Positions 1-64,000 of a stretch of DNA of 64,000 nt are shown piece by piece. The DNA comes from Pristiophorus japonicus (Eukaryota). Numbering within the stretch: the first letter of the stretch is position 1; the number at the start of each line of letters is the position of its first letter. Where the stretch lies: contig NC_091984.1 of NCBI RefSeq assembly GCF_044704955.1, positions 146,754,001 through 146,818,000 on the forward strand, read 5' to 3'. Both the position numbers and the translations under genes were made by a program. The notes under the pieces are model-generated. The model ran no database searches. It worked only from the letters and a program-made list of their open reading frames with translations, and was not told where the DNA came from.

Positions 1-356
1 CTTCCTCAGCCTCAATCTGTATTACAAATTCAACCATACTGTGATCACTCATTCCGAGAGGATCTTTTACTCGGAGATCGTTTATTATTCCTGTCTCATT
101 ACACAGGACCAGGTCTAAGATCGCTTGCTCACTTGTAGGTTCTGTAACATACTGTTCTAAGAAACAATCCCGTATGCATTCTATGAATTCCTCCTCAAGG
201 CTACCCCGTGCGATTTGATTTGACCAATCAATATGTAGATTAAAATCCCCCATGATTACTGCCGTTTCTTTTTCACATGCCTCCATTATTCCCTTGATTA
301 TTGCCTGCCCCACCGTGAAGTTATTATTTGGGGGCCTATAAACTACGCCCACCAGT
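1..356 (-). mobile_element. CR1 LINE fragment (endonuclease region)
   Basis: The minus strand encodes YRPP..GDFN..EEFIECIRDCFLEQYV. Near-identical sequence recurs at about 7752-7960. Confidence 0.8.
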
Positions 357-473
357 CGAGTCCAGGGCCCGTTCATAGAAACATAGAAACATAAAAAATA
401 GGTGCAGGAGTAGGCCATTCGGCCCTTCTAGCCTGCACAGCCATTCAATGAGTTCATGGCTGAACATGCAACT

Positions 474-3379
474 TCAGTACCCCATTCCTGCTTTCTTACC
501 ATACCCCTTGATTCCCCTCGTAGTAAGGACTTCATCTAACTCCTTTTTGAATATATTTAGTGAATTGGCCTCAACAACTTTCTGTGGTAGAGAATTCCAC
601 AGGTTCACCACTCTCTGGGTGAAGAAATTCCTCCTCATCTCGGTCCTAAATGGCTTACCCCTTATCCTTAGACTGTGACCCTGGTTCTGGACTTCCCCAA
701 CATTGGGAACATTCTTCCTGCATCTAACCTGTCTAACCCCGTCAGAATTTTAAATGTTTCTATGAGGTCCTCTCTCATTCTTCTGAACTCCAGTGAATAC
801 AAGCCCAGTTGATCCAATCTTTCTTGATAGGTCAGTCCCGCCATCCCGGGAATCAGTCTGGTGAACCTTCGCTGCACTCCCTCAATAGCAAGAATGTCCT
901 TCCTCAGGTTAGGTGACCAAAACTGTACACAATACTCCAGGTGTGGCCTCACCAAGGCCCTGTACAACTGTAGCAACACCTCCCTGCCCCTGTACTCAAA
1001 TCCCCTTGCTATGAAGGCCAACATGCCATTTGCTTTCTTAACCGCCTGCTGTACCTGCATGCCAACCTTCAATGACTGATGTACCATGACACCCAGGTCT
1101 CGTTGCACCTCCCCTTTTCCTAATCTGGCACCATTCAGATAATAGTCTGTCTCTCTGTTTTTACCACCAAAGTGGATAACCTTACATTTAACCACATTAT
1201 ACTTCATCTGCCATGCATTTGCCCACTCACCTAACCTATCCAAGTCACTCTGCAGCCTCATAGCATCCTCCTCGCAGCTCACACTGCCACCCAACTTAGT
1301 GTCATCCGCAAATTTGGAGATACTACATTTAATCCCCTCGTCTAAATCATTAATATACAGTGTAAACAGCTGGGGCCCCAGCACAGAACCTTGCGGTACC
1401 CCACTAGTCACTGCCTGCCATTCTGAAAAGTCCCCATTTACTCCTACTCTTTGCTTCCTGTCTGACAACCAGTTCTCAATCCATGTCAGCACAATACCCC
1501 CAATCCCATGTGCTTTAACTTTGCACATTAATCTCTTGTGTGGGACCTTGTCGAAAGCCTTCTGAAAGTCCAAATATACCACATCAACTGGTTCTCCCTT
1601 GTCCACTCTACTGGAAACATCCTCAAAAAATTCCAGAAGATTTGTCAAGCATGATTTCCCTTTCACAAATCCATGCTGACTTGGACCTATCATATCACCT
1701 CTTTCCAAATGCACTGCTATGACATCCTTAATAATTGATTCCTTCATTTTACCCACTACCGATGTCAGGCTGACCGGTCTATAATTCCCTGTTATCTCTC
1801 TCCCTCCTTTTTTAAAAAGTGGGGTTACATTGGCAACCCTCCACTCCATAGGAACTGATCCAGAGTCAATGGAATGTTGGAAAATGACTGTCAATGCATC
1901 CACTATTTCCAAGGCCACCTCCTTAAGTACTCTGGGATGCAGTCCATCAGGCCCTGGGGATTTATCGGCCTTCAATCCCATCAATTTCCCCAACACAATT
2001 TCCCGCCTAATAAGGATTTCCCTCAGTTCCTCCTCCTTACTAGACCCTCCGACCCCTTTTATATCCGGAAGGTTGTTTGTGTCCTCCTCAGTGACTACCG
2101 AACCAAAGTACTTGTTCAATTGGTCCGCCATTTCTTTGTTCCCCGTTATGACTTCCCTTGATTCTGACTGCAGGGGACCTACGTTTGTCTTTACTAACCT
2201 TTTTCTCTTTACACATCTATAGAAACTTTTGCAATCCGTCTTAATGTTCCCTGCAAGCTTCTTCTCGTACTCCATTTTCCCTGCCCTAATCAAACCCTTT
2301 GTCCTCCTCTGCTGAGTTCTAAATTTCTCCCAGTCCCCGGGTTCACTGCTATTTCTGGCCAATTTGTATGCCACTTCCTTGGCTTTAATACTATCCCTGA
2401 TTTCCCTTGATAGCCACGGTTGAGCCACCTTCCCTTTTTTATTTTTACGCCAGACAGGAATGTACATTTGTTGTAGTTCATCCATGTGGTCTCTAAATGT
2501 CTGCCATTGCCCACCCACAGTCAACCCCTTCAGTATCATTCGCCAATCTATCCTAGCCAATTCACGCCTCATACCTTCAAAGTTACCCTTCTTTAAGTTC
2601 TGGACCATGGTCTCTGAATTAACTGTTTCATTCTCCATCCTAATGCAGAATTCCACCATATTATGGTCACTCTTCCCCAAGGGGTCTCGCACAACAAGAT
2701 TGCTAATTAATCCTCTCTCATTACACAACACCCAGTCTAAGATGGCCTCCCCCCTCGTTGGTTCCTCGACATATTGGTCTAAAAAACCATCCCTTATGCA
2801 CTCCAGGAAATCCTCCTCCACCTTCTTGCTTCCAGTTTGGTTAACCCAATCTATGTGCATATTAAAGTCACCCATTATAACTGCTGCACCTTTGTTGCAA
2901 GCACCCATAATTTCATGTTTGATGCCCTCCCCAACATCACTACTACTGTTTGGAGGTCTGTACACAACTCCCACTAACGTTTTTTGCCCTTTGGTATTCT
3001 GCAGCTCTACCCATATAGATTCCACATCATCCAAGCTAATGTCCTTCCGAACTATTGCATTAATTTCCTCCTTAACCAGCAATGCTACTCCACCTCCTTT
3101 TCCTTTTATTCTATCGTTCCTGAATGTTGAATACCCCTGGATGTTGAGTTCCCAGCCCTGATCATCCTGGAGTCACGTCTCTGTAATCCCAATCACATCA
3201 TATTTGTTAACATCTATTTGCACAGTTAATTCATCCCCCTTATTGCGGATACTCCTTGCATTAAGACACAAAGCCTTCAGGCTTGTTTTTTTAACACCCT
3301 TTGTCCTTTTAGAATTTTGCGGTACAGTGGCCCTTTTTGTTCTTTGCCTTGGGTTTCTCTGCCCTCCACTTTTCCTCAT
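474..3379 (-). pseudogene. CR1 ORF2 (APE endonuclease plus reverse transcriptase), disabled
   Basis: Motifs LNARS, ITET, GDFN, SDH, PQGSVLGP and FADD. In-frame TGA at 3173-3175 (W in sister copies). A 1-nt frameshift near 680 gives RTRVTV* instead of RTRGHSLRIRG. Confidence 0.92.
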
Positions 3380-3456
3380 CTCCTTTCTGTCTTTTGCTTT
3401 TGACCCCTTTTTGTTTCCCTCTGTCTCCCTGCATTGGTTCCCATCCCCCTGCCATA

Positions 3457-4404
3457 TTAGTTTAAATCCTCCCCAACAGCACTAGTAAACACTCTCCCTT
3501 GGACATTGGTTCTGGTCCTGCCCAGGTGCAGACCGTCCAGTTTGTACTGGTCCCACCTCCCCCAGAACCGGTTCCAATGCCCCAGGAATTTGAATCCCTC
3601 CCTGCTGCACCACTGCTCAAGCCACATATTCATCTGCGCTATCCTGTGATTCCTACTCTGACTATCACGTGGCACTGGTAGCAATCCCGAGATTACTACT
3701 TTTGAGGTCCTACTTTTTAATTTCGCTCCTAGCTCCTTAAATTCGTTTCGTAGCACCTCATCCCTTTTTTTACCTATGTCGTTGGTACCAATGTGCACCA
3801 CGACAACTGGCTGATCGCCCTCCCTTTTTAGAATGTCCTGCACCCGCTCCGAGACATCCTTGACCCTTGCACCAGGGAGGCAACATACCATCCTGGAGTC
3901 TCGGTTGCGGCCGCAGAAATGCCTATCTATTCCCTTTACAATTGAATCCCCTATCACTATAGCTCTCCCACTCTTTTTCCTGCCCTCCTGTGCAACAGAG
4001 CCAGCCACGGTGCCATGAACTTGGCTGCTGCTGCCCTCCCCTGATGAGTCATCCCCCTCAACAGTACCCAAAGCAGTGTATCTGTTTTGCAGGGGGATGA
4101 CCACAGGGGACTCCTGCACTACCTTCCTTGCACTACTCTTCCTGCTGGTCTTCCATTCCCTAGCTGGCTGTGGCCCCTTCTCCTGCGGTAAGACCAACTC
4201 GCTACACGTGGTACTCACATCATTCTCAGCATCGTGGATGCTCCAGAGTGAATCCACCCTCAGCTCCAACTCCGCAACGCGGACCGTCAGGAGCTTGAGG
4301 TGGATACACTTCCTGCACATATAGTCGTCAGGGACACTGGTGTCGTCCCTGAGTTCCCACATGGTACAGGAGGAGCATAACACCCGACCGAGCTCTCCTG
4401 CCAT
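3457..4404 (-). CDS. CR1 ORF1 protein (N-terminal Cys finger, coiled coil, SGNH/GDSL esterase domain), 315 aa, open
   Basis: CSSC..CRKC finger, heptad stretch LELRVDSL, and esterase blocks IVIGDSIV, VHIGTNDI, DGLH. Confidence 0.88.
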   Translation of the reverse strand: MAGELGRVLCSSCTMWELRDDTSVPDDYMCRKCIHLKLLTVRVAELELRVDSLWSIHDAENDVSTTCSELVLPQEKGPQPAREWKTSRKSSARKVVQESPVVIPLQNRYTALGTVEGDDSSGEGSSSQVHGTVAGSVAQEGRKKSGRAIVIGDSIVKGIDRHFCGRNRDSRMVCCLPGARVKDVSERVQDILKREGDQPVVVVHIGTNDIGKKRDEVLRNEFKELGAKLKSRTSKVVISGLLPVPRDSQSRNHRIAQMNMWLEQWCSREGFKFLGHWNRFWGRWDQYKLDGLHLGRTRTNVQGRVFTSAVGEDLN

Positions 4405-4604
4405 GACTTAACCCTTAGATACACTTAAATTGGCAACAACAATGTTAAAAGTTACTCACTGTTATAGAAGAGAAAAAGAAGAGAAAAAGAGAAAAACTAC
4501 TCACCAATCACCAGCCAATCACTTACCCTCTTGGCTGTGACGTCACCTTTTGATTTCTTTCTCCTTCTTTTTTGCCTTCTCTCCCCGCTGTAGCTGCACA
4601 GGTA

Positions 4605-4864
4605 CGCCTCTCGCTGCCGCTGGGCCTTTATAGGCCTCACCAACCACGCACTCCCGCCTCTCGGACTGCCGCCGCCTCTCGCTGCCGCTGGGCCTTTATA
4701 GGCCTCACCAACCACGCACTCCCGCCTCTCGGACTGCCGCCGCCTCTCGCTGCCGCTGGGCCTTTATAGGCCTCACCAACCACGCACTCCCGCCTCTCGG
4801 ACTGCCGCCGCCTCTCGCTGCCGCTGAGCCTTTATAGGCCTCACCAACCACGCACTCCCGCCTC
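4605..4864. repeat. 68-bp GC-rich tandem monomer, about 3.8 copies, at the CR1 5' end
   Basis: tg(g/a)gcctttatagg recurs at 4621, 4689, 4757 and 4825. Confidence 0.95.
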
Positions 4865-5627
4865 GATGGTAGGTTTCCCAGCCGGTAACAATCCGTCTCC
4901 GTTCTCGCTCGGTTTCTGTCTGTCTGTGTCTGCAACTGCTCCTCGACTCTTTCTCCTACGGCTTCAGCTGCTTCTCTCCTCCTGGTGCTTCCGTAGGTCC
5001 TATATTTGTATCCAATTTAGATCTTGCCTTTTCACGCCCAAACTCAGTTGGTAGTCCATTGTGTAAGTTTGGGCGGGAAGATAGCTTTGAATATTTAATC
5101 AGAAGATATCACAGGTACAGGTCAATGTGAGGACAGGGATATTGTTTCAGTGCATATTGGTGCCTCAAAGTCTACTGGTCCATTGTAACAGTCCTGGGAA
5201 TCAATCGGTTTGGGCCTCCCCTTTGATGGGCCTTCACCGCAGTGATCTCAGGACTATAGTCCACTGCCCATATTAATTCGGTAGATGATGGTCCACATTC
5301 ATAAATTTGATTAGGAGTGAGTCATATTTTCGAACTGGGCCGGGTAGTCCCCATTGGTAAAGGATTTCCCCGCTTCAGGTCTGACTCGACCCCTGATTGG
5401 CCTGCCAGAATGCACTTTTCCCCCATTGGCCAGTGCCTCTGTCTCGCTTGTGAGCCAGACTCCACAATGTCTGTATCCTCCCACATGTTTCCCAGCCTGC
5501 CTGGTCTGAGGGTTTGACTTGGCCAAAAATGTTCATTTAAAATGTATAGGATGATCCCTTTCTTAGTTTTCTTGTCCTTAGGGAGTTCCAAAAGAAAATA
5601 CGGCCGTGGATTTTTGAACCTTACACT

Positions 5628-6727
5628 CTCGTTTTAGTTTTCCCTATGAGTGGAAATATCCTCACTGCATCCACCTTGTCGAGCCCCCTGATTATCTTAT
5701 AATAAGATCACCTCTCATTCTTCTGAACTTCAATATGTATAGGCTCAACCTAGTCAACCTATCTTCATAAGTCAACATCCTCAGCTCCGGAATCAACCTC
5801 GTGAACCTTCTCTGAACTGCCTCCAATGCAAGTATATCTTTCCGTAAATACGGAGATCAAAACTGTATGCAGTACTCCAGGTGTGGCCTCACCAATGCCC
5901 TGTACAGATATAGCAGGACTTCTCTGCTTTTATACTCCATTCCCCTTGAAATTAAGGCCAACATTCCATTTGCCTTTGTGATTACTTGCTGTACCTGCAT
6001 ACTAACTTTTTGTGTTTCATGCACAAGGACCCCCAGGTCCCTCTGTACTTCAGCACTTTGCAATTTTTCTCCATTTAAAAATTAATTTGCTTTTCTACTC
6101 TTTCTGACAAAGTGGATAACCTCACATTTCCCGCATTTTACTCCATCTGCCAATCTTTTCCTCGCTCACTTCGTCTGTCTATATCCCTTTGCAGATTTTT
6201 TGTATCCTCCTCACAATTTGCTTTCCCATCCATCTTTGTATCATCAGCAAACTTGACTACGTTACACTCGGTCCTTTCATCTAATCATTAATGTAGATTG
6301 TAAATAATTGAGGCCCCAGCACCGATCCTGCAGCACCCCCACGAGTTACTGTTTGCCAACTGGAAAATGACCCATTGATCCCAATTCTCTGTTTTCTGTT
6401 AGTTAGCCAATCCTCTATCCATGCTAAGATATTACCCCAAACCCCATGAACTTTTATCTTGTGCCTTTTATGTAGTACCTTATTGAATGCCTTCTAGAAA
6501 TCCAAATACACCACATCCACTGGTTCCCTTTTATCCACCCTGCTCATTACATCCTCAAAGATTTCCAGCAAATTTGTCAAACATGATTTCCCTTTCATAA
6601 AACCATGCTGACTCTGCCTGATTTTTCAAATGTCCTGCTACTGCTTCCTTACTAATGGACTCCAGCATTTTCCCAACCACAGATGTTAGGCTAACTGGTC
6701 TATAGTTTGCTTTCTGCTTTCTGTCTC
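5628..6727 (-). mobile_element. Degraded CR1 LINE RT fragment
   Basis: ORF 5857-6063 has QRDLGVLVH..LVRPHLEYC; homology continues to about 6727. Confidence 0.85.
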
Positions 6728-7097
6728 CCCCTCCACCCCTCCCTTTCCCACAGCAGGCTCCCCGCCTCGAGCCAGTCGCCCCCTCTCAAAATCTCCCTCC
6801 CCCCCTCCCTGTCCCTTGCCCTCCCTCCCTCCCCCATCTCCGCCATTCCTCACTTCTCCCTTCCCTCCCATCCCTTTCCCTCCACACTCCCTCTCCCTCC
6901 CCCATCTGCCCCCATCACCCTCTCCTCCCTCTCCTCCGCCACTCCTCCCCTCCCAATCCCTCCTTCCCCCCGTCCCCGTCCCTTGCACTCCGTCCCTCCT
7001 CCCCCATCCCTCACGCCTCTTTCCCCTCCCATCCCTCTCCCACCCACCTCCCCCTCCCATCGCCACTCTCCTCCTCTCCTCCCCTCCCTCCTTCCCC
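6727..7097. repeat. C/T-rich low-complexity tract (G-rich on minus strand)
   Basis: About 370 bp of ccct/cccct runs, which produce the Pro- and Gly-rich spurious ORFs. Confidence 0.9.
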
Positions 7098-7497
7098 CTG
7101 GTTCTAGACTCCCTGCATCTGCCCTGACAAGCCCTATACGAATTTTGTATGTTTCAATGCGATCCCCTCTCATTCTTCTGAACTCGAGAGAGTATAGGCC
7201 TTGGAACTTGCTGAACCAAGGCGGGTAGATGGAGTTCAGATACAGATGTGCCATGATCTGATTGAATGGGGGAACAGGCTCGATTGGCTGAATGGCCTCC
7301 TCCTGTTCATTGTGTCCAGCAGCAGCTGTGTACCTCTCCGCAACCTCATCTTGACTTTTATCAGTCGCATCAGAGCCTTGATTCCCTCACCAGGGGGCTA
7401 GTGTTTCCAGATCAATGTCCAGCTGATCGATGCCATGAGTCAGACTCAGTGAGCACTGTCAGTGGGTGGAAAGGCTGCTCTAACTGCAGCCTTGTTC
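7096..7497 (+). repeat. Segmental duplicate of 26698-27118 (shared LINE junction plus unique sequence)
   Basis: Same sequence from ccctggttctagactccc through gctctaactgcagccttgtt in both places. ORF pairs 7201/26822 and 7266/26887 translate almost identically. Confidence 0.95.
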
Positions 7498-7645
7498 TAA
7501 AAGAAGAACGGTTTAAAGTAAACCCCAAGAAGGCACAGATCGGCCAGATGGAAGTCAAATTCCTGGGGCTGACTGTGCACGCTGGGGAAAGGGCCATAAA
7601 CAAAGCTAGAACGGAAGCAGTACAGGAGTTACCATCCCCTAACAC
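7498..7645 (+). mobile_element. Retrovirus/LTR-element RT fragment
   Basis: FKVNPKKAQIGQMEVKFLGLTV..R.I..ARTEAVQELPSP resembles the retroviral RT KKAQ..V.YLG region. Confidence 0.65.
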
Positions 7646-7659
7646 AGTATTCACTTTTA

Positions 7660-8641
7660 CTGTTTTTTTTTCCAAGGTGGATGGCCTCACATTTTCCGAC
7701 ATTGTATTCCATCTGCCAAACCTTAGCCCATTCGCTTAACCTATCTGTAATATACTGTTCTAAGAAACAATCCCGTATGCATTCTATGAATTCCTCCTCA
7801 AGGTTACCCCGTGCGATTTGATTTGACCAATCGATAAGTAGGTTAAAATCCCCCATGACTACTGCCGTTCCTTTTTCATATGCCTCCATTATTCCCTTGA
7901 TTATTGTCCGCCCCACCGTGAAGTTATTATTTGGGGGCCTATAAACTATGTCCACCAGTGACTTCATCCCCTTACTATCTCTAATCTCCACCCACAATGA
8001 TTCAACATTTTGTTCATTAGAGCAAATATCGCCTCTCATAACTGCCCTGATATCATCCTTTATTGACAGAGCTACCCCACCTCCTTTCCCTTCTTGTCTA
8101 TCTTTCAGAATTGTCAGATACCCCTGTATGTTTAATTCCCTGTCTTGGCCACCCTGCAACCACGTTTCTGTAATGGCCACCAAATCATACCCAATCATCA
8201 GCAAAGTGATGGAAAGTGTGGTCAACAGTGTTATCAAATGGCATTTACTCACCAATAACCTGCTCACAGATGCTCAGTTTGTGTTCCACCAGGACCACTC
8301 AGCTCCAGACCTCATTACAACCTTGGTCCAAACTTGGGGTGATAGAGGCAGAATTCCTCACCTTATTTAAAATGTACTTGGATGTGCACCTGAAGTTCTG
8401 TAACCTACAGGACTATGGACCTAGAACTGGAAAGTGAGATTAGGCTGGATAGCCGCTTGTTGGCCAACTCAGACACGATGGGCCGAATTGGCCTCCTCTG
8501 TGCTGTAAATATCTATGATTCTCTATGATTCTATGGACAAAAGAGCTGAATTCCAGAGGTGAGGTGAGAGTGACTGTCGTTGACATCAAGGCAGCATTTG
8601 ACCAAGTGTGGCATCAAGGGGCACGTTAAACCTGAAGTCAA
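7660..8641. mobile_element. Mosaic of LINE fragments (CR1 EN/RT deletion junction, CR1 3' end, second RT fragment)
   Basis: ORF 7629-8267 fuses EN to late RT. 8196-8335 and 8534-8641 read ISKVME..QF.F..DIKAAFDQVWH on +. Confidence 0.7.
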
Positions 8642-9546
8642 TGATGTGGGGTCTTTGTTTTCACACTCTATCTTGAATCGTCGACCTCGGGAATTATAGG
8701 GAAAAATACAATACAATGGCTGTTAGATCTCTTAATTTTCCATGAAATGCGAACTCCGGTGATATTTTAACATAATTTTATTCTGCAGCTGCAACAAGTT
8801 CTGGCCTTATGCCAGGTCCTTTGTCCTTCTGAGAACACATGGCAAAACATGGCTGTACTTATACCTGGCACAGTTTACAGAAAAGAACGCGCCTTCTTTG
8901 ACCTTATCGGCTCAATTAATATACTGTTAACCTTTAATGGCTTGCTGCCAAAGGTCCTGAAATGTCAAGATGATTGATGACTTAATGCAATGTGCTGAGT
9001 TACATGTAGAAGCTCGAACTAGGGGGTCGATGTATTCTCACAGCCTGTCTGTCTGCAGCCTGCTTGAATTCTCTATCAATCCCCCCTTTGATTCTTTCAC
9101 AAACTGAATCATAAAACATCAGGTATCACTGGTTAAACATTCCACAAAATAATTTCATACATGTTAATAGAGTTTCCTTCAAAAATTTGTTGATGTGTTT
9201 CGCCACATGTCCGGACTAATAGCTTCCACACAAATTTACTCCAACACGAATTCCATCGTGGCCACAATGAAAGTCTTGTTTTAGTAGGTTAATTAACCTT
9301 ATTCCAATTTAATCCAAATCAATATCTTAATTCAACCAGTAAACAACCTTCCCTTAAGCATAACATACCCCTGTGCCACGTACAGACGGTCTGCTGGGAC
9401 CTGCAAGGTGTCTCACCTGCGGGACAGCAGCTACTACCGCCTATTTGCAACAACATTTAATCAACATAAACAAACAATATAAAAGTAAAATAATTACAAC
9501 GTATAGAATTAAACTTTCCACCAATGAAGTTCCTATTGAACCTACT
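8642..9546 (-). mobile_element. Endogenous retrovirus remnant: env TM tail, PPT, 3' LTR (8642-9078)
   Basis: The minus strand reads GSIGTSLVESLILYVVIILLLYCLFMLIKCCCK*. Then PPT aaagggggg, a 2-nt gap (at), and an LTR TGAT...ATCA with TATA-like and AATAAA motifs. Confidence 0.75.
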
Positions 9547-12402
9547 GAATTAACTGTGCAAATAGATGTTAACAAATATGATGTGATTGGGATTACAGAG
9601 ACGTGGCTCCAGGATGATCAGGGCTGGGTACTCAACATCCAGGGGTATTCAACATTCAGGAAGGACAGAATAAAAGGAAAAGGAGGTGATGTAGCATTGC
9701 TGGTTAAAGAGGAGATTAATGCAATAGCTGGAAAGGACATTAGCTTGGATGATGTGGAATCTATATGGGTAGAGCTGCAGAACACCAAAGGGCAAAACAC
9801 GTTAGTGGGAGTTGTGTACAGACCTCCAAACAGTAGTAGTGATGTTGGGGAGGGCATCAAACAGGAAATTAGGGGTGCATGCAATAAAGGTGCAGCAGTT
9901 ATAATGGGTGACTTTAATATGCACATTGATTGGGCGAACCAAACTGGAAGCAATACGGTGGAGGAGGATTTCCTGCAGTGCATAAGGGATGGTTTTCTAG
10001 ACCAATATGTCGAGGAACCAACTAGGGGTTAGAGGCCATTTTAGACTGGGTGTTGTGTAATGAGAGAGGATTAATTAGCAATTTCATTGTGCGAGGCCCC
10101 TTGGGGAAGAATTACCATAATATGGTGGAATTTTGCATTAGGATGGAGAATGAAACAGTTAATTCAGAGACCATGGTCCAGAACTTAAAGAAGGGTAACT
10201 TTGAAGGTATGAGGCGTGAATTGGCTAGGATAGATTGGTGAATGATACTTAAGGGGTTGACTGTGGATGGGCAATGGCAGACATTTAGAGACCGCATGGA
10301 TGAACTACAACAATTGTACATACCTGTCTGGCGTAAAAAATAAAAAAGGGAAGGTGGCTCAACCGTGGCTATCAAGGGAAATCAGGGATAGTATTAAAGC
10401 CAAGGAAGTGGCATACAAATTGGCCAGAAATAGCAGCGAACCCGGGGACTGGGAGAAATTTAGAACTCAGCAGAGGAGGACAAAAGGTTTGATTAGGGCA
10501 GGGAAAATGGAGTACGAGAAGAAGCTTGCAGGGAACATTAAGACGGATTGCAAAAGTTTCTACAGATATGTAAAGAGAAAAAGGTTAGTAAAGACAAACG
10601 TAGGTCCCCTGCAGTCAGAATCAGGGTAAGTCATAACTGGGAACAAAGAAATGGCAGAACAATTGAACAAGTACTTTGGTTCGGTATTCACTAAGGAGGA
10701 CACAAACAACCTTCCGGATATAAAAGGGGTCAGAGGGTCTAGTAAGGAGGAGGAACTGAGGGAAATCCTTATTAGTCGGGAAATTGTGTTGGGGAAATTG
10801 ATGGGATTGAAGGCCGATAAATCCCCAGGGCCTGATGGACTGCATCCCAGAGTACTTAAGGAGGTGGCCTTGGAAATAGCTGATGCATTGACAGTCATTT
10901 TCCAACATTCCATTGACTCTGGATCAGTTCCTATCGAGTGGAGGGTAGCCAATGTAACCCCACTTTTTAAAAAAGGAGGGAGAGAGAAAACAGGGAATTA
11001 TACATCGGTCAGCCTGACATCGGTAGTGGGTAAAATGATGGAATCAATTATTAAGGATGTCATAGCAGCGCATTTGGAAAGAGGTGCCATGATAGGTCCA
11101 AGTCAGCATAGATTTGTGAAAGGGAAATCATGCTTGACAAATCTTCTGGAATGTTTTGAGGATGTTTCCAGTATTGTGGACAAGGGAGAACCAGTTGATG
11201 TGGTATATTTGGACTTTCAGAAGGCTTTCGACAAGGTCCCACACAAGAGATTAATGTGCAAAGTTAAAGCACATGGGATTGGGGGTAGTGTGCTGACATG
11301 GATTGAGAACTGGTTGTCAGACAGGAAGCAAAGAGTAGGAGTAAATGGGTACTTTTCAGAATGGCAGGCAGTGACTAGTGGGGTACCGCAAGGTTCTTTG
11401 CTGAGGCCCCAGCTGTTTACACTGTACATTAATGATTTAGACGAGGGGATTAAATGTAGTATCTCCAAATTTGCGGATGACACTAAGTTGGGTGGCAGTG
11501 TGAGCTGCGAGGAGGATGCTATAAGGCTGCAGAGCGACTTGGATAGGTTAGGTGAGTGGGCTAATGCATGGCAGATGAAGTATAATGTGGATAAATGTGA
11601 GGTTATCCACTTTGTTGGTAAAAACAGAGAGACAGAATATTATCTGAATGGTGCCAGATTAGGAAAAGGGGAGGTGCAACGAGACCTGGGTGTCATGGTA
11701 CATCAGTCATTGAAGGTTGGCATGCAGGTACAGCAGGCGGTTAAGAAAGCAAATGGCATGTTGGCCTTCATAGCGAGAGGATTTGAGTACAGGGCTAGGG
11801 AGGTGTTGCTACAGTTGTACAGGGCCTTGGTGAGGCCACACCTGGAGTATTGTGTACAATTTTGGTCTCCTAACTTGAGGAAGGACATTCTTGCTATTGA
11901 GGGAGTGCAGCGAAGGTTTGCCAGACTGATTCCCGGGATGGCGGGACTGACCTATCAAGAAAGACTGGATCAACTAGGCTTGTATTCACTGGAATTCAGA
12001 AGAATGAGATGGGACATCATAGAAACGTTTAAAATTCTGATGGGTTTAGACAGGTTAGATGCAGGAAGAATGTTCCCAATGTTGGGGAAGTCCAGAACCA
12101 GGGGTCATAGTCTAAGGATAAGGGGTATGCCATTTAGGACCGAGATGAGGAGAAACTTCTTCGCCCAGAGAGTGGTGAACCTGTGGAATTCTCTACCACA
12201 GAAAGTTGTTGAGGCCAATTCACTAAATATATTGAAAAAGGAGTTAGATGAAGTCCTTACTACTAGGGGGATCAAGGGGTATGGCGAGAAAGCAGGAATG
12301 GGGTACTGAAGTTGCATGTTCAGCCATGAACTCATTGAATGGCGGTGCAGGCTAGAAGGGCCGAATGGCCTACTCCACCTATTTTCTATGTTTCTATGTT
12401 TC
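9547..12402 (+). mobile_element. 5'-truncated CR1 LINE, ORF2 with stops and frameshifts
   Basis: ORFs 9373-10032, 10050-10241, 10267-10629 and 10651-12309 tile ORF2. Tail tttctatg at about 12383-12402. Same subfamily as 374-4864, opposite strand. Confidence 0.95.
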
Positions 12403-13997
12403 TAAAATACCATTTGCCTTCTTCACCGCCTGCTGTACCTGCATGCCCACTTTCAGTGACTGATGAACCATGACACCCAGGTCTCGTTGCACCTCCCCTT
12501 TTACTAATCTGCCACCATTCAGATAATATTCTGCCTTCCTGTATTTGCCTCCAAAATGTATAACGTCACATTTATCCACATTATACTGCAACTGCCATGC
12601 ATTTGCCCACTCACCTATCCTGTCCAAATCACCCTGCAGCCGCTTAGCGTCATCCTCACAGCTCACACCGCCACCCAGTTTAGTGTCATCTGCAAACTTG
12701 GAGATATTACACTCAAATCCTTCATCTCTATCGTGAATGTATATTGTAAAGAGCTGGATTCCCAGCACTGAGCCCTGCAGCACTCCACTAGTCACTGCCT
12801 GTCATTCTGAAAAGTACCCATTTATCCCGACTCTCTGCTTCCTGTCTGCCAACCAGTTCTCTATGCACGTCAGTACATTACCCCCAATACCACGCGCTTT
12901 GATTTTGCACAACAATCTCTTGTGCAGGACCTTGTCAAAAGCCTTTTGAAAGTCCAAATACACCACATCCACTGGTTCTCCCTTGTCCACTCTCCTAGTT
13001 ACATCCTCAAAAAATTCCAGAAGATTCGTCAAGCATGATTTCCTCTTCATAATTCCATGCTGACTTGGTCCGATCCTGTCACTGCATTCCAAATGCCCTG
13101 TTATTTCATCCTTAATGATTGATTCCAACATTTTCCCCACTACTGAAGTCAGGCTAACCGGTCTATAATTATCCGTTTTCTCTCTCCCTCCTTTTTTAAA
13201 AAGTAGTGTTACATTAGCTACCCTCCAGTCCACAGGAACTGATCTAGTGTCGATAGACTGTTGGAAAATGATCACCAATGCATCCACTATTTCTAGGGCC
13301 ACTCCTTTAAGTACACTGGGATGCAGACTATCAGGTCCCGGGGATTTATCGGCCTTCAATCCCATCAATTTCCCTGACACAATTTTCAGCCCAATAAGGA
13401 TATCCTTCTGTTCCTCCTTCTCACTAGACTCACTGTCCCCAAGTACATTCAGAAGGTTATTTATGTCTTCATTTGTGAAGGCAGAACCGAAATATTTGTT
13501 CAATTGGTCTGCCATTTCTTTATTCCCCATTATAAATTCACCTGAATCCAACTGCAAGAGACCTACATTGTCTTCACTAATCTTTTTCTCTTCACATATT
13601 TATAGAAGCTTTGGCAGTCAGTTTTTATGTTCCCTGCAAGCTTCCTCTCGTACTCTATTTTCCCCCTCTTAATTAACTCCTTAGTCCTCCTCTGTTGAAT
13701 TCTAAATTTCTCCCAGTCCTCAGGTTTCTTCCTTTTTTACACAAATTATATGCCTCATCCTTTGCATTAACACTATCCTTAATTTCCCTTGTTAGCCATG
13801 GTTGAGCCACCTTCCCCGTTTTATTTTTACTCCAGACGAGGATGTACAATTGCTGAAGTTCATCCATGTGATCGTTAAATGTTTGCCATTGTTTATCCAC
13901 CATCAACCCTTTAAGTATCCTTTGCCAGTCTATTCTAGCCAATTCACGCCTCATACCGTCAAAGTTACATTTCCTTAAGTTCAGGACCCTAGTTTCC
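12403..13997 (-). mobile_element. CR1 LINE internal fragment, related subfamily
   Basis: ORFs 12394-12795, 12802-13557 and 13673-14050 carry FADD, LDFQKAFDKV and KSPGPD. Confidence 0.9.
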
Positions 13998-14475
13998 AAT
14001 TCTCTCTTGCCTCCAATATATCCAATTCCTTCTTGTAGACCTGGGCCCACAGCACCAGACTGCCCCTAACCTGGGCACAACATTGGCATCTCATTCATTC
14101 ACTGGGACAGGAAATGCCTGGTGTGGGAAATGGGACCTAGGGCTCTGAACATTCCGTCTCCTCTCCTGAGGAAGGCTTCATGTTGGGGTCCAGTTCCAGG
14201 GGCCCCGACAGCACGTTCCGACCTCACCCACTTCCCCATTCCACGTGTGTAAGCCTGGACCCTCTCAGCAGGATATCCAACTGCAGGAGGCCGCACCACT
14301 GTGTCCAGCACTGTCCTCACCCGAAATCCACACACAGTCTGCATTGATCTGGTGCCTTTAACGTGCCAAAGGTCTCAAGACGCTTGCCAGCAAGATATAG
14401 CTGGCCACAGGGCGCCTCACCCTCAGCACAGACTCTCAGAGCGCACTGAGGTCAGTTGCAATGGGTCAGCGGGGT

Positions 14476-14731
14476 TCAATAGAAGCAATAGGAAAGAATA
14501 ATATTTCCTGGTCCCGATTGGAGGACCAATAGGAAGGAGTCATGTTTCCTGATCCCTATTGAGGGACCAATAAGAAGGAGCCAAATTTCCTGGGCCCTAT
14601 TGGAGGACCAATAGGAAGGAGCCATGTTTCCTGGTCCCAGTTGGAGGACCAATAGGATGGAGCCATGTTGCCTGGGCCCTATTGGAGGACCAATAGGAAG
14701 GATCCATGTTGCCTGGGCACTATTGGAGGAC
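14476..14731. repeat. 41-bp minisatellite, about 6 copies, 0.7-1 kb upstream of the V leader
   Basis: The attggaggaccaataggaaggagccatgtttcctgggccct unit starts at 14517, 14558, 14599, 14640, 14681 and 14722. Confidence 0.92.
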
Positions 14732-15296
14732 GAGTGGGACATGGAGTCCATGTTAGACGTGGAGTGCGGACCCTTCCTGTTGTAAATGTGGGATCATCGG
14801 CACCTGATCCCAGTAAAAATACCCTGACCTGGAGTGGGGCCATGGAAGGGGAAGGAGAGGGGAAGGGATTCGAAAATGTTCTGAGCGGACAGGATGGGGC
14901 AGTGGGTCAGAACCTGTCCTGTCGCTCCAGCTCACACTGATGGGGTGAGGATCTCCTCCCTCTGCTGGGCCTTCATGAAATGAGCTTTCTGTCCAAACCG
15001 GTCCCGACTGAGAATAGGCCCACAGCACAGAACGGCCCTTAATTGGGCAATTAACAACCAGTGCACTGAGAGAGGCCAAGGGATGGCCACTGTGGGGAAT
15101 GGGGCCTTACTCCAGGAGAAGGCATGCTCTGGGGTCAAGGGTTAACATCCATTGGTGGGGCAGGGCACAGGGAGGTTTACTCTGCATTTCAGTGTGCTGC
15201 ACCGGGGAGTCTGTGGGGAAGAGAGAGAGAGGGACAGACATAGTGACAGTGAGAGAGAGAGAGGGAGTTGGTGGGAGCGAGCGGTCGGGATAGAAG

Positions 15297-15396
15297 AAGA
15301 GGAAGTGAAATGTGCTGACGTGGCTTTCTCTGTGTGAAGACATTTACATACTGAGGGATGGGCAGTGAGACTCTCACAGGCTGCAGGTTTATAAAG
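15297..15396 (+). promoter_or_regulatory. Ig V promoter: ETS-IRF composite, TGACGTGG, variant octamer, TATA
   Basis: AAGAGGAAGTGAAA 15297-15310, TGACGTGG 15316-15323, ATTTACAT 15342-15349 (1 mismatch to ATTTGCAT), TATAAA 15390-15395, ATG at 15455 in CACCATG context. Confidence 0.75.
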
Positions 15397-15454
15397 CAGA
15401 GCCCAGTGAAGGGCAGTTTATCAGTAAGCAGGCACAGGGACAGGAGCAGACACC

Positions 15455-15503
15455 ATGATTTCACCCATCCAGCTGATCTGGCCTCTGGCATTCTGTGTCG
15501 CAG
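15455..15503 (+). CDS. IGKV: Ig kappa-type light chain leader exon (MISPIQLIWPLAFCVA)
   Basis: Hydrophobic signal peptide; phase-1 donor CAG|gtacc; 187-nt intron ending ttccccctcag at 15690. Confidence 0.93.
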
Positions 15504-15690
15504 GTACCAATCTCTCTCCTTCCACGTTTAATATCTCCCTGCTGTCGATTTCTGTCCAACTCTACTGACCAGTGATTGAAGGGCAAATGCTGACACTAGA
15601 GGAGAGCTCAGTGTCTCGAGCAATCTCTCATTTTACAGCGTCTTTCTGTGACAGTGCTTACTTCACTTTCTTTCCCTATTTCCCCCTCAG

Positions 15691-15989
15691 GTATCAGTGG
15701 GGACATCATCATGACCCAGTCTCCCCCGGTGCTGCCAGTGAGTGAGGGACAGACTGCAACCATCACCTGTACCGCCAGTGCATCCGTTAGCAAGTATGTT
15801 AATTGGTACCAGCAGAAAGCCGGGCAGAAACCCACTCTGCTGATCTATTACGCAACATCTCGTTTCACTGGAACCTCCGATCGCTTCACCGGCAGTTACC
15901 AGTCCAACACGTTCACCCTGAGCATCAGCAACGTGCAGAGCGAGGATGTTGCAGACTATCACTGTCAGCAATATAACTGCTACCCTCTA
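15691..15989 (+). CDS. IGKV: Ig kappa-type (type III/NS4-like) V segment, unrearranged, open frame
   Basis: [67 protein letters not shown], followed directly by an RSS. Confidence 0.97.
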
Positions 15990-16017
15990 CACTGTGATAC
16001 ACAGCCGTACAAAAACC
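15990..16017 (+). promoter_or_regulatory. V recombination signal sequence, 12-bp spacer
   Basis: CACTGTG-atacacagccgt-ACAAAAACC with a consensus nonamer. V-12/J-23 is the kappa-type configuration. Confidence 0.97.
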
Positions 16018-16116
16018 TCAATATACACAGCCCCACCTCCTGTACTGACTCACCCCACAGTTATATATAATATATAATAATTGACACACAGCCCCTTCTC
16101 CCGTACTGACTCAGCC

Positions 16117-19100
16117 TGTTATGTCTTCAACCAGCATTGTAACCCATGTATAATCTGACCTAATTTGTACACTGTGAAAACAATGACCAGGAGGTGGGAG
16201 ACACTCCTAACCTGGACCTTCAGGTATAAAAGGGGAAGCTCCACCCACCTTCATCACTTGAGTGCGAAGGAATAAAGGACAGGTCACAGACTGACCTTCT
16301 CTGAAGCATGGGCCTCGTGTGCATTTATACTGTATAGTAAGGACGTATCAATGGCGACGAGAAACTGGGATTTAAACCACGCGAGCATGGCCACTAGCAG
16401 AACAGATGAGAGGTACTGTGTTAAGGAATGGTTGGGACAGAGATTCAACATTGTTAAAGCAACACACAGTTCTCCAGGCAGACAACGGCAGTCAGGCATG
16501 CCCCAACATGTAGTCGAACCCAGAGGGGGAGTTCGACAGAGACAATGACAAGTTGAACGGCGATTCACGCCATTGCAAGGGGCAATGCGGCCAGTAATGG
16601 GGCCATCAACACCTGTTAGTGGCGCACTCAGGGACAGTCACAGGAGCAGTCAGGGACGATCAACTGGCAAGGGACCTTTTGTTTCCAACAGCAGCTCATG
16701 TTGGAGGCGTGGAGGCACACACTCAGCCGGAGTTTGCAGAGATGAGCAAAATACCTGCAGAAATTGCAGAAATGAACGCTGGGGGAAATCGCTGGAAGCT
16801 GAAGTTCAGCGAGTTCATGTGGAGCACGTATACAGTTCATACACCAGGACGCCACCGATAATGATGAACGTGCTCCTCAATGGCATCCCAGTATCAATGG
16901 AGTTAGACACGGGTGCCAGCCAGTCCCTGATGGGTATCAAACAGTTCGAAAAGTTGTGGGCGTCCAAGGCCAGGAGGCCAAAATTATCACCGATTGACGC
17001 ACAGCTACGGACTTACATAAAGCACATCATTCCGGTGCTAGGCAGCGCCACGGTTGTGTGACCCACAAAGATTCGGAGAACAGGTTGCCACTCTGGATTG
17101 TCCCAGGGGACGGTCCCGCACTACTGGGGAGGAGTTGGCTTGCTGTCATGTCCTGGAAATGGGGCGATGTCAATGCAATTTCCTCTGTGGAGCGAGTATC
17201 ATGCTCACAGATCCTGGACAAATTTGACTCATTATTTCAACCCGGCATCAGCACTTTCATGGGGGCCAAGGTAGTGATTCACATAAACCCGGATGCCAGG
17301 CCAGTAAACCACAAGGCTAGAGCGGTGCCGTAAGTGATGCGGGAAAAGATAGAAGGCAAATTGGACCGCCTGCTGAGGGAAGGCATCATCTCTCCAGTCG
17401 AATTCAGTGACTGGGCAAGCCCAATCATGCCAGTGCTCAAGGCGAATGGGTCGGTCAGGATATGTGGTGATTACAAGGCCACCATTAATCGGGTGTCACT
17501 CCAAGACCAGTACCTGCTACCGAGAGCGGAGGACCTCTTTGCGACGTTATCCGGTGGCAAACTTTTTTCAAAATTGGACCTGACCTCAGCTTACAGTCTG
17601 GAGCTGGCGAGTGAGTCAAAGAAGCTGACCACCATCACGACACACAAGGGGTTGTTTGAGTACAACAGATGTCCGTTCGGGATTCGCTCGGCCGCCGCGA
17701 TGTTCCAATGAAATATGGAAAGCCTCCTCAAGTCGATTCCAGGGACGGTGGTTTTTCAGGACGACATCCTCATCACGGGTTACGATACTGAAGAACAACT
17801 CCACAACCTGGAGGAGGTGCTACACAGACTGCACCGGGTAGGCTGTGACTGAAAAAGGCGAAGTGCATCTTCCTAGCTCCACAGGTAGAATTCCTTTGGA
17901 TGAGGGTAGCAGCAGACGGGATCAGCCCTACTGCATCCAAGACTGAAGCGATCCAGAGAGCACCCAGATCCCGTAACATGACGGAGCTGCGTTCGTTCCT
18001 GGGGCTCCTGAACTATTTTGGTAACATTCTTCCGAAATTGAGCATGCTGCTAGAGCCGCTACACGTGCTCCTACGCAAAGGTCGTGAATGGGTTTGGGGG
18101 GACAGCCAGGAAAGGGCTTTTAATAGAGCATGCAATTTGTTATGCTCCAACACTCTGTTAACACTATACGACCCATGTAAGAAACTTGGGTTATCGTGCA
18201 ATGCATCGTCCTATGTTGTCGGTTGTGTGTTGCAGCATGTCAATGTCAAGGGTCAGTTATAGCCAGGAGCTTATGCCTCGAGGAGTCTGTCCCAGGCAGA
18301 AAGGGGTTACGGGATGGGAGAAAAAGAGGCGCTCGCATGTGTATATGCGGTAAAGAAAATGCACCAATACCTGTTTGGCAGGAAATTTGAGCTGGAGACA
18401 GATCACAAACCCTGAACCTCCCTTTTGGCCGACAACAAGGCCATAAATGCAAACGCATCGGCCCGCATACAGAGGTGGGCACTCACGTTAGCCGCCTATG
18501 ACTATACAATTCGACACAGACCGGGTACTGAAAACTGCGCCGATACACTCAGCAGGCTCCCACAAGCCACCACTGAGGGGGCTACTGAGCATGCTGTTGA
18601 GATGGTCATAGCTGTTGAAGCTTTCGGAAGTGAAGGCTCACCCATGACAGCCCATCAGATTAAAGTCTGGACAAACAGAGACCCGCTATTGTCTCTAGTC
18701 AAGAAATGTGTCCTGAATGGGGACTGGGCAGCCACGTACAGGGCATGCCCTGAGAAATTTAAACCATTTCACAAGCGCAGGGATGAACTCTCGATTCAGA
18801 CTGATTGCCTACTGTGGGGAAACCGCAGTAGTCATGCCCCAGATGTGCAGAGAGGTGTTCATCAGAGAACTCCACAATGAGCACCCGGGCATTGTCATGA
18901 TGAAGGCAATTGCCAGGTCACACGTTTGGTGGCCAGGGATAGACGCAGATCTGGAACTTTGTGTTCGCAGGTGCAACACATGTGCCCAGCTGGGCAATGC
19001 GCCCAGTGAAGCCCCCCTTAGTCCTTGGTCATGGCCCGCCAAGCCTTGGTCACGCATCCATGTGGACTACGCAGGTCCTTTCATGGGGAAAATGTTTTTG

Positions 19101-20236
19101 GTTGTAGTAGACGCCTGCTCCAAATGGATCGAGTGTGACATTTTAAATTCAAGCACATCCTCTACCACGTTAGAAAGTCTACGGGCAATGTTCGCCGCCC
19201 ACGGGTCTACCGGACGTCTTGGTCAGCGACAATGGCGCGTGCTTCACAAGCACTGAATTCCAGGACTAAATGGCAGGCAATGGAATTAACCATGTTAAAA
19301 TGGCACCGTTCAAGCCTGCCTCAAACGGCCAGGCAGAACGAGCAGTGCAGATAATCAAACAGGGGACGCTTAGAATCCAAGGGGGCTCCCTACAAAGGCG
19401 CTTATCACGCCCCCTGTTGGCCTATAGATCCCGACCACACTCGCTCACAGGGGTTCCACCCGCAGAGCTGCTAATGAAAAGGATGCTCAAAACCCGACTA
19501 TCCTTTATACACCCGACCATGAAAGAAATTGTCCAGAGCAGGCGCTAGCCACAATATGAGTACCATGACAGGAATGCGAGGGCATGATGTATTGATGTAA
19601 ATGATCCTGTTTTTGTCCTCAACTACGCTGCAGGGCCCAAATGGCTCGCAGGCACTGTGATTGCCAAAGAGGGAAATAGGATTCTGGTAGTTAAACTTAC
19701 CAATGGACAAATCTGCCGCAAACACGTGGATCAAACAAAAAGGAGGCTCAGCAACCCCATCGCAGAAGCAGAGGAAGAACACGATGTAGAGTTCACTCCA
19801 CCACAGGTGACCGAACACCGGAACCAAAGGTTGGAGAGCCCAATCACTGTGGGCCGTCTGGATAGGCCTGAGGCACCGCAAAAAGCAAACACTCAGGCCA
19901 GCGCCCAACAACCGGAGCCCCAACTCAGGCGCTCTACAAGAGAGCATAAACCATCAGAGAGACTCAACCTGTGATCCCAATAAGACTTTGAGGGGGGAGG
20001 TGATGTCATGTATTCAACCAGCATTGTAACCCATGTATAATCTGACCTAAGTTGTACACTGTGAGAACAATGACCACGAGGGGGAGACACTCCTAACCTG
20101 GACCTTCAGGTATAAAAGGGGAAGCTCCACCCACCTTCATCACTTGAGTGCTAAGGAATAAAGGACAGGTCACAGACTGACCTTCGCTCAAGCATGGGCC
20201 TCATATGCATTTATACTGTATAGTAAGGACCTATCA
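16117..20236 (+). mobile_element. Ty3/Gypsy (Mag-like) LTR retrotransposon, gag-deleted and pol-disrupted, in the V-J interval
   Basis: LTRs 16117-16350 and 20004-20236 (TG..CA); PBS TGGCGACGAG (tRNA-Ser-like); PPT about 19990-20000; protease LDTGA, RT FQDD, integrase HH..CNTC and DYAGPF; near-TSD cagcc/caccc. Confidence 0.95.
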
Positions 20237-20529
20237 CACCCCACAGTTATATATAATATATAATAATGGACACACAGCCCCACGTCCTGTAAGGTTTTAC
20301 ACATGACTGACATTCGGCTCGATGGGAGTGATGGCAGGAATATTCAGCTGGAAGTTGCAGTGAATTGGGAAAGGATGGAGTGGGTCAGAGAGGAGTTGGG
20401 GCTGTGTCTTCATCACTGAGAATCTCACAGCTCTACTCTGTACATTCAGACAGCACGGAGACACTGGGTGGTCCCTGTGTCCTCAATCCAAATAATCTCA
20501 CAAACCCCCCACTATTGAGAGGGCCACAA

Positions 20530-21280
20530 CTTATAAAACCCAAAGCATAAACATGAAAGGAAAGTGAACAAGTGAAATCGTCATGTTCTTTCCCTGCCCA
20601 CCCCACACTCCAGGCCCTGTGGTGCCCACCCGTCGCAGAAGGCCTCAGGCCTAATCTGGGCTCCGTCCCCAGGGCCACCCGGGTGTGGTCTACACCGCCG
20701 AAGGGAGGCAGGCAGGCAGTGTGTCCACTCCATGGGCCCCGTCTAACTGGGACAACTGGGACCTGTGGATGGTCACCTTGGCCAGGCCCAGTAGCAGGCC
20801 CATGGGGAGGCCCTCTGACCTGCCCGCTCCCCCCACACGGGGTGACCAGGCCCAGGAGCAGGCCCACGGGGAGGCCCTCCGACTTGCCCGCTCCCCCCGC
20901 ACCGGGTGACCAGGCCCAGGAGCGTGGGACTGAAGTGGAGCCAAAAATCGAGCAGCAGCCCCTTCAAATAGTGGAAGAGGGGCTGCATCCTCTCACACTC
21001 CACGTACACACGGGTCACAGACTGAGGAAACAGGTTTCTAAAGCCCCTGAAACTCATTATTTTATAATGATCTACGAGGAAGGCCTGTGTCAGCAACACA
21101 AATATCTCGCTTGCAGACGGAGCCCGTTGTTCAAGGGGCACAAAGAGGTGAGCCCTGTGTGACGGGGACTTTCATTCTCCAGCAATTCCGTGGCCCCAGG
21201 GTTACCGCCTGATGGGGCGGGAAGGGCAGCTGGGAGATTTGTCCCCAACTCTCCTGGGTACTGCCACAGGCAACTCGGAA
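20530..21280 (-). mobile_element. Tx1/L1-clade non-LTR retrotransposon relic with an internal 64-bp tandem duplication
   Basis: The minus strand reads VYVECERMQPLFHYLKGLLLDFWLHFSPTLL and GLLLGLAKVTIHRS, like a Tx1 ORF2 C-terminus. The duplicated unit lies at about 20782-20922. Confidence 0.65.
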
Positions 21281-21281
21281 A

Positions 21282-21550
21282 CAGAGAGAGAGGGAGGGAG
21301 TGAGTGAGGGAGGGGGAGTGAGTGAAGGAGGGAGGAAGGGAGAGGGAGAGCGAGAGAGGGGGAGAGGGAGAGGGAGAAAAAGTGAGGGGGAAAGAGTGCG
21401 AGAGGCAGTCAGAGAGAAGCAAAATGAGAGAGTGAGAAAGAGAGATAAAGTGAGGGAGACAGTGAGACGCTGAGAAAGAAACCCACACACAGACACACAC
21501 ACACACACACACACAGACAGACAGAGAGCGGGGGAGAGAGACTGAGTGAG
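21282..21550. repeat. GA-rich tract plus (CA)n abutting the J RSS
   Basis: About 200 bp of mostly G/A, then a cacacac run at 21485-21515. Confidence 0.9.
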
Positions 21551-21561
21551 CCAGGGATGGA

Positions 21562-21600
21562 GGATATTGTACAGCCACTGCACTGGAAGCTGTCACTGTG
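21562..21600 (-). promoter_or_regulatory. J recombination signal sequence, 23-bp spacer
   Basis: GGATATTGT (21562-21570), 23 bp, CACTGTG (21594-21600). Heptamer is consensus; nonamer has 2 mismatches. Confidence 0.93.
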
Positions 21601-21635
21601 GCTCACATTCGGTAAAGGAACCAAGCTCAGACTGA
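21601..21635 (+). CDS. IGKJ: Ig light chain J segment (LTFGKGTKLRL)
   Basis: FGxG motif and phase-1 donor A|gtaagt at 21636; the only J seen before C. Confidence 0.97.
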
Positions 21636-21756
21636 GTAAGTAAACCCCAATGCTCTGTTATTAACACTTTAAATACTGAATCTTTCTCAGACACAAATGA
21701 TGAATATGAGAAGGTTTTAGTTTACATATGATTACACTCGAGCCTCCCGTCTTTTC

Positions 21757-22160
21757 TCATCTAAATCTATCAGCATAACCCTCTATTCCCTTCTCCCTCA
21801 TATCCCTGTCTAGCCTCCCCTTAAATACATCGATACTATTCACTTCAATCACTCCCTGTGGTAGCGAGTTCCACATTCTCACCACTCGCTGGGTAAAGAA
21901 TTTTCTCCTGAATTCCCGATTGGATTTCTTGCTGACTATCTTATATTGATAGTCTCTAGTTCTGCTCTTCCCCACAAGTGGAAACACACTCTCTGTATCC
22001 ACTCTATCAAAACCTTTCCTAATGTTAAAGACCTCTATCAGGTCACCCCTCAGCCTCAAAAGAAAAGAGCCCCAGCCTGTTCACCCTTTCCTGACATGTA
22101 CACCCGCACATTTCTGGTCCCATCCTTGTAAACCCTCTCTGCACCCTCTCCAGTGCCTCT
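21757..22160 (-). mobile_element. CR1 3' fragment in the J-C intron
   Basis: RLRGDLIEVF..FFTQRVVRMWNSLP (ORF 21757-22059). Confidence 0.85.
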
Positions 22161-22720
22161 GTATGGGTTATATAATATGGTGGGGAGCTGCGGTGAATGA
22201 AAGGGTTAATTGAAGAGTGCTGTGTATGACAGGGAGCCCGGCTGTATTCCTTTACCCACACTCCCCCTTCACCCAGCAAAGTATAAGTAACGAACTGTTA
22301 CCCACCGTGTGGAGGAGATCTGGACGTTGGCACACTGCGGTCCCATCCCTGCACCATCCCCGGAAATCACTCCCGAGCCTCCTGCCTGTCTCAGTGTGAC
22401 AGACACGGTGTGTGAGACACGGGCAGAGTGTGGGTGTGAGTGAGTGAGCTCGCTGGGGGCAGTCTGTGCTCCTGTCACAGTCTCTGATATAACTGAGCTC
22501 AGCCTCAGCACACTGACACTCCCGAGGTCCCGCCTCCCCCAGCTCCAACTCTGATCTGTCCAGTCCCCGCTCACCTCCTGTCCAACTTCTGATCGCAAAC
22601 AGGGGCAGCAGAGCTCGCAATCCGGCAGCTGCAGTGCTCCAGGGTTGTGGGGAGACTCTCAGTTGCTGTTTCTGTGGTTCGAGTTCAGGCCGATATTTAT
22701 CCCTCGACCTACATCGCTTA

Positions 22721-23045
22721 AACATAGAAACATAGAAAATAGGAGCAGTAGTAGGCCATTCGGCCCTTCGAGTCTGCACCGCCATTCAATATAATCATGG
22801 CTGATCCTCTATCTCAACACCATATTCCCATTTTTTCCCCATACCCCTTGATGCTTTTTGTTTCTAGAAATCTATCTATCTGCCTCTTAAATATATTCAG
22901 TGACTTGGCCTCCACAGCCTTCTGTGGCAGAGAATTCCACAGGTTCACCACCCTCTGAGTGAAAACATTTCTCCTCATCTCATTTGTAAATTTCCTATCG
23001 CGTATCCTGAGACTGTGACTCCTTGTTCTAGACTTCCCAGCCCCG
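22721..23045 (-). mobile_element. CR1 3' end with tail in the J-C intron
   Basis: aacatagaaacatagaaaatagg tail and the CR1 3' UTR. Confidence 0.85.
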
Positions 23046-23392
23046 GACTGTCGGAGGTGCCGTCTTTCAGATCAGACGTTAAACCAAGGCCCTGTTTGCC
23101 CTCTCAGGTGGATATAAAAGATCCCATGCCACTATTTTGAAGATGAGCAGGGGAGTTCTCCCCGGTGTCCTGGTCAATATTTCTCCCTCAACCAACGTGA
23201 CAAAAGAACAGATTATCATGTCGTTATCACATCGCTGTTTGTGGGAGCTTGCTGTGCACAGATTGGCTGCCGTGTTTCACACATTACAACAGTGACGACA
23301 CTCCAAAAGTCCTTCATTGGCTGTAAAGCGCTTTGAGATGTCCGGTGGTTGTGAAAGGCGTAATATAAATGCAAGACTATCTTTTTTTTTTC
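23046..23392 (+). mobile_element. Deu-domain SINE (SacSINE1/AmnSINE-like), 5'-truncated
   Basis: gtgccgtctttc..agacgttaaacc..aaagatcccatg..gtaaagcgctttg..tataaatgcaag core, recognised from memory of DeuSINE consensus sequences. Confidence 0.7.
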
Positions 23393-23620
23393 ATCACCTT
23401 TACATCAAATGCATTTATATTTAGATGCAACTTATCAAGCTAGGCAAAGAAGATTAAGAATTAGTGTTGCTCGCCTCTAATGGTTAATCACCAGCCAGGA
23501 GTTCATTCACCCAGCTCTCCGTTATCAGATGAAAACACACGGAAACACCACAGTGACACACACACACACACACACACATACTAATATACACCTATTAAAC
23601 ATCCTTCTCCTCCCTTTCAG

Positions 23621-23949
23621 GCCGAGGGAAGACCCCACCCACGCTGACCCTGCTGCCCCCCTCCCCGGAGGAGGTCACGACCAAGGGCACTGCCACCCTG
23701 GTGTGCCTCGCCGATCACTTCTACCCCGATGCGGTGGAGGTGGAGTGGAAGAAGGACGGGGCGACCATTTCGGCCGGGGTCCAGACCAGCGACTACCTGC
23801 GAGCTTCGGACAACACCTACAGTGTCAGCAGCCTGCTGACCCTCTCTGGCTCCGACTGGGAGTCCAACGCCAGCTTCTCCTGCAGCCTCACCCACGAGAG
23901 CCTCTCCTCTCCCCTCAGCAAGGGAGTCAGGAGAGCAGAATGTGCGTAG
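23621..23949 (+). CDS. IGKC: Ig kappa-type light chain C exon
   Basis: Acceptor tccctttcag; phase matches J. PTLTLLPPS..ATLVCLADHFYP..WKKDG..YSVSSLLTL..FSCSLTH..ECA*, with the penultimate interchain Cys. Confidence 0.97.
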
Positions 23950-24111
23950 CGTGTCAGCGACAGTCCGCGGGGGAGACGCAACTTTAAATAGAACAGGGGG
24001 TGAGCCGGGAGGGCAAAGGTCATTGTCAGCACTGCATTTCTACTCTCTTCCTTCTCGGGACTGGGTCAGGGAAAGCATCTGAGGGTCAGGGAGTAAGGCA
24101 CGTTATTGGGG

Positions 24112-24385
24112 CAGTATCGAGGGAGCTTTACTCTGTATCTAACCCGTGCTGTACCTAACCTGGGAGTGTTTGATGGGACAGTGTAGAGGGAGCTTTACTC
24201 TGTATCTAAGCCGTGCTGTACCTGACCTGAGAGTGTTTGATGGGACAGTGTAGAGGGAGCTTTACTCTGTATCTAATCCGTGCTGTACCTGACCTGAGAG
24301 TGTTTGATGGGACAGTGTAGAGGGAGCTTTACTCTGTATCTAACCCGTGCTGTACCTGCCCTGGGAGGGTTTGATGGGACAGTGT
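24112..24385. repeat. 67-bp tandem repeat x4 in the predicted IgL 3' UTR
   Basis: gggagctttactctgtatctaa starts at 24121, 24188, 24255 and 24322. Confidence 0.95.
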
Positions 24386-24580
24386 TGACTCGTGCTGCCA
24401 AGTCAAACCTCTCGAAGATGCTGAAGACTGTCAGTAGAGTAAAACTAATGTTAAACTGCGAAGTGCCGCTTCAGTAAGCAGACCCCCTCCCTGCTCACCC
24501 TGCTGTTACAAATCAAGGTTTTGTCCCCGTTTGAAGGGACAGGATTCTCACGGTGTGGAGAAAATCCCCACAACTATTTT

Positions 24581-24681
24581 AATAAAGCTGCATTCTCCCT
24601 GTGAATGTCTCCAACTCGCTCTCGCTGGGCTGTTTATTCAAGTCTTGTTTCTATAAATGTGAATCTGTAAAAGGCAATAAA
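24581..24681 (+). terminator. Two candidate polyadenylation signals for the IgL transcript
   Basis: AATAAA at 24581-24586 and 24676-24681, each followed by GT/T-rich sequence; first AATAAA noticed after the stop. Confidence 0.65.
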
Positions 24682-25267
24682 CGTGAAGAATATTCAGTCT
24701 GTGTCTGGCGACTGCTTTGGAAATGTCCCACCTCCCCCTCAGCTGCATTTCAGTAAGTGTCTGTCCTGATTGGCTGGGTGAGCTGTCAATCAATGGCACA
24801 TCAGCAGGAGATTTGATTCAAAGCCAATTATCAATCATTTTGAAACGATCAATTTGACCTCGAACCCCTGGAGTGCACAAGATTAAACACAGAGACTCTA
24901 AAAGCTGCTGGGATTAAACCCTCCCAGTCTGAGGGTTGGCTCTCACTCTGCACACTGGGGGTGTTGGGGCAGCTCCTGATGGTGGGATCGCACTGTGCAC
25001 TGTGTGCTGACTGCTGGGGGCAATCTGGGGGCAGGAGGCCACAGTCACAACGTTGCATTCTCTCTCCTTAACGTGTGGCTCGTGGCAGCAGCACAAAACT
25101 GCACCGAGTGAGGCCTCAGCTTCGGGAGAGGAGCAGTCAGTGTATCACCCTGTACTTGTCCCTGAGTGTTAGTGTGTCTTACCCAGCACCGCCTGTCGGG
25201 GTGTAGTGTGTGTGTGTTTATGTGTGTGAGTGACTGTGACCCAGCACTCTCTGTTGGTGTGTGTTCA

Positions 25268-26166
25268 GAACATAAGAAATAGGAGCAGGACTAGACCATT
25301 TGCTCCCTCGCGCCTGCTCCGCCATTCACTAAGATAATGGATTATCTGATCATCTCCACTTCCCCACCCGTTCCCCAGAATCTTTCACTTCCTTATCGCT
25401 CAATAATCTATCTATCGCTGCCTTAAATATATCCAATGACCCAGCCTCCACAGCTCTCTGGGACAGAGAATTCCACAGATTTACAACGCTCTGAGAGAAG
25501 AAACTCCTCCTCAACTCAATTTTAAATGGGCGGCCCCGAATTCTGAGACTATGTCCCCTAGTTTTAGTTTCCCCTATGAGTGGAAGTATCCTCTCTGCAT
25601 CCACCTTGTAGAGCACCCTCATAATCTTATATGTTGTGATACGACCATCTCTCATTCTTCTGAACTCCAATGTGTATCAGCCCAACCTGCTCAAACTATC
25701 TTCATAAGTCAACCTCCTCAGCTCCGAAATCGACCTCATGAACGTTCTCTGAACAACCTCCAATTCAAGTACATCCTTCATTAAATACGGAGACCAAAAT
25801 TGTACACAGTACTCTCGGTGTGGTCTCAGCAATACCCTGTACAGTTGTAGCAGGTCTTCCCTGCTTTTATACTGTATCCCCCTTGCAATAAAAGCCAACA
25901 TTCCATTTGCCTTCCTGATCACTTGTTGTACTTGCATACTAAACTTTTGTGTTTCATGCGCAAGGACCCCCAGTTCCAACTGTAATACAGCACTTTGCAA
26001 TCTTTCTCAATTTAACTTCTAATTTATTTTTCTATTATTTCTGCCAAAGTAGATAACCTCACATCTTCCCACATTATACTCCATCTGCCAAATTTTTGCC
26101 CACGCACTTAGCCTGTCTAAATCCTTTTGCAGATTTTGTGTCCTCACAATTTGCTTTCCTGCCCAT
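25268..26166 (-). mobile_element. CR1 3' fragment, truncated by an LTR
   Basis: ORFs 25350-25670 and 25677-26000; same family as 5628-6230. Confidence 0.85.
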
Positions 26167-26412
26167 TGTCATGTATTCAACTGTCATTGTAACCCATGAA
26201 TAAACTGACCTAAGTTGTACACCATGAGAACATTGATCACTAGGTGGTGAATTGTGGGAGACACTCCTAACCTGGACTTTCAGGTATAAAAGTGGAAGCT
26301 CCACCTACCTTCATCACTTCAGTGCTGGCTAATAAAAGTTACTGGTCACAGACTGACTTTCTCTCAAGTATGGGCCTCATGTGCATTTATACTGTACAGT
26401 AAGGACATATTA
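26167..26412 (+). mobile_element. Solitary LTR related to the V-J Gypsy LTRs
   Basis: tgtcatgtattcaa..cactcctaacctggac..ggtataaaag..tgcatttatactgta..gtaaggac; no TSD. Confidence 0.9.
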
Positions 26413-26419
26413 ACAATGA

Positions 26420-27118
26420 TCAGGAGGATGCCATTCAGCCTCTCGAGCCTGCTCCACCATTCAATGAGATCATGGCTGATCTTCTACCTCAACTCCACTT
26501 TCCTGCACTGTCCCCATATCCCTCGATTCCCTTAATATTAAAAAATCTATCGATCTCCGTCTTGAATATAGTCAAAGACTGAGCCTCCACAGCCCTCTGG
26601 GGGAGAGAATTCCAGAGATTCACCACCCTCTGAGTGAAGAGATTTCTCCACATCTCAGACCTAACTGGCCGAACCCTTATTCTGAGACTGTGACCCCTGG
26701 TTCTAGACTCCCCAGCCAGAGGAAACATCCTCCCTGCATCTACCCTGTCAAGCCCTGTCAGAATTGTGTATGTTTTAATGAGATCCCCTCTCATTCTTCT
26801 AAACTCGAGAGAGTATAGGCCTTGGAACTTGTGGAACCAAGGCGGGTAGATGGAGTTCAGATACAGATGAGCCATGATCTGATTGAATGGGGGAACAGGC
26901 TCGAGGGGCTGAATGGCCTCCTCCTGTTCATTGTGTCCAGCAGCAGCTGTGTACCTCTCCGCAACCTCATCTTGACTTTTATCAGTCGCATCGGAGCCTT
27001 GATTCCCTCACCAGGGGGCTGGTGTTTCCAGATCAATGTCCAGCTGATCGATGCCATGAGTCAGACTCAGTGAGTGCATTTCAGCGGGTGGAAAGGCTGC
27101 TCTAACTGCAGCCTTGTT
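26420..27118. repeat. CR1 3' fragments plus unique block duplicated at 7096-7497
   Basis: ORF 26489-26875 is CR1. The unique part (about 26930-27118) has CAGCTG x2, TCACCAGGGGGC and TGAGTCA. Confidence 0.9.
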
Positions 27119-27124
27119 CGAATT

Positions 27125-27910
27125 CATTTGGGGAGGGGCAGCAAAGCAAGGGAATACACAATAAATGGGAGGGTAATGAGAGGGGTGGAGGAATGGAGGG
27201 ACCTTGGAGTGCATGTCCACAGATTGCTGAAGGTAGCAGGCCAGGTCGATAAGGTGGTTAAAAAGGCATACGGAATAATTGCCTTTATTAGCTGAGGCAT
27301 AGAATACAAGAGCAGGGAGGTTATGCTTGAACTTTACAAAACACTAGTTCGGCCACAGCTAGAGTACTGTGTGCAGTTCTGGTCACCACATTACAGGAAA
27401 GATGTGATTGCACGAGAGAGGGTACAGAGGAGATTCACGAAGATGTTGCCGGGACTGGAGAATTTTAGCTATGAGGAAAGATTGGATCTGCTGGGGCTGT
27501 TTTCCTTGGAACAGAGGAGGCTGAGGGGAGACGTTATTGAGGTGTATAAAATGATGAGGGGCCTAGATAGAGTGGATAGAATGGACCCATTTCCCTTAGC
27601 AGAGGGGTCAATAACCAGGGGGCATAGATTTAAAGTAATTGGTGGAAGGTTTAGAGGGGAGATGAGGAAACAATTCTTCACCCAGAGGGTGGTGGGGGTC
27701 TGGAACTCACTGCCTGAAAGGGTGGTAGAGGCAGAAATCCTCACCACATTTAAAAAGTACTTGGATGTGCCCTTACAGTGCCGTAACCCACAGGGCTATG
27801 ATCCAGAGCTGGAAAGTGGGATTAGGCTGGGTAGCTCTTTGTTGGCCGGCACAGACACGATGGGCCGATATGGCCTCCTTCTGTGCTGTAATTTTCTGTG
27901 ATTCTATGAT
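27125..27910 (+). mobile_element. CR1 3' fragment
   Basis: ORF 27323-27901 LVRPQLEYCVQFWSP; tail ttctgtgattctatga. Confidence 0.9.
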
Positions 27911-28014
27911 CGTGCTGGTGGTGTTGACCACTTTAAAAGTCGCAGCATACATTTTATTGAAGCTATTTTCTTCCCCGGTTTCCCCGCTGCCAATAATTGG
28001 ATCAATCGATGCTG

Positions 28015-28030
28015 TAGCGCCCCCTTGTGG
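28015..28030 (-). promoter_or_regulatory. Candidate CTCF site in non-repeat sequence
   Basis: Reverse complement CCACAAGGGGGCGCTA differs by 1 base from the CCACCAGGGGGCGCTA consensus. Confidence 0.5.
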
Positions 28031-28196
28031 TACATCTATATGGGCTCCACCCAAACTCCTGCTTTCAACCCTTGAACCCACATTGCCTACACTAGCTGGA
28101 GCCCCGCTCCTTAATCACAGCATCTCCCAGCACAGAGGGAGGCCATTTGGACCATCAATCCTGTGCTGGCTCTTTGAAAGAGCTGTGGACAACTAT

Positions 28197-28345
28197 GGCC
28201 TGGACCAATGATTCAGAGACACGAGTTCAAATCCCACCACGGCAGCTGGGGAATTTAAATTCAGTTAATTAAATAAATCTCGAATAAAAAGCAAGTGTCA
28301 GTAATGGTGACCATGGAACTGCCGGATTGTCATAAAAACCCATCT
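28197..28345 (+). mobile_element. tRNA-derived SINE fragment
   Basis: B-box-like GAGTTCAAATCC followed by an AT-rich body. Confidence 0.55.
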
Positions 28346-29414
28346 ACCTGGCCTGCTACCTTCAGGGATCTGTGGACATGCAAACAAAGGTCCCTTTGTT
28401 CCTCTACACCTCTCAGTGTCCCACCATTTAATGTGTATTGCCTTGCCTTGTTAGCCCTCCCCAAATGCATTACCTCACACTTCTCTGGATTAAATTCCAT
28501 TTGCCACTATTCTGCGCACCTGACCATTTCATTGATATCTTCCTGCAGTCTACAGCTTTCTTCTTCATTATCAGCCACACGGCTGATTTTAGTGTCATCT
28601 GTAAACTTTTTCATCGTGCCCCCTACATTCAAGTCTAAATCATTTATATATACAGGCAACTCTTGATAATCCGCACATGCATCCAATGGGAAACCATTAC
28701 AACGGGATTTCAAATTTCGGCCCGGGAAAGCATCGGGCCGATGCATTCAGAGTCCTTTCAGCCCGTGAAAGCATCGGGCCAGTGTGTTCGGAGTCCTTTC
28801 AGCCCGTGAAAGCATCGGGCCAGTGCGTTCGGAGTCCTTTCCGTCCGGGAAGACATCGGGTTTTAACTTTATAAGGTCAATCGCTCTAACGGAGGAATCA
28901 TTTACCTGGCATAGCCCAATCCCCGAGGGACCCAGATAATTGAGAGTTGCCTGTACCACAAAAAGCAAGGGACCTTTTACTGAGCCCTGCGGAACCCCAC
29001 TGGAAACAGCCTTCCAGTCACAAAAACACCCATCAACCATTACCCTTTGCTTCCTGCCTCTGAACCAAATTTGGATCCAACTTGCAACTTTGCCCTGGAT
29101 CCCATGGGCTTTTACTTTCGTGAGCAGTCTGCAATGTGGGACCTTATCAAAAGTCTTGCTAAAATCCATACAAACTACTTCAAATGCACTGCCCTCATCG
29201 ACCCTCCTCATTACTTCCTTAATGAATTCAATTAAGTTAGTCAGACACGACCTTCCCTTAAGTCCATGCTGACTGTCCTTGATTAACCCGTGTCTTTATA
29301 AATGAAGATTTATCCTGTCCCTCAGAATTGTTTACAATAACTTTCCCAGCACCGAGTTTAGGCTGACTGGCCTGTAATTATTTGGTCTATCCCTTTCTCC
29401 CTTTTTAAACAAAG
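28345..29414 (-). mobile_element. CR1 RT fragment, continuing at 31224-31450 beyond a Gypsy insertion
   Basis: ORFs 28507-28746, 28747-29211 (DFSKTFDKVPH, VPQGSV) and 31131-31427. Confidence 0.85.
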
Positions 29415-31223
29415 TGTTGTGTATAGAGGAGCTCCACGAGGCTGAGTACTGTGAGCTAAACTTATTTTAACCTTAGTCTTCTTTATTACAACTCCAGAGT
29501 GCCTAAGCAACATGGCAGTCGCCCCCTCTGGTGACAAGTATTACATAGTTACATACATAACATCACTCCACCCCCCCAAGTCTTCAGTACATATTATTTC
29601 CAAGTTGAGGCAATCCGGAGCCCTTCGCTCCCTGGTTGATCGTCTAAGTTCAAACCCTGGTGTGTGTGAGTTGGCCGGACCATTGCCACACTGCACCACG
29701 GCTGGTCTGACCGGACTGTCAGGAACAGTGGATTCATCCTCGTGATTGACAGCGAGTTCTATTGCTGGTGGGGTGTGTGTTGGTGGATCGTCGATGGTGA
29801 TGTCCTCATCAAGTCGTTCCTGGTTGTCAGTAAATCACAATTTGGTCTGATCTAAATGCTTTCTGCACGTTTGGCCATTTACCAGTTTGATTATAAACAC
29901 CCTATTCACTTCCTTGGCCAAAACAGTGCCAGCAACCCACTTGGGACCGTGACGGTAATTCAGGACAAACACAGGGTCGTTAACATCAATGTCACGTGAA
30001 ACAGTGGCACGATCGTGGTACATGTTCTGCCTGTGTCGCTGGGTTTCCACTTGAACATTAAGATTCGGGTGGACAAGGGAGAGCCTGGTTTTGAGGGCTC
30101 TCTTCATTAACAATTCTACCAGAGGAACCCCGGTGAGCGAGTGGGGTCGTGTCCGGTAACTGTGCAGAATGCGAGACAAGCGGTTCTGCAGGGAACCATC
30201 CGTCACGCATTTCATGCTCCGCTTGATTGTTTGGACTGCCCGCTCCGCTTGACCGTTAGACGTGGGCTTAAACGGAGCAGACCTGACATGCTTGATGCCA
30301 TTCCGGCTCATAAACTCGTTGAATTCCGAGCTGGTGAAACACAGTCCATTGCCGCTGACAAAGATGTCGGGCAAGCCATGGGTGGCGAACTTGGCCTGGA
30401 GGCTTTCAATGGTGGCTGTGGGCGTGCTGGATGAAGTGATTACGCATTCAATCCATTTGGAGTAAGCATCCACAACTACTAAAATTATCTTTCCTAGAAA
30501 GGGGCCAGCAAAATTTACTTGGATCCTGGACCACGGTTTGGAGGGCCATGACCACAGACTCAGTGGAGCCTCCCTTGGTGCACTGCCCAGTTGCGAGCAA
30601 GTGTTGCATTGGTGCACGCATGACTCCAAGTCCAATCAATGCTGGACCACCAAACATGCGAGCTGGCAATTGCTTTCATCATGACAATGCCTGGGTGGGT
30701 ACTGTGTAGGTCACGTATAAACGTTTTCCTGCCTTTTTATGACAAAACCACATGTGCACAACTCTGCATATTACTTCTCCGTTGGTTTTGTCAGTGCGAG
30801 CACATTCTTCATGAGGCCGTATATTTCAGGCCCACAGACGGCGAGGAGAACCGCCCAGCACTTGGCTGCGTTAGTGTCACCTTCCAGCTCGTTTGCCACG
30901 AAGTACGGTCGAGACTTACGACGAAGGCATCCCAATCATCACCCTCTACGAATCTCTCTAATATTCCAACAGCAGCCATGGTTGCGTGAAGATTCGTATT
31001 CTGTTACTCTTCGCCAACTGTTGTGTATAGAAGAACTCCACAAGGCTGAGTACTGTGAGCTAAATTTAGTGTGACCATAGTCTTCTTTATTACAACTCCA
31101 GAGTGCCTGAACAATATGGCAGCCAACCTTTTATACTGGCCCTGCATGTGTGTGCAGGTGACCATGAGGACTCCAACACTCGCGCCCTCTAGTGGCAAGT
31201 ATGACAGAGTTATACACATAACA
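29415..31223 (-). mobile_element. Internally deleted Gypsy element (LTR, 5' stub, integrase, LTR)
   Basis: LTRs 29415-29562 and 31019-31223; PBS TGGCGAAGAG; integrase ORF 29835-30635; near-TSD caaag/caaat. Confidence 0.9.
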
Positions 31224-32339
31224 CAAATTTACAACATGAGCAGTCCACCAGTCCTCTGGCACCACACCTGTAGCCAGAGAGGATTGGGAAATGAGGGCCA
31301 GAGCCTCCGCTACTTCCTCTTTTGTTTCTCTTAACAGCCTGGGATACTTTTCATCTGGGCCTCGGGATTTATCCACTTTCAAAGCTGTTAACCCCCTTAA
31401 TCCTTCCTCTCTCACTATGTATTTCATCTAATATTTCACACTCCTTCCTGTATATAAATGCAAGTTGTTGTTGTGTTCAGGGGCCGCTGTATCTGGCTCA
31501 GGCTTCTTATCCATCCCCCCTTCCCTTCCCCCTCCATTGGGGGCCGTGCCTTCAGCTGCCTGGGCCCTAACTCCCTGCTCCCTAAACCTCTCTGCCACTC
31601 CACCCCTCTCCGCTTTTAAGACCTCCCTTCAAACCCAATCTGTGACTGAGGGTTTTGATCACCCTCCCAGCCCCTCCCCCTTTGGCTCAGCAGCACTTTG
31701 ACCAGATTACGACTCTGTCAGCTGCTTCGGGATGTTGTTCTAATGTTCCAGTTGCGAGAGCAATGCAGGTTGTTGCTGCTGGACCTGGCGGCAGAGCGTC
31801 TCTGTGTGGATGTACCCCGTGCACCAAGCTCCGTGGTGAGGCCTCCCACAGTGGAATGACCTGCCAATGCTCACTGCAGTGCGGAGTGGCTGCTGACCCA
31901 CCAATCGGTCTGAGACACCGCCTCACGAGCGGATGAGGAGATACACGCTGAGATCCACCATCAAATGACACATGGGGAACTGGAAATGATTCTGCAAACC
32001 TGACTGGAGGTTTGGTACAAACGGGTTTTACAAACCAATCAATTGAGTGACACAGAAATTGTCCAAAAATTTGGTCTTTTCAGAATCAACATCGCCCCCT
32101 TTTGGTATGAAGACAGCACTGCCAATTTCCCTCACAATTTGACTGAGCTGCAATTTTCAATGTCTCCCTACATGGCTCGCTGTCAATCTTTATTCTATAA
32201 CGCTCCTGTGAAGCGCTCGGGGAGTTTTACTGTGTTAAAGGTGCTGTATAAAAGTTGCTGTTGTTGTTTGTTCTGAGTTAGCTGTTCCAACTGAGGTCGG
32301 GATATGACTCACAGCTCAGACTGTGTGGCATCCAGTGAT

Positions 32340-32725
32340 GCAATGTTGTATCGTGGGTTCAAGCCCCACTCCAGAGAACTGAGTGCAAAATAAAGACATA
32401 CACTACTGTGCAGTCCTGAGGGAGTGCTGCACTGTCAGAGGGGCAGTACTGAGGGAGTGCCACACTGTCAGATGGGCAGGACTGATTGAGTGCAGCATTG
32501 TCAGAGGTATAGTACTGAGGGAATGCTGCACTGTCAGAGGGGCAGTACTGAGGGAGTGCTGCATTGTCGGAGGGTAGGTACTGAGGGAGTACTGAACTGT
32601 CGGAGGGGTAGTACTGAGGGAGTGCCGCACTGTCAGAGGGTCAATACTGAGGGAGTGCCGGACTGTCGGAGGGTCACTACTGAGGGAGCGCTGCGCTATC
32701 GGAGGGGCAGTACTGAGGGGGTGCT
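32340..32725 (+). repeat. SINE head followed by a 33-bp tandem array (about 9-10 copies)
   Basis: gtgggttcaagcccc B-box, then gcagtactgagggagtgctgcactgtcagaggg units from 32410. Confidence 0.88.
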
Positions 32726-33798
32726 TGTAAGTGGTTTTCTTGCGCATACCGAAAACGCACCTCCTACTACAAGTTCTGGACAATAGGGATTATATGGACA
32801 GATCAGATTCGGACACACATTTTTCAGGCTCAATCGTATTGTATTTAACAAGATTAACCACACCACTCATAAACAGTGCTAAACAGTACAACCCTGGCTT
32901 GTCCAATAAGCCCTGCCATGCTAAGTTACCACGATTTAATAAAAGGACCCTCCCGTGAAATAAACTAACACAGGACCCCCCCAGCACTAAACCCCTTGGG
33001 TTTGGTTGGGACTTACAATCACCCCCTCACACAGCTAAGTGTTCTTGTGGATGTGTAGGCGTAGGCAATATGCTCACCCTGATTGCCCGTTGTCTTGCTT
33101 GCAGCTTCTTCCTGACCGTCTCGCTCCTGGGCTTTTTCCTGGGATTTTCACTGGGCTTTTTCCGGAGCTTTCTTGCTCCTGAGCTGGAGCTTGTTGCAAA
33201 GCGGCTCCTTATATCCCCAAAACCTATCACCTTTCCTCCCGCCATTACTGACCGATGGATTGACTCCGGTGATCTGTCTGGACTCCCTCCCACCGTGGCC
33301 TGGACTGGCTCGTAGCCTTTGAAATCTTTGTGAAAAATGATGTTTTGTTTTCCCGCTCCCAGGCCTTGCATCTGGAGAGACAATGGGTGCCGATTACTGG
33401 ATGTCTGTCGTTTCCTGAGTTGATGGCCCCCATTAGCAGGTAATGGGTTTCGATCACAAACCGATCTTGCTTAACCGGCTTATCTCCTGGAAGACAATGG
33501 GCCGGCCATTTCCTGCCTTGCACCAGTTTGGGTTGGGACTGAGTGGTGACTGTGCTTTAATAATGTGAGGGCACAGTGTCTCTGAGTTACCTCTCGGGGT
33601 ATTGTTCCCAGGAATCACTTTAGATGGTGATGACATCAATGGGCCTGGGTTCCCTGCCACCCAGCCTGTCAGTGTGAAATGTCCGGTTGTATATGAATGC
33701 ACCTCAGTGCCACCCCCACAAGCTCGCCAAACAGTACAGTTCTTTCTTTAAGGATTTAAAGTATTGTTGATAGAAATGGCCAGAAAGCTGGTGCTACA
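32726..33798. mobile_element. Probable solo LTR of about 1.07 kb
   Basis: TGTA...TACA termini with abrupt junctions to two different tandem repeats; TATA-like motif on the minus strand near 33208; no TSD. Confidence 0.5.
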
Positions 33799-34346
33799 AT
33801 TCCTCACCTCGGGGACAATAATGCTATGTTCCTCACCTGTACTTTTCCTCTCCTCCACCCCCCACACCCGGGAAAAATAATGGTATGTTCCTCACCTCTC
33901 CCTCAATGGTGACAATAATTGGTATGTTCCTCACTTCTCCCACACCCAGGGACAATAATGGTAGGTTCCGCACATCTCCATCTCCTCTCCCCATTCCCCC
34001 TGGGGAAAATAATGGTTTGTTCCTCACCTCTCCTTCCTCTCCCCACCACCCCCGGGAACGATAATGTTATGTTCCTCACCGCTCCGCCTCCTTTCACCCC
34101 CTGGGGACAATAATGGTATGTTCCTCACCACTCCCTCTACCCCACCAGGGACAGTAATGGTATGATCTTCATCTCTCCCTCTCCCCGGATGGTGAAATAA
34201 TGGTGTGTTCCCCACCTCAACCTCTCCCCCCACCCCTCCCCCCCGGGGACAATAATTATGTTCCTCACCTCCGCCACACGGGGGACAATGATGGTATGTT
34301 CGTCACCTCTCCCTCTCCCCCCTTGGGACAATAATGGTATGTTCCT
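33799..34346. repeat. Variable-length minisatellite of about 50 bp (gggacaataatggtatgttcctcacct plus C-rich spacer), resuming at 44785-44985
   Basis: About 11 units left and about 4 units right of the Gypsy element that split the array. Confidence 0.92.
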
Positions 34347-36435
34347 TGTTCTGCTCATAATAAAGTGATGTAACTGAGTACTGTAGACAATGAGTAAGTG
34401 CAACCTTAGCTCCTTTATTCAAACTCCAGATTGTCGGTACAGCGTGGGAGGCCTGCTTATATACAGTGCTCCCAAGGGATCAAGGGATGCTGGTATCGCT
34501 TGGGACTCCAACCGGTAGGCCCTCTGGTGGTGGTGTGATACAGGTTGCCAAGGGTTACCTACATAACATCACTCCCTCCCAAAGTCAATTGTACACTTAT
34601 TTACAGGGTGCGACGATCTGGGGCTTTTCGCTCCCTTGTCGATCGTCTCGGTACAAATGTAGGTATGGGTGAGTTGGTTGGTTCTTCGCTGGGCTGCTCT
34701 GCAGCTGGCCTTGCCGGGTTGCTGAGGATGGTGAGTTCAGCTTCGTGGTCGACTGTGATGTCTGTTGCCACTTGTGCGTGTGTGTTGGAGGGTCGAAGTT
34801 GGTGGTGTCCTCTTCGGGTTGCTCATGGCTGTTTGTGAATCGCAGTTTGGCTTGGTCCAAATGCTTTCTGCAAGTTAGTCCATTAGCCAGTTTGACCTGA
34901 AACACCCTACTCCCTTCTTTGGCGATGATGGTGCCAGCAAGCCATTTGGGACCAAGTCCATAGTTGAGTACAAATACATGGTCATTAACCTCAATATCAC
35001 GTGACAAGTTTACGCGATCATGGTACATGCTTTGTTGATGTCGACAGCTCTCGATGTGATCATGGAGATCAGGGTGGACAAGAGTGAGCCTTGTTTTGAG
35101 CGCCCTTTTCATGAGCAGCTCAGCTGGGGGAACCCCAGTGAGCGAGTGGAATGTGGTGTGGTAGCTGAGCAGGACTCGGGACAGGTGGGTTTGCAGGGAG
35201 CCTTCCAACACACGTTTCAAGTTTTGCTTGATGGTCTGAACTGCCCGTTCTGCCTGGCCATTGGATGCGGGCTTGAACGGGGCAGATGTGACGTGCTTGA
35301 TTCCATTGCAGGTCATGAATTCCTTGAATTCAGCACTGGTGAAGCATGGCCCATTGTCACTGACAAGGACATCAGGCAGACCATGCATGGTGAACATGGC
35401 TCATAGGCTTTCGATGGTGGCAGTGGACATGCTTACAGACATTATTACACACTCAATCCATTTTGAATAAGCATTCACAGCAACCAAAACTTTTTGCCGA
35501 GAAATGGGCCCGCAAAGTCAACGTAGATCCGAGACCACGGTTTGGAGAGCCATGACCACAAACTTAGCGGTGACTCTCTAGGTGCATTGCTCAGTTGAGA
35601 GCAAGTGTTGCATTGGCGCACACATGACTCCAAATCAGAGTCGATGCCGGGCCACCACAGATGGGATCTGGCTATAGCTTTCATCATTACTATTCCTGGA
35701 TGGGTAATATGTAGGTCGCCTAAGAATGTTTCTCTGCCTTTCTTAGGCAAAACCATGTGATTGCCCCACAAAAGACAGTCCACCTGTATGGACATTTCAT
35801 CTTTGCGCCACTGGAACAGCTTGATCTCTTCATGCATCTCCACTGGGACGCTGGACCAGCTCCCATGGAGCACACAGTTTTTTACAAGGGACAGTAAAGG
35901 ATCCTGGCTGGTCCAGGTCCTGATCTGGCGGGCCGTAACGGGTGACATTTCGCTTTCAAATGCATCTTTCACCAAGAGCAAGTCTGCAGGCTGTGCCATT
36001 TCCACCCCGGTGGTGGGCAATGGTAGCTGACTGAGAGCATCAGCGCAGTTCTCTGTGCCTGGTCTGTGGCAGATTACATAGTTATATGCAGACAGCGTGA
36101 GCGCCCATCTTTGATTGCGGGCAGAGACATTGGTATTAATCCCTTTGCTCTCTTAGAATAGCGAAATGAGTGGCTTATGGTCAGTTTTTAACTCAAACTT
36201 GAGACCAAACAGATACTGGTGCATTTTTTCCACCCGGTAATCGCATGCCAGAGTTTCTTTTTCAATCATGCTTTCGGCCTTGGACAAACTCCTGGACGCA
36301 TAGGGGACCGGTTGCATTTTACCCGATTCGTTTACTTGTTGTAACACACACCCGACCCCGTACGAAGATGAATCGCAAGCTAGCACTAAACGTTTACAGA
36401 GGTAATAGAGAACAAGCAATTTGTTGGAACATAAC

Positions 36436-39397
36436 CGAGTAAACAAAGGCAAGAAACAAAAAGGGCCACACTACATCATAATTCTAAAAGGACAAAGGGT
36501 GTTAAAAAAACAAACCTGAAGGCTTTGTGTCTTAATGCAAAGAATATCCGTAATAAGGTGGATGAATTAACTGTGCAAATAGATGTTAATAGATATGATG
36601 TGATTGGGATTACAGAGACGTGGCTCCAGGATGATCAGGGCTGGGAACTCAACATCCAAGGGTTCAACATTCAGGAAATATAGAATAAAAGGAAAAGGAG
36701 GTGGAGTAGCATTGCTGGCTAAAGAGGAGATTAATGCAATAGTTAGGAAGGACATTAGCATGGATGATGTGGAATCTATATGGGTAGAGCTGCAGAACAC
36801 CAAGGGCAAAAAACGTTAGGGGGAGTTGTGTACAGACCTCCAAACAGTAGTAGTGATGTTGGGGAGGGCATCAAACAGGAAATTAGGGGTGCATGCAATA
36901 AAGGTGCAGCAGTTATCATGGGTGACTTTAATATGCACATAGATTGGGCTAACCAAACTGGAAGCAATACGGTGGAGGAGGATTTCCTGGAGTGCATAAA
37001 GGATGGATTTCTAGATCAATATGTCGAGGAACCAACGAGGGGGGAGGCCATCTTAGACTGGGTGTTGTGTAATGAGAGAGAATTAATTAGCAATCTCATT
37101 GTGTGAGGTCCCTTGGGGAAGAGTGACCATAATATGGTGGAATTCTACATTAGGATGGAGAATGAAACAGTTAATTCAGAGACCATGGTCCAGAACTTAA
37201 AGAAGGGTAACTTTGAAGGCATGAGGCGTGAATTGGCTAGGATAGATTGGCGAATGATACTTAAGGGGTTGACAGTGGATGGGCAATGGCAGACATTTAG
37301 AGACCGCATGGATGAACAACAACAATTGTCTGGCGTAAAAATAAAAAAGGGAAGGTGGCTCAACCGTGGCTATCAAGGGAAATCAGGGATAGTATTAAAG
37401 CCAAGGAAGTGGCATACAAATTGGCCAGAAATAGCAGCGAACCCAGGGACTGAGAGAAATTTAGAACTCAGCAGAGGAGGACAAAGGATTTGATAAGGGC
37501 AGGGAAAATAGAGTACGAGAGGAAGCTTGCAGGGAACATTAAGGCGGACTGCAAAAGCTTCTATAGATATGTAAAGAGAAAAAGGTTAGTAAAGACAAAT
37601 GTAGGTCCCCTGCAGTCAGAATCAGGGGAAGTCATAACTGGGAACAAAGAAATGACAGACCAATTGAACAAGTATTTTGGTTCAGTATTCACTAAGGAGG
37701 ACACAAACAACCTTCCGGATATAAAAGGGGTCAGAGGGTCTAGTAAGAAGGAGGAACTAAGGTAAATCCTTATTAGTCGGGAAATTGTGTTGGGGAAATT
37801 GATGGGATTGAAGGCCGATAAATCCCCAGGACCTGACGGATTGCATCCCAGAGTACTTAAGGAGGTGACCTTGTAAATAGCGGATGCATTGACAGTCATT
37901 TTCCAACATTCTATAGACTCTGGATCAGTTCCTATGAAGTGGAGGATAGCCAATGTAACCCCACTTTTTAAAAAAGGAGGGAGAGAGAAAACAGGGAATT
38001 ATAGACCGGTCAGCCTGACATGGGTAGTGGGTAAAATGATGGAATCAATTATTAAGGATGTCATAGCAGCGCATTTGGAAAGAGGTGACATGATAGGTCC
38101 AAGTCAGCATGGATTTTTGAATAGGAAGTCATGCTTGACAAATCTTCTGGAATTTTTTGAGGATGTTTCCAGTAGAGTGGACAAGGGAGAACCAGTTGAT
38201 GTGGTGTATTTGGACTTTCAGCAGCTTTCGACAAGGTCCTACACAAGAGATTAATGTGCAAAGTTAAAGCAAATGGTATTGGGGGTAGTGTGCTGACATG
38301 GATTGAGAACTGGTTGTGAGACAGGAAGCAAAGAGTAGGAGTAAATGGGTACTTTTCAGAATGGCAGACACTGACTAGTGGGGTACCGCAAGGTTCTGTG
38401 CTGGTGCCCCAGCTGTTTACATTGTACATTAATGATTTAGACGAGGGGATTAAATGTAGTATCTCCAAATTTGCGGATGACACTAAGTTGGGTGGCAGTG
38501 TGAGCTGCGAGGAGGATGCTATGAGGCTGCAGAGTGAGTTGGATAGGTTAGGTGAGTGGGCAAATGCATGTCGGATGAAAATAGTGTGGATAAATGTGAG
38601 GTTATCCACTTTGGTGGGAAAAACAGAGAGACAGACTATTATCTGTATGGTGACAGATTAGGAAAAGGGGAGGTGCAACGAGACCTGGGTGTCATGGTAC
38701 ATCAGTCATTGAAGGTTGGCATGCAGGTACAGCAGGCGGTTAAGAAAGCAAATGGCATGTTGGCCTTCATAGCGAGGGGATTTGAGTACAGGGGCAGGGA
38801 GGTGTTACTACAATTGTACAGGGCCTTGGTGAGGCCACACCTGGAGTATTGTGTACAATTTTGGTCTCCTAACTTGAGGAAGGACATTCTTGCTATTGAG
38901 GGAGTGCAGCGAAGGTTCACCAGACTGATTCCCAGGATGGTGGGACTGATATAACAAGAAAGACTGGATCAACTGGGCTTGTATTCACTGGAGTTCAGAA
39001 GAATGAGCGGGGATCTCATAGAAACGTTTCAAGTTCTGACGGGTTTAGACAGGTTAGATGCAGGAAGAATGTTCCCAATGTTGGGGAAGTCCAGAACCAG
39101 GGGTCACAGTCTAAGGATAAGGGATAAGCCATTTGGAACCGAGATGAGGAGAAACTTCTTCACCCAGAGAGTGGTGAACCTGTGGAATTCTCTACCACAG
39201 AAAGTTGTTGAGGCCAATTCACTAAATATATTCAAAAAGGAGTTAGATGTAGTCCTTACTATTCGGGGGATCAAGGGGTATGGCGAAAAAGCAGGAATGG
39301 GGTATTGAAGTTGCATGTTCAGCCATGAACTCATTGAATGGTAGTGCAGGCTTGAAGGGCCGAATGGCCAACTCCTGCACCTATTTTCTATGTTTCT
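36436..39397 (+). mobile_element. CR1 LINE (ORF2 only, many lesions) nested in Gypsy
   Basis: ORF pieces 36604-39308; tail tttctatg; ATAAC duplicated at 36431-36435 and 39398-39402. Confidence 0.93.
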
Positions 39398-39617
39398 ATA
39401 ACAGATTTCTGGCTTTCTCAAACGCAGCCTCTTGTGATTTCCCCCATACTCAGTCATCTCCCTTGCGTAGCAGCACATATAGCAAGGTGCTTAACCTGGG
39501 TAGGAGGAAATTACCCAAATAGTTGAGGAGTCCCAGGAACGTCCGCTGCTCCGTCACGTTCTGTGGTCTCGGCGCATTCTTGATGCCCTCCGTCTGATGC
39601 CGTCTGCCGCGATTCTT

Positions 39618-39786
39618 AGATGTAGTCCTTACTACTAGAGGGATCAAGGGGTATGGCGAGAACGCAGGAATGGGGTACTGAAGTTGCATGTTCAGCCATG
39701 AATTCATTGAATGGTGGTGCGGGCTCGAGGGGCCGAATGGCCTACTCCTGCACCTATTTTCTATGTTTCTATGTTTCTATGTTTCT
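39618..39786 (+). mobile_element. Severely 5'-truncated CR1 3' end nested in Gypsy RT
   Basis: Last ORF2 codons, 3' UTR and (tttctatg)3 tail. Confidence 0.88.
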
Positions 39787-41130
39787 CCCCAATAACTTGA
39801 CCACTGGCACCAGGAAAACACACTTCAAGCATTTCAACCTGAGTCCCGCGCAATCTAGCCGACTTAGAAACTCTTCCAGGTTCTTCAAGAGTTCAATGGT
39901 ATTCCGACCTGTGACCAGTATGTCGTCCTGGAAAACCATGGTGCGCGGAACTGACTTTAGCAGGCTCTCCGTGTTCCTTTGAAAAATTGCCGCAGATGAT
40001 CGATTCCCAAACGGGCATCTATTGTAGATGAATAGACCTTTGTGCAGGTGAGGCCTTTCAAAGATTCCGCCAGCTCCTGTAGGCCAAGTTCAGGTCCAAC
40101 TTTGTGAACGTCTTTCCTCCAGCCAGGGTCGCAAATAGGTCGTCTGCCTTGGGTAGCGGGTACTGGTCCTGCAGCAAAAAATGGTTAATTGTTACTTTAT
40201 AGTCCCCACAAATTCTGACCGTGCCATCGCCTTTGAGAACCGGAACAATCGGACTGGCCCACTCGTTGAACTCCACCGGCGCGATGATGCCTTCTCACTG
40301 CAGCCTGTCCAGCTCAATTTCCACTTTCTCTCGCATCATGTATGGCACCGCACGTGCCTTGTGGTGGATGGGTCGTGTACCAGGAACCAAGTGGATCTGC
40401 ACCTTCGCCCCCAAGAAACTTCCAATGCCTCGCTCAAACAACAACGGGAACTTGCTCAGAACCTGGGCACATGAAGCGTCGGTGACGGACGAAAGCACTC
40501 GGATGTCGTCCCAGTTCCAAAGGATTTTTCCCAGCCAGCTTCTGCCAAACAGTGTGGGGCCATCTCCTGGTACAATCCACAGTGGAAGTTCGTGCACTGC
40601 TCCATCATCGAAGACTTTTACTGCTGCGCTGCCAATAACAGGGATCAGCTCTTTAGTGTAAATTCTTATCTTGGTATGAATGGGGCTAAGCTTGGACCTG
40701 TGTGCCTTGTTGCACCACAGCCTGTCGAAGGCCTTTTTGCTCATGATGGACTGACTCACACCCATGTCCAGTTCCATGGATACTGGAATTCCATCCGGTT
40801 CAACTTTTCGCATGTTCGATGGACATTTCGTGGTGAAGGTGTGTACCCCATACACTTCTGCCTCCTCGGTTCGAGTCTCTAGTTCAGCCTGATCTGCCAT
40901 GGATCGATCCTCCCAAGCAACGTGGTGGTTTGCAGGGTTTGCAGCTCATCTGCACATTCGCTGGAGGTGTCCCATTGTTCTATAGACTTTGCACACAGTG
41001 TTTGAAGCGGCATTGATGGACTCGATCACCTCCGCAGCGCCAACAAGGTGTTAACTGCCTCACATTAACATTTGATGGCAGACTCTGGGTCATCTGAGGT
41101 CATGCAGCTGCAGGCGTGTACGTTCTGCCA

Positions 41131-43946
41131 TATAGAAACATAGAAACATAGAAAATAGGTGCAGGAGTAGGCCATTCGGCCCTTCTAGCCTGCACCGCCA
41201 TTCAATGAGTTCATGGCTGAACATTCAACTTCAGTACCCCATTCCTGCTTTCTCGCCATACCCCTTGATCCCCCTAGCAGTAAGGACCTCATCTAACTCC
41301 TTTTTGAATATATTTAGTGAATTGGCCTCAACAACTTTCTGTGGTAGAGAATTCCACAGGTTCTCCACTCTCTGGGTGAAGAAGTTCCTCCGCATCTCGG
41401 TCCTAAATGGCTTACCCCTTATCCTTAGACTGTGACCCCTGGTTCTGGACTTCCCCAACATTGGGAACATTCTTCCTGCATCTAACCTGTCTAACCCCGT
41501 CAGAATTTTATATGTTTCTATGAGGTCCCCTCTCATTCTTCTGAACTCCAGTGAATACAAGCCCAGTTGATCCAGTCTTTCTTGATAGGTCAGTCCCGCC
41601 ATCCCGGGAATCAGTCTGGTGAACCTTCGCTGCACTCCCTCAATAGCAAGAATGTCCTTCCTCAGGTTAGGAGACCAAAACTGTACACAATACTCCAGGT
41701 GTGGCCTCACCAATGCCCTGTACAACTGTAGCAACACCTCCCTGCCCCTGTACTCAAATCCCCTTGCTATGAAGGCCAACATGCCATTTGCTTTCTTAAC
41801 CGCCTGCTGCACCTGCATGCCAACCTTCAATGACTGATGTACCATGACACCCAGGTCTCTTTGCACCTCCCCTTTTCCTAATCTGTCACCATTCAGATAA
41901 TAGTCTGTCTCTCTGTTTTTACCACCAAAGTGGATAACCTCACATTTATCCACATTATACTTCATCTGCCATGCATTTGCCCACTCACCTAACCTATCCA
42001 AGTCGCTCTGCAGCCTCACAGCATCCTCCTCGCAGCTCACACTGCCACCCAACTTAGTGTCATCCGCAAATTTGGAGATACTACATTTAATCCCCTCATC
42101 TAAATCATTAATGTACAGTGTAAACAGCTGGGGCCCCAGCACAGAACCACTAGTCACTGCCTGCCATTCTGAAAAGTACCCATTTACTCCTACTCTTTGC
42201 TTCCTGTCTGACAACCAGTTCTCAATCCATGTCAGTACACTACCCCCAATCCCATGTGCTCTAACTTTGCACATCAATCTCTTGTGTGGGACCTTGTCGA
42301 ACGCCTTCTGAAAGTCCAAATATACCACATCAACTGGTTCTCCCTTATCCACTTTACTGGAAACATCCTCAAAAAATTCCAGAAGATTTGTCAAGCATGA
42401 TTTCCCTTTCACAAATCCATGCTGACTTGGACCTATCATGTCACCTCTTTCCAAATGCACTGCTATGACATCCTTAATAATTGATTCCATCATTTTACCC
42501 ACTACCGATGTCAGGCTGACCGGTCTATAATTCCCTGTTTTCTCTCTCCCTCCTTTTTTAAAAAGTGGGGTTACATTGGCTACCCTCCACTCCATAGGAA
42601 CTGATCCAGAGTCAATGGAATGTTGGAAAATGACTGTCAACGCATCCACTATTTCCAAGGCCACCTCCTTAAGTACTCTGGGATGCAGTCCATCAGGCCC
42701 TGGGGATTTATCGGCCTTCAATCCCATCAATTTCCCCAACACAATTTCCCGACTAATAAGGATTTCCCTCAGTTCCTCCTCCTTACTAGACCCCCCGACC
42801 CCTTTTATAACCGGAAGGTTGTTCGTGTCCTCCTTCGTGAATACCGAACCAAAGTACTTGTTCAATTGGTCCGCCATTTCTTTGTTCCCCGTTATGACTT
42901 CCCCTGATTCTGACTGCAGGGGACCTACATTTGTCTTTACTAACCTTTTTCTCTTTACAAATCTATAGAAACTTTTGCAATCCGTCTTAATGTTCCCTGC
43001 AAGCTTCTTCTCATACTCCATTTTCCCTGCCCTCATCAAACCCTTTGTCCTCCTCTGCTGAGTTCTAAATTTCTCCCAGTCCCCAGGTTCGCTGCTATTT
43101 CTGGCCAATTTGTATGCCACTTCCTTGGCTTTAATACTATCCCTGATTTCCCTTGATAGCCACGGTTGAGCCACCTTCCCTTTTTTATTTCTATGCCAGA
43201 CAGGAATGTACAATTGTTGTAGTTCATCCATGCGGTCTCTAAATGTCTGCCATTGCCCATCCACAGTCAACCCCTTAAGTATCATTCGCCAATCCATCTC
43301 AGCCAATTCACGCCTCATACCTTCAAAGTTAGCCTTCTTTAAGTTCTGGACCATGGTCTCTGAATTAACTGTTTCATTCTCCATCCTAATGCAGAATTCC
43401 ACCATATTATGGTCACTCTTCCCCAAGGGGCCTCGCACAACGAGATTGCTAATTAATCCTTTCTCATTACATAACACCCAGTCTAAGATGGCCTCCCCCC
43501 TAGTTGGTTCCTCGACATATTGGTCTAAAAAACCATCCCTTATGCACTCCAGAAAATCCTCCTCCACCGTATTGCTTCCAGTTTGGTTAGCCCAATCTAT
43601 GTGCATATTAAAGTCACCCATTATAACTGCTGCACCTTTATTGCACGCACCCCTAATTTCCTGTTTGATGCCCTCCCCAACATCACTACTACTGTTTGGA
43701 GGTCTGTACACAACTCCCACTAACGTTTTTTGCCCTTTGGTGTTCTGCAGCTCTACCCATATACATTCCACATCATCCAAGCTAATGTCCTTCCTAACTA
43801 TTGCCTTAATCTCCTCCTTAACCAGCAATGCTACCCCACCTCCTTTTCCTTTTATTCTATCCTTCCTGAATGTTGAATACCCCTGGATGTTGAGTTCCCA
43901 GCCCTGCTCATCCTGGAGCCACGTCTCCGTAATCCCAATCACATCA
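41131..43946 (-). mobile_element. Young 5'-truncated CR1 with a 903-aa open ORF2 (41231-43942) lacking the VPQG motif
   Basis: Open from IGITETW to MGY*. AVTSGSVLGP versus AVTSGVPQGSVLGP in the 374-4864 copy. Confidence 0.95.
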
Positions 43947-44989
43947 CATTCCTACCTGAAAATGACATAAATTTGTGTACAGTACTTGCCGAAACCTCTT
44001 TGTGCCATGAAATTTGTTTTGGTGTTATCGCGGGTGGTCATAAATGCCTGGGCTATCGTTATGGCTTTGCTCAGGTTCATTGATTTAACAGTCAATAGTT
44101 TGCGAAGGATAACATCATGGCCAATGCTAAGCACAAAGAAGTCTCTTAGCATTTGCTCAAGGAATCCATCGCATTTGCAATGTCCTGCAAGGCGCCTTAG
44201 TTCGGCGACATAGCTCGCCACTTCCTGGCCTTCAAACCGTTGACACGAGTAAAATCAATACCTTGCCATCAGAACACTTTCCTTTGGATTTAGGTGCTCC
44301 CGGACCAGCGTACACAGTTCTTCGTTTGATTTGGTTGTTGCTTTCACCGGAGCTAAAAGATTCTTCATGAGGCCATAGGCTGTTGCCCCACAGACGGTGA
44401 GGAGGATCGCCCTTCGTTTGGCCGCGTTCTCGTCCCCTTCCAGCTTGTTGGCCATGAAGTATTGGTCGATTCACTCCACGAAGATCTCCCAATCGTCCCC
44501 TTCTGAGAATTTCTCCAGGATACCAACAATTCTCTGCATTTTCATGTGATTGTTCATTATCTCGTCACCAGGTGTTAAGCTCATGATAAAGTAATGTAAC
44601 TGAGTATTGTAGACGTGAGTAAGTGTGACCTTAGCTCCTTTATTCAAACTCCAAGTGCTGGTACAGCATGGGAGGCCTGCTTATATACAGTGCTCCCAAG
44701 GGATGCTGGGAGCCCTTGGGACTCCAACAGGTACGCCCTCTGGTGCCGGTGTGATACAGGTTACCTCGGGTTACATACATAACATCCCTCACCTCTCCCT
44801 CTCCACCCCCAGGGACAATAAAGGTATGTTCCCACCACCCTCGCCAGGAACAATAATGTTTATGTTCCCAGTTCCGCCCCCGCCACCTGGGGACAATAAT
44901 GGTATGTCCCCTCCCGGGGACAATAATGGTATGTCTTCCCCCCCCACCCCCCGGGGACAATAATTGTATGTCCCCCACCTGCTGCTCAG

Positions 44990-45860
44990 TCTGCCATACA
45001 GAGACTGTACATGGCCTAGCAGCACGCCCTGGACCAGTTCTGGGCCTGGAAGGCCCGGCTGCAGACTGCACCACCTCAGCCTGGGCAGCAGCAGTCTCGG
45101 ACGGCTGGGGTGCAGACAGCGCCAACTGCAATGGTGAAGTGGCAGTGGTGGGAGACGGAATGCTGATATCCTGAGAGAGGGCAACACCTTCCATTTCTAC
45201 CGACCCACTGCCACTCCCCCGGGGCAGTGCCTCAGCATCTGGACCAATCTCATCGAGCACAAATTGCTGGCCTGCTTCGGCACCGTGACCTCTCTGTTGA
45301 ACTGCGGGGAACCCAGAAACGATGGCAGCAGTCAGCGCTTGCATGGCATCGATCTGAGCGTGCACGGGAACAGACCGAGCGTGCACAGGAGCAGACCGAG
45401 CATGCACGAGGGCAGACCGAGCGTGCACGAGATCGGACCGAGCGTGCACGAGATCGGACTGAGCGTGCACGAGAGCAGACCCAGTCTGTATGCCACCAAG
45501 CACTGAGCCCATTACAGTCGTAAGCCATTGCGTTGCTCCGGCCTGTGCTGCAATAGCTGCTGCTCCCTCCCCCGTGACACGTGGCATGAGCTCTGGGTCC
45601 CCACCCTCTCTCTGCAAGCCCACCATGCTTTGCAAGCTGCCAAGGATGGGCTGCAAGGTGTGCTGGGAGACATGCGCCGTGCTGGAGGCCGACTCCTCCA
45701 AACCCCCAGCAAGGGCACCCTGACTGTGAGGCACCCTGGCTCTGCGGCACCCTGGCTCTGGGGCACCCTGGCTCTGGGGCATCCTGGCTCTGGGGCACCC
45801 TGGCTCTGAGGCACCATTGCTATTGGACCCAGAAGCTCGCTGTGCAGGAGCTGCAACAAT
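44990..45860 (-). other. GC-rich repeat-derived segment with 21-bp (about 45355-45480) and 18-bp (about 45712-45815) tandem units; possibly transposon accessory-protein remnant
   Basis: gagcgtgcacgagatcggacc and ggcaccctggctctgg units; no recognisable domain. Confidence 0.45.
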
Positions 45861-46059
45861 GGTTCATAAGAACATAAGAACAAATGAATTGGAGCAGGAG
45901 TAGGCCATTCGGCCCCTTGAGCCTGCTCCACCATTCAATGAGATCATGGCACATCTTCTACATCAACTCCACTTTCCTGCATTGTCCCCGTATCCCTTGA
46001 TTCCCTTAATATCCAAAAATCTTTCGATCTCCGTCTTGAATATCCTTCTTCCTAGGCAG

Positions 46060-47085
46060 TCTGGTCTGACCTCAAGCGCACAATAATTAGCAGCTGTGAA
46101 GAAACTCTTGGTTACTCGACCAGGAAACATCAAGTCTGGTTCGATGAGAAGGACCAGGAGATCCAGGAGCTAATAAACGCAAGGCATTCTTGAATTGGAA
46201 ACAACACCACAACTCGAGAGAAAGAAAGCAGATCTATAGACAACTGAAGGCCGAAGTCCAAAAGCAAACTCGTAAAGAACAGATGGTGGGTGGAAAAAGC
46301 GCAGGAGGTCCAGCAACTACACGACAACCACGACGTGCGTGGATTTTTTAGAACATCAAGACCACCTATGGCCCAAGCACTGAGGTCCTACCCCACTGAG
46401 AGCTAAGAATGGAGGAGTGCTCATCAAGGTCAGAGATGCAGTCAGTGCCCGCTGGAAGGAGCACTTCAAGGATCTCCTCAATCAAGGATCTGTCTTTGAT
46501 GTGAATGTCCTTGACTCCATCCCACAGCAAGCTGCCCGCCACCACCTCAGCACAATACCAGCCCGGCATGAGGATAAAAAGGCCGTCCGACAACTGAAGA
46601 ATAACAAGGCCTCAGGAGCAGATGGAATCCTCGCCGAAGTACTAAAGCATGGCGGAGAAGTACTCTTGACGCAAATCCATGACCTTATCTCTCTTATCTG
46701 GAAGGAGGAGAGCATGCCTGGGGATCTCAGAGACGCCATGATCGTAATCATCTTCAAGAAAGGGGACAAATCCGATTGCGGTAATTACAGAGGAGTTTCC
46801 CTGCTGTCTGCCACTGCAAAGATTATCGCAAGAATCCTCCTCAATCGTCTCCTCCCAATGGCTGAAGAGCTCCTTCCAGAGTCACAATGTGGATTGTGCC
46901 CACTAAGGGACACAACAGACATGGTCTTCAACACACATCAATTTCAAGTGAGATGCAGGGAGCAGCATCAACCTCTGTACATGGACTTCTTTGACTTCAC
47001 AAAGGCCTTCGACTCTGTCAACCATGAGGGATTATAGAGTATCCTTCTCAAATTCAGCTGTCCTAACAAATTTGTCACCATCCTG
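46060..47085 (+). mobile_element. RTE-clade LINE fragment
   Basis: RWKEHFKDLLN, KASGADGI.AE.LK.GG, CGNYRGVSLLS, LPESQCG and DFTKAFDSV (ORF 46417-47037). Confidence 0.85.
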
Positions 47086-47089
47086 TCCT

Positions 47090-48440
47090 GAATATACTCA
47101 AAGACTGAGCCTCCACAGCCCTCTGGGTAGAGAATTCCAGAGATTCACCACCCTCTGAGTGAAGAAGTTTCTCCTCATCTCAGTCCTAAATGGCCAACCC
47201 CTTATTCTGAGACAGTGACCCTTGGTTCTAGACTCCTCAGCCAGAGGGAACATCCTCCCTGCATCTACCCTGTCAAGTCTTGTCAGAATTTTGTATGTTC
47301 CAATGAGATCTCCTCTCATTCTTTCAAACTCTGGAGAATATAAGCCTAGTCTACTCAATCTCTCCTCATAGGACAATCTCCTTCCAGGAATCAGTCTGGT
47401 GAACCTTTGTTGCACTCCCTCAATGGCAAGTATATCCTTCCTTAGGTAAGGAGAACAAAACTGTACACAATACCCCTGGTGCCGTCTCACCAGGGCCCTG
47501 TATAATTGTAGTAAGACTTCTTTACTCTTAAACTCAAATTCTCTTGTAATAAAGGCCAACATACCATGTGCTTTCTTAATTACTTGCTGTCCCTGTATAT
47601 TAACTTTCAGTGATTGTTGTACAAGGACAGCCACATCCCTCGAAACACCAACATTTCCCAATCTCACCATTTAAAACATACTCTGCTTTTCTATTTTTCC
47701 TACCAAAGTGGATAACTTCACATTTCTCCACTTTATATTCCTTCTGCCATGTCTTGCCTGTTCACTTAGTCTGTCTATATCCCCTGGTAGTCTCTTTACA
47801 TCCTCCTCACAACTTACATTCCCAGCAAGCTTTGCATCATCAGATTGATGAGAATCAGGAGATAAATTCCTGGGATGAGTGGGTTGTCACGTGAGGAGAG
47901 ATTGAGTAGATTGGGACTATACTCTCTGAGCTTGAGAACAATGTGAGCTGATCTCATTGAAACACTTCAGATTCTGAGAGGGATTGACAATGTCGATGCT
48001 GAGAGGTTATTTCCCTGGCTGGAGAGTCTAGAATTAGGAGGCATAGTCTCAGGATAAGGGGCAGGCCCTTTAAGACTGAGAGGAACAGAAATTTCTTCAG
48101 TCAGAGGGATGTAAAACTTTGCAATTTTCTCCCGAGAGGTCTATGGATGCTCAGTCGTTGAGTATATTCAAGGTTGAGATTGCTAAATTTTTGGACTCGA
48201 GGGGAATCAAGGGATATGGAGATCATAGATTCATAGAAATTTACAGCATGTAAGGAGGCCATTTCGGCCCATCGTGTCCGCACCAGCCGAACAAGAGCTC
48301 TCCAGCCTCAAAATAGATAGTGCGGGAAGGTGGAGTTAAGGTCCAACTTCAGCCATGATCTTATAGACCAGTGGAGCAGGCTCAAGGGGCTGTATGGCCT
48401 ACTCCTGCTGCTATTCCTATTGTCCTTATCTTATGTTCTT
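47090..48440. mobile_element. CR1 fragments in opposite orientations
   Basis: ORF 47098-47670 on the minus strand; + strand 3' ends at about 47850-48440. Confidence 0.8.
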
Positions 48441-48589
48441 ATGATTCTAACAGTGCTCCAAGCAAATGGCCAGGAAGTCCTTTAACTTTATGAGGGCTGG
48501 CAACTGGAATAAGTCAGCGGGCAAACATGATAGGGCAGTAGTATTTGGAATGTACAAAATGCGGTCTCCAATACTTTCATTATTTGCAT

Positions 48590-48930
48590 TGGTCAATATG
48601 TAAAAAGGGCACCAAGTATTGTATCATTCAGGTAGTCCCCAGATTGTGTCAGTATTAAAGGATTTTGTGAGATTGGTACAATGTTTAAAGGGGTGTCAAG
48701 GACAGTATTCATTTAGGACATCCCCAAATGAGGTCACTATTTAGGCTCTCAGAGACAGTGAGTCAGCGTATAAAGGGATGCCGAGGACAGTAGACAGTCA
48801 GGGAGTCCTTGGACTGTATCAGTGTTAACAGGAGTTTATGAGAGTGCCTCAGTGTATAAAGGGGTACCAATCATTTCAGAAATTCAGGGCAACTCCAGGC
48901 ACTGTCTCTATCACAAGACATTACGGGAAT
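48590..48930. repeat. Old degenerate tandem repeat of about 30 bp
   Basis: Recurrent cagtgtataaagggg..ggacagtgt variants. Confidence 0.45.
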
Positions 48931-49049
48931 TGTGTGGGAAGGTGGAATTGAGGTAGAAGATCAGCCATGATCTTATTGAGTGGCAGAGCAGGCTCGATCG
49001 GTTGAATAACATTCTCCTGCTCCTATTTCTTATACTCGTATCATAAATA

Positions 49050-49860
49050 CAACAACAACAAAAATGTACCTATATATAGCACATTTAAAGCAGGAAAACA
49101 CCACAAGGCGCTTCTTCACAAGAGCATTATCAAACACCATTTGACACTGAGCCACATAAGGAGATATTAGGGCCGATGGCCAAATACTTAGTCAAGGAGG
49201 TAGGTGTTAACGAGAGTCTGAAAGGAGGAAAGAGTCGGAGCCAGGCGGAGAGGTACAGAGCGGGATTTCCAGAGCTTAGGCCTCCGCATCTTAAGGCACA
49301 GCAACCAGTAGTGGAGCCCTTATAATGGGAGGTGCACAAGAGGCCAGAATTGGAGAAGCGCAGTTATCTACGAGGATTGTAGGGCTAGAGGATATTACAG
49401 AGATAGGGAGGGCCAAAGCTATGGAGGGATTTGAATATCAGGATGAGAATTTTAAAATCCAGGCAAGTATCCAATGTAGGTCAGCGAGTACAGGGGCGGT
49501 GGGTGAACGGCATTTTGAGAGAATTAGAATACGGGCAGTAGCCCTTTGGATGACCTCAGGTTTACGTCGAGTAGAATGTGGGAAGCCGGCCAGGAGAGCA
49601 CAGGAATAGTCAAGTCGAGAGGTAACAAAAGCATGGATGGGGGTTTCAGCTGGGGATGTGTTGAGGCAGGGGTGGAGACGGGAGATGTTATAGAGGTGCA
49701 AATAGGCGGTCTTAGTGATGGCACGTGTTCAGAAGCTCATCACGTGTCAACTATGACACCAAAGTTGCAAATTTTCGGGTTCAGCTCAGTCAGTTGCAAG
49801 GGAGAGGGATGGAATTGGTGGCTAGGGAATGGATTTTGTGGTGGGAACAAAGACAATGGG
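49050..49860 (-). mobile_element. L2-clade LINE 3' fragment
   Basis: AETPIHAFVTSRLDYS.ALLAG..PVLADLHW (ORF 49438-49701). Confidence 0.85.
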
Positions 49861-50279
49861 AAGAAATTATTTATATCCAGGAATGGCCGGTATCATTTGA
49901 AAAGTTGGAGAATTAGCGCCAGGTGCTAATGCTTTAGACTGTACGCAAAATTCATTCTGACCACTCAAAGAAATGATTGGAGCACTAATTCAAGTCTTTA
50001 AGACCAAGCTCATTGGCATTACACTCAAAAGGTGGACCAATATCACGTGCAGTTTAATTGCAAGTCATCATTTTCACCGGCTGGTTCCAGTTCTTAAAGG
50101 GGAGGCTGACTGATGCTGCAGAAGCTCATTCTCAGCATTGCTGGCTGTGCAGTTGCCTCAGCAAGGAGCAGGACAAGGACAAGGAGCCAGAGGACAGAAG
50201 CAGCTGTACTCATGGCAGATCCACGCCCCAGGGAGAGAGCCTGCACATTCTGCAATGAAGCATTGGAGACATTGGCGTT

Positions 50280-51760
50280 CACTATGTTTATCCCATCCAA
50301 TATTTCACTCTCTTCCTCCTTATCGTCAACATCTGCATGGTCCCCCTCTTTTGTGAAGATAGAGGCAAATGATTCATTAAGTACCTTACCCCCATCCTCC
50401 GCCCTACTCTTTCCTTACTTATCCTCTTGCTCTTTATCAACTGAGAAAATATATGTGTGTTTTCTTTAATTCTACTCACCAGTATATTTTCATGCTCTCT
50501 CTTTGCTTTCCTAATTGTGTTTGTGATGTCACCCCTACACTTTCTATCCTCTTCTCGGCTTTCTGAAGTATTGAGCTCTCGATATCTGATCTAAGCTTCC
50601 CTTTTTGCCTTATCTTCCCCTTTATGCCCCTAGTCATCCAGGGGCTTTTAAATTTGGCAGTTCTTCCATTTTCTTTGTGGGAACATGTTTACTCTGAACC
50701 CCTTGTTTCTCCCTCTTGAATGCCTCCCACTGTAGCTCAAGTAGCTGTTTCCAGTCCACTTTGGCTGAATCACTTTTCAACACAGTAAAATTGGTCTTCC
50801 CCCAATTTAGAACCTTTACTCCAGTTTTATCTTTGTCCTTATCCATAACTATCCTAAAACTAACTGAATTATGATCACTACCACAACAATGCTCTCCCAC
50901 TGATACTCCTTCCACCTTCCCAGCTTCATTCCCGAACACTCAATTCAGAACTGATCCCCCACACTCTTGTTAGGCTGGCGAACTGGCTAAAAACCTTCTC
51001 CTGAATACAGTTTAGGAATTCTGGGCCGCCTGTACCTTTTACACTGATTGAATCCCAGCTCATGTTGGGCTAAATGAAATCCCCCACTATTACTGCCCTA
51101 TTGTTTTTGCACTTGTGTTAAATGATCCTGCAAATGTGCTTTCCTATCACCCTCGGACTGTTTGCGGGTCGATAGTACACTCGCTGCAATGTGATTGTCC
51201 CTATTTTATTCCTTATTGCAACCCATATAGCATCAGTTGAAGATTTGTCAAACATGGCATGCATTCTCACAGCTATAATTGTTTCTTTAACCAATAATGT
51301 CACTATGCCTCATTCTATCTCATCTGAAAGCCCTGTAACCAGGAACATTGAGTTGCAATTCCTGTCCCTCTTTCTACCCATGTCATTGGCAGTCTGACAT
51401 GTCTGGCAGTGCACCCTCCCCCTTCAGAATGGATTGCAGCCGCTCTGTGATATCTTTGTCTCTCGCACCAGGGAGGCATCATACCATCCTAGACTCATCA
51501 CTATGGCCACAGAAACACCTGTCTGCTCCCCTGACTATAGAATCCTCTATAACTATGGCTCTCTTGACCTTTCTCCTCCCTCGCCCCCCCCTTGTCCACC
51601 GCCCCACACCCCCTTGTCCACCCCCATCCCCCCCTTGTCCACCCCCCACCCCCCCTTGTCCACCCGTCCCATACAGCTGAGCCACACATGGTGCTATGGT
51701 CTTGGAGCAGGCTGAATTATCCTTGGAAAACATCTCCCACACTGAATTTCAGAACGCAAA
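50280..51760 (-). mobile_element. Old CR1 relic (ORF1 esterase to ORF2 endonuclease)
   Basis: AIVIEDSIVRGADRCFCG, VYYRP, SDHNSV, LNWGK.NF. Confidence 0.75.
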
Positions 51761-52044
51761 ACTGGTTAGAGAGCGAGATTCCCTTAGGGGTCTCCTGAAA
51801 TATCTGCCTATTCTTCCAATCTCAGAAGCTGGAGCATTCAGGATTTGGAATACACATTTGAGCTTTAAGCTGGTTGGAAGTGTTTGGAGTAAACTTTCTA
51901 TTCACTGGCACCTCCTTGGAGCAACCTCTCTCACCATTGACAGAATGCTTCTGTAATCTCAACTTCAGCTGCCAGATATTCCATCCGCATCGGTGCCCTT
52001 GAAAAAATCTCAACTTGGTCCTTAGAATCCCACCACGATCAGCC

Positions 52045-52237
52045 CCAACACCAGCATCACCAGACACACCAGCATCACCAGGCACACCACCATCACCAGG
52101 CACACCAGCATCACCAGGCACACCAGCATCACCAGGCACACCAGCATCACCCAGCACACCAGCATCACCGGACACATCAGCATCACCCGGCACACCAGCA
52201 GCACCAGACACACCAGCAGCACCAACCACAGCACCAA
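52045..52237. repeat. 18-bp tandem repeat, about 10 copies (ccagcatcaccaggcaca)
   Basis: Directly visible; produces the spurious PASPGT and GVPGDA ORFs. Confidence 0.92.
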
Positions 52238-52800
52238 CATTCTCCGTAATCACCTGATGCTGCACAGGACACGGGGCATCAGCACCTGAAGACATTGCTG
52301 CCCGGGAGGCCAGGGATACCCTCACCATGGCCACATTTACTTCCCTTCACACTGTGCACTGTGGCTGTCACATCATGCACCAGTTTGGCACCACCCCACA
52401 ACAGCACCATACAGTACCCCTACAATGCACAAATCATTCCTTTCACACTCAGCACCATTGCGGGCGGTACTGTTATGTCTCGCTATTCACTACAATTCAC
52501 TAAACCACTTCCACTGTCCAAGAAGGCAAAATGTTAAAAATAAAGATTTACTGTTTGGCTAAAAGAGGCAAGTGCCTACCCTTGTGTGCTTAGTTGTATG
52601 ACTGGACTCGGTGAGGGTGAGTGTGAGGGGTGGCTGGTGAGAAAGGGATGTGATAATGGAGATAGAGTGAGGGGATGAGTGGAGGTGCAAGCTAAGTTGG
52701 TGTGAGTCAGGAAGTGCAGGAGTAGGGAAGGTCGAGTGATGGGGATGTGAGGATTGGCACAGCAGGATGAGGTTGAGTGTGGCTTTTCAGTAAGGGTCTG

Positions 52801-55800
52801 TGTTGTGTATGGAGAAAGAGTCAAACTGAACACTGTGAGCTCAAAGTAAAGTGTGAACTTAGTCTTTTATTGCAGGTCTCCAGAGTGCCTCTCCAACCTG
52901 TGAAGCCTCCTTAAATGCCTGCGCTCCCAAGGGATTATGGGATCCCTTGGGACTCCAGGGGATGAGCCCTCTGGTGGCTGTACAGAGCAAATACAAGTAT
53001 ACATATATAACAACACTCCCCCCCAAAGTCAAAAGTGTAACTATTTACAATGTGAGTCGATCTGGGGCCATTCTTGCCCTGGTTGATCATCTCGGTGTGA
53101 AAGCTGGTGTTGTTGAATCATTTGTTGGGCCCTCACTGGGCTGCTGTGCAGCTGGCCTTGCTGGGCTGCCCCCTGGTGTGTTGGGCCCTGCTGGGCTGCT
53201 GCGGATGATGGGTTCTGCTTCATGGTCAACAGTGGTGCAGGTTGCCCCTCGTGTGTATGTTGGGGGATCAAAAAAGGTAGGGTCCAAGGTGGGTTGCTCA
53301 GGATAGTCCGTGAATCTGAGTTTGATTTGGTCCAAGTGTTTCTGTTGAATGAGTCCATTTGAAAGTTTGACCCGAAACACCTTGCTCTCCTCTTTGGCCA
53401 TGACAGTGACAGAAAGCCAGTTGGGATCTTGACCATAATTTAATACAAAAACAGGATCATTGATTTCAATCTCGCGTGACACATTTGCGCTATCATGGTG
53501 TGTACTTTGTTGAAGCCAGCCTGCTCTCTACCTGTTCATGTAGATCAGGGTGAACTAACGAGAGCCTTGTCTTAAGTGCTCTTTTCATAAGCAGTTCAGC
53601 AGATGGGATCCCAGTGAGTGAGTGGGGTCCCGTGCGGTAGCTAAGCAGGACTTGGGATAGGCGAGTTACCCTCTTCAAGCCTTGCTTGATGGTTTGCACT
53701 GCTCTCTCTGCCTGCGCATTGGACGCTGGTTTAAACGGGGCAGATGTGACATGTTTGATCCCGTTACGGCTCATGAATTCTTCGAACTCAGCACTGGTAA
53801 AACATGGTCCGTTGTCGCTCACCAACACATTGGGTAGGCCGTGTGTGGCAAAGGTGGCCCCCAGGCTTTCAGTAGTGGCAGCGGACGTGCTAGCCAAAAT
53901 TATCTTCCATTCAATCCACTTGGAATATGCTCTTCAACCTCAAAGGAACATTTTACCCAAGAACAGGCCTGCATAGTCAATGTGTATCCTAGACCACGGT
54001 TTGGAGGGCCAAGATCATAAACTTAGCGGCACCTCACTGGATACATTGCTTAACTGTGAGCATGTATTACATCTGTGAACACAGGACTCTAAGTCCACAT
54101 TGATACCGGGCCACCACACGTGGGATCAGGCTATCACCTTCATCATTACAATGCTAGGGTGGGTACTGTGGAAGTCATTGATGATGGTGTCTCTGCCCTT
54201 CTTGGGGACCACTACTCGATTGCCCCACAGAAGGCAGTCTGCCCGTATAGACATTTCATCTTTGCGCCACTGGAACGGCTTTATCTCTTCCTGCATTTCC
54301 ACTGGGACACTGGACCAGCTCCCGTGAAGCACACAGCTTTTGACTAGAGATAATAAGGGGTCCTGGCTTGTCCAGGTTTTGATCTGTCGGGCAGTGACAG
54401 GTGATTGCTCACTCTCAAATGCTTCCATAACCATGGCTAGATCTGTGGGCTGCGCCAATTCCATCCCCGTGGTGGCCAATGGCAGCCTACTGAAAGCATT
54501 GGTGCAGTTTTCTGTGGCTGGCCTGTGGCGGATGGCGTAGTTGTATCCGGACAACATAAGCGCCCATCTCTGGATGCGGGCCGATGCGTTGGTATTCATC
54601 CCTTTACTCTCGGAAAACAGCGATATAAGTGAATTATGGTCAGTTTCCAATTCGAATTTTAGCCCAAACAGATATTGATGCATTTTCTCTACCACATATA
54701 CACACGCTAACGCTTCTTTCTCAATCATGCTGTAGGCTCTCTCAGCCTCAGACAGACTCCTGGATGCATAAGCAACTGGTTGCATTTTCCCAAAATCATT
54801 AGCTTGTTGCAATATATAACCGACGCCATCTGACGACACATCACATGCTCGTACCAAATGCTGACATGGATCATACAACACAAGCAATTTGTTTGAGCAT
54901 AGCAATTTTCTCGCTTTTACAAAGGCATTTTCTTGGCTTTTGCAGCAAACCCATTCATCCCCTTTTCGTAGTAAGACATACAGTGGTTCTAACAGTGTGC
55001 TGAGACCCTGTAAGAAGTTACCAAAGTAGTTCAGGAGTCCCAGAAACGACCACAGCTCCGTCACATTCTGCGGCCTCAGTGCATTCTCGATTGCCTCCGT
55101 CTTCGTGTTGGTGGGCCTGATGCTGTCTGCCGCAATCCTTCTTCCCAGGAACTCCACTTCAGGCACCAGGAAAATCCACTTCGAGCATTTTAACCTGAGC
55201 CCCATGCGGTTGAGTCGACTAAGAACCTCCTCCATGTTCTGCAGATGCTCGACTGTGTTCCGACCTGGGACCAAGATGTCGTCCTGGAAGACCACGGTGT
55301 GCAGGATTGACTTCAGTAAGCTTTCCATGTTTCTCTAGAATATCGCTGCCGCCGATCGGATTCCAAACGGGCATCTGTTATAAACAAAAAGACCTTTGTG
55401 CATGTTAATGCAGGTGAGGGCCTTCGATGATTCCTCCAGTTCCTGCGTCATTTGGGCTGAGGTCAGATCCAGCTTTGTGAACGTCTTTCCTCCCGCCAGC
55501 ATTGCAAAGAGGTCGGCAGCCTTTGGTACTGGCTATTGGTCCTGCAGGGAGAAACAATTGATAGTTACTTTGTAATCGCCACAGATTCTGATGCTGCCAT
55601 CTCCCTTGAGGACTGGGATGATAGGACTGGCCCACTCATTGAAATCGATCCGCGAAATGATGCCCTCTCTTTGCAGCCAGTCTAGCTCGATCTCTACCCT
55701 TGTACGATACTGCTCTCGCCTTGTGATGGATGGGTTGCACCGCCGGAATTAGGTGGATCTGCATTTTTGATCCTTGGAATTTCCCGATGAATGGTTCAAA

Positions 55801-57318
55801 CAGAGAAGAAAATTTGTGTCGTCAGCGGGCGATAGCGCTCGGACGTCATCCCAGTTCCAGCATATCTTTCCCAGCCAGCTCCTGCTGAGCAGCGTGGGAC
55901 CATCGCCCGATACCACCCAGAGTGGTAGCTTTTGCACTGCTCCATTGTAGGAGACCTTTATGGTAGCACTGCCGATTATAGGAATCAGTTCTTTCATGCA
56001 AGTTCCTAGTTTCGTGCGAACTGGAGTTAAGTCTGGCCTCGAGGTCTTGTTGCACCACAACTTTTTGAAAGTCTTTTTGCGCATGATGGACTGGCTCATG
56101 CCCGTGTCCAGCTCCATTGAGACCGGGAGTCCATTTAGTTCAACATTCAGCATTATTGGGGGACAATTCGTGGTGAATGTGTGTACCCCATGTACCTCTG
56201 CCTCCTCAAACTGAGGCTCTGGTTCATCGTGATCCTGTGTGGATCTGTCCTCCTCTGGTGGTTTGCAGATTTAACAGGCTTTGCAGCTCACCTGCACACT
56301 CGTTGGAGGCGTCCCATTGTACCACAGCCCCTGCAAACGTAGTCTTTGAATCGGCATGAATAGAAGCGATGATCACCCCCGCAGCACCAACAAGGTGTCA
56401 ATAGCTTGCACTTATCACCTTTGATGGTGGACTCTGCGACATCTGCAGTCATATAGCTGCAGGTATGTGTGACCTGCCCTGTACGTTATGATTCAAAAAC
56501 AACATCAGTTTGTTCACAGTATTTGTAGCAGCACTTTGGTGCTGAGAGATTTGCTTCCTATTGTCATTGATGGCAATGAATGCCTGGGCTATCGCTATGA
56601 CCTTAATTAAGGTTGGGGTCTCTACAGTCAAAAGTTTGCGAAGTATGGTTTCATAGCCAATCCCAAATACGAAAAAGTCTCTGAGCATGTGCTCCAAATG
56701 TCCTTCAAATTCGCAATGTCCTGCAAGGCGTCTTAGCTTGGCGACATAACTCGCCACTTCCTGACCTTCAGACCTTTTGTAGGTGTAGAACTGATACCTC
56801 ACCATCAGAACGCTTTCCTTCGGGTTCAAATGCTCTTGGACCAGTATGCACAAATCGGCATATGATTTCTCCGTGGGTTTTCTGGAGTGAGCAGATTCTT
56901 CATGAGGCTATAAGTTGGTGCCCCACAGAAGGTGAGGAGTTTCGCCCTTCGTTTGGCAGCGCTCTCTTGCCCATCTAGCTCATTGGCCATGAAGTATTTG
57001 TTGAGTCACTCCACAAAAGTTTTCCAATCATCTTCCTCCGAGAATTTCTCCAGGATGCCCACTGTTCTCTACATCTTTGGGTTCACTATCTGTATCTCGT
57101 CGTCAGTTGTTGTGTATGGAGAAAGAGTCAGACTGAACACTGAGCTCAAAGTAAAGTGTGACCTTAGTCTTTTATTGCAGGTCTCCAGAGTGCCTCTCCA
57201 ACCTGTGAAGCCTCCTTAAATACCTGTGCTCCCAAGGGATTATGGGATCCTTTGGGACTCCAGGGGATGAGCCCCCCTGGTGTCTGTACAGAGTAAATAT
57301 AAGTATACATATATAACA
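52801..57318 (-). mobile_element. Complete but degenerate Ty3/Gypsy element
   Basis: LTRs 52801-53012 and 57108-57318; PBS-like TGACGACGAG; gag 56449-56853; protease LDTG; RT/RH ORF 54126-55328 (FQDD); integrase 53087-53897; near-TSD gtctg/gtttg. Confidence 0.95.
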
Positions 57319-57478
57319 GTTTGTGATCCACTGAGATCATTGAAAGGTTTGCACCACTGCAGCCAGGTCCTCTGATGACATTCCCGCTTGAGTCCTGTGC
57401 ATTGTGCAACCAGGCTGCATTGGTCTCCTGTGGAGGTCCCTCCCGCCCATTAGAAGGGAAGGGAACCTTCCTGCGCAG
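57319..57478 (-). mobile_element. Harbinger-type Myb/SANT (trihelix) DNA-binding gene relic
   Basis: The minus strand reads RRKVPFPSNG..PPQETNAAWLH.A, then (frameshift) RTWLQW.K.FNDL. A matching N-terminal piece MADPRPRERACTFCNEALETL lies on + at about 50212-50275. Confidence 0.55.
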
Positions 57479-58865
57479 AATATTACCAGGTTTTAGTGGC
57501 TAAATGTTGCATAAATATGACATAAATCACTGCAGTATAGGGGACTTGAGGGTGATCTGATAGTGTTGTGTAAAATGTGAACCGTTTCTATTGGGTCGAT
57601 GCAGAGAAACTATTTCCTCTGGTGTGGGATTAAAGACCTGGTGAAATAAAGGTACAATTAGATCTAGGCCTTTGAGGAGCCAGGTCCGGAAGCACTTTTT
57701 GGCAGGGAGTGTAGTGGGAATGTGGGTATTCCCGCCCCAGTGGATACAGGGCCAAGTGGGGCTTCCAAGGCTGAGATGGAAGATATTTGTTAGATAAGGA
57801 TATCACGTGATATGGAGCCAGGAGGGAAAATGGAGCTGGCCTGCAGATTGGCCAGGATCTATTTGAATGGGGAGCAGGCCCAAGGGGTCGAATGGCCTGC
57901 TCCTGTTCCCAATGTTACTATATCCCGAGTCCTAATATCCTATATTACTGAAAGGATCAAAGTGGGTCTGCACAGAATGGATAATAATGGACAATAATGA
58001 GCTGAGCACAAACGTTGGACCCATCGCAGCATCCTGGGGGACGGAGATCTCCAGACACATCCTGCTTCACACTTGGCAGAGCTTATTGCAATATTGTCCG
58101 GGTCCCTATACCTCGGTTCCCGCCAGTCCGGCGTCTGGTGTCTGTATCATCACCTGAAACATTCAGAGCATTTTAATTCCACTGACATTTCAGATCAGCC
58201 ATGATCTCATTAAATGGTGGAGCAGGGTCGAGGGGCCCAATGACCTCCTCCTGCTCCTAATCCTTATCAAACCCAGGTTATTTCAGGGCCTGGGCACATT
58301 GTTCTGTCTGAGGTTTGAATGTTACTTTATTCCTCGTGTTGGTCGAAAGCCCGACCTCTTCCTGTTCTAAGGACACAGATTAGTATTCCAATTGTGAAAG
58401 CTCAGTGTGAGATGAACAAGAGCGAGTTCCCATGGTCGGGGGCGGTATGAAGCCTTGAGAGGTGTCTGAGAATTGGGGGAATGCAATTGGTGCATGGCCA
58501 GGTGTGAGCCGGGTCCCAGCACAGAAGGAAAAGGGAGCTATTTGTGGTTCAGGGGCAGTGCTTGGCTCAGAGCCCGGCTTTCAGTACATCCAGACATGGA
58601 CATGGGACCATCATATTATTCCAATCTTTGGGCTGTTTCATTTCATAACACCCAACATCAATTTATAAACACTTACACAACACCTTTCCGTGAAGGGAGA
58701 TGTCCCGCTGTCCCACTGACTGGAAGTAATGTCAATGTTGCTATTTGCTGATCCCACGGGAGGTGTTCCTCGATTATAAATAAGGACTTTCTCTTAATCT
58801 CACATCTGACAGTCAGTTGGAGCCCTGTCTCCAGAGCCAAGAGTCACCATCACTTCTTTGTCAGA

Positions 58866-58965
58866 ATGAGAGATCTGTTCACCGCCTATCCATTTACCGT
58901 GCTACCGACACTGACACAGACAGGAATGATTTGCTATCTCATTATAGCATTCCTTGGAATCCTCG
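58866..58965 (+). pseudogene. Possible first coding exon of a GPR139-like GPCR with a dead splice donor
   Basis: TATAAA 58775-58780; MRDLF..QTGMICYLIIAFLGIL resembles the IYYP.IA..G.P start of TM1; the phase-1 boundary reads G|ggaagt rather than G|gtaagt. No second exon found. Confidence 0.4.
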
Positions 58966-61900
58966 GGAAGTGACTATATTCCGGGACTAAATGTACGGAC
59001 GAGGGGTTAACTGCATTACTGATCCTATCTCGGTAGATGTCCTTTTTCGGTGCATTTTTCCAAGTCCAATCATTGTCAGAAATTCAGTGAATATATTTCC
59101 CGCTCTCCCGTGTTCCTTAACTGAGCGTTTTATTGACATTAGAATGTTAATTTTAAACATCATTTATTTCCTTCATTTGCTGACTTTGGGACTGGTGCAA
59201 TTATAGCTGAGAATCCGCGCAGCTTATGATACAATGGGTTTATTCACATTACAACAGACAGCCTCTCCTTCCCCTCCACCTGCTGTAACAGCGGGGAATG
59301 TCTGACAATTACTGGACACTCAATATGTTTGAAATTGGCCCAGATTCTCCCCCTCTGACTCCAGCTCCACACACATCCAGAAACAGCCGCTCAACACCCG
59401 ATTCAAATTCACATTGAAAATCCCGTCAGATCCTTACAGTGAGCAGCTCGTGAGAAGGGCATTTACCCCTCTGTCCCCACATCCCTCATCACCCCTTCCC
59501 CCACACACCTATCCCATCCACTTTTATATGGACATATTTGCTGCTTATACACAAACCCTGGAATTGAATCCCACAGCCTCACAACTATGTGTTGGGAAGT
59601 TTGTCCTGTTCCTTATTCCAAATGTCTTGTGCCTTTGGTGCCTCCTCCTTGAGCCCTCATCCACTGGGAACAATGTGCTTCAACCTCCCATCTCCCAACC
59701 TTTCACAACTTGATGCAGTCCTGTCACCCCGCCCCATAATCTGTGTCTGTCTTACATTCTCCTCCCGCACAGTTACAGTTCCGTGTGTCAGAGCCCAGTG
59801 TGTGAAAGTGGCCAATTTTAAACCGTTCGCTCCGATGGATATGCAACTACAACAGGAAACTGACATCTCACATTCAGTCAATGAGTTCCCGCCACCGGAT
59901 GCGACCCAACATCCCAGATTTAATGGGAAAGAAATGTGAGCGGCTTAAAACTCGGATATTTCGGCTGTTAGATTGTAAAAGTCTACAGTCTATTGAAAGA
60001 TGTAAGTCAGTAAGCTCAGAGTGAAGCGAGTCTGACTGCCCCACTGACTGTCTCCACTTCCAGGGTCAATGCAGCCCAGTGATCGCACTGGAAGATAGGC
60101 GCCTGTAACAATAAGGCTTTTTGGAATATATCAAGGCCCAGTGTCAGTTGTCGCCCTGTGTCCAGCACCAAGGTCACCGTCAATTCTCAGAGACAAACCC
60201 AGTTGAATTTATTGCTCTGATCTTGAATGCATTGCCTGAGAGGTTGGCTCAGCAGATGCAATAATCACTCGCAGAAGAGAATTGGTTATCTACTTGACAA
60301 ATAAAACTTTCCGGGATATGGGGAAGGAGCAGCGACTGGGAGGAATTGGCCAGATCTTTCAGGGAGCAGGCCCGGTTACAATGGGCCGAATGGCCTGCTT
60401 CAGTGCGGTCCCATTGGCTGATATCCCTGTCACTTGTTCCAGTTCTAAAGGCTGCTTTCAGTGTCCCGGGAACAGCTTATGAAATGACTTACTTTGTGAA
60501 GCAGGGCTTCACTTTATGACTGCGCTTGCTGCGGGCCCGAGAGATTGTTCTGTTTCTTCCGAAGCTTTTGTTTTGCTGCTCAGCGCTCACTGTCAGAAAT
60601 TTGCTGAATATCATCTTCTCCTTTTCCTCTGCCTTCCCTGTGTAATATGTTCATTGACATCATAATACACTGACACTCTCGGGCAAAGTCTCCTCGCGGT
60701 TCTGGTCAATGTATATCCCGTCTGCTGCTGGAAGTGTGACTGGAGATGTCTTTAGTTCACGTTGTTTATCGCCATATTCTCAAATTGTATCACTCACTTC
60801 TTTCCCTGTCTCCACACCCCGAGTCATCGCCATTTCTGAAGCGGGAGTTACATTCATCTGAATCCATGTTCAGTGTGAGTGTAAACTCCAGAGTATCAAA
60901 TGGTTTGTGATTGTATTCTTGCAGTCCTTACAGACCCGGCAAGTCACTGTAAGCGGTTACTAATTGTGTGAATCCGTGCCCACTGTATTACTGCCCTTCT
61001 GCCGGCACTGGGAACTTGCTATTTGCCCTGCACTCAGTATTTGTTGCTGATTTCCGGTTAGTGTCAGAAATTCAGAAATATCACTTGTTCCCTTTTCTCT
61101 CTCTCCCTTTGGAATATGTGTATTGATATTATAATGTTCTTTTAACCTACAACTAAAGACGCAATGATGTTGTACCTTGCGTGTGTCAGGGTGTTGTCTC
61201 TCAGTGAGAATGGGAGGATTCACATAGTGGCATGTTGTCAGTTTATGTCGTGGCAGATCTGTGGCAGAGACAGGGAGCCGGGCTGTGCTGGGAGAATCGG
61301 GCTGGCCTTCTCCTGCTGACTTTCTCTGCCTCCCTTCTCTCCCTCACCTTTAACTGGGACTGACAGTAACTGTACTCCATGACAAGTCACACGGTTTGAA
61401 TTGACATTGATTTATATTACTAGGTATTCTAGGGAACGGAAGTAAGTATCTGCTGAGAGCCGGCGATGGGCCAACACTGTTAGTGTGTCAGTCACAAGTG
61501 TTACATCACACTGTAGTTCTGGGAAATGAAAGGGAATCTGTGTTGTGTGGGTCGCCGTTCACAGTTCCGTGTTGTCAAGGAGCTCCTGAAACCAAGTCCA
61601 GGAGAAAGTCCACTTATGGCCGCAAAAAATCCATGATTATAAATTTGCCGTCAGGTATAAAACACATTGCAATGTGAATATTCGGAACATTGCACCAGCA
61701 GTCAATCCTGAGACAGACGGGATGGAGAGTGGATCAAATATACACATTAAAGTAAAGTAGTAATGGTATTATTTTTATTTTGAGCTGATAACATTGGTGC
61801 TTAGATTCTTTGAGTGTTGGACATTGCGATCCTTGTACAACCCTGGAAAATAGAAACACGTGGCCTTGCTCACAATCGTTTTATAACCAGATGAAGTATC

Positions 61901-62507
61901 ACCACTGTTTAAAATATAACTTTGTTTAAGTAGGGCGGGCAGGAAATTAATAACTCACTGAAACACTGCTCGAATTGTTGAATACATTGGTGGTTTGACG
62001 AATAATGGTTTGGGATGACTTGATTTCGAAATTTTTATCATGCTGCCGACTTTAGATCAATAAATTATTGACAGGTTTTGCTCATTGCAAAATATCAGCA
62101 ACATTGCAAAATATTACCCGCTGATATTTGCTGGCACCGTCAAGGGGTCACAATACTGAAAGATGCTGTCGAGCAACACTGTGGGTGCATTCACCAGGTG
62201 GACTGCAGCGTTTGAAGAAGTGGCCCCACCCCCACCTTCTCAAGGGCAACTAGATGGGATTCCCCATCTATTGTCCCCAATTCCGGGGTCCTCATCTTTT
62301 TATCTGTTATTTCCCACTATACTTCTGTATCCATAGCAACACCCCCACCCCCGTAATAAATAGACACAACTTATATTCTCCTAAAATCACCTGATATAAT
62401 TTGCTTCTAAAAGTCTACTGTGTAACCTCAGTTCTACAGGAATACAGTGACTTATTCCATCGCAGTTCCCTTACTGCGCTCAGGCTCTTTGCTCTGCACA
62501 GAGATTT

Positions 62508-62582
62508 CTGTATCTATCTATATCTATCTATCTAGCTATCTATCTATCGATCATTACATCTATCTATCTATCTATCTATCTT
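62508..62582. repeat. (TATC)n microsatellite followed by a CT-rich tract
   Basis: Directly visible. Confidence 0.9.
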
Positions 62583-62939
62583 TAACCCAGTCTCTCTCTA
62601 TTTGTCTCTGTCCCTTCCTCTCTCTATACATCTCTAATTATCGCTCTGTCCCTTCCTCTCTCCAACTCTCTCGTTCCGTATATCTCGCTTTTTCTATCTC
62701 AACAACAACTTGTATTTATCTAGCGCCTGTAACGCAGTAAAACGCCCCAAGGCCCTTCACAGCAGTGTTATAAGACAAAACAGATAAATTTGACACGAGC
62801 CACAGAAGGAGATGTCAGGGCAGGTGAACCAAAAGCTGGGTGAGAGGTCGTATTTATCTTTTCTGTCTCCTTCCCTCTCTTTATCAATCTCTGGCTTTCT
62901 CTCTCTCTCTGTCTGTCTTTCTCACTCAATACACATTAA

Positions 62940-63800
62940 CCCATGACATACCTGAGCAATATCAAGCTGATAACGGGTTATCTGACCAACTATTCCACAC
63001 ATCAAAGGCATCTTAGATAAACAGTCCTGAATAGCGCTTCTAATGTGGATTGATTTGGAAGCCCGGGTACATATGGTGTCCATGCTCCCTGCAATGTACT
63101 CTTGGACAGCCCTCCACACCAGGGCGATCAATTCTCCACAGTGATCATGGGTCACAGTAAGATTACAATTCACAGGTAAGACCTTTGCAGTCATTGACCG
63201 CAATCGTTGTGTATGAGTCTCAATATGTAGCTTCCTGTCCTGTGTGGAACCACATCCTCTATAGTCACTTGCAATGGTCTATGCTGTGAACAAGGGATCA
63301 CTGACATTACCTCGCTCTGAAGTTTGCTGCATTGTCAGAGGTGTCAAAGCGAGCTGGGGATTGTGACTCTGGTCGCATGGTGTACTTTGGATGGTCCATT
63401 TGATCCTGGGTTAATATATCAAGGGAAGGTTGTGTTGTTGCTGCTTACTGATCACCTTCTCCCCCTTGTGGTCATTGCTGCACTTTCCCCACATGGTGTT
63501 GCACTGTTGAAGTCGCCGATGAGAAAACCTGCCTTTGTGAGCGAGGCAAAGTCTGTTGACCATGTGAGCTCTTCACCTAGTGGATTGCAAACATAGACCG
63601 CTGTTACTTGGACCAGTTAACCCACAACAAATTTCCTTCTAACATGCTGTCTGAAGCGCTGTAGTCCCCAGTCTTTCGTCACGGCCCCCAGTTTGAGAAT
63701 GAAATCTGACAACTGCGACCAGCGGCTGGTAATGTGCTCCCTTCTGCTGATCCTGGACACAAACCCAGCCAGCAGTGCTCACCCTCCGTGCTCTCCATTT
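62940..63800 (-). mobile_element. Old I-group (Ingi/Vingi-like) LINE endonuclease relic
   Basis: The minus strand at about 63350-63535 reads LIGDFNS, then (frameshift) NTMWGK.SNDHKGE..HNL.LIY.P. Confidence 0.5.
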
Positions 63801-64000
63801 TACACTGAACACATTCCAGGCCTGCTTCATGCTCACTGCTGCCCATTCATTGTCTCTCTCCCAGTTTACAATCCAACACTAATCACTTGTTTGTCGCTTT
63901 CTCAGGTTTTATTTTCGTTACTTCATTTGTTCTTCCGTCACAGAAATGCTGCTTATTTTAATTATGCATAATTAGTTGTAATTATGAACAAATATGATGT

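What the first reader, a model, noticed from the sequence alone, without database searches (positions are those of the whole stretch)
7387..28030. Convergent CTCF-like motifs bracket the V-J-C cluster: candidate per-cluster insulation
Seen: forward TCACCAGGGGGC at 7387 (paralog at 27008) and a near-consensus reverse site TAGCGCCCCCTTGTGG at 28015-28030 in a unique island. Known: convergent CTCF sites bound cohesin loops that confine RAG scanning in mammals, and shark Ig clusters rearrange essentially within a cluster. Inference: each duplicated cluster may carry its own boundary cassette, giving a loop of about 20 kb that enforces intra-cluster V-J joining. The forward motif is only a moderate match.
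Basis: partly seen in the sequence, partly recalled or inferred. Interest (0 to 1): 0.7.

Follow-up and report, generated by a model that had tools for sequence, protein, structure and literature searches.

The report
Shark kappa 3' enhancer-insulator candidate
Most copies of this shark's antibody kappa light-chain gene carry, downstream, a conserved 50-base stretch that is likely an enhancer and one strong CTCF-type motif that would act as a one-sided barrier, but the proposed pair of motifs enclosing the gene occurs in this one copy only and is likely a rearrangement accident.

Summary
The motifs are where stated, but the 20-kb convergent bracket is not a feature of these clusters. The forward motif scores 4-6 bits (rank 105 and 43 in the window), is unconstrained among paralogs, and normally lies 3' of C, 1 kb before the reverse site; it lies upstream of V in 1 of 66 V genes, this one, whose 5' flank is rearranged. 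The reverse site (28015-28033) is strong (20 bits), confined to the kappa array (about 93 copies) and faces V; its constraint is weak to inconclusive. The strongly conserved piece is a 50-base block right after the forward motif (27024-27073; E-box and AP-1-like words; 7 changes against 43.5 expected), a candidate 3' enhancer. Best reading: C, likely enhancer, one V-facing CTCF site, working like mouse dE-kappa plus rsCBE; in-cluster joining needs no loop, since V and J lie about 1.8 kb apart. No binding, activity or cross-species data. The scan noted a different, upstream enhancer candidate before; this 3' block was not found in its notes.

The parts
7109..7500 (+). Orphan copy of the 3' module's first half (repeat end, weak motif, conserved core), cut off at 7500 and followed by a reverse-transcriptase-like fragment; no reverse site follows
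   Evidence: 94% to 26730-27122; 4863-7500 matches a 3'-flank paralog L086 at 93%; module map; frames read; the junction is not spanned by any listed contig
7384..7402 (+).
7403..7452 (+). Second, identical copy of the conserved 50-base core
15301..15454 (+). V promoter and 5' UTR: ETS-IRF-like word at 15301, octamer-like and TATA-like words (motif names recalled); positive control for conservation
15455..15503 (+). Leader exon (MISPIQLIWPLAFCVA)
15692..16017 (+). V exon, open frame, with 12-spacer RSS at 15990-16017
16117..20236 (+). LTR retrotransposon between V and J (LTRs 95% alike), stretching the V-J distance to 5.9 kb; its 3' LTR holds a forward 17-bit motif at 20071-20089
21562..21635 (+). 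23-spacer RSS (21562-21600) and J segment (21601-21635, FGKG)
23621..23949 (+). Kappa-type C exon
27005..27023 (+). Forward CTCF-like motif in its normal place 3' of C: weak (6.2 bits), unconstrained
27024..27073 (+). Conserved 50-base core with E-box, ATCGAT and AP-1-like words: candidate 3' enhancer
27905..28110 (.). Array-specific island between repeats, with slower CpG decay than its flanks
28015..28033 (-). Strong CTCF-type motif (20.0 bits) facing C, J and V; about 93 copies, all in the array or its unplaced contigs
31180..31198 (-). 21.7-bit motif in the end repeat of an LTR-type element; not a cluster feature (2 of 70 loci, one being this window)

Best explanation
Most kappa V-J-C clusters of this array carry a 3' module made of a conserved 50-base block that is likely a B-cell enhancer and, 1 kb further, one V-facing CTCF-type motif that would act as a one-sided downstream barrier, while the upstream 'forward site' at 7387 is a weak motif in a stray copy of that module, likely placed there by a local rearrangement. 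Shown: positions, copy numbers, orientation, scores, conservation. Inferred: the core binds E-proteins and AP-1-family factors and activates its own cluster; CTCF at 28015 stops cohesin moving 3', keeping enhancer contacts pointed at the cluster's V promoter, as rsCBE does behind the mouse distal kappa enhancer; V-to-J joining stays in the cluster because the two RSS are about 1.8 kb apart in one activated patch, not because of a loop. Odds: bracket accidental 0.9, core regulatory 0.6, CTCF bound and acting as barrier 0.45.
For: Map of 66 V, 55 J, 97 C, 82 forward-motif and 93 reverse-site copies: canonical order V-J-C-core-site. Forward motif upstream of V in 1 of 66; this window lacks the upstream module that 10 of 10 other intact clusters carry. 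Core: 7 changes against 43.5 expected in 49 paralogs, 0 of 2000 permutations; P 0.0065 within the non-repeat segment alone; the same scan picks out the promoter/5' UTR and the J RSS. 53 of 77 copies of a core 35-mer are identical to the window's; mean mismatches 0.34 against 0.59 for a C-exon 35-mer and 1.24 for the reverse-site 35-mer. Reverse site: 20 bits; its 15-mer occurs 34 times outside the array against 6-9 expected and 0 for the reversed control; 6 of 28 changes fall on branches leading to intact clusters against 39% of flank changes, P 0.038; CpG decay in the island 4.1 against 6.9 steps, P 0.014. Oriented CTCF sites mark skate TAD borders (PMC10115646, passages). Mouse rsCBE lies just 3' of the distal enhancer and faces V (bioRxiv 10.64898/2026.04.12.717890, passages).
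Against: Reverse site overall not constrained: 28 changes against 29.2 expected; score-retention tests P 0.09-0.30; the 9 against 16 at high-information positions is nominal (P 0.043) on a sample picked by a pattern that covers the motif; damaging changes 3 of 13 on intact branches, P 0.18, and one intact cluster's 3' copy is broken by an insertion. The core is as conserved in broken clusters as in intact ones (0.14 and 0.12 changes per site), which gene conversion or a cold spot would also give. 5 of 26 intact-looking clusters lack the site within 36 kb, 3 of them the whole module; 5 of 82 forward-motif copies have no core match. In 10 of 51 clusters the module lies between J and C. 12 C genes of other light-chain types show no shared strong motif within 10 kb on either side. 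All tests are within one genome, post hoc, with a recalled matrix.
Confidence: 0.5

Rival explanations
1. Neutral passengers: the reverse motif (and perhaps the core) are chance words in the ancestral cluster's flank, multiplied by recent segmental duplication and kept alike by gene conversion.
For: Motif changes equal the neutral expectation (28 against 29.2; 68% of 19-base windows have as few); island diversity 0.048 is like that of flanking repeats, 0.058-0.080; core conserved in broken clusters too; module missing from some intact clusters and from other light-chain types.
Against: Core conservation far exceeds its neighbours under a whole-block permutation and matches coding sequence; no hit of 18 bits or more in 340 kb of other Ig/MHC loci, so such a motif is rare by chance; changes in the motif lean to broken clusters.
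Confidence: 0.3
2. Enhancer only: the core is a real 3' enhancer, the CTCF-type motif is bound weakly or not at all and does nothing for the cluster.
For: Strong constraint on the core, weak on the motif; 15 of 51 V-J-C clusters have no site within 16 kb of C or in the intron.
Against: 0 of 22 copies in intact clusters score under 15 bits (1 of 23 with the insertion copy) against 14 of 48 others, though copies are not independent; slower CpG decay in the island.
Confidence: 0.3
3. One reading: convergent sites at 7387 and 28015 form a 20-kb loop, repeated per cluster, that confines RAG to its own V and J.
For: The two motifs are convergent and enclose V-J-C here; shark rearrangement is reported as in-cluster (PMC2435157, PMC5192425, passages); at least one strong site lies between 29 of 39 neighbouring V-J units.
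Against: Forward motif weak, unconstrained, upstream of V in 1 of 66; no shared forward site upstream; convergent strong pairs isolate one unit in 5 of 40; primary mouse kappa joining is diffusional rather than by scanning (PMC11153149, abstract and Discussion).
Confidence: 0.04

Closest known systems
Mouse/human Igk 3' region: distal enhancer dE-kappa followed by rsCBE (bioRxiv 10.64898/2026.04.12.717890; abstract and passages seen)
   Same: Order C, enhancer-like element, CTCF motif facing V.
   Different: Here one 50-base core and one site per small cluster, about 90 times over; no Cer/Sis counterpart found between V and J; no RS element looked for; no occupancy data; homology to the mammalian elements not tested.
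Cer/Sis and IGCR1 convergent CBE systems that limit RAG scanning (PMC11153149; abstract and Discussion seen)
   Same: CTCF-type motif at an Ig locus; V 12-RSS and J 23-RSS as in kappa.
   Different: No shared upstream or V-J-interval site; V-J distance about 1.8 kb, not megabases.
Shark kappa (NS4, type III) multi-cluster light chains (PMC2193156, PMC5192425; passages seen)
   Same: Split V-J-C clusters in tens of copies, some germline-joined; C 77-92% identical to shark light chains, most of them labelled kappa-like.
   Different: The passages seen describe no 3' enhancer or CTCF site.
Ig enhancers / DIVAC elements with E-box motifs (PMC3972084; search listing only)
   Same: Short conserved non-coding block with an E-box near a light-chain C exon.
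   Different: No ETS-IRF word in the core; activity untested.

Membership tests
Convergent CTCF loop anchors (insulated domain) | Two strong motifs facing each other around the domain | tested here: not met
   Forward motif 4.1 bits, rank 105; reverse 20.0 bits
Convergent CTCF loop anchors (insulated domain) | Same arrangement at paralogous clusters | tested here: not met
   1 of 66 V genes; 5 of 40 units isolated by strong pairs; no shared forward site upstream
Convergent CTCF loop anchors (insulated domain) | CTCF/cohesin occupancy and a contact loop | not testable with these tools
   Only 4 DNA runs of one sample hold the island
3' CTCF-binding element of an Ig locus (rsCBE-like) | Strong motif 3' of C and of the enhancer, facing V | tested here: met
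   21 of 26 intact-looking clusters
3' CTCF-binding element of an Ig locus (rsCBE-like) | Purifying selection on the motif | tested here: inconclusive
   28 against 29.2 changes; P 0.04-0.30 across tests
3' CTCF-binding element of an Ig locus (rsCBE-like) | Occupancy and insulation | not testable with these tools
   no chromatin data found
Ig light-chain 3' enhancer | Conserved non-coding block 3' of C | tested here: met
Ig light-chain 3' enhancer | Lymphoid factor motifs | tested here: inconclusive
   E-box and AP-1-like words seen in the sequence (names recalled); no matrix scan or enrichment test
Ig light-chain 3' enhancer | Constraint tied to intact genes | tested here: not met
   0.12 against 0.14 changes per site on intact and broken branches
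Ig light-chain 3' enhancer | B-cell-specific activity | not testable with these tools
   needs reporter or ATAC data
Chondrichthyan Ig kappa (NS4/type III) | Split V(12-RSS)-J(23-RSS)-C cluster in one orientation | tested here: met
Chondrichthyan Ig kappa (NS4/type III) | C domain groups with shark kappa chains | tested here: met
   79% to a chain named kappa, 43-48% to the 12 other light-chain C exons of this genome; the two closest records are auto-labelled lambda-like or unlabelled

The most novel reading that the evidence does not exclude
Every shark kappa mini-locus carries its own miniature of the mammalian kappa 3' region, an enhancer backed by a V-facing CTCF site, so the enhancer-plus-barrier layout predates the split of sharks and bony vertebrates and is what lets about 50 neighbouring clusters be switched on one at a time.
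Probability: 0.2. Interest if true: 0.7.

Novelty: new member of a known kind. Interest (0 to 1): 0.4.

Why it matters
How sharks activate one or a few of many linked Ig clusters per B cell is open. The finding removes one attractive explanation (a per-cluster convergent loop) and supplies two precise, testable elements, a 50-base core and one CTCF-type site, together with natural variants (clusters that lack the module, carry it in the J-C intron, or have a damaged site) whose usage in expressed repertoires can be compared. None of nine paper searches listed a paper on CTCF sites or a 3' enhancer at shark Ig clusters; the library lacks most subscription papers.

Tried and rejected
Cross-species test: the run search found only 4 DNA runs of one sample, each with under half of the words, no independent support; a metagenome scan with a 23-mer of the core gave one match inside a bacterial reading frame with no flanking similarity, rejected as chance. 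No related shark genome is held. Laying 3 runs on 7200-7800 showed low depth over the core and high depth over the flanking repeats, but no listed piece spans the 7500 junction, so an assembly error there is not excluded. RNA gene for the core or island: no Rfam match at E<=1 in 26400-28700. Dispersed repeat: rejected, all pattern matches lie in the array or its unplaced contigs. A 3' array of several CTCF sites: rejected, the other hits at 29519, 31180 and 34515 lie in or at LTR-type repeats and 31180 recurs in 2 of 70 loci. First scoring of the forward motif used a wrong register and was redone. The first protein search returned mislabelled fragments. Look-ups of earlier notes by place and sequence found nothing for this element. 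No complex or fold job was run.

Full report
Setting. The window is G000:C8:146,754,001-146,818,000 of a 5.9-Gb genome. It holds one split light-chain cluster: leader, V with a 12-spacer RSS at 15990, J with a 23-spacer RSS, and C. C is 77-92% identical to shark light chains, most labelled kappa-like, and 43-48% to 12 other light-chain C exons of this genome, so it is kappa (NS4/type III). An LTR retrotransposon at 16117-20236 lies between V and J. Pattern searches with up to 3 mismatches found 66 V, 55 J and 93 C copies (4 more C), nearly all in C8:143.3-148.8 Mb and four unplaced contigs that may be partly redundant (C1278 is identical to the window where compared). These counts are lower bounds.

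Observation. The strings are at the stated places. Scored with the JASPAR MA0139.1 matrix, recalled from memory, the reverse site R (28015-28033) gives 20.0 bits, p about 1e-7, reached in 2 of 100 shuffled windows. The forward motif F gives 4.1 bits at 7384 and 6.2 at 27005, rank 105 and 43 of about 128,000 positions; it fails at two informative positions. The window's top hit, 21.7 bits at 31180, lies in an LTR-type repeat and recurs in 2 of 70 loci.

Paralog test of the bracket. R has 91 pattern matches (2 more seen) and F 82, all in the array or its unplaced contigs. The usual order is V-J-C-F-R: 64 of 82 F copies lie within 1.1 kb upstream of an R, and 51 of 97 C exons have an R within 20 kb downstream. 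F lies upstream of a V within 30 kb in 1 of 66 cases, this window. Here 4863-7500 matches the 3' flank of another cluster at 93%, is cut at 7500 and runs into a reverse-transcriptase-like fragment. So this cluster's 5' flank is rearranged and 7387 is a stray 3' module. No shared forward site was found in 7.5 kb upstream of 40 of the 66 V genes; in 27.5 kb upstream of 11 intact clusters there was 1 forward hit of 15 bits or more and none of 18. Using only strong R copies on C8, the tightest convergent pair isolates one V-J unit in 5 of 40 cases and holds 2-5 units in 33.

Is R under selection? I fetched all 70 C8 copies (the 21 on unplaced contigs were left out). On a tree of 71 sequences built without the motif, R has 28 changes against 29.2 expected; 9 against 16 at ten high-information positions (nominal P 0.043); score-retention tests give P 0.09-0.30. 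The sample was picked by a pattern covering the motif, which favours conservation. Classing clusters as intact by V frame, RSS, J and C (two by J pattern and map only), 6 of 28 changes fall on branches to intact clusters against 39% of flank changes (P 0.038), damaging ones 3 of 13 (P 0.18); copies under 15 bits are 0 of 22 in intact clusters against 14 of 48 elsewhere, after leaving out one intact cluster's 3' copy that an insertion reduces to 4.1 bits. CpG sites in the island decay more slowly (4.1 against 6.9 steps; 9 and 28 sites; P 0.014). The 15-base core word occurs 34 times outside the array against 6-9 expected, with 0 for the reversed control. Together: a plausible real site, selection unproven. 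F shows none (18 against 14).

What is conserved. A scan over the 1.9-kb block in 49 paralogs found one significant window, 27024-27073, immediately after F: 7 changes against 43.5, 0 of 2000 permutations; P 0.0065 when only the non-repeat segment is permuted (P 0.002 on 52 copies). The same scan marks the promoter/5' UTR (0 of 500) and the J RSS (P 0.012), so it detects functional DNA; one V-J spacer window also reached P 0.03. A 35-mer of the core has 77 matches, 53 identical to the window's; mean mismatches 0.34, against 0.59 for C, 0.60 for F, 1.24 for R. It holds an E-box, ATCGAT and an AP-1-like word (names recalled) and matches no Rfam family. Against an enhancer: it is equally conserved on branches to broken clusters; 5 of 82 F copies have no core match (one inspected has a 10-base deletion) and these follow V-J-C clusters without an R; 3 of 26 intact-looking clusters lack the whole module within 36 kb; in 10 of 51 clusters the module lies in the J-C intron, mostly with a non-canonical J.

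Other Ig loci. Ten kb on each side of 12 other light-chain C exons, 2 MHC-like exons and 10 kb 3' of 6 heavy-chain exons show no homolog of the island or F segment and no hit of 18 bits or more in 340 kb. The heavy-chain windows may not reach the gene ends, and R itself lies 4-16 kb from C, so this is a partial test.

Mechanism. V and J patterns are 1.6-2.3 kb apart in 50 of 51 clusters, the nearest foreign V 22 kb or more (median 66 kb, n=39). A plain distance model gives the own V a median share of 0.91-0.99 of contacts (inference). Nurse shark IgH joining is reported within miniloci without long-range contraction (PMC2435157, passages; review PMC5192425, passages), whereas zebrafish light chains do join between clusters (PMC3014032, abstract). 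[quoted passage not shown] From established loop-extrusion rules (recalled), a V-facing site 3' of C would stop cohesin moving downstream; it would not shield J from upstream foreign V genes. Oriented CTCF sites at TAD borders exist in skate (PMC10115646, passages). The layout C, enhancer-like core, V-facing site parallels the mouse distal enhancer and rsCBE (bioRxiv 10.64898/2026.04.12.717890, abstract and passages; its supplements were not seen and do not bear on the claim). It works like that arrangement by position; membership is untested.

Verdict. Observation partly confirmed; the convergent per-cluster loop is not supported; a per-cluster 3' module with a candidate enhancer and one CTCF-type site is real as sequence and unproven in function. 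New member of a known kind; interest 0.4.

Noticed in passing
window 16117-20236: LTR retrotransposon between V and J triples the V-J distance (5.9 kb against 1.6-2.3 kb); its 3' LTR carries a forward 17-bit CTCF-type motif (20071) convergent with the 28015 site, which would leave V outside. An A+T-rich 45-base unit occurs on both sides of the element.
   Followed up: partly
window 1-14017: The normal 5' flank is replaced: the upstream ETS-IRF/E-box module of 10 of 10 other intact clusters is missing in 27.5 kb, and a second intact 3' core sits 8 kb upstream of V.
   Followed up: partly
L120 and L130 (V at C8:146963962 and 148180040): Germline-joined V-J genes, as known for nurse shark NS4.
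   Followed up: no
C8:143980037, 144824787, 145922502, 146176299 and relatives: A subfamily with the 3' module between J and C; the copies inspected have a J reading FSKG or FDKG.
   Followed up: partly
window 21562-21570: The J nonamer differs from the V nonamer at two places and recurs in most of the J copies inspected; a weaker J RSS could itself limit long-range joining.
   Followed up: no
window 14953-14971: A 13.7-bit reverse CTCF-type motif about 0.75 kb upstream of the V exon recurs in about half of 40 V loci (18 identical copies); it faces away from the cluster.
   Followed up: no
window 20071, 26234, 29519, 31180, 34515, 44731, 52962: Several LTR-type elements carry CTCF-type motifs in or next to their LTRs, so they may spread such motifs in this genome.
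   Followed up: no
C8:177.87-179.52 Mb (L163-L174): A second light-chain array of 12 or more C exons in two groups, on the same contig as kappa.
   Followed up: partly
window 20950-20989: A moderately conserved 40-base window in the V-J spacer (5 against 23 changes, P 0.03).
   Followed up: no
window 15693-15989: This V has His for Tyr before the second conserved Cys and an extra Cys in CDR3.
   Followed up: no
P0001, P0002: Shark kappa fragments filed under bacterial names in the protein database, likely contamination.
   Followed up: no

What the first reader, a model, noticed from the sequence alone, without database searches (positions are those of the whole stretch)
15990..21600. A whole LTR retrotransposon sits inside the RAG deletion interval
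Seen: the Gypsy element inserted 100 bp 3' of the V nonamer, into a short AT-rich tandem duplication, stretching the V-J gap from about 1.5 kb to 5.6 kb. Its LTRs differ by about 11 substitutions and 1 indel in 234 bp by manual comparison, so it has persisted. V and J are co-oriented, so joining would excise a 5611-bp signal-joint circle carrying the entire element. Inference: the V-J spacer is a somatic safe haven for transposons, and the circle is a cluster-specific KREC-like marker.
Basis: partly seen in the sequence, partly recalled or inferred. Interest (0 to 1): 0.7.

Follow-up and report, generated by a model that had tools for sequence, protein, structure and literature searches.

The report
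Dead retrotransposon in shark antibody spacer
A full-length but broken retrotransposon sits between the V and J pieces of one shark antibody light-chain gene and would be cut out if the gene is joined, but it is the only foreign insert among 55 such spacers, so it is likely a rare tolerated passenger and not a sign of a safe haven.

Summary
The anatomy is confirmed: a 4,120-bp Ty3/Gypsy element (LTRs differing by 11 substitutions and 1 indel; 5-bp target duplication, 4/5 match) lies between intact V 12-RSS and J 23-RSS of a shark Ig kappa cluster. Deletional joining would excise 5,611 bp. The element is coding-dead (8 stops, 4 frame changes).

The safe-haven idea fails. 54 of 55 split V-J spacers (1.27-1.96 kb) hold no foreign DNA, while distal J-C introns are about 82% repeat-matched. 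One spacer insertion is what intron insertion rates predict (1.1-2.6). A V-less sister copy that cannot rearrange kept part of the same insertion.

Whether this cluster still rearranges is open. All cis-signals are intact, but its V has two framework changes seen in none of 68 other Vs. C-exon conservation proved uninformative, because V-less relics show it too.

Its value is as a natural test of whether shark within-cluster joining tolerates a nearly four-fold longer spacer. The scan had noted sister kappa clusters and relics before, but not this insertion.

The parts
15342..15395 (+). Octamer-like ATTTACAT (15342-15349) and TATAAA (15390-15395) of the V promoter
   Evidence: Read from sequence; same letters in most clusters; function inferred
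15455..15503 (+). Leader exon with GT donor; 187-bp leader intron follows
   Evidence: the same splice is seen in a contig from another kappa V in run X6
15691..15989 (+). Kappa-type V exon, open frame; S12P, Y87H and a Cys at 93 are unique among 69 Vs
   Evidence: (V-set)
15990..16017 (+). V 12-RSS
   Evidence: identical heptamer and nonamer in most clusters
16025..16116 (+). 61-bp AT-rich tandem repeat, left part; 16112-16116 is the left target-site copy
16117..16350 (+). 5' LTR (TG...CA)
16351..20003 (+). Internal region: primer-binding-site-like motif next to the 5' LTR, broken single gag-pol-type frame (protease, RT, RNase H, integrase order), polypurine tract about 19990-20000
20004..20236 (+). 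3' LTR
   Evidence: junction shared with the sister copy at G000:C8:145.88 Mb
20237..21561 (+). Right target-site copy (20237-20241), rest of the 61-bp repeat and the ordinary V-J spacer (64-bp repeat, GA and CA microsatellites)
21562..21600 (-). J 23-RSS
21601..21635 (+). J segment (LTFGKGTKLRL), with one cluster-specific silent letter at 21607
21636..23620 (+). J-C intron, 1,984 bp, shortest of 43 on C8; lacks 7-14 kb present in related clusters
23621..23949 (+). C exon, open frame to stop
   Evidence: (C1-set)

Best explanation
A now coding-dead Ty3/Gypsy retrotransposon lies in the V-J spacer of one shark kappa light-chain cluster, where it is likely a tolerated passenger that RAG would remove on a 5,611-bp circle only in those B cells that join this V to this J. 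Shown: the element, its breaks, the intact RSSs, its absence from all other spacers, and a later duplication that left a V-less sister with the same 3' junction. Inferred: it inserted once into the 61-bp repeat about 2.4% sequence divergence ago, shortly before that duplication. It was tolerated because it hits no exon, splice site or RSS and would be absent from the joined gene, and because the locus has dozens of sister clusters. Somatic excision does not change what the germline passes on, so the element gains nothing. Untested: that joining across 5.6 kb still occurs.
For: Spacers: 54 of 55 carry no foreign run (42 of 43 on C8 alone). Repeat-matched bases: 0 of 61,032 in spacers, 319,377 of 391,083 in distal J-C introns. 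At least 8 LINE-tailed insertion events, about 12 with other kinds, segregate in J-C introns (hand-deduplicated), which predicts 1.1-2.6 per spacer-sized target; 1 is seen. The sister copy at C8:145.88 Mb shares window 19224-24976 at 92.9%, has no V in 24 kb upstream and a 14-bp deletion in C. Dates agree: LTR K/2 is 2.4% (95% range 1.2-4.2%); the window branch since the duplication is 37 of 1,662 sites (2.2%) plus 9 shared sites. Family copies elsewhere have LTR K 0.013-0.139. Promoter motifs, splice sites, V, RSSs, J and C are intact. TEs inside RAG deletion intervals are ordinary in mammals: the human VH locus is 41.8% repeats with 213 LTR elements (PMC2212390, passages).
Against: No signal joint or coding joint from this cluster was observed. 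The V has two framework replacements at positions invariant in 68 other Vs, and a Cys in CDR3. Two or more such replacements occur in 15 of 26 clusters with a visible lesion and in 5 of 26 without (lesion labels assigned by hand). Private changes in V (3 replacement, 1 silent in 285 bp) fit neutral drift. The ancestral spacer has no detectable repeat DNA, which hints at selection against spacer insertions. Nurse shark joining is described as local, over about 400-500 bp (PMC2435157, PMC2193156, passages).
Confidence: 0.6

Rival explanations
1. The insertion silenced the cluster, through distance or heterochromatin on the element, and the gene is an early pseudogene that still looks intact.
For: S12P and Y87H at otherwise invariant framework sites plus a CDR3 Cys; about 3-fold likelihood ratio for the lesioned class; neutral-looking V; the only other descendant of the insertion is dead; all other spacers are 1,963 bp or shorter.
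Against: No stop, frameshift, splice or RSS lesion after 2.2% neutral divergence on its branch. C has 0 replacement changes against about 5 expected, but this is weak: 2 of 9 V-less relic C exons also have 0, and relics as a group are as conserved (32 of 2,901 exon sites, 16 replacement to 16 silent) as linked ones.
Confidence: 0.3
2. The V-J spacer is a safe haven: TEs accumulate there because RAG removes them before the gene is expressed.
For: One full-length element has persisted with both RSSs intact, whereas three apparent insertions in or near V or the leader go with broken genes (L066, L096-L098, L054/L061).
Against: 1 of 55 spacers; 0% repeat-matched spacer DNA against 82% in distal introns; no excess over intron rates; equal persistence in a copy that cannot rearrange. 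Germline V-J joining, seen in 4 of 69 loci, would delete a spacer TE from the lineage.
Confidence: 0.05
3. The co-oriented 3' LTR, 1.3 kb upstream of the J RSS, drives germline transcription over J and helps keep the stretched cluster accessible.
For: The LTR is on the same strand and keeps a TATA-like and a polyadenylation-like motif. Inference only.
Against: No transcript data; the two LTRs and the sister LTR drift at about the neutral rate.
Confidence: 0.05

Closest known systems
Nurse shark Ig kappa (NS4, type III) split V-J-C clusters (PMC2193156, PMC5192425; passages)
   Same: One V, one J, one C per cluster; about 60 genes, mostly split, a few germline-joined (here 55 split and 4 joined of 69 V loci); leader intron 186 bp there, 187 bp here.
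   Different: V-J intervening DNA is about 500 bp in nurse shark, 1.3-2.0 kb in this genome and 5.6 kb in this cluster.
Ty3/Gypsy LTR retrotransposons (Mag-like clade by recall, not tested)
   Same: TG...CA LTRs, 5-bp target duplication, single frame with protease-RT-RNase H-integrase order, no room for env.
   Different: This copy is coding-dead; only its position is unusual.
TEs inside mammalian V(D)J deletion intervals and excised signal circles (PMC2212390 passages; PMC6620893 and PMC13158842 search listing only)
   Same: TE DNA between RSSs leaves the chromosome on the excised circle.
   Different: In mammals this is the rule over large intervals; in these shark kappa clusters it is a 1-in-55 exception.
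KREC (recalled)
   Same: A signal-joint circle usable as a PCR marker of B-cell rearrangement.
   Different: KRECs arise from intron-RSS to Kde deletion; this would be a V-J circle from a single cluster, and it has not been observed.

Membership tests
Ty3/Gypsy LTR retrotransposon | Two direct LTRs with TG...CA ends | tested here: met
   234 and 233 bp, 95% identical
Ty3/Gypsy LTR retrotransposon | Short target-site duplication | tested here: met
   5 bp, 4 of 5 match; perfect 5-bp in 8 of 14 family copies with two LTRs, 4 of 5 in five, unclear in one
Ty3/Gypsy LTR retrotransposon | Domain order protease-RT-RNase H-integrase | tested here: met
   RT, RNase H, integrase zinc finger in order in the window; family copy; protease hit weak, E 0.007
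Ty3/Gypsy LTR retrotransposon | No env gene | tested here: met
   The single family frame maps across window 16351-19971 of the 16351-20003 internal region
Ty3/Gypsy LTR retrotransposon | Gag domain; RT phylogeny against BEL/Pao and Gypsy clades | not tested
   No Pfam gag hit; no RT tree built; the Gypsy call rests on order, Pfam models and recalled motifs
Autonomous (active) element | Intact reading frame | tested here: not met
   8 stops and 4 frame changes; longest frame 179 aa
Chondrichthyan Ig kappa cluster | L-V-J-C cluster with V 12-RSS and J 23-RSS, co-oriented | tested here: met
   that kappa uses 12/23 is recalled
Chondrichthyan Ig kappa cluster | About 60 copies, mostly split, a few germline-joined | tested here: met
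   against PMC5192425
Chondrichthyan Ig kappa cluster | Sequence groups with NS4/type III in a tree of isotypes | not tested
   No reference isotype sequences obtained (one search returned 2 uninformative hits); PDB hits include kappa V domains
Functional rearranging cluster | Coding or signal joints from this cluster | tested here: inconclusive
   2 of 2 V-J-C contigs in run X6 come from other clusters; no power for this one
TE safe haven | TE enrichment relative to matched non-coding DNA | tested here: not met

The most novel reading that the evidence does not exclude
Shark kappa V-J spacers are held short and TE-free because RAG joining inside a cluster depends on V-J proximity; this 5.6-kb outlier is a natural knock-in that crippled its cluster, and six J-less Vs parked 44-79 kb from the next J extend the same distance series, making the distance limit of cluster-type recombination directly measurable in one animal.
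Probability: 0.2. Interest if true: 0.6.

Novelty: new member of a known kind. Interest (0 to 1): 0.3.

Why it matters
As a TE finding it is ordinary. As an immunology tool it has some value. Sharks are reported to join segments only within a cluster, without long-range contraction (PMC2435157, passages), and my searches showed no paper that measures how far apart V and J can be. This cluster has a spacer 3.8 times the median and carries diagnostic letters in V, J and C, so its use can be counted against about 40 near-identical neighbours. The survey also shows the reverse of the proposed haven: the L-V-J core is repeat-poor while J-C introns are repeat-rich.

Tried and rejected
C-exon conservation as proof of function: it looked strong (0 replacement changes against 5.4 expected, P 0.005; sister copy 4 plus a frameshift) but was rejected after the control, because V-less relic C exons are as conserved, probably through gene conversion or recent duplication (inferred). 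The leader line was read in the wrong frame and the C lines and the first C count likewise; I use only the corrected C result.

Significant depletion of recent insertions in spacers: not shown (P of 1 or fewer is 0.28-0.70).

Expression: no RNA holder listed. Contigs laid on V and J show two spliced V-J-C contigs from other clusters in one run of unrecorded library type; this says nothing about this cluster. No listed contig spanned the insertion junction.

Dating in years: the epaulette shark rate of 7e-10 per generation (PMC10587355, passages) gives about 3e7 generations, which looks too old, so no calendar age is offered.

Isotype by database names: one search gave 2 hits under bacterial names, not usable. 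A consensus RSS pattern found 0 matches because the heptamer is CACTGTG. A C-start pattern was specific to this cluster and was replaced.

Contig C1278 holds a 99.9-100% identical copy including the element up to the contig end; I cannot tell a second haplotype from a redundant contig, so fixation is unknown.

Literature searches for this kind of insertion listed no matching paper; the library lacks most subscription journals, and no supplements were read.
Full report
Setting. The window is G000:C8:146754001-146818000 of a 5.9-Gb genome. It holds one complete light-chain cluster: promoter motifs, leader 15455-15503, V 15691-15989, J 21601-21635, C 23621-23949. The 12/23 RSS layout, the copy number with a few germline-joined members and the 187-bp leader intron match chondrichthyan kappa (NS4/type III) as described in PMC2193156 and PMC5192425 (passages). 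I did not build an isotype tree.

Observation. There is also a 5-bp target duplication with one mismatch. The element has RT, RNase H and integrase in Gypsy order (protease weakly in a family copy). The family is large: 4,451 candidates, 40 scored, all 96% identical or better over 750 bp. I fetched 17 of the 39 other scored copies; 14 had two LTRs, 13 of them 4,063-4,188 bp long, LTR K 0.013-0.139. These were chosen for closeness to the window copy, so their ages are biased towards it. The window copy is full-length but broken (8 stops, 4 frame changes).

The locus survey. A V search (150 of 729 candidates scored) gave 69 close V loci and 6 distant ones that I left out. Of the 69, 55 are split V-J, 4 are germline-joined and 10 have no J within 9 kb. 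An exact J pattern gave 58 sites, all but two next to a listed V, so few clusters with a typical J were missed. 43 of the split loci are on C8 and 12 on small contigs that may be second haplotypes. 54 of 55 spacers are 1,270-1,963 bp (median 1,493) and contain no run of 40 bp or more that three reference spacers fail to match; only this one does. Their length differences trace to tandem repeats where I looked. J-C introns vary from 1,984 to 16,429 bp (43 on C8).

Test of the haven. Against a 361-kb library of DNA from elsewhere, 0 of 61,032 spacer bases in 41 other C8 clusters matched, against 13% of the first 1.1 kb of intron and 82% of the distal intron. The library is small, the 82% may be inflated by duplicated intron DNA, and the spacers share one ancestor, so they are not independent. 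A fairer test counts events. Using 26 of 43 introns as queries, I read at least 8 separate LINE-tailed insertions with filled and empty sites, about 12 with other kinds, deduplicated by hand from 46 rows. Scaled to 1.49 kb this predicts 1.1-2.6 spacer events; 1 is seen. So there is no enrichment and no significant recent depletion. The logic also fails: excision happens in some B cells only and leaves the germline allele unchanged, and germline joining would delete the element outright.

A sister copy. The closest relative of the spacer lies at C8:145.88 Mb. It matches window 19224-24976 at 92.9%, including the 3' LTR junction, the short intron and C, but has no V or 5' element in 24 kb upstream, and its C has a 14-bp deletion. 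The insertion therefore predates a duplication and survived in a copy that cannot rearrange. The window branch carries 37 of 1,662 non-coding changes (2.2%) with 9 shared, in line with LTR K/2 of 2.4%.

Is the cluster alive? For: no stop, frameshift, splice or RSS lesion. The C exon has no replacement change, but 9 V-less relic C exons are about as conserved as 49 linked ones (1.1% against 1.0% from the majority), so this carries little weight. Against: S12P and Y87H at sites invariant in 68 other Vs and a CDR3 Cys; two or more such framework changes occur in 15 of 26 lesioned and 5 of 26 unlesioned C8 Vs (hand labels, one V left unclassified). That Tyr87 packs at the heavy-light interface is recalled. 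Sequencing runs gave no power. I put continued joining at roughly 60-65%.

How it most likely works. Shown: a dead element between intact, co-oriented RSSs, unique in the locus. Inferred: it was tolerated because it damages no coding or signal sequence and dozens of sister clusters buffer any loss. If RAG pairs the two RSSs, the element leaves on a 5,611-bp circle and the joined gene is normal in layout. That is tolerance of one insertion, not a haven.

Comparison and novelty. TEs inside RAG deletion intervals are routine in mammals (PMC2212390, passages). In sharks, segments are about 400-500 bp apart and long-range joining is reported as rare or absent (PMC2435157, PMC2193156, passages). Five searches listed no paper on a full LTR element inside a shark V-J spacer, within a library that lacks most subscription journals. 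Papers listed and not named above were seen as search listings only. Earlier notes of this scan describe ordinary kappa clusters and V-less relics in this genome and a LINE in a TCR RSS in another genome, none this insertion.

Verdict. Real and accurately described; interpretation half right. New member of a known kind, interest 0.3, useful mainly as a built-in test of distance tolerance in cluster-type V(D)J recombination.

Noticed in passing
L046, L050, L052, L053, L060, L066, L073, L079, L081, L082 (G000:C8 143.36-159.52 Mb; C1231:597630): Ten Vs have no J within 9 kb; six keep a perfect 12-RSS. Nine break from the normal spacer at the same point in the 61-bp repeat. Six of the nine on C8 lie 44-79 kb upstream of a same-strand J. 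L046, the next V after this window, looks intact in leader, frame and RSS.
   Followed up: partly
L159 (G000:C8:145880313-145886000): V-less sister cluster sharing the 3' part of the same insertion, the short J-C intron and a frameshifted C.
   Followed up: yes
window 21636-23620: The J-C intron lacks 7-14 kb present in related clusters; the joint has a 9-bp overlap and starts inside a LINE fragment. Any regulatory loss is untested.
   Followed up: partly
L162-L169: C exons with no V or J match in the DNA fetched upstream are as close to the majority as linked ones (1.1%) while their upstream flank differs by 5.2%, suggesting exon-limited gene conversion.
   Followed up: partly
L064, L088, L089, L090: Four germline-joined V-J loci, all reading out of frame into a stop.
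   Followed up: no
L066; L096-L098; L054 and L061: A LINE-like insertion in the V 3' end, repeat DNA replacing the V acceptor and upstream region, and a displaced or lost leader: damage near V looks at least as common as insertion in the spacer.
   Followed up: partly
window 26167-26412: A solo LTR related to the element's LTR (read by eye; the matching place in the sister copy is 84% identical).
   Followed up: no
window about 29420-31200 and 34340 onward, minus strand: Further Gypsy-like elements with integrase-like sequence, read by eye.
   Followed up: no
L170 and L073 (G000:C8 159.52-159.56 Mb): A displaced kappa cluster 11 Mb from the main array: promoter-side DNA joined to spacer DNA with V missing, J present, and a V on the opposite strand 36 kb away.
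   Followed up: no
G000:C1278: A 34.8-kb contig 99.9-100% identical to the window over the 17.8 kb compared, ending inside the element.
   Followed up: partly
window 14440-14767: 41-bp tandem array upstream of the promoter, also present at the displaced cluster.
   Followed up: no
P0001, P0002: Two shark-like light-chain C domains (81-85% identical) are filed under bacterial names on short contigs, probably contamination.
   Followed up: no
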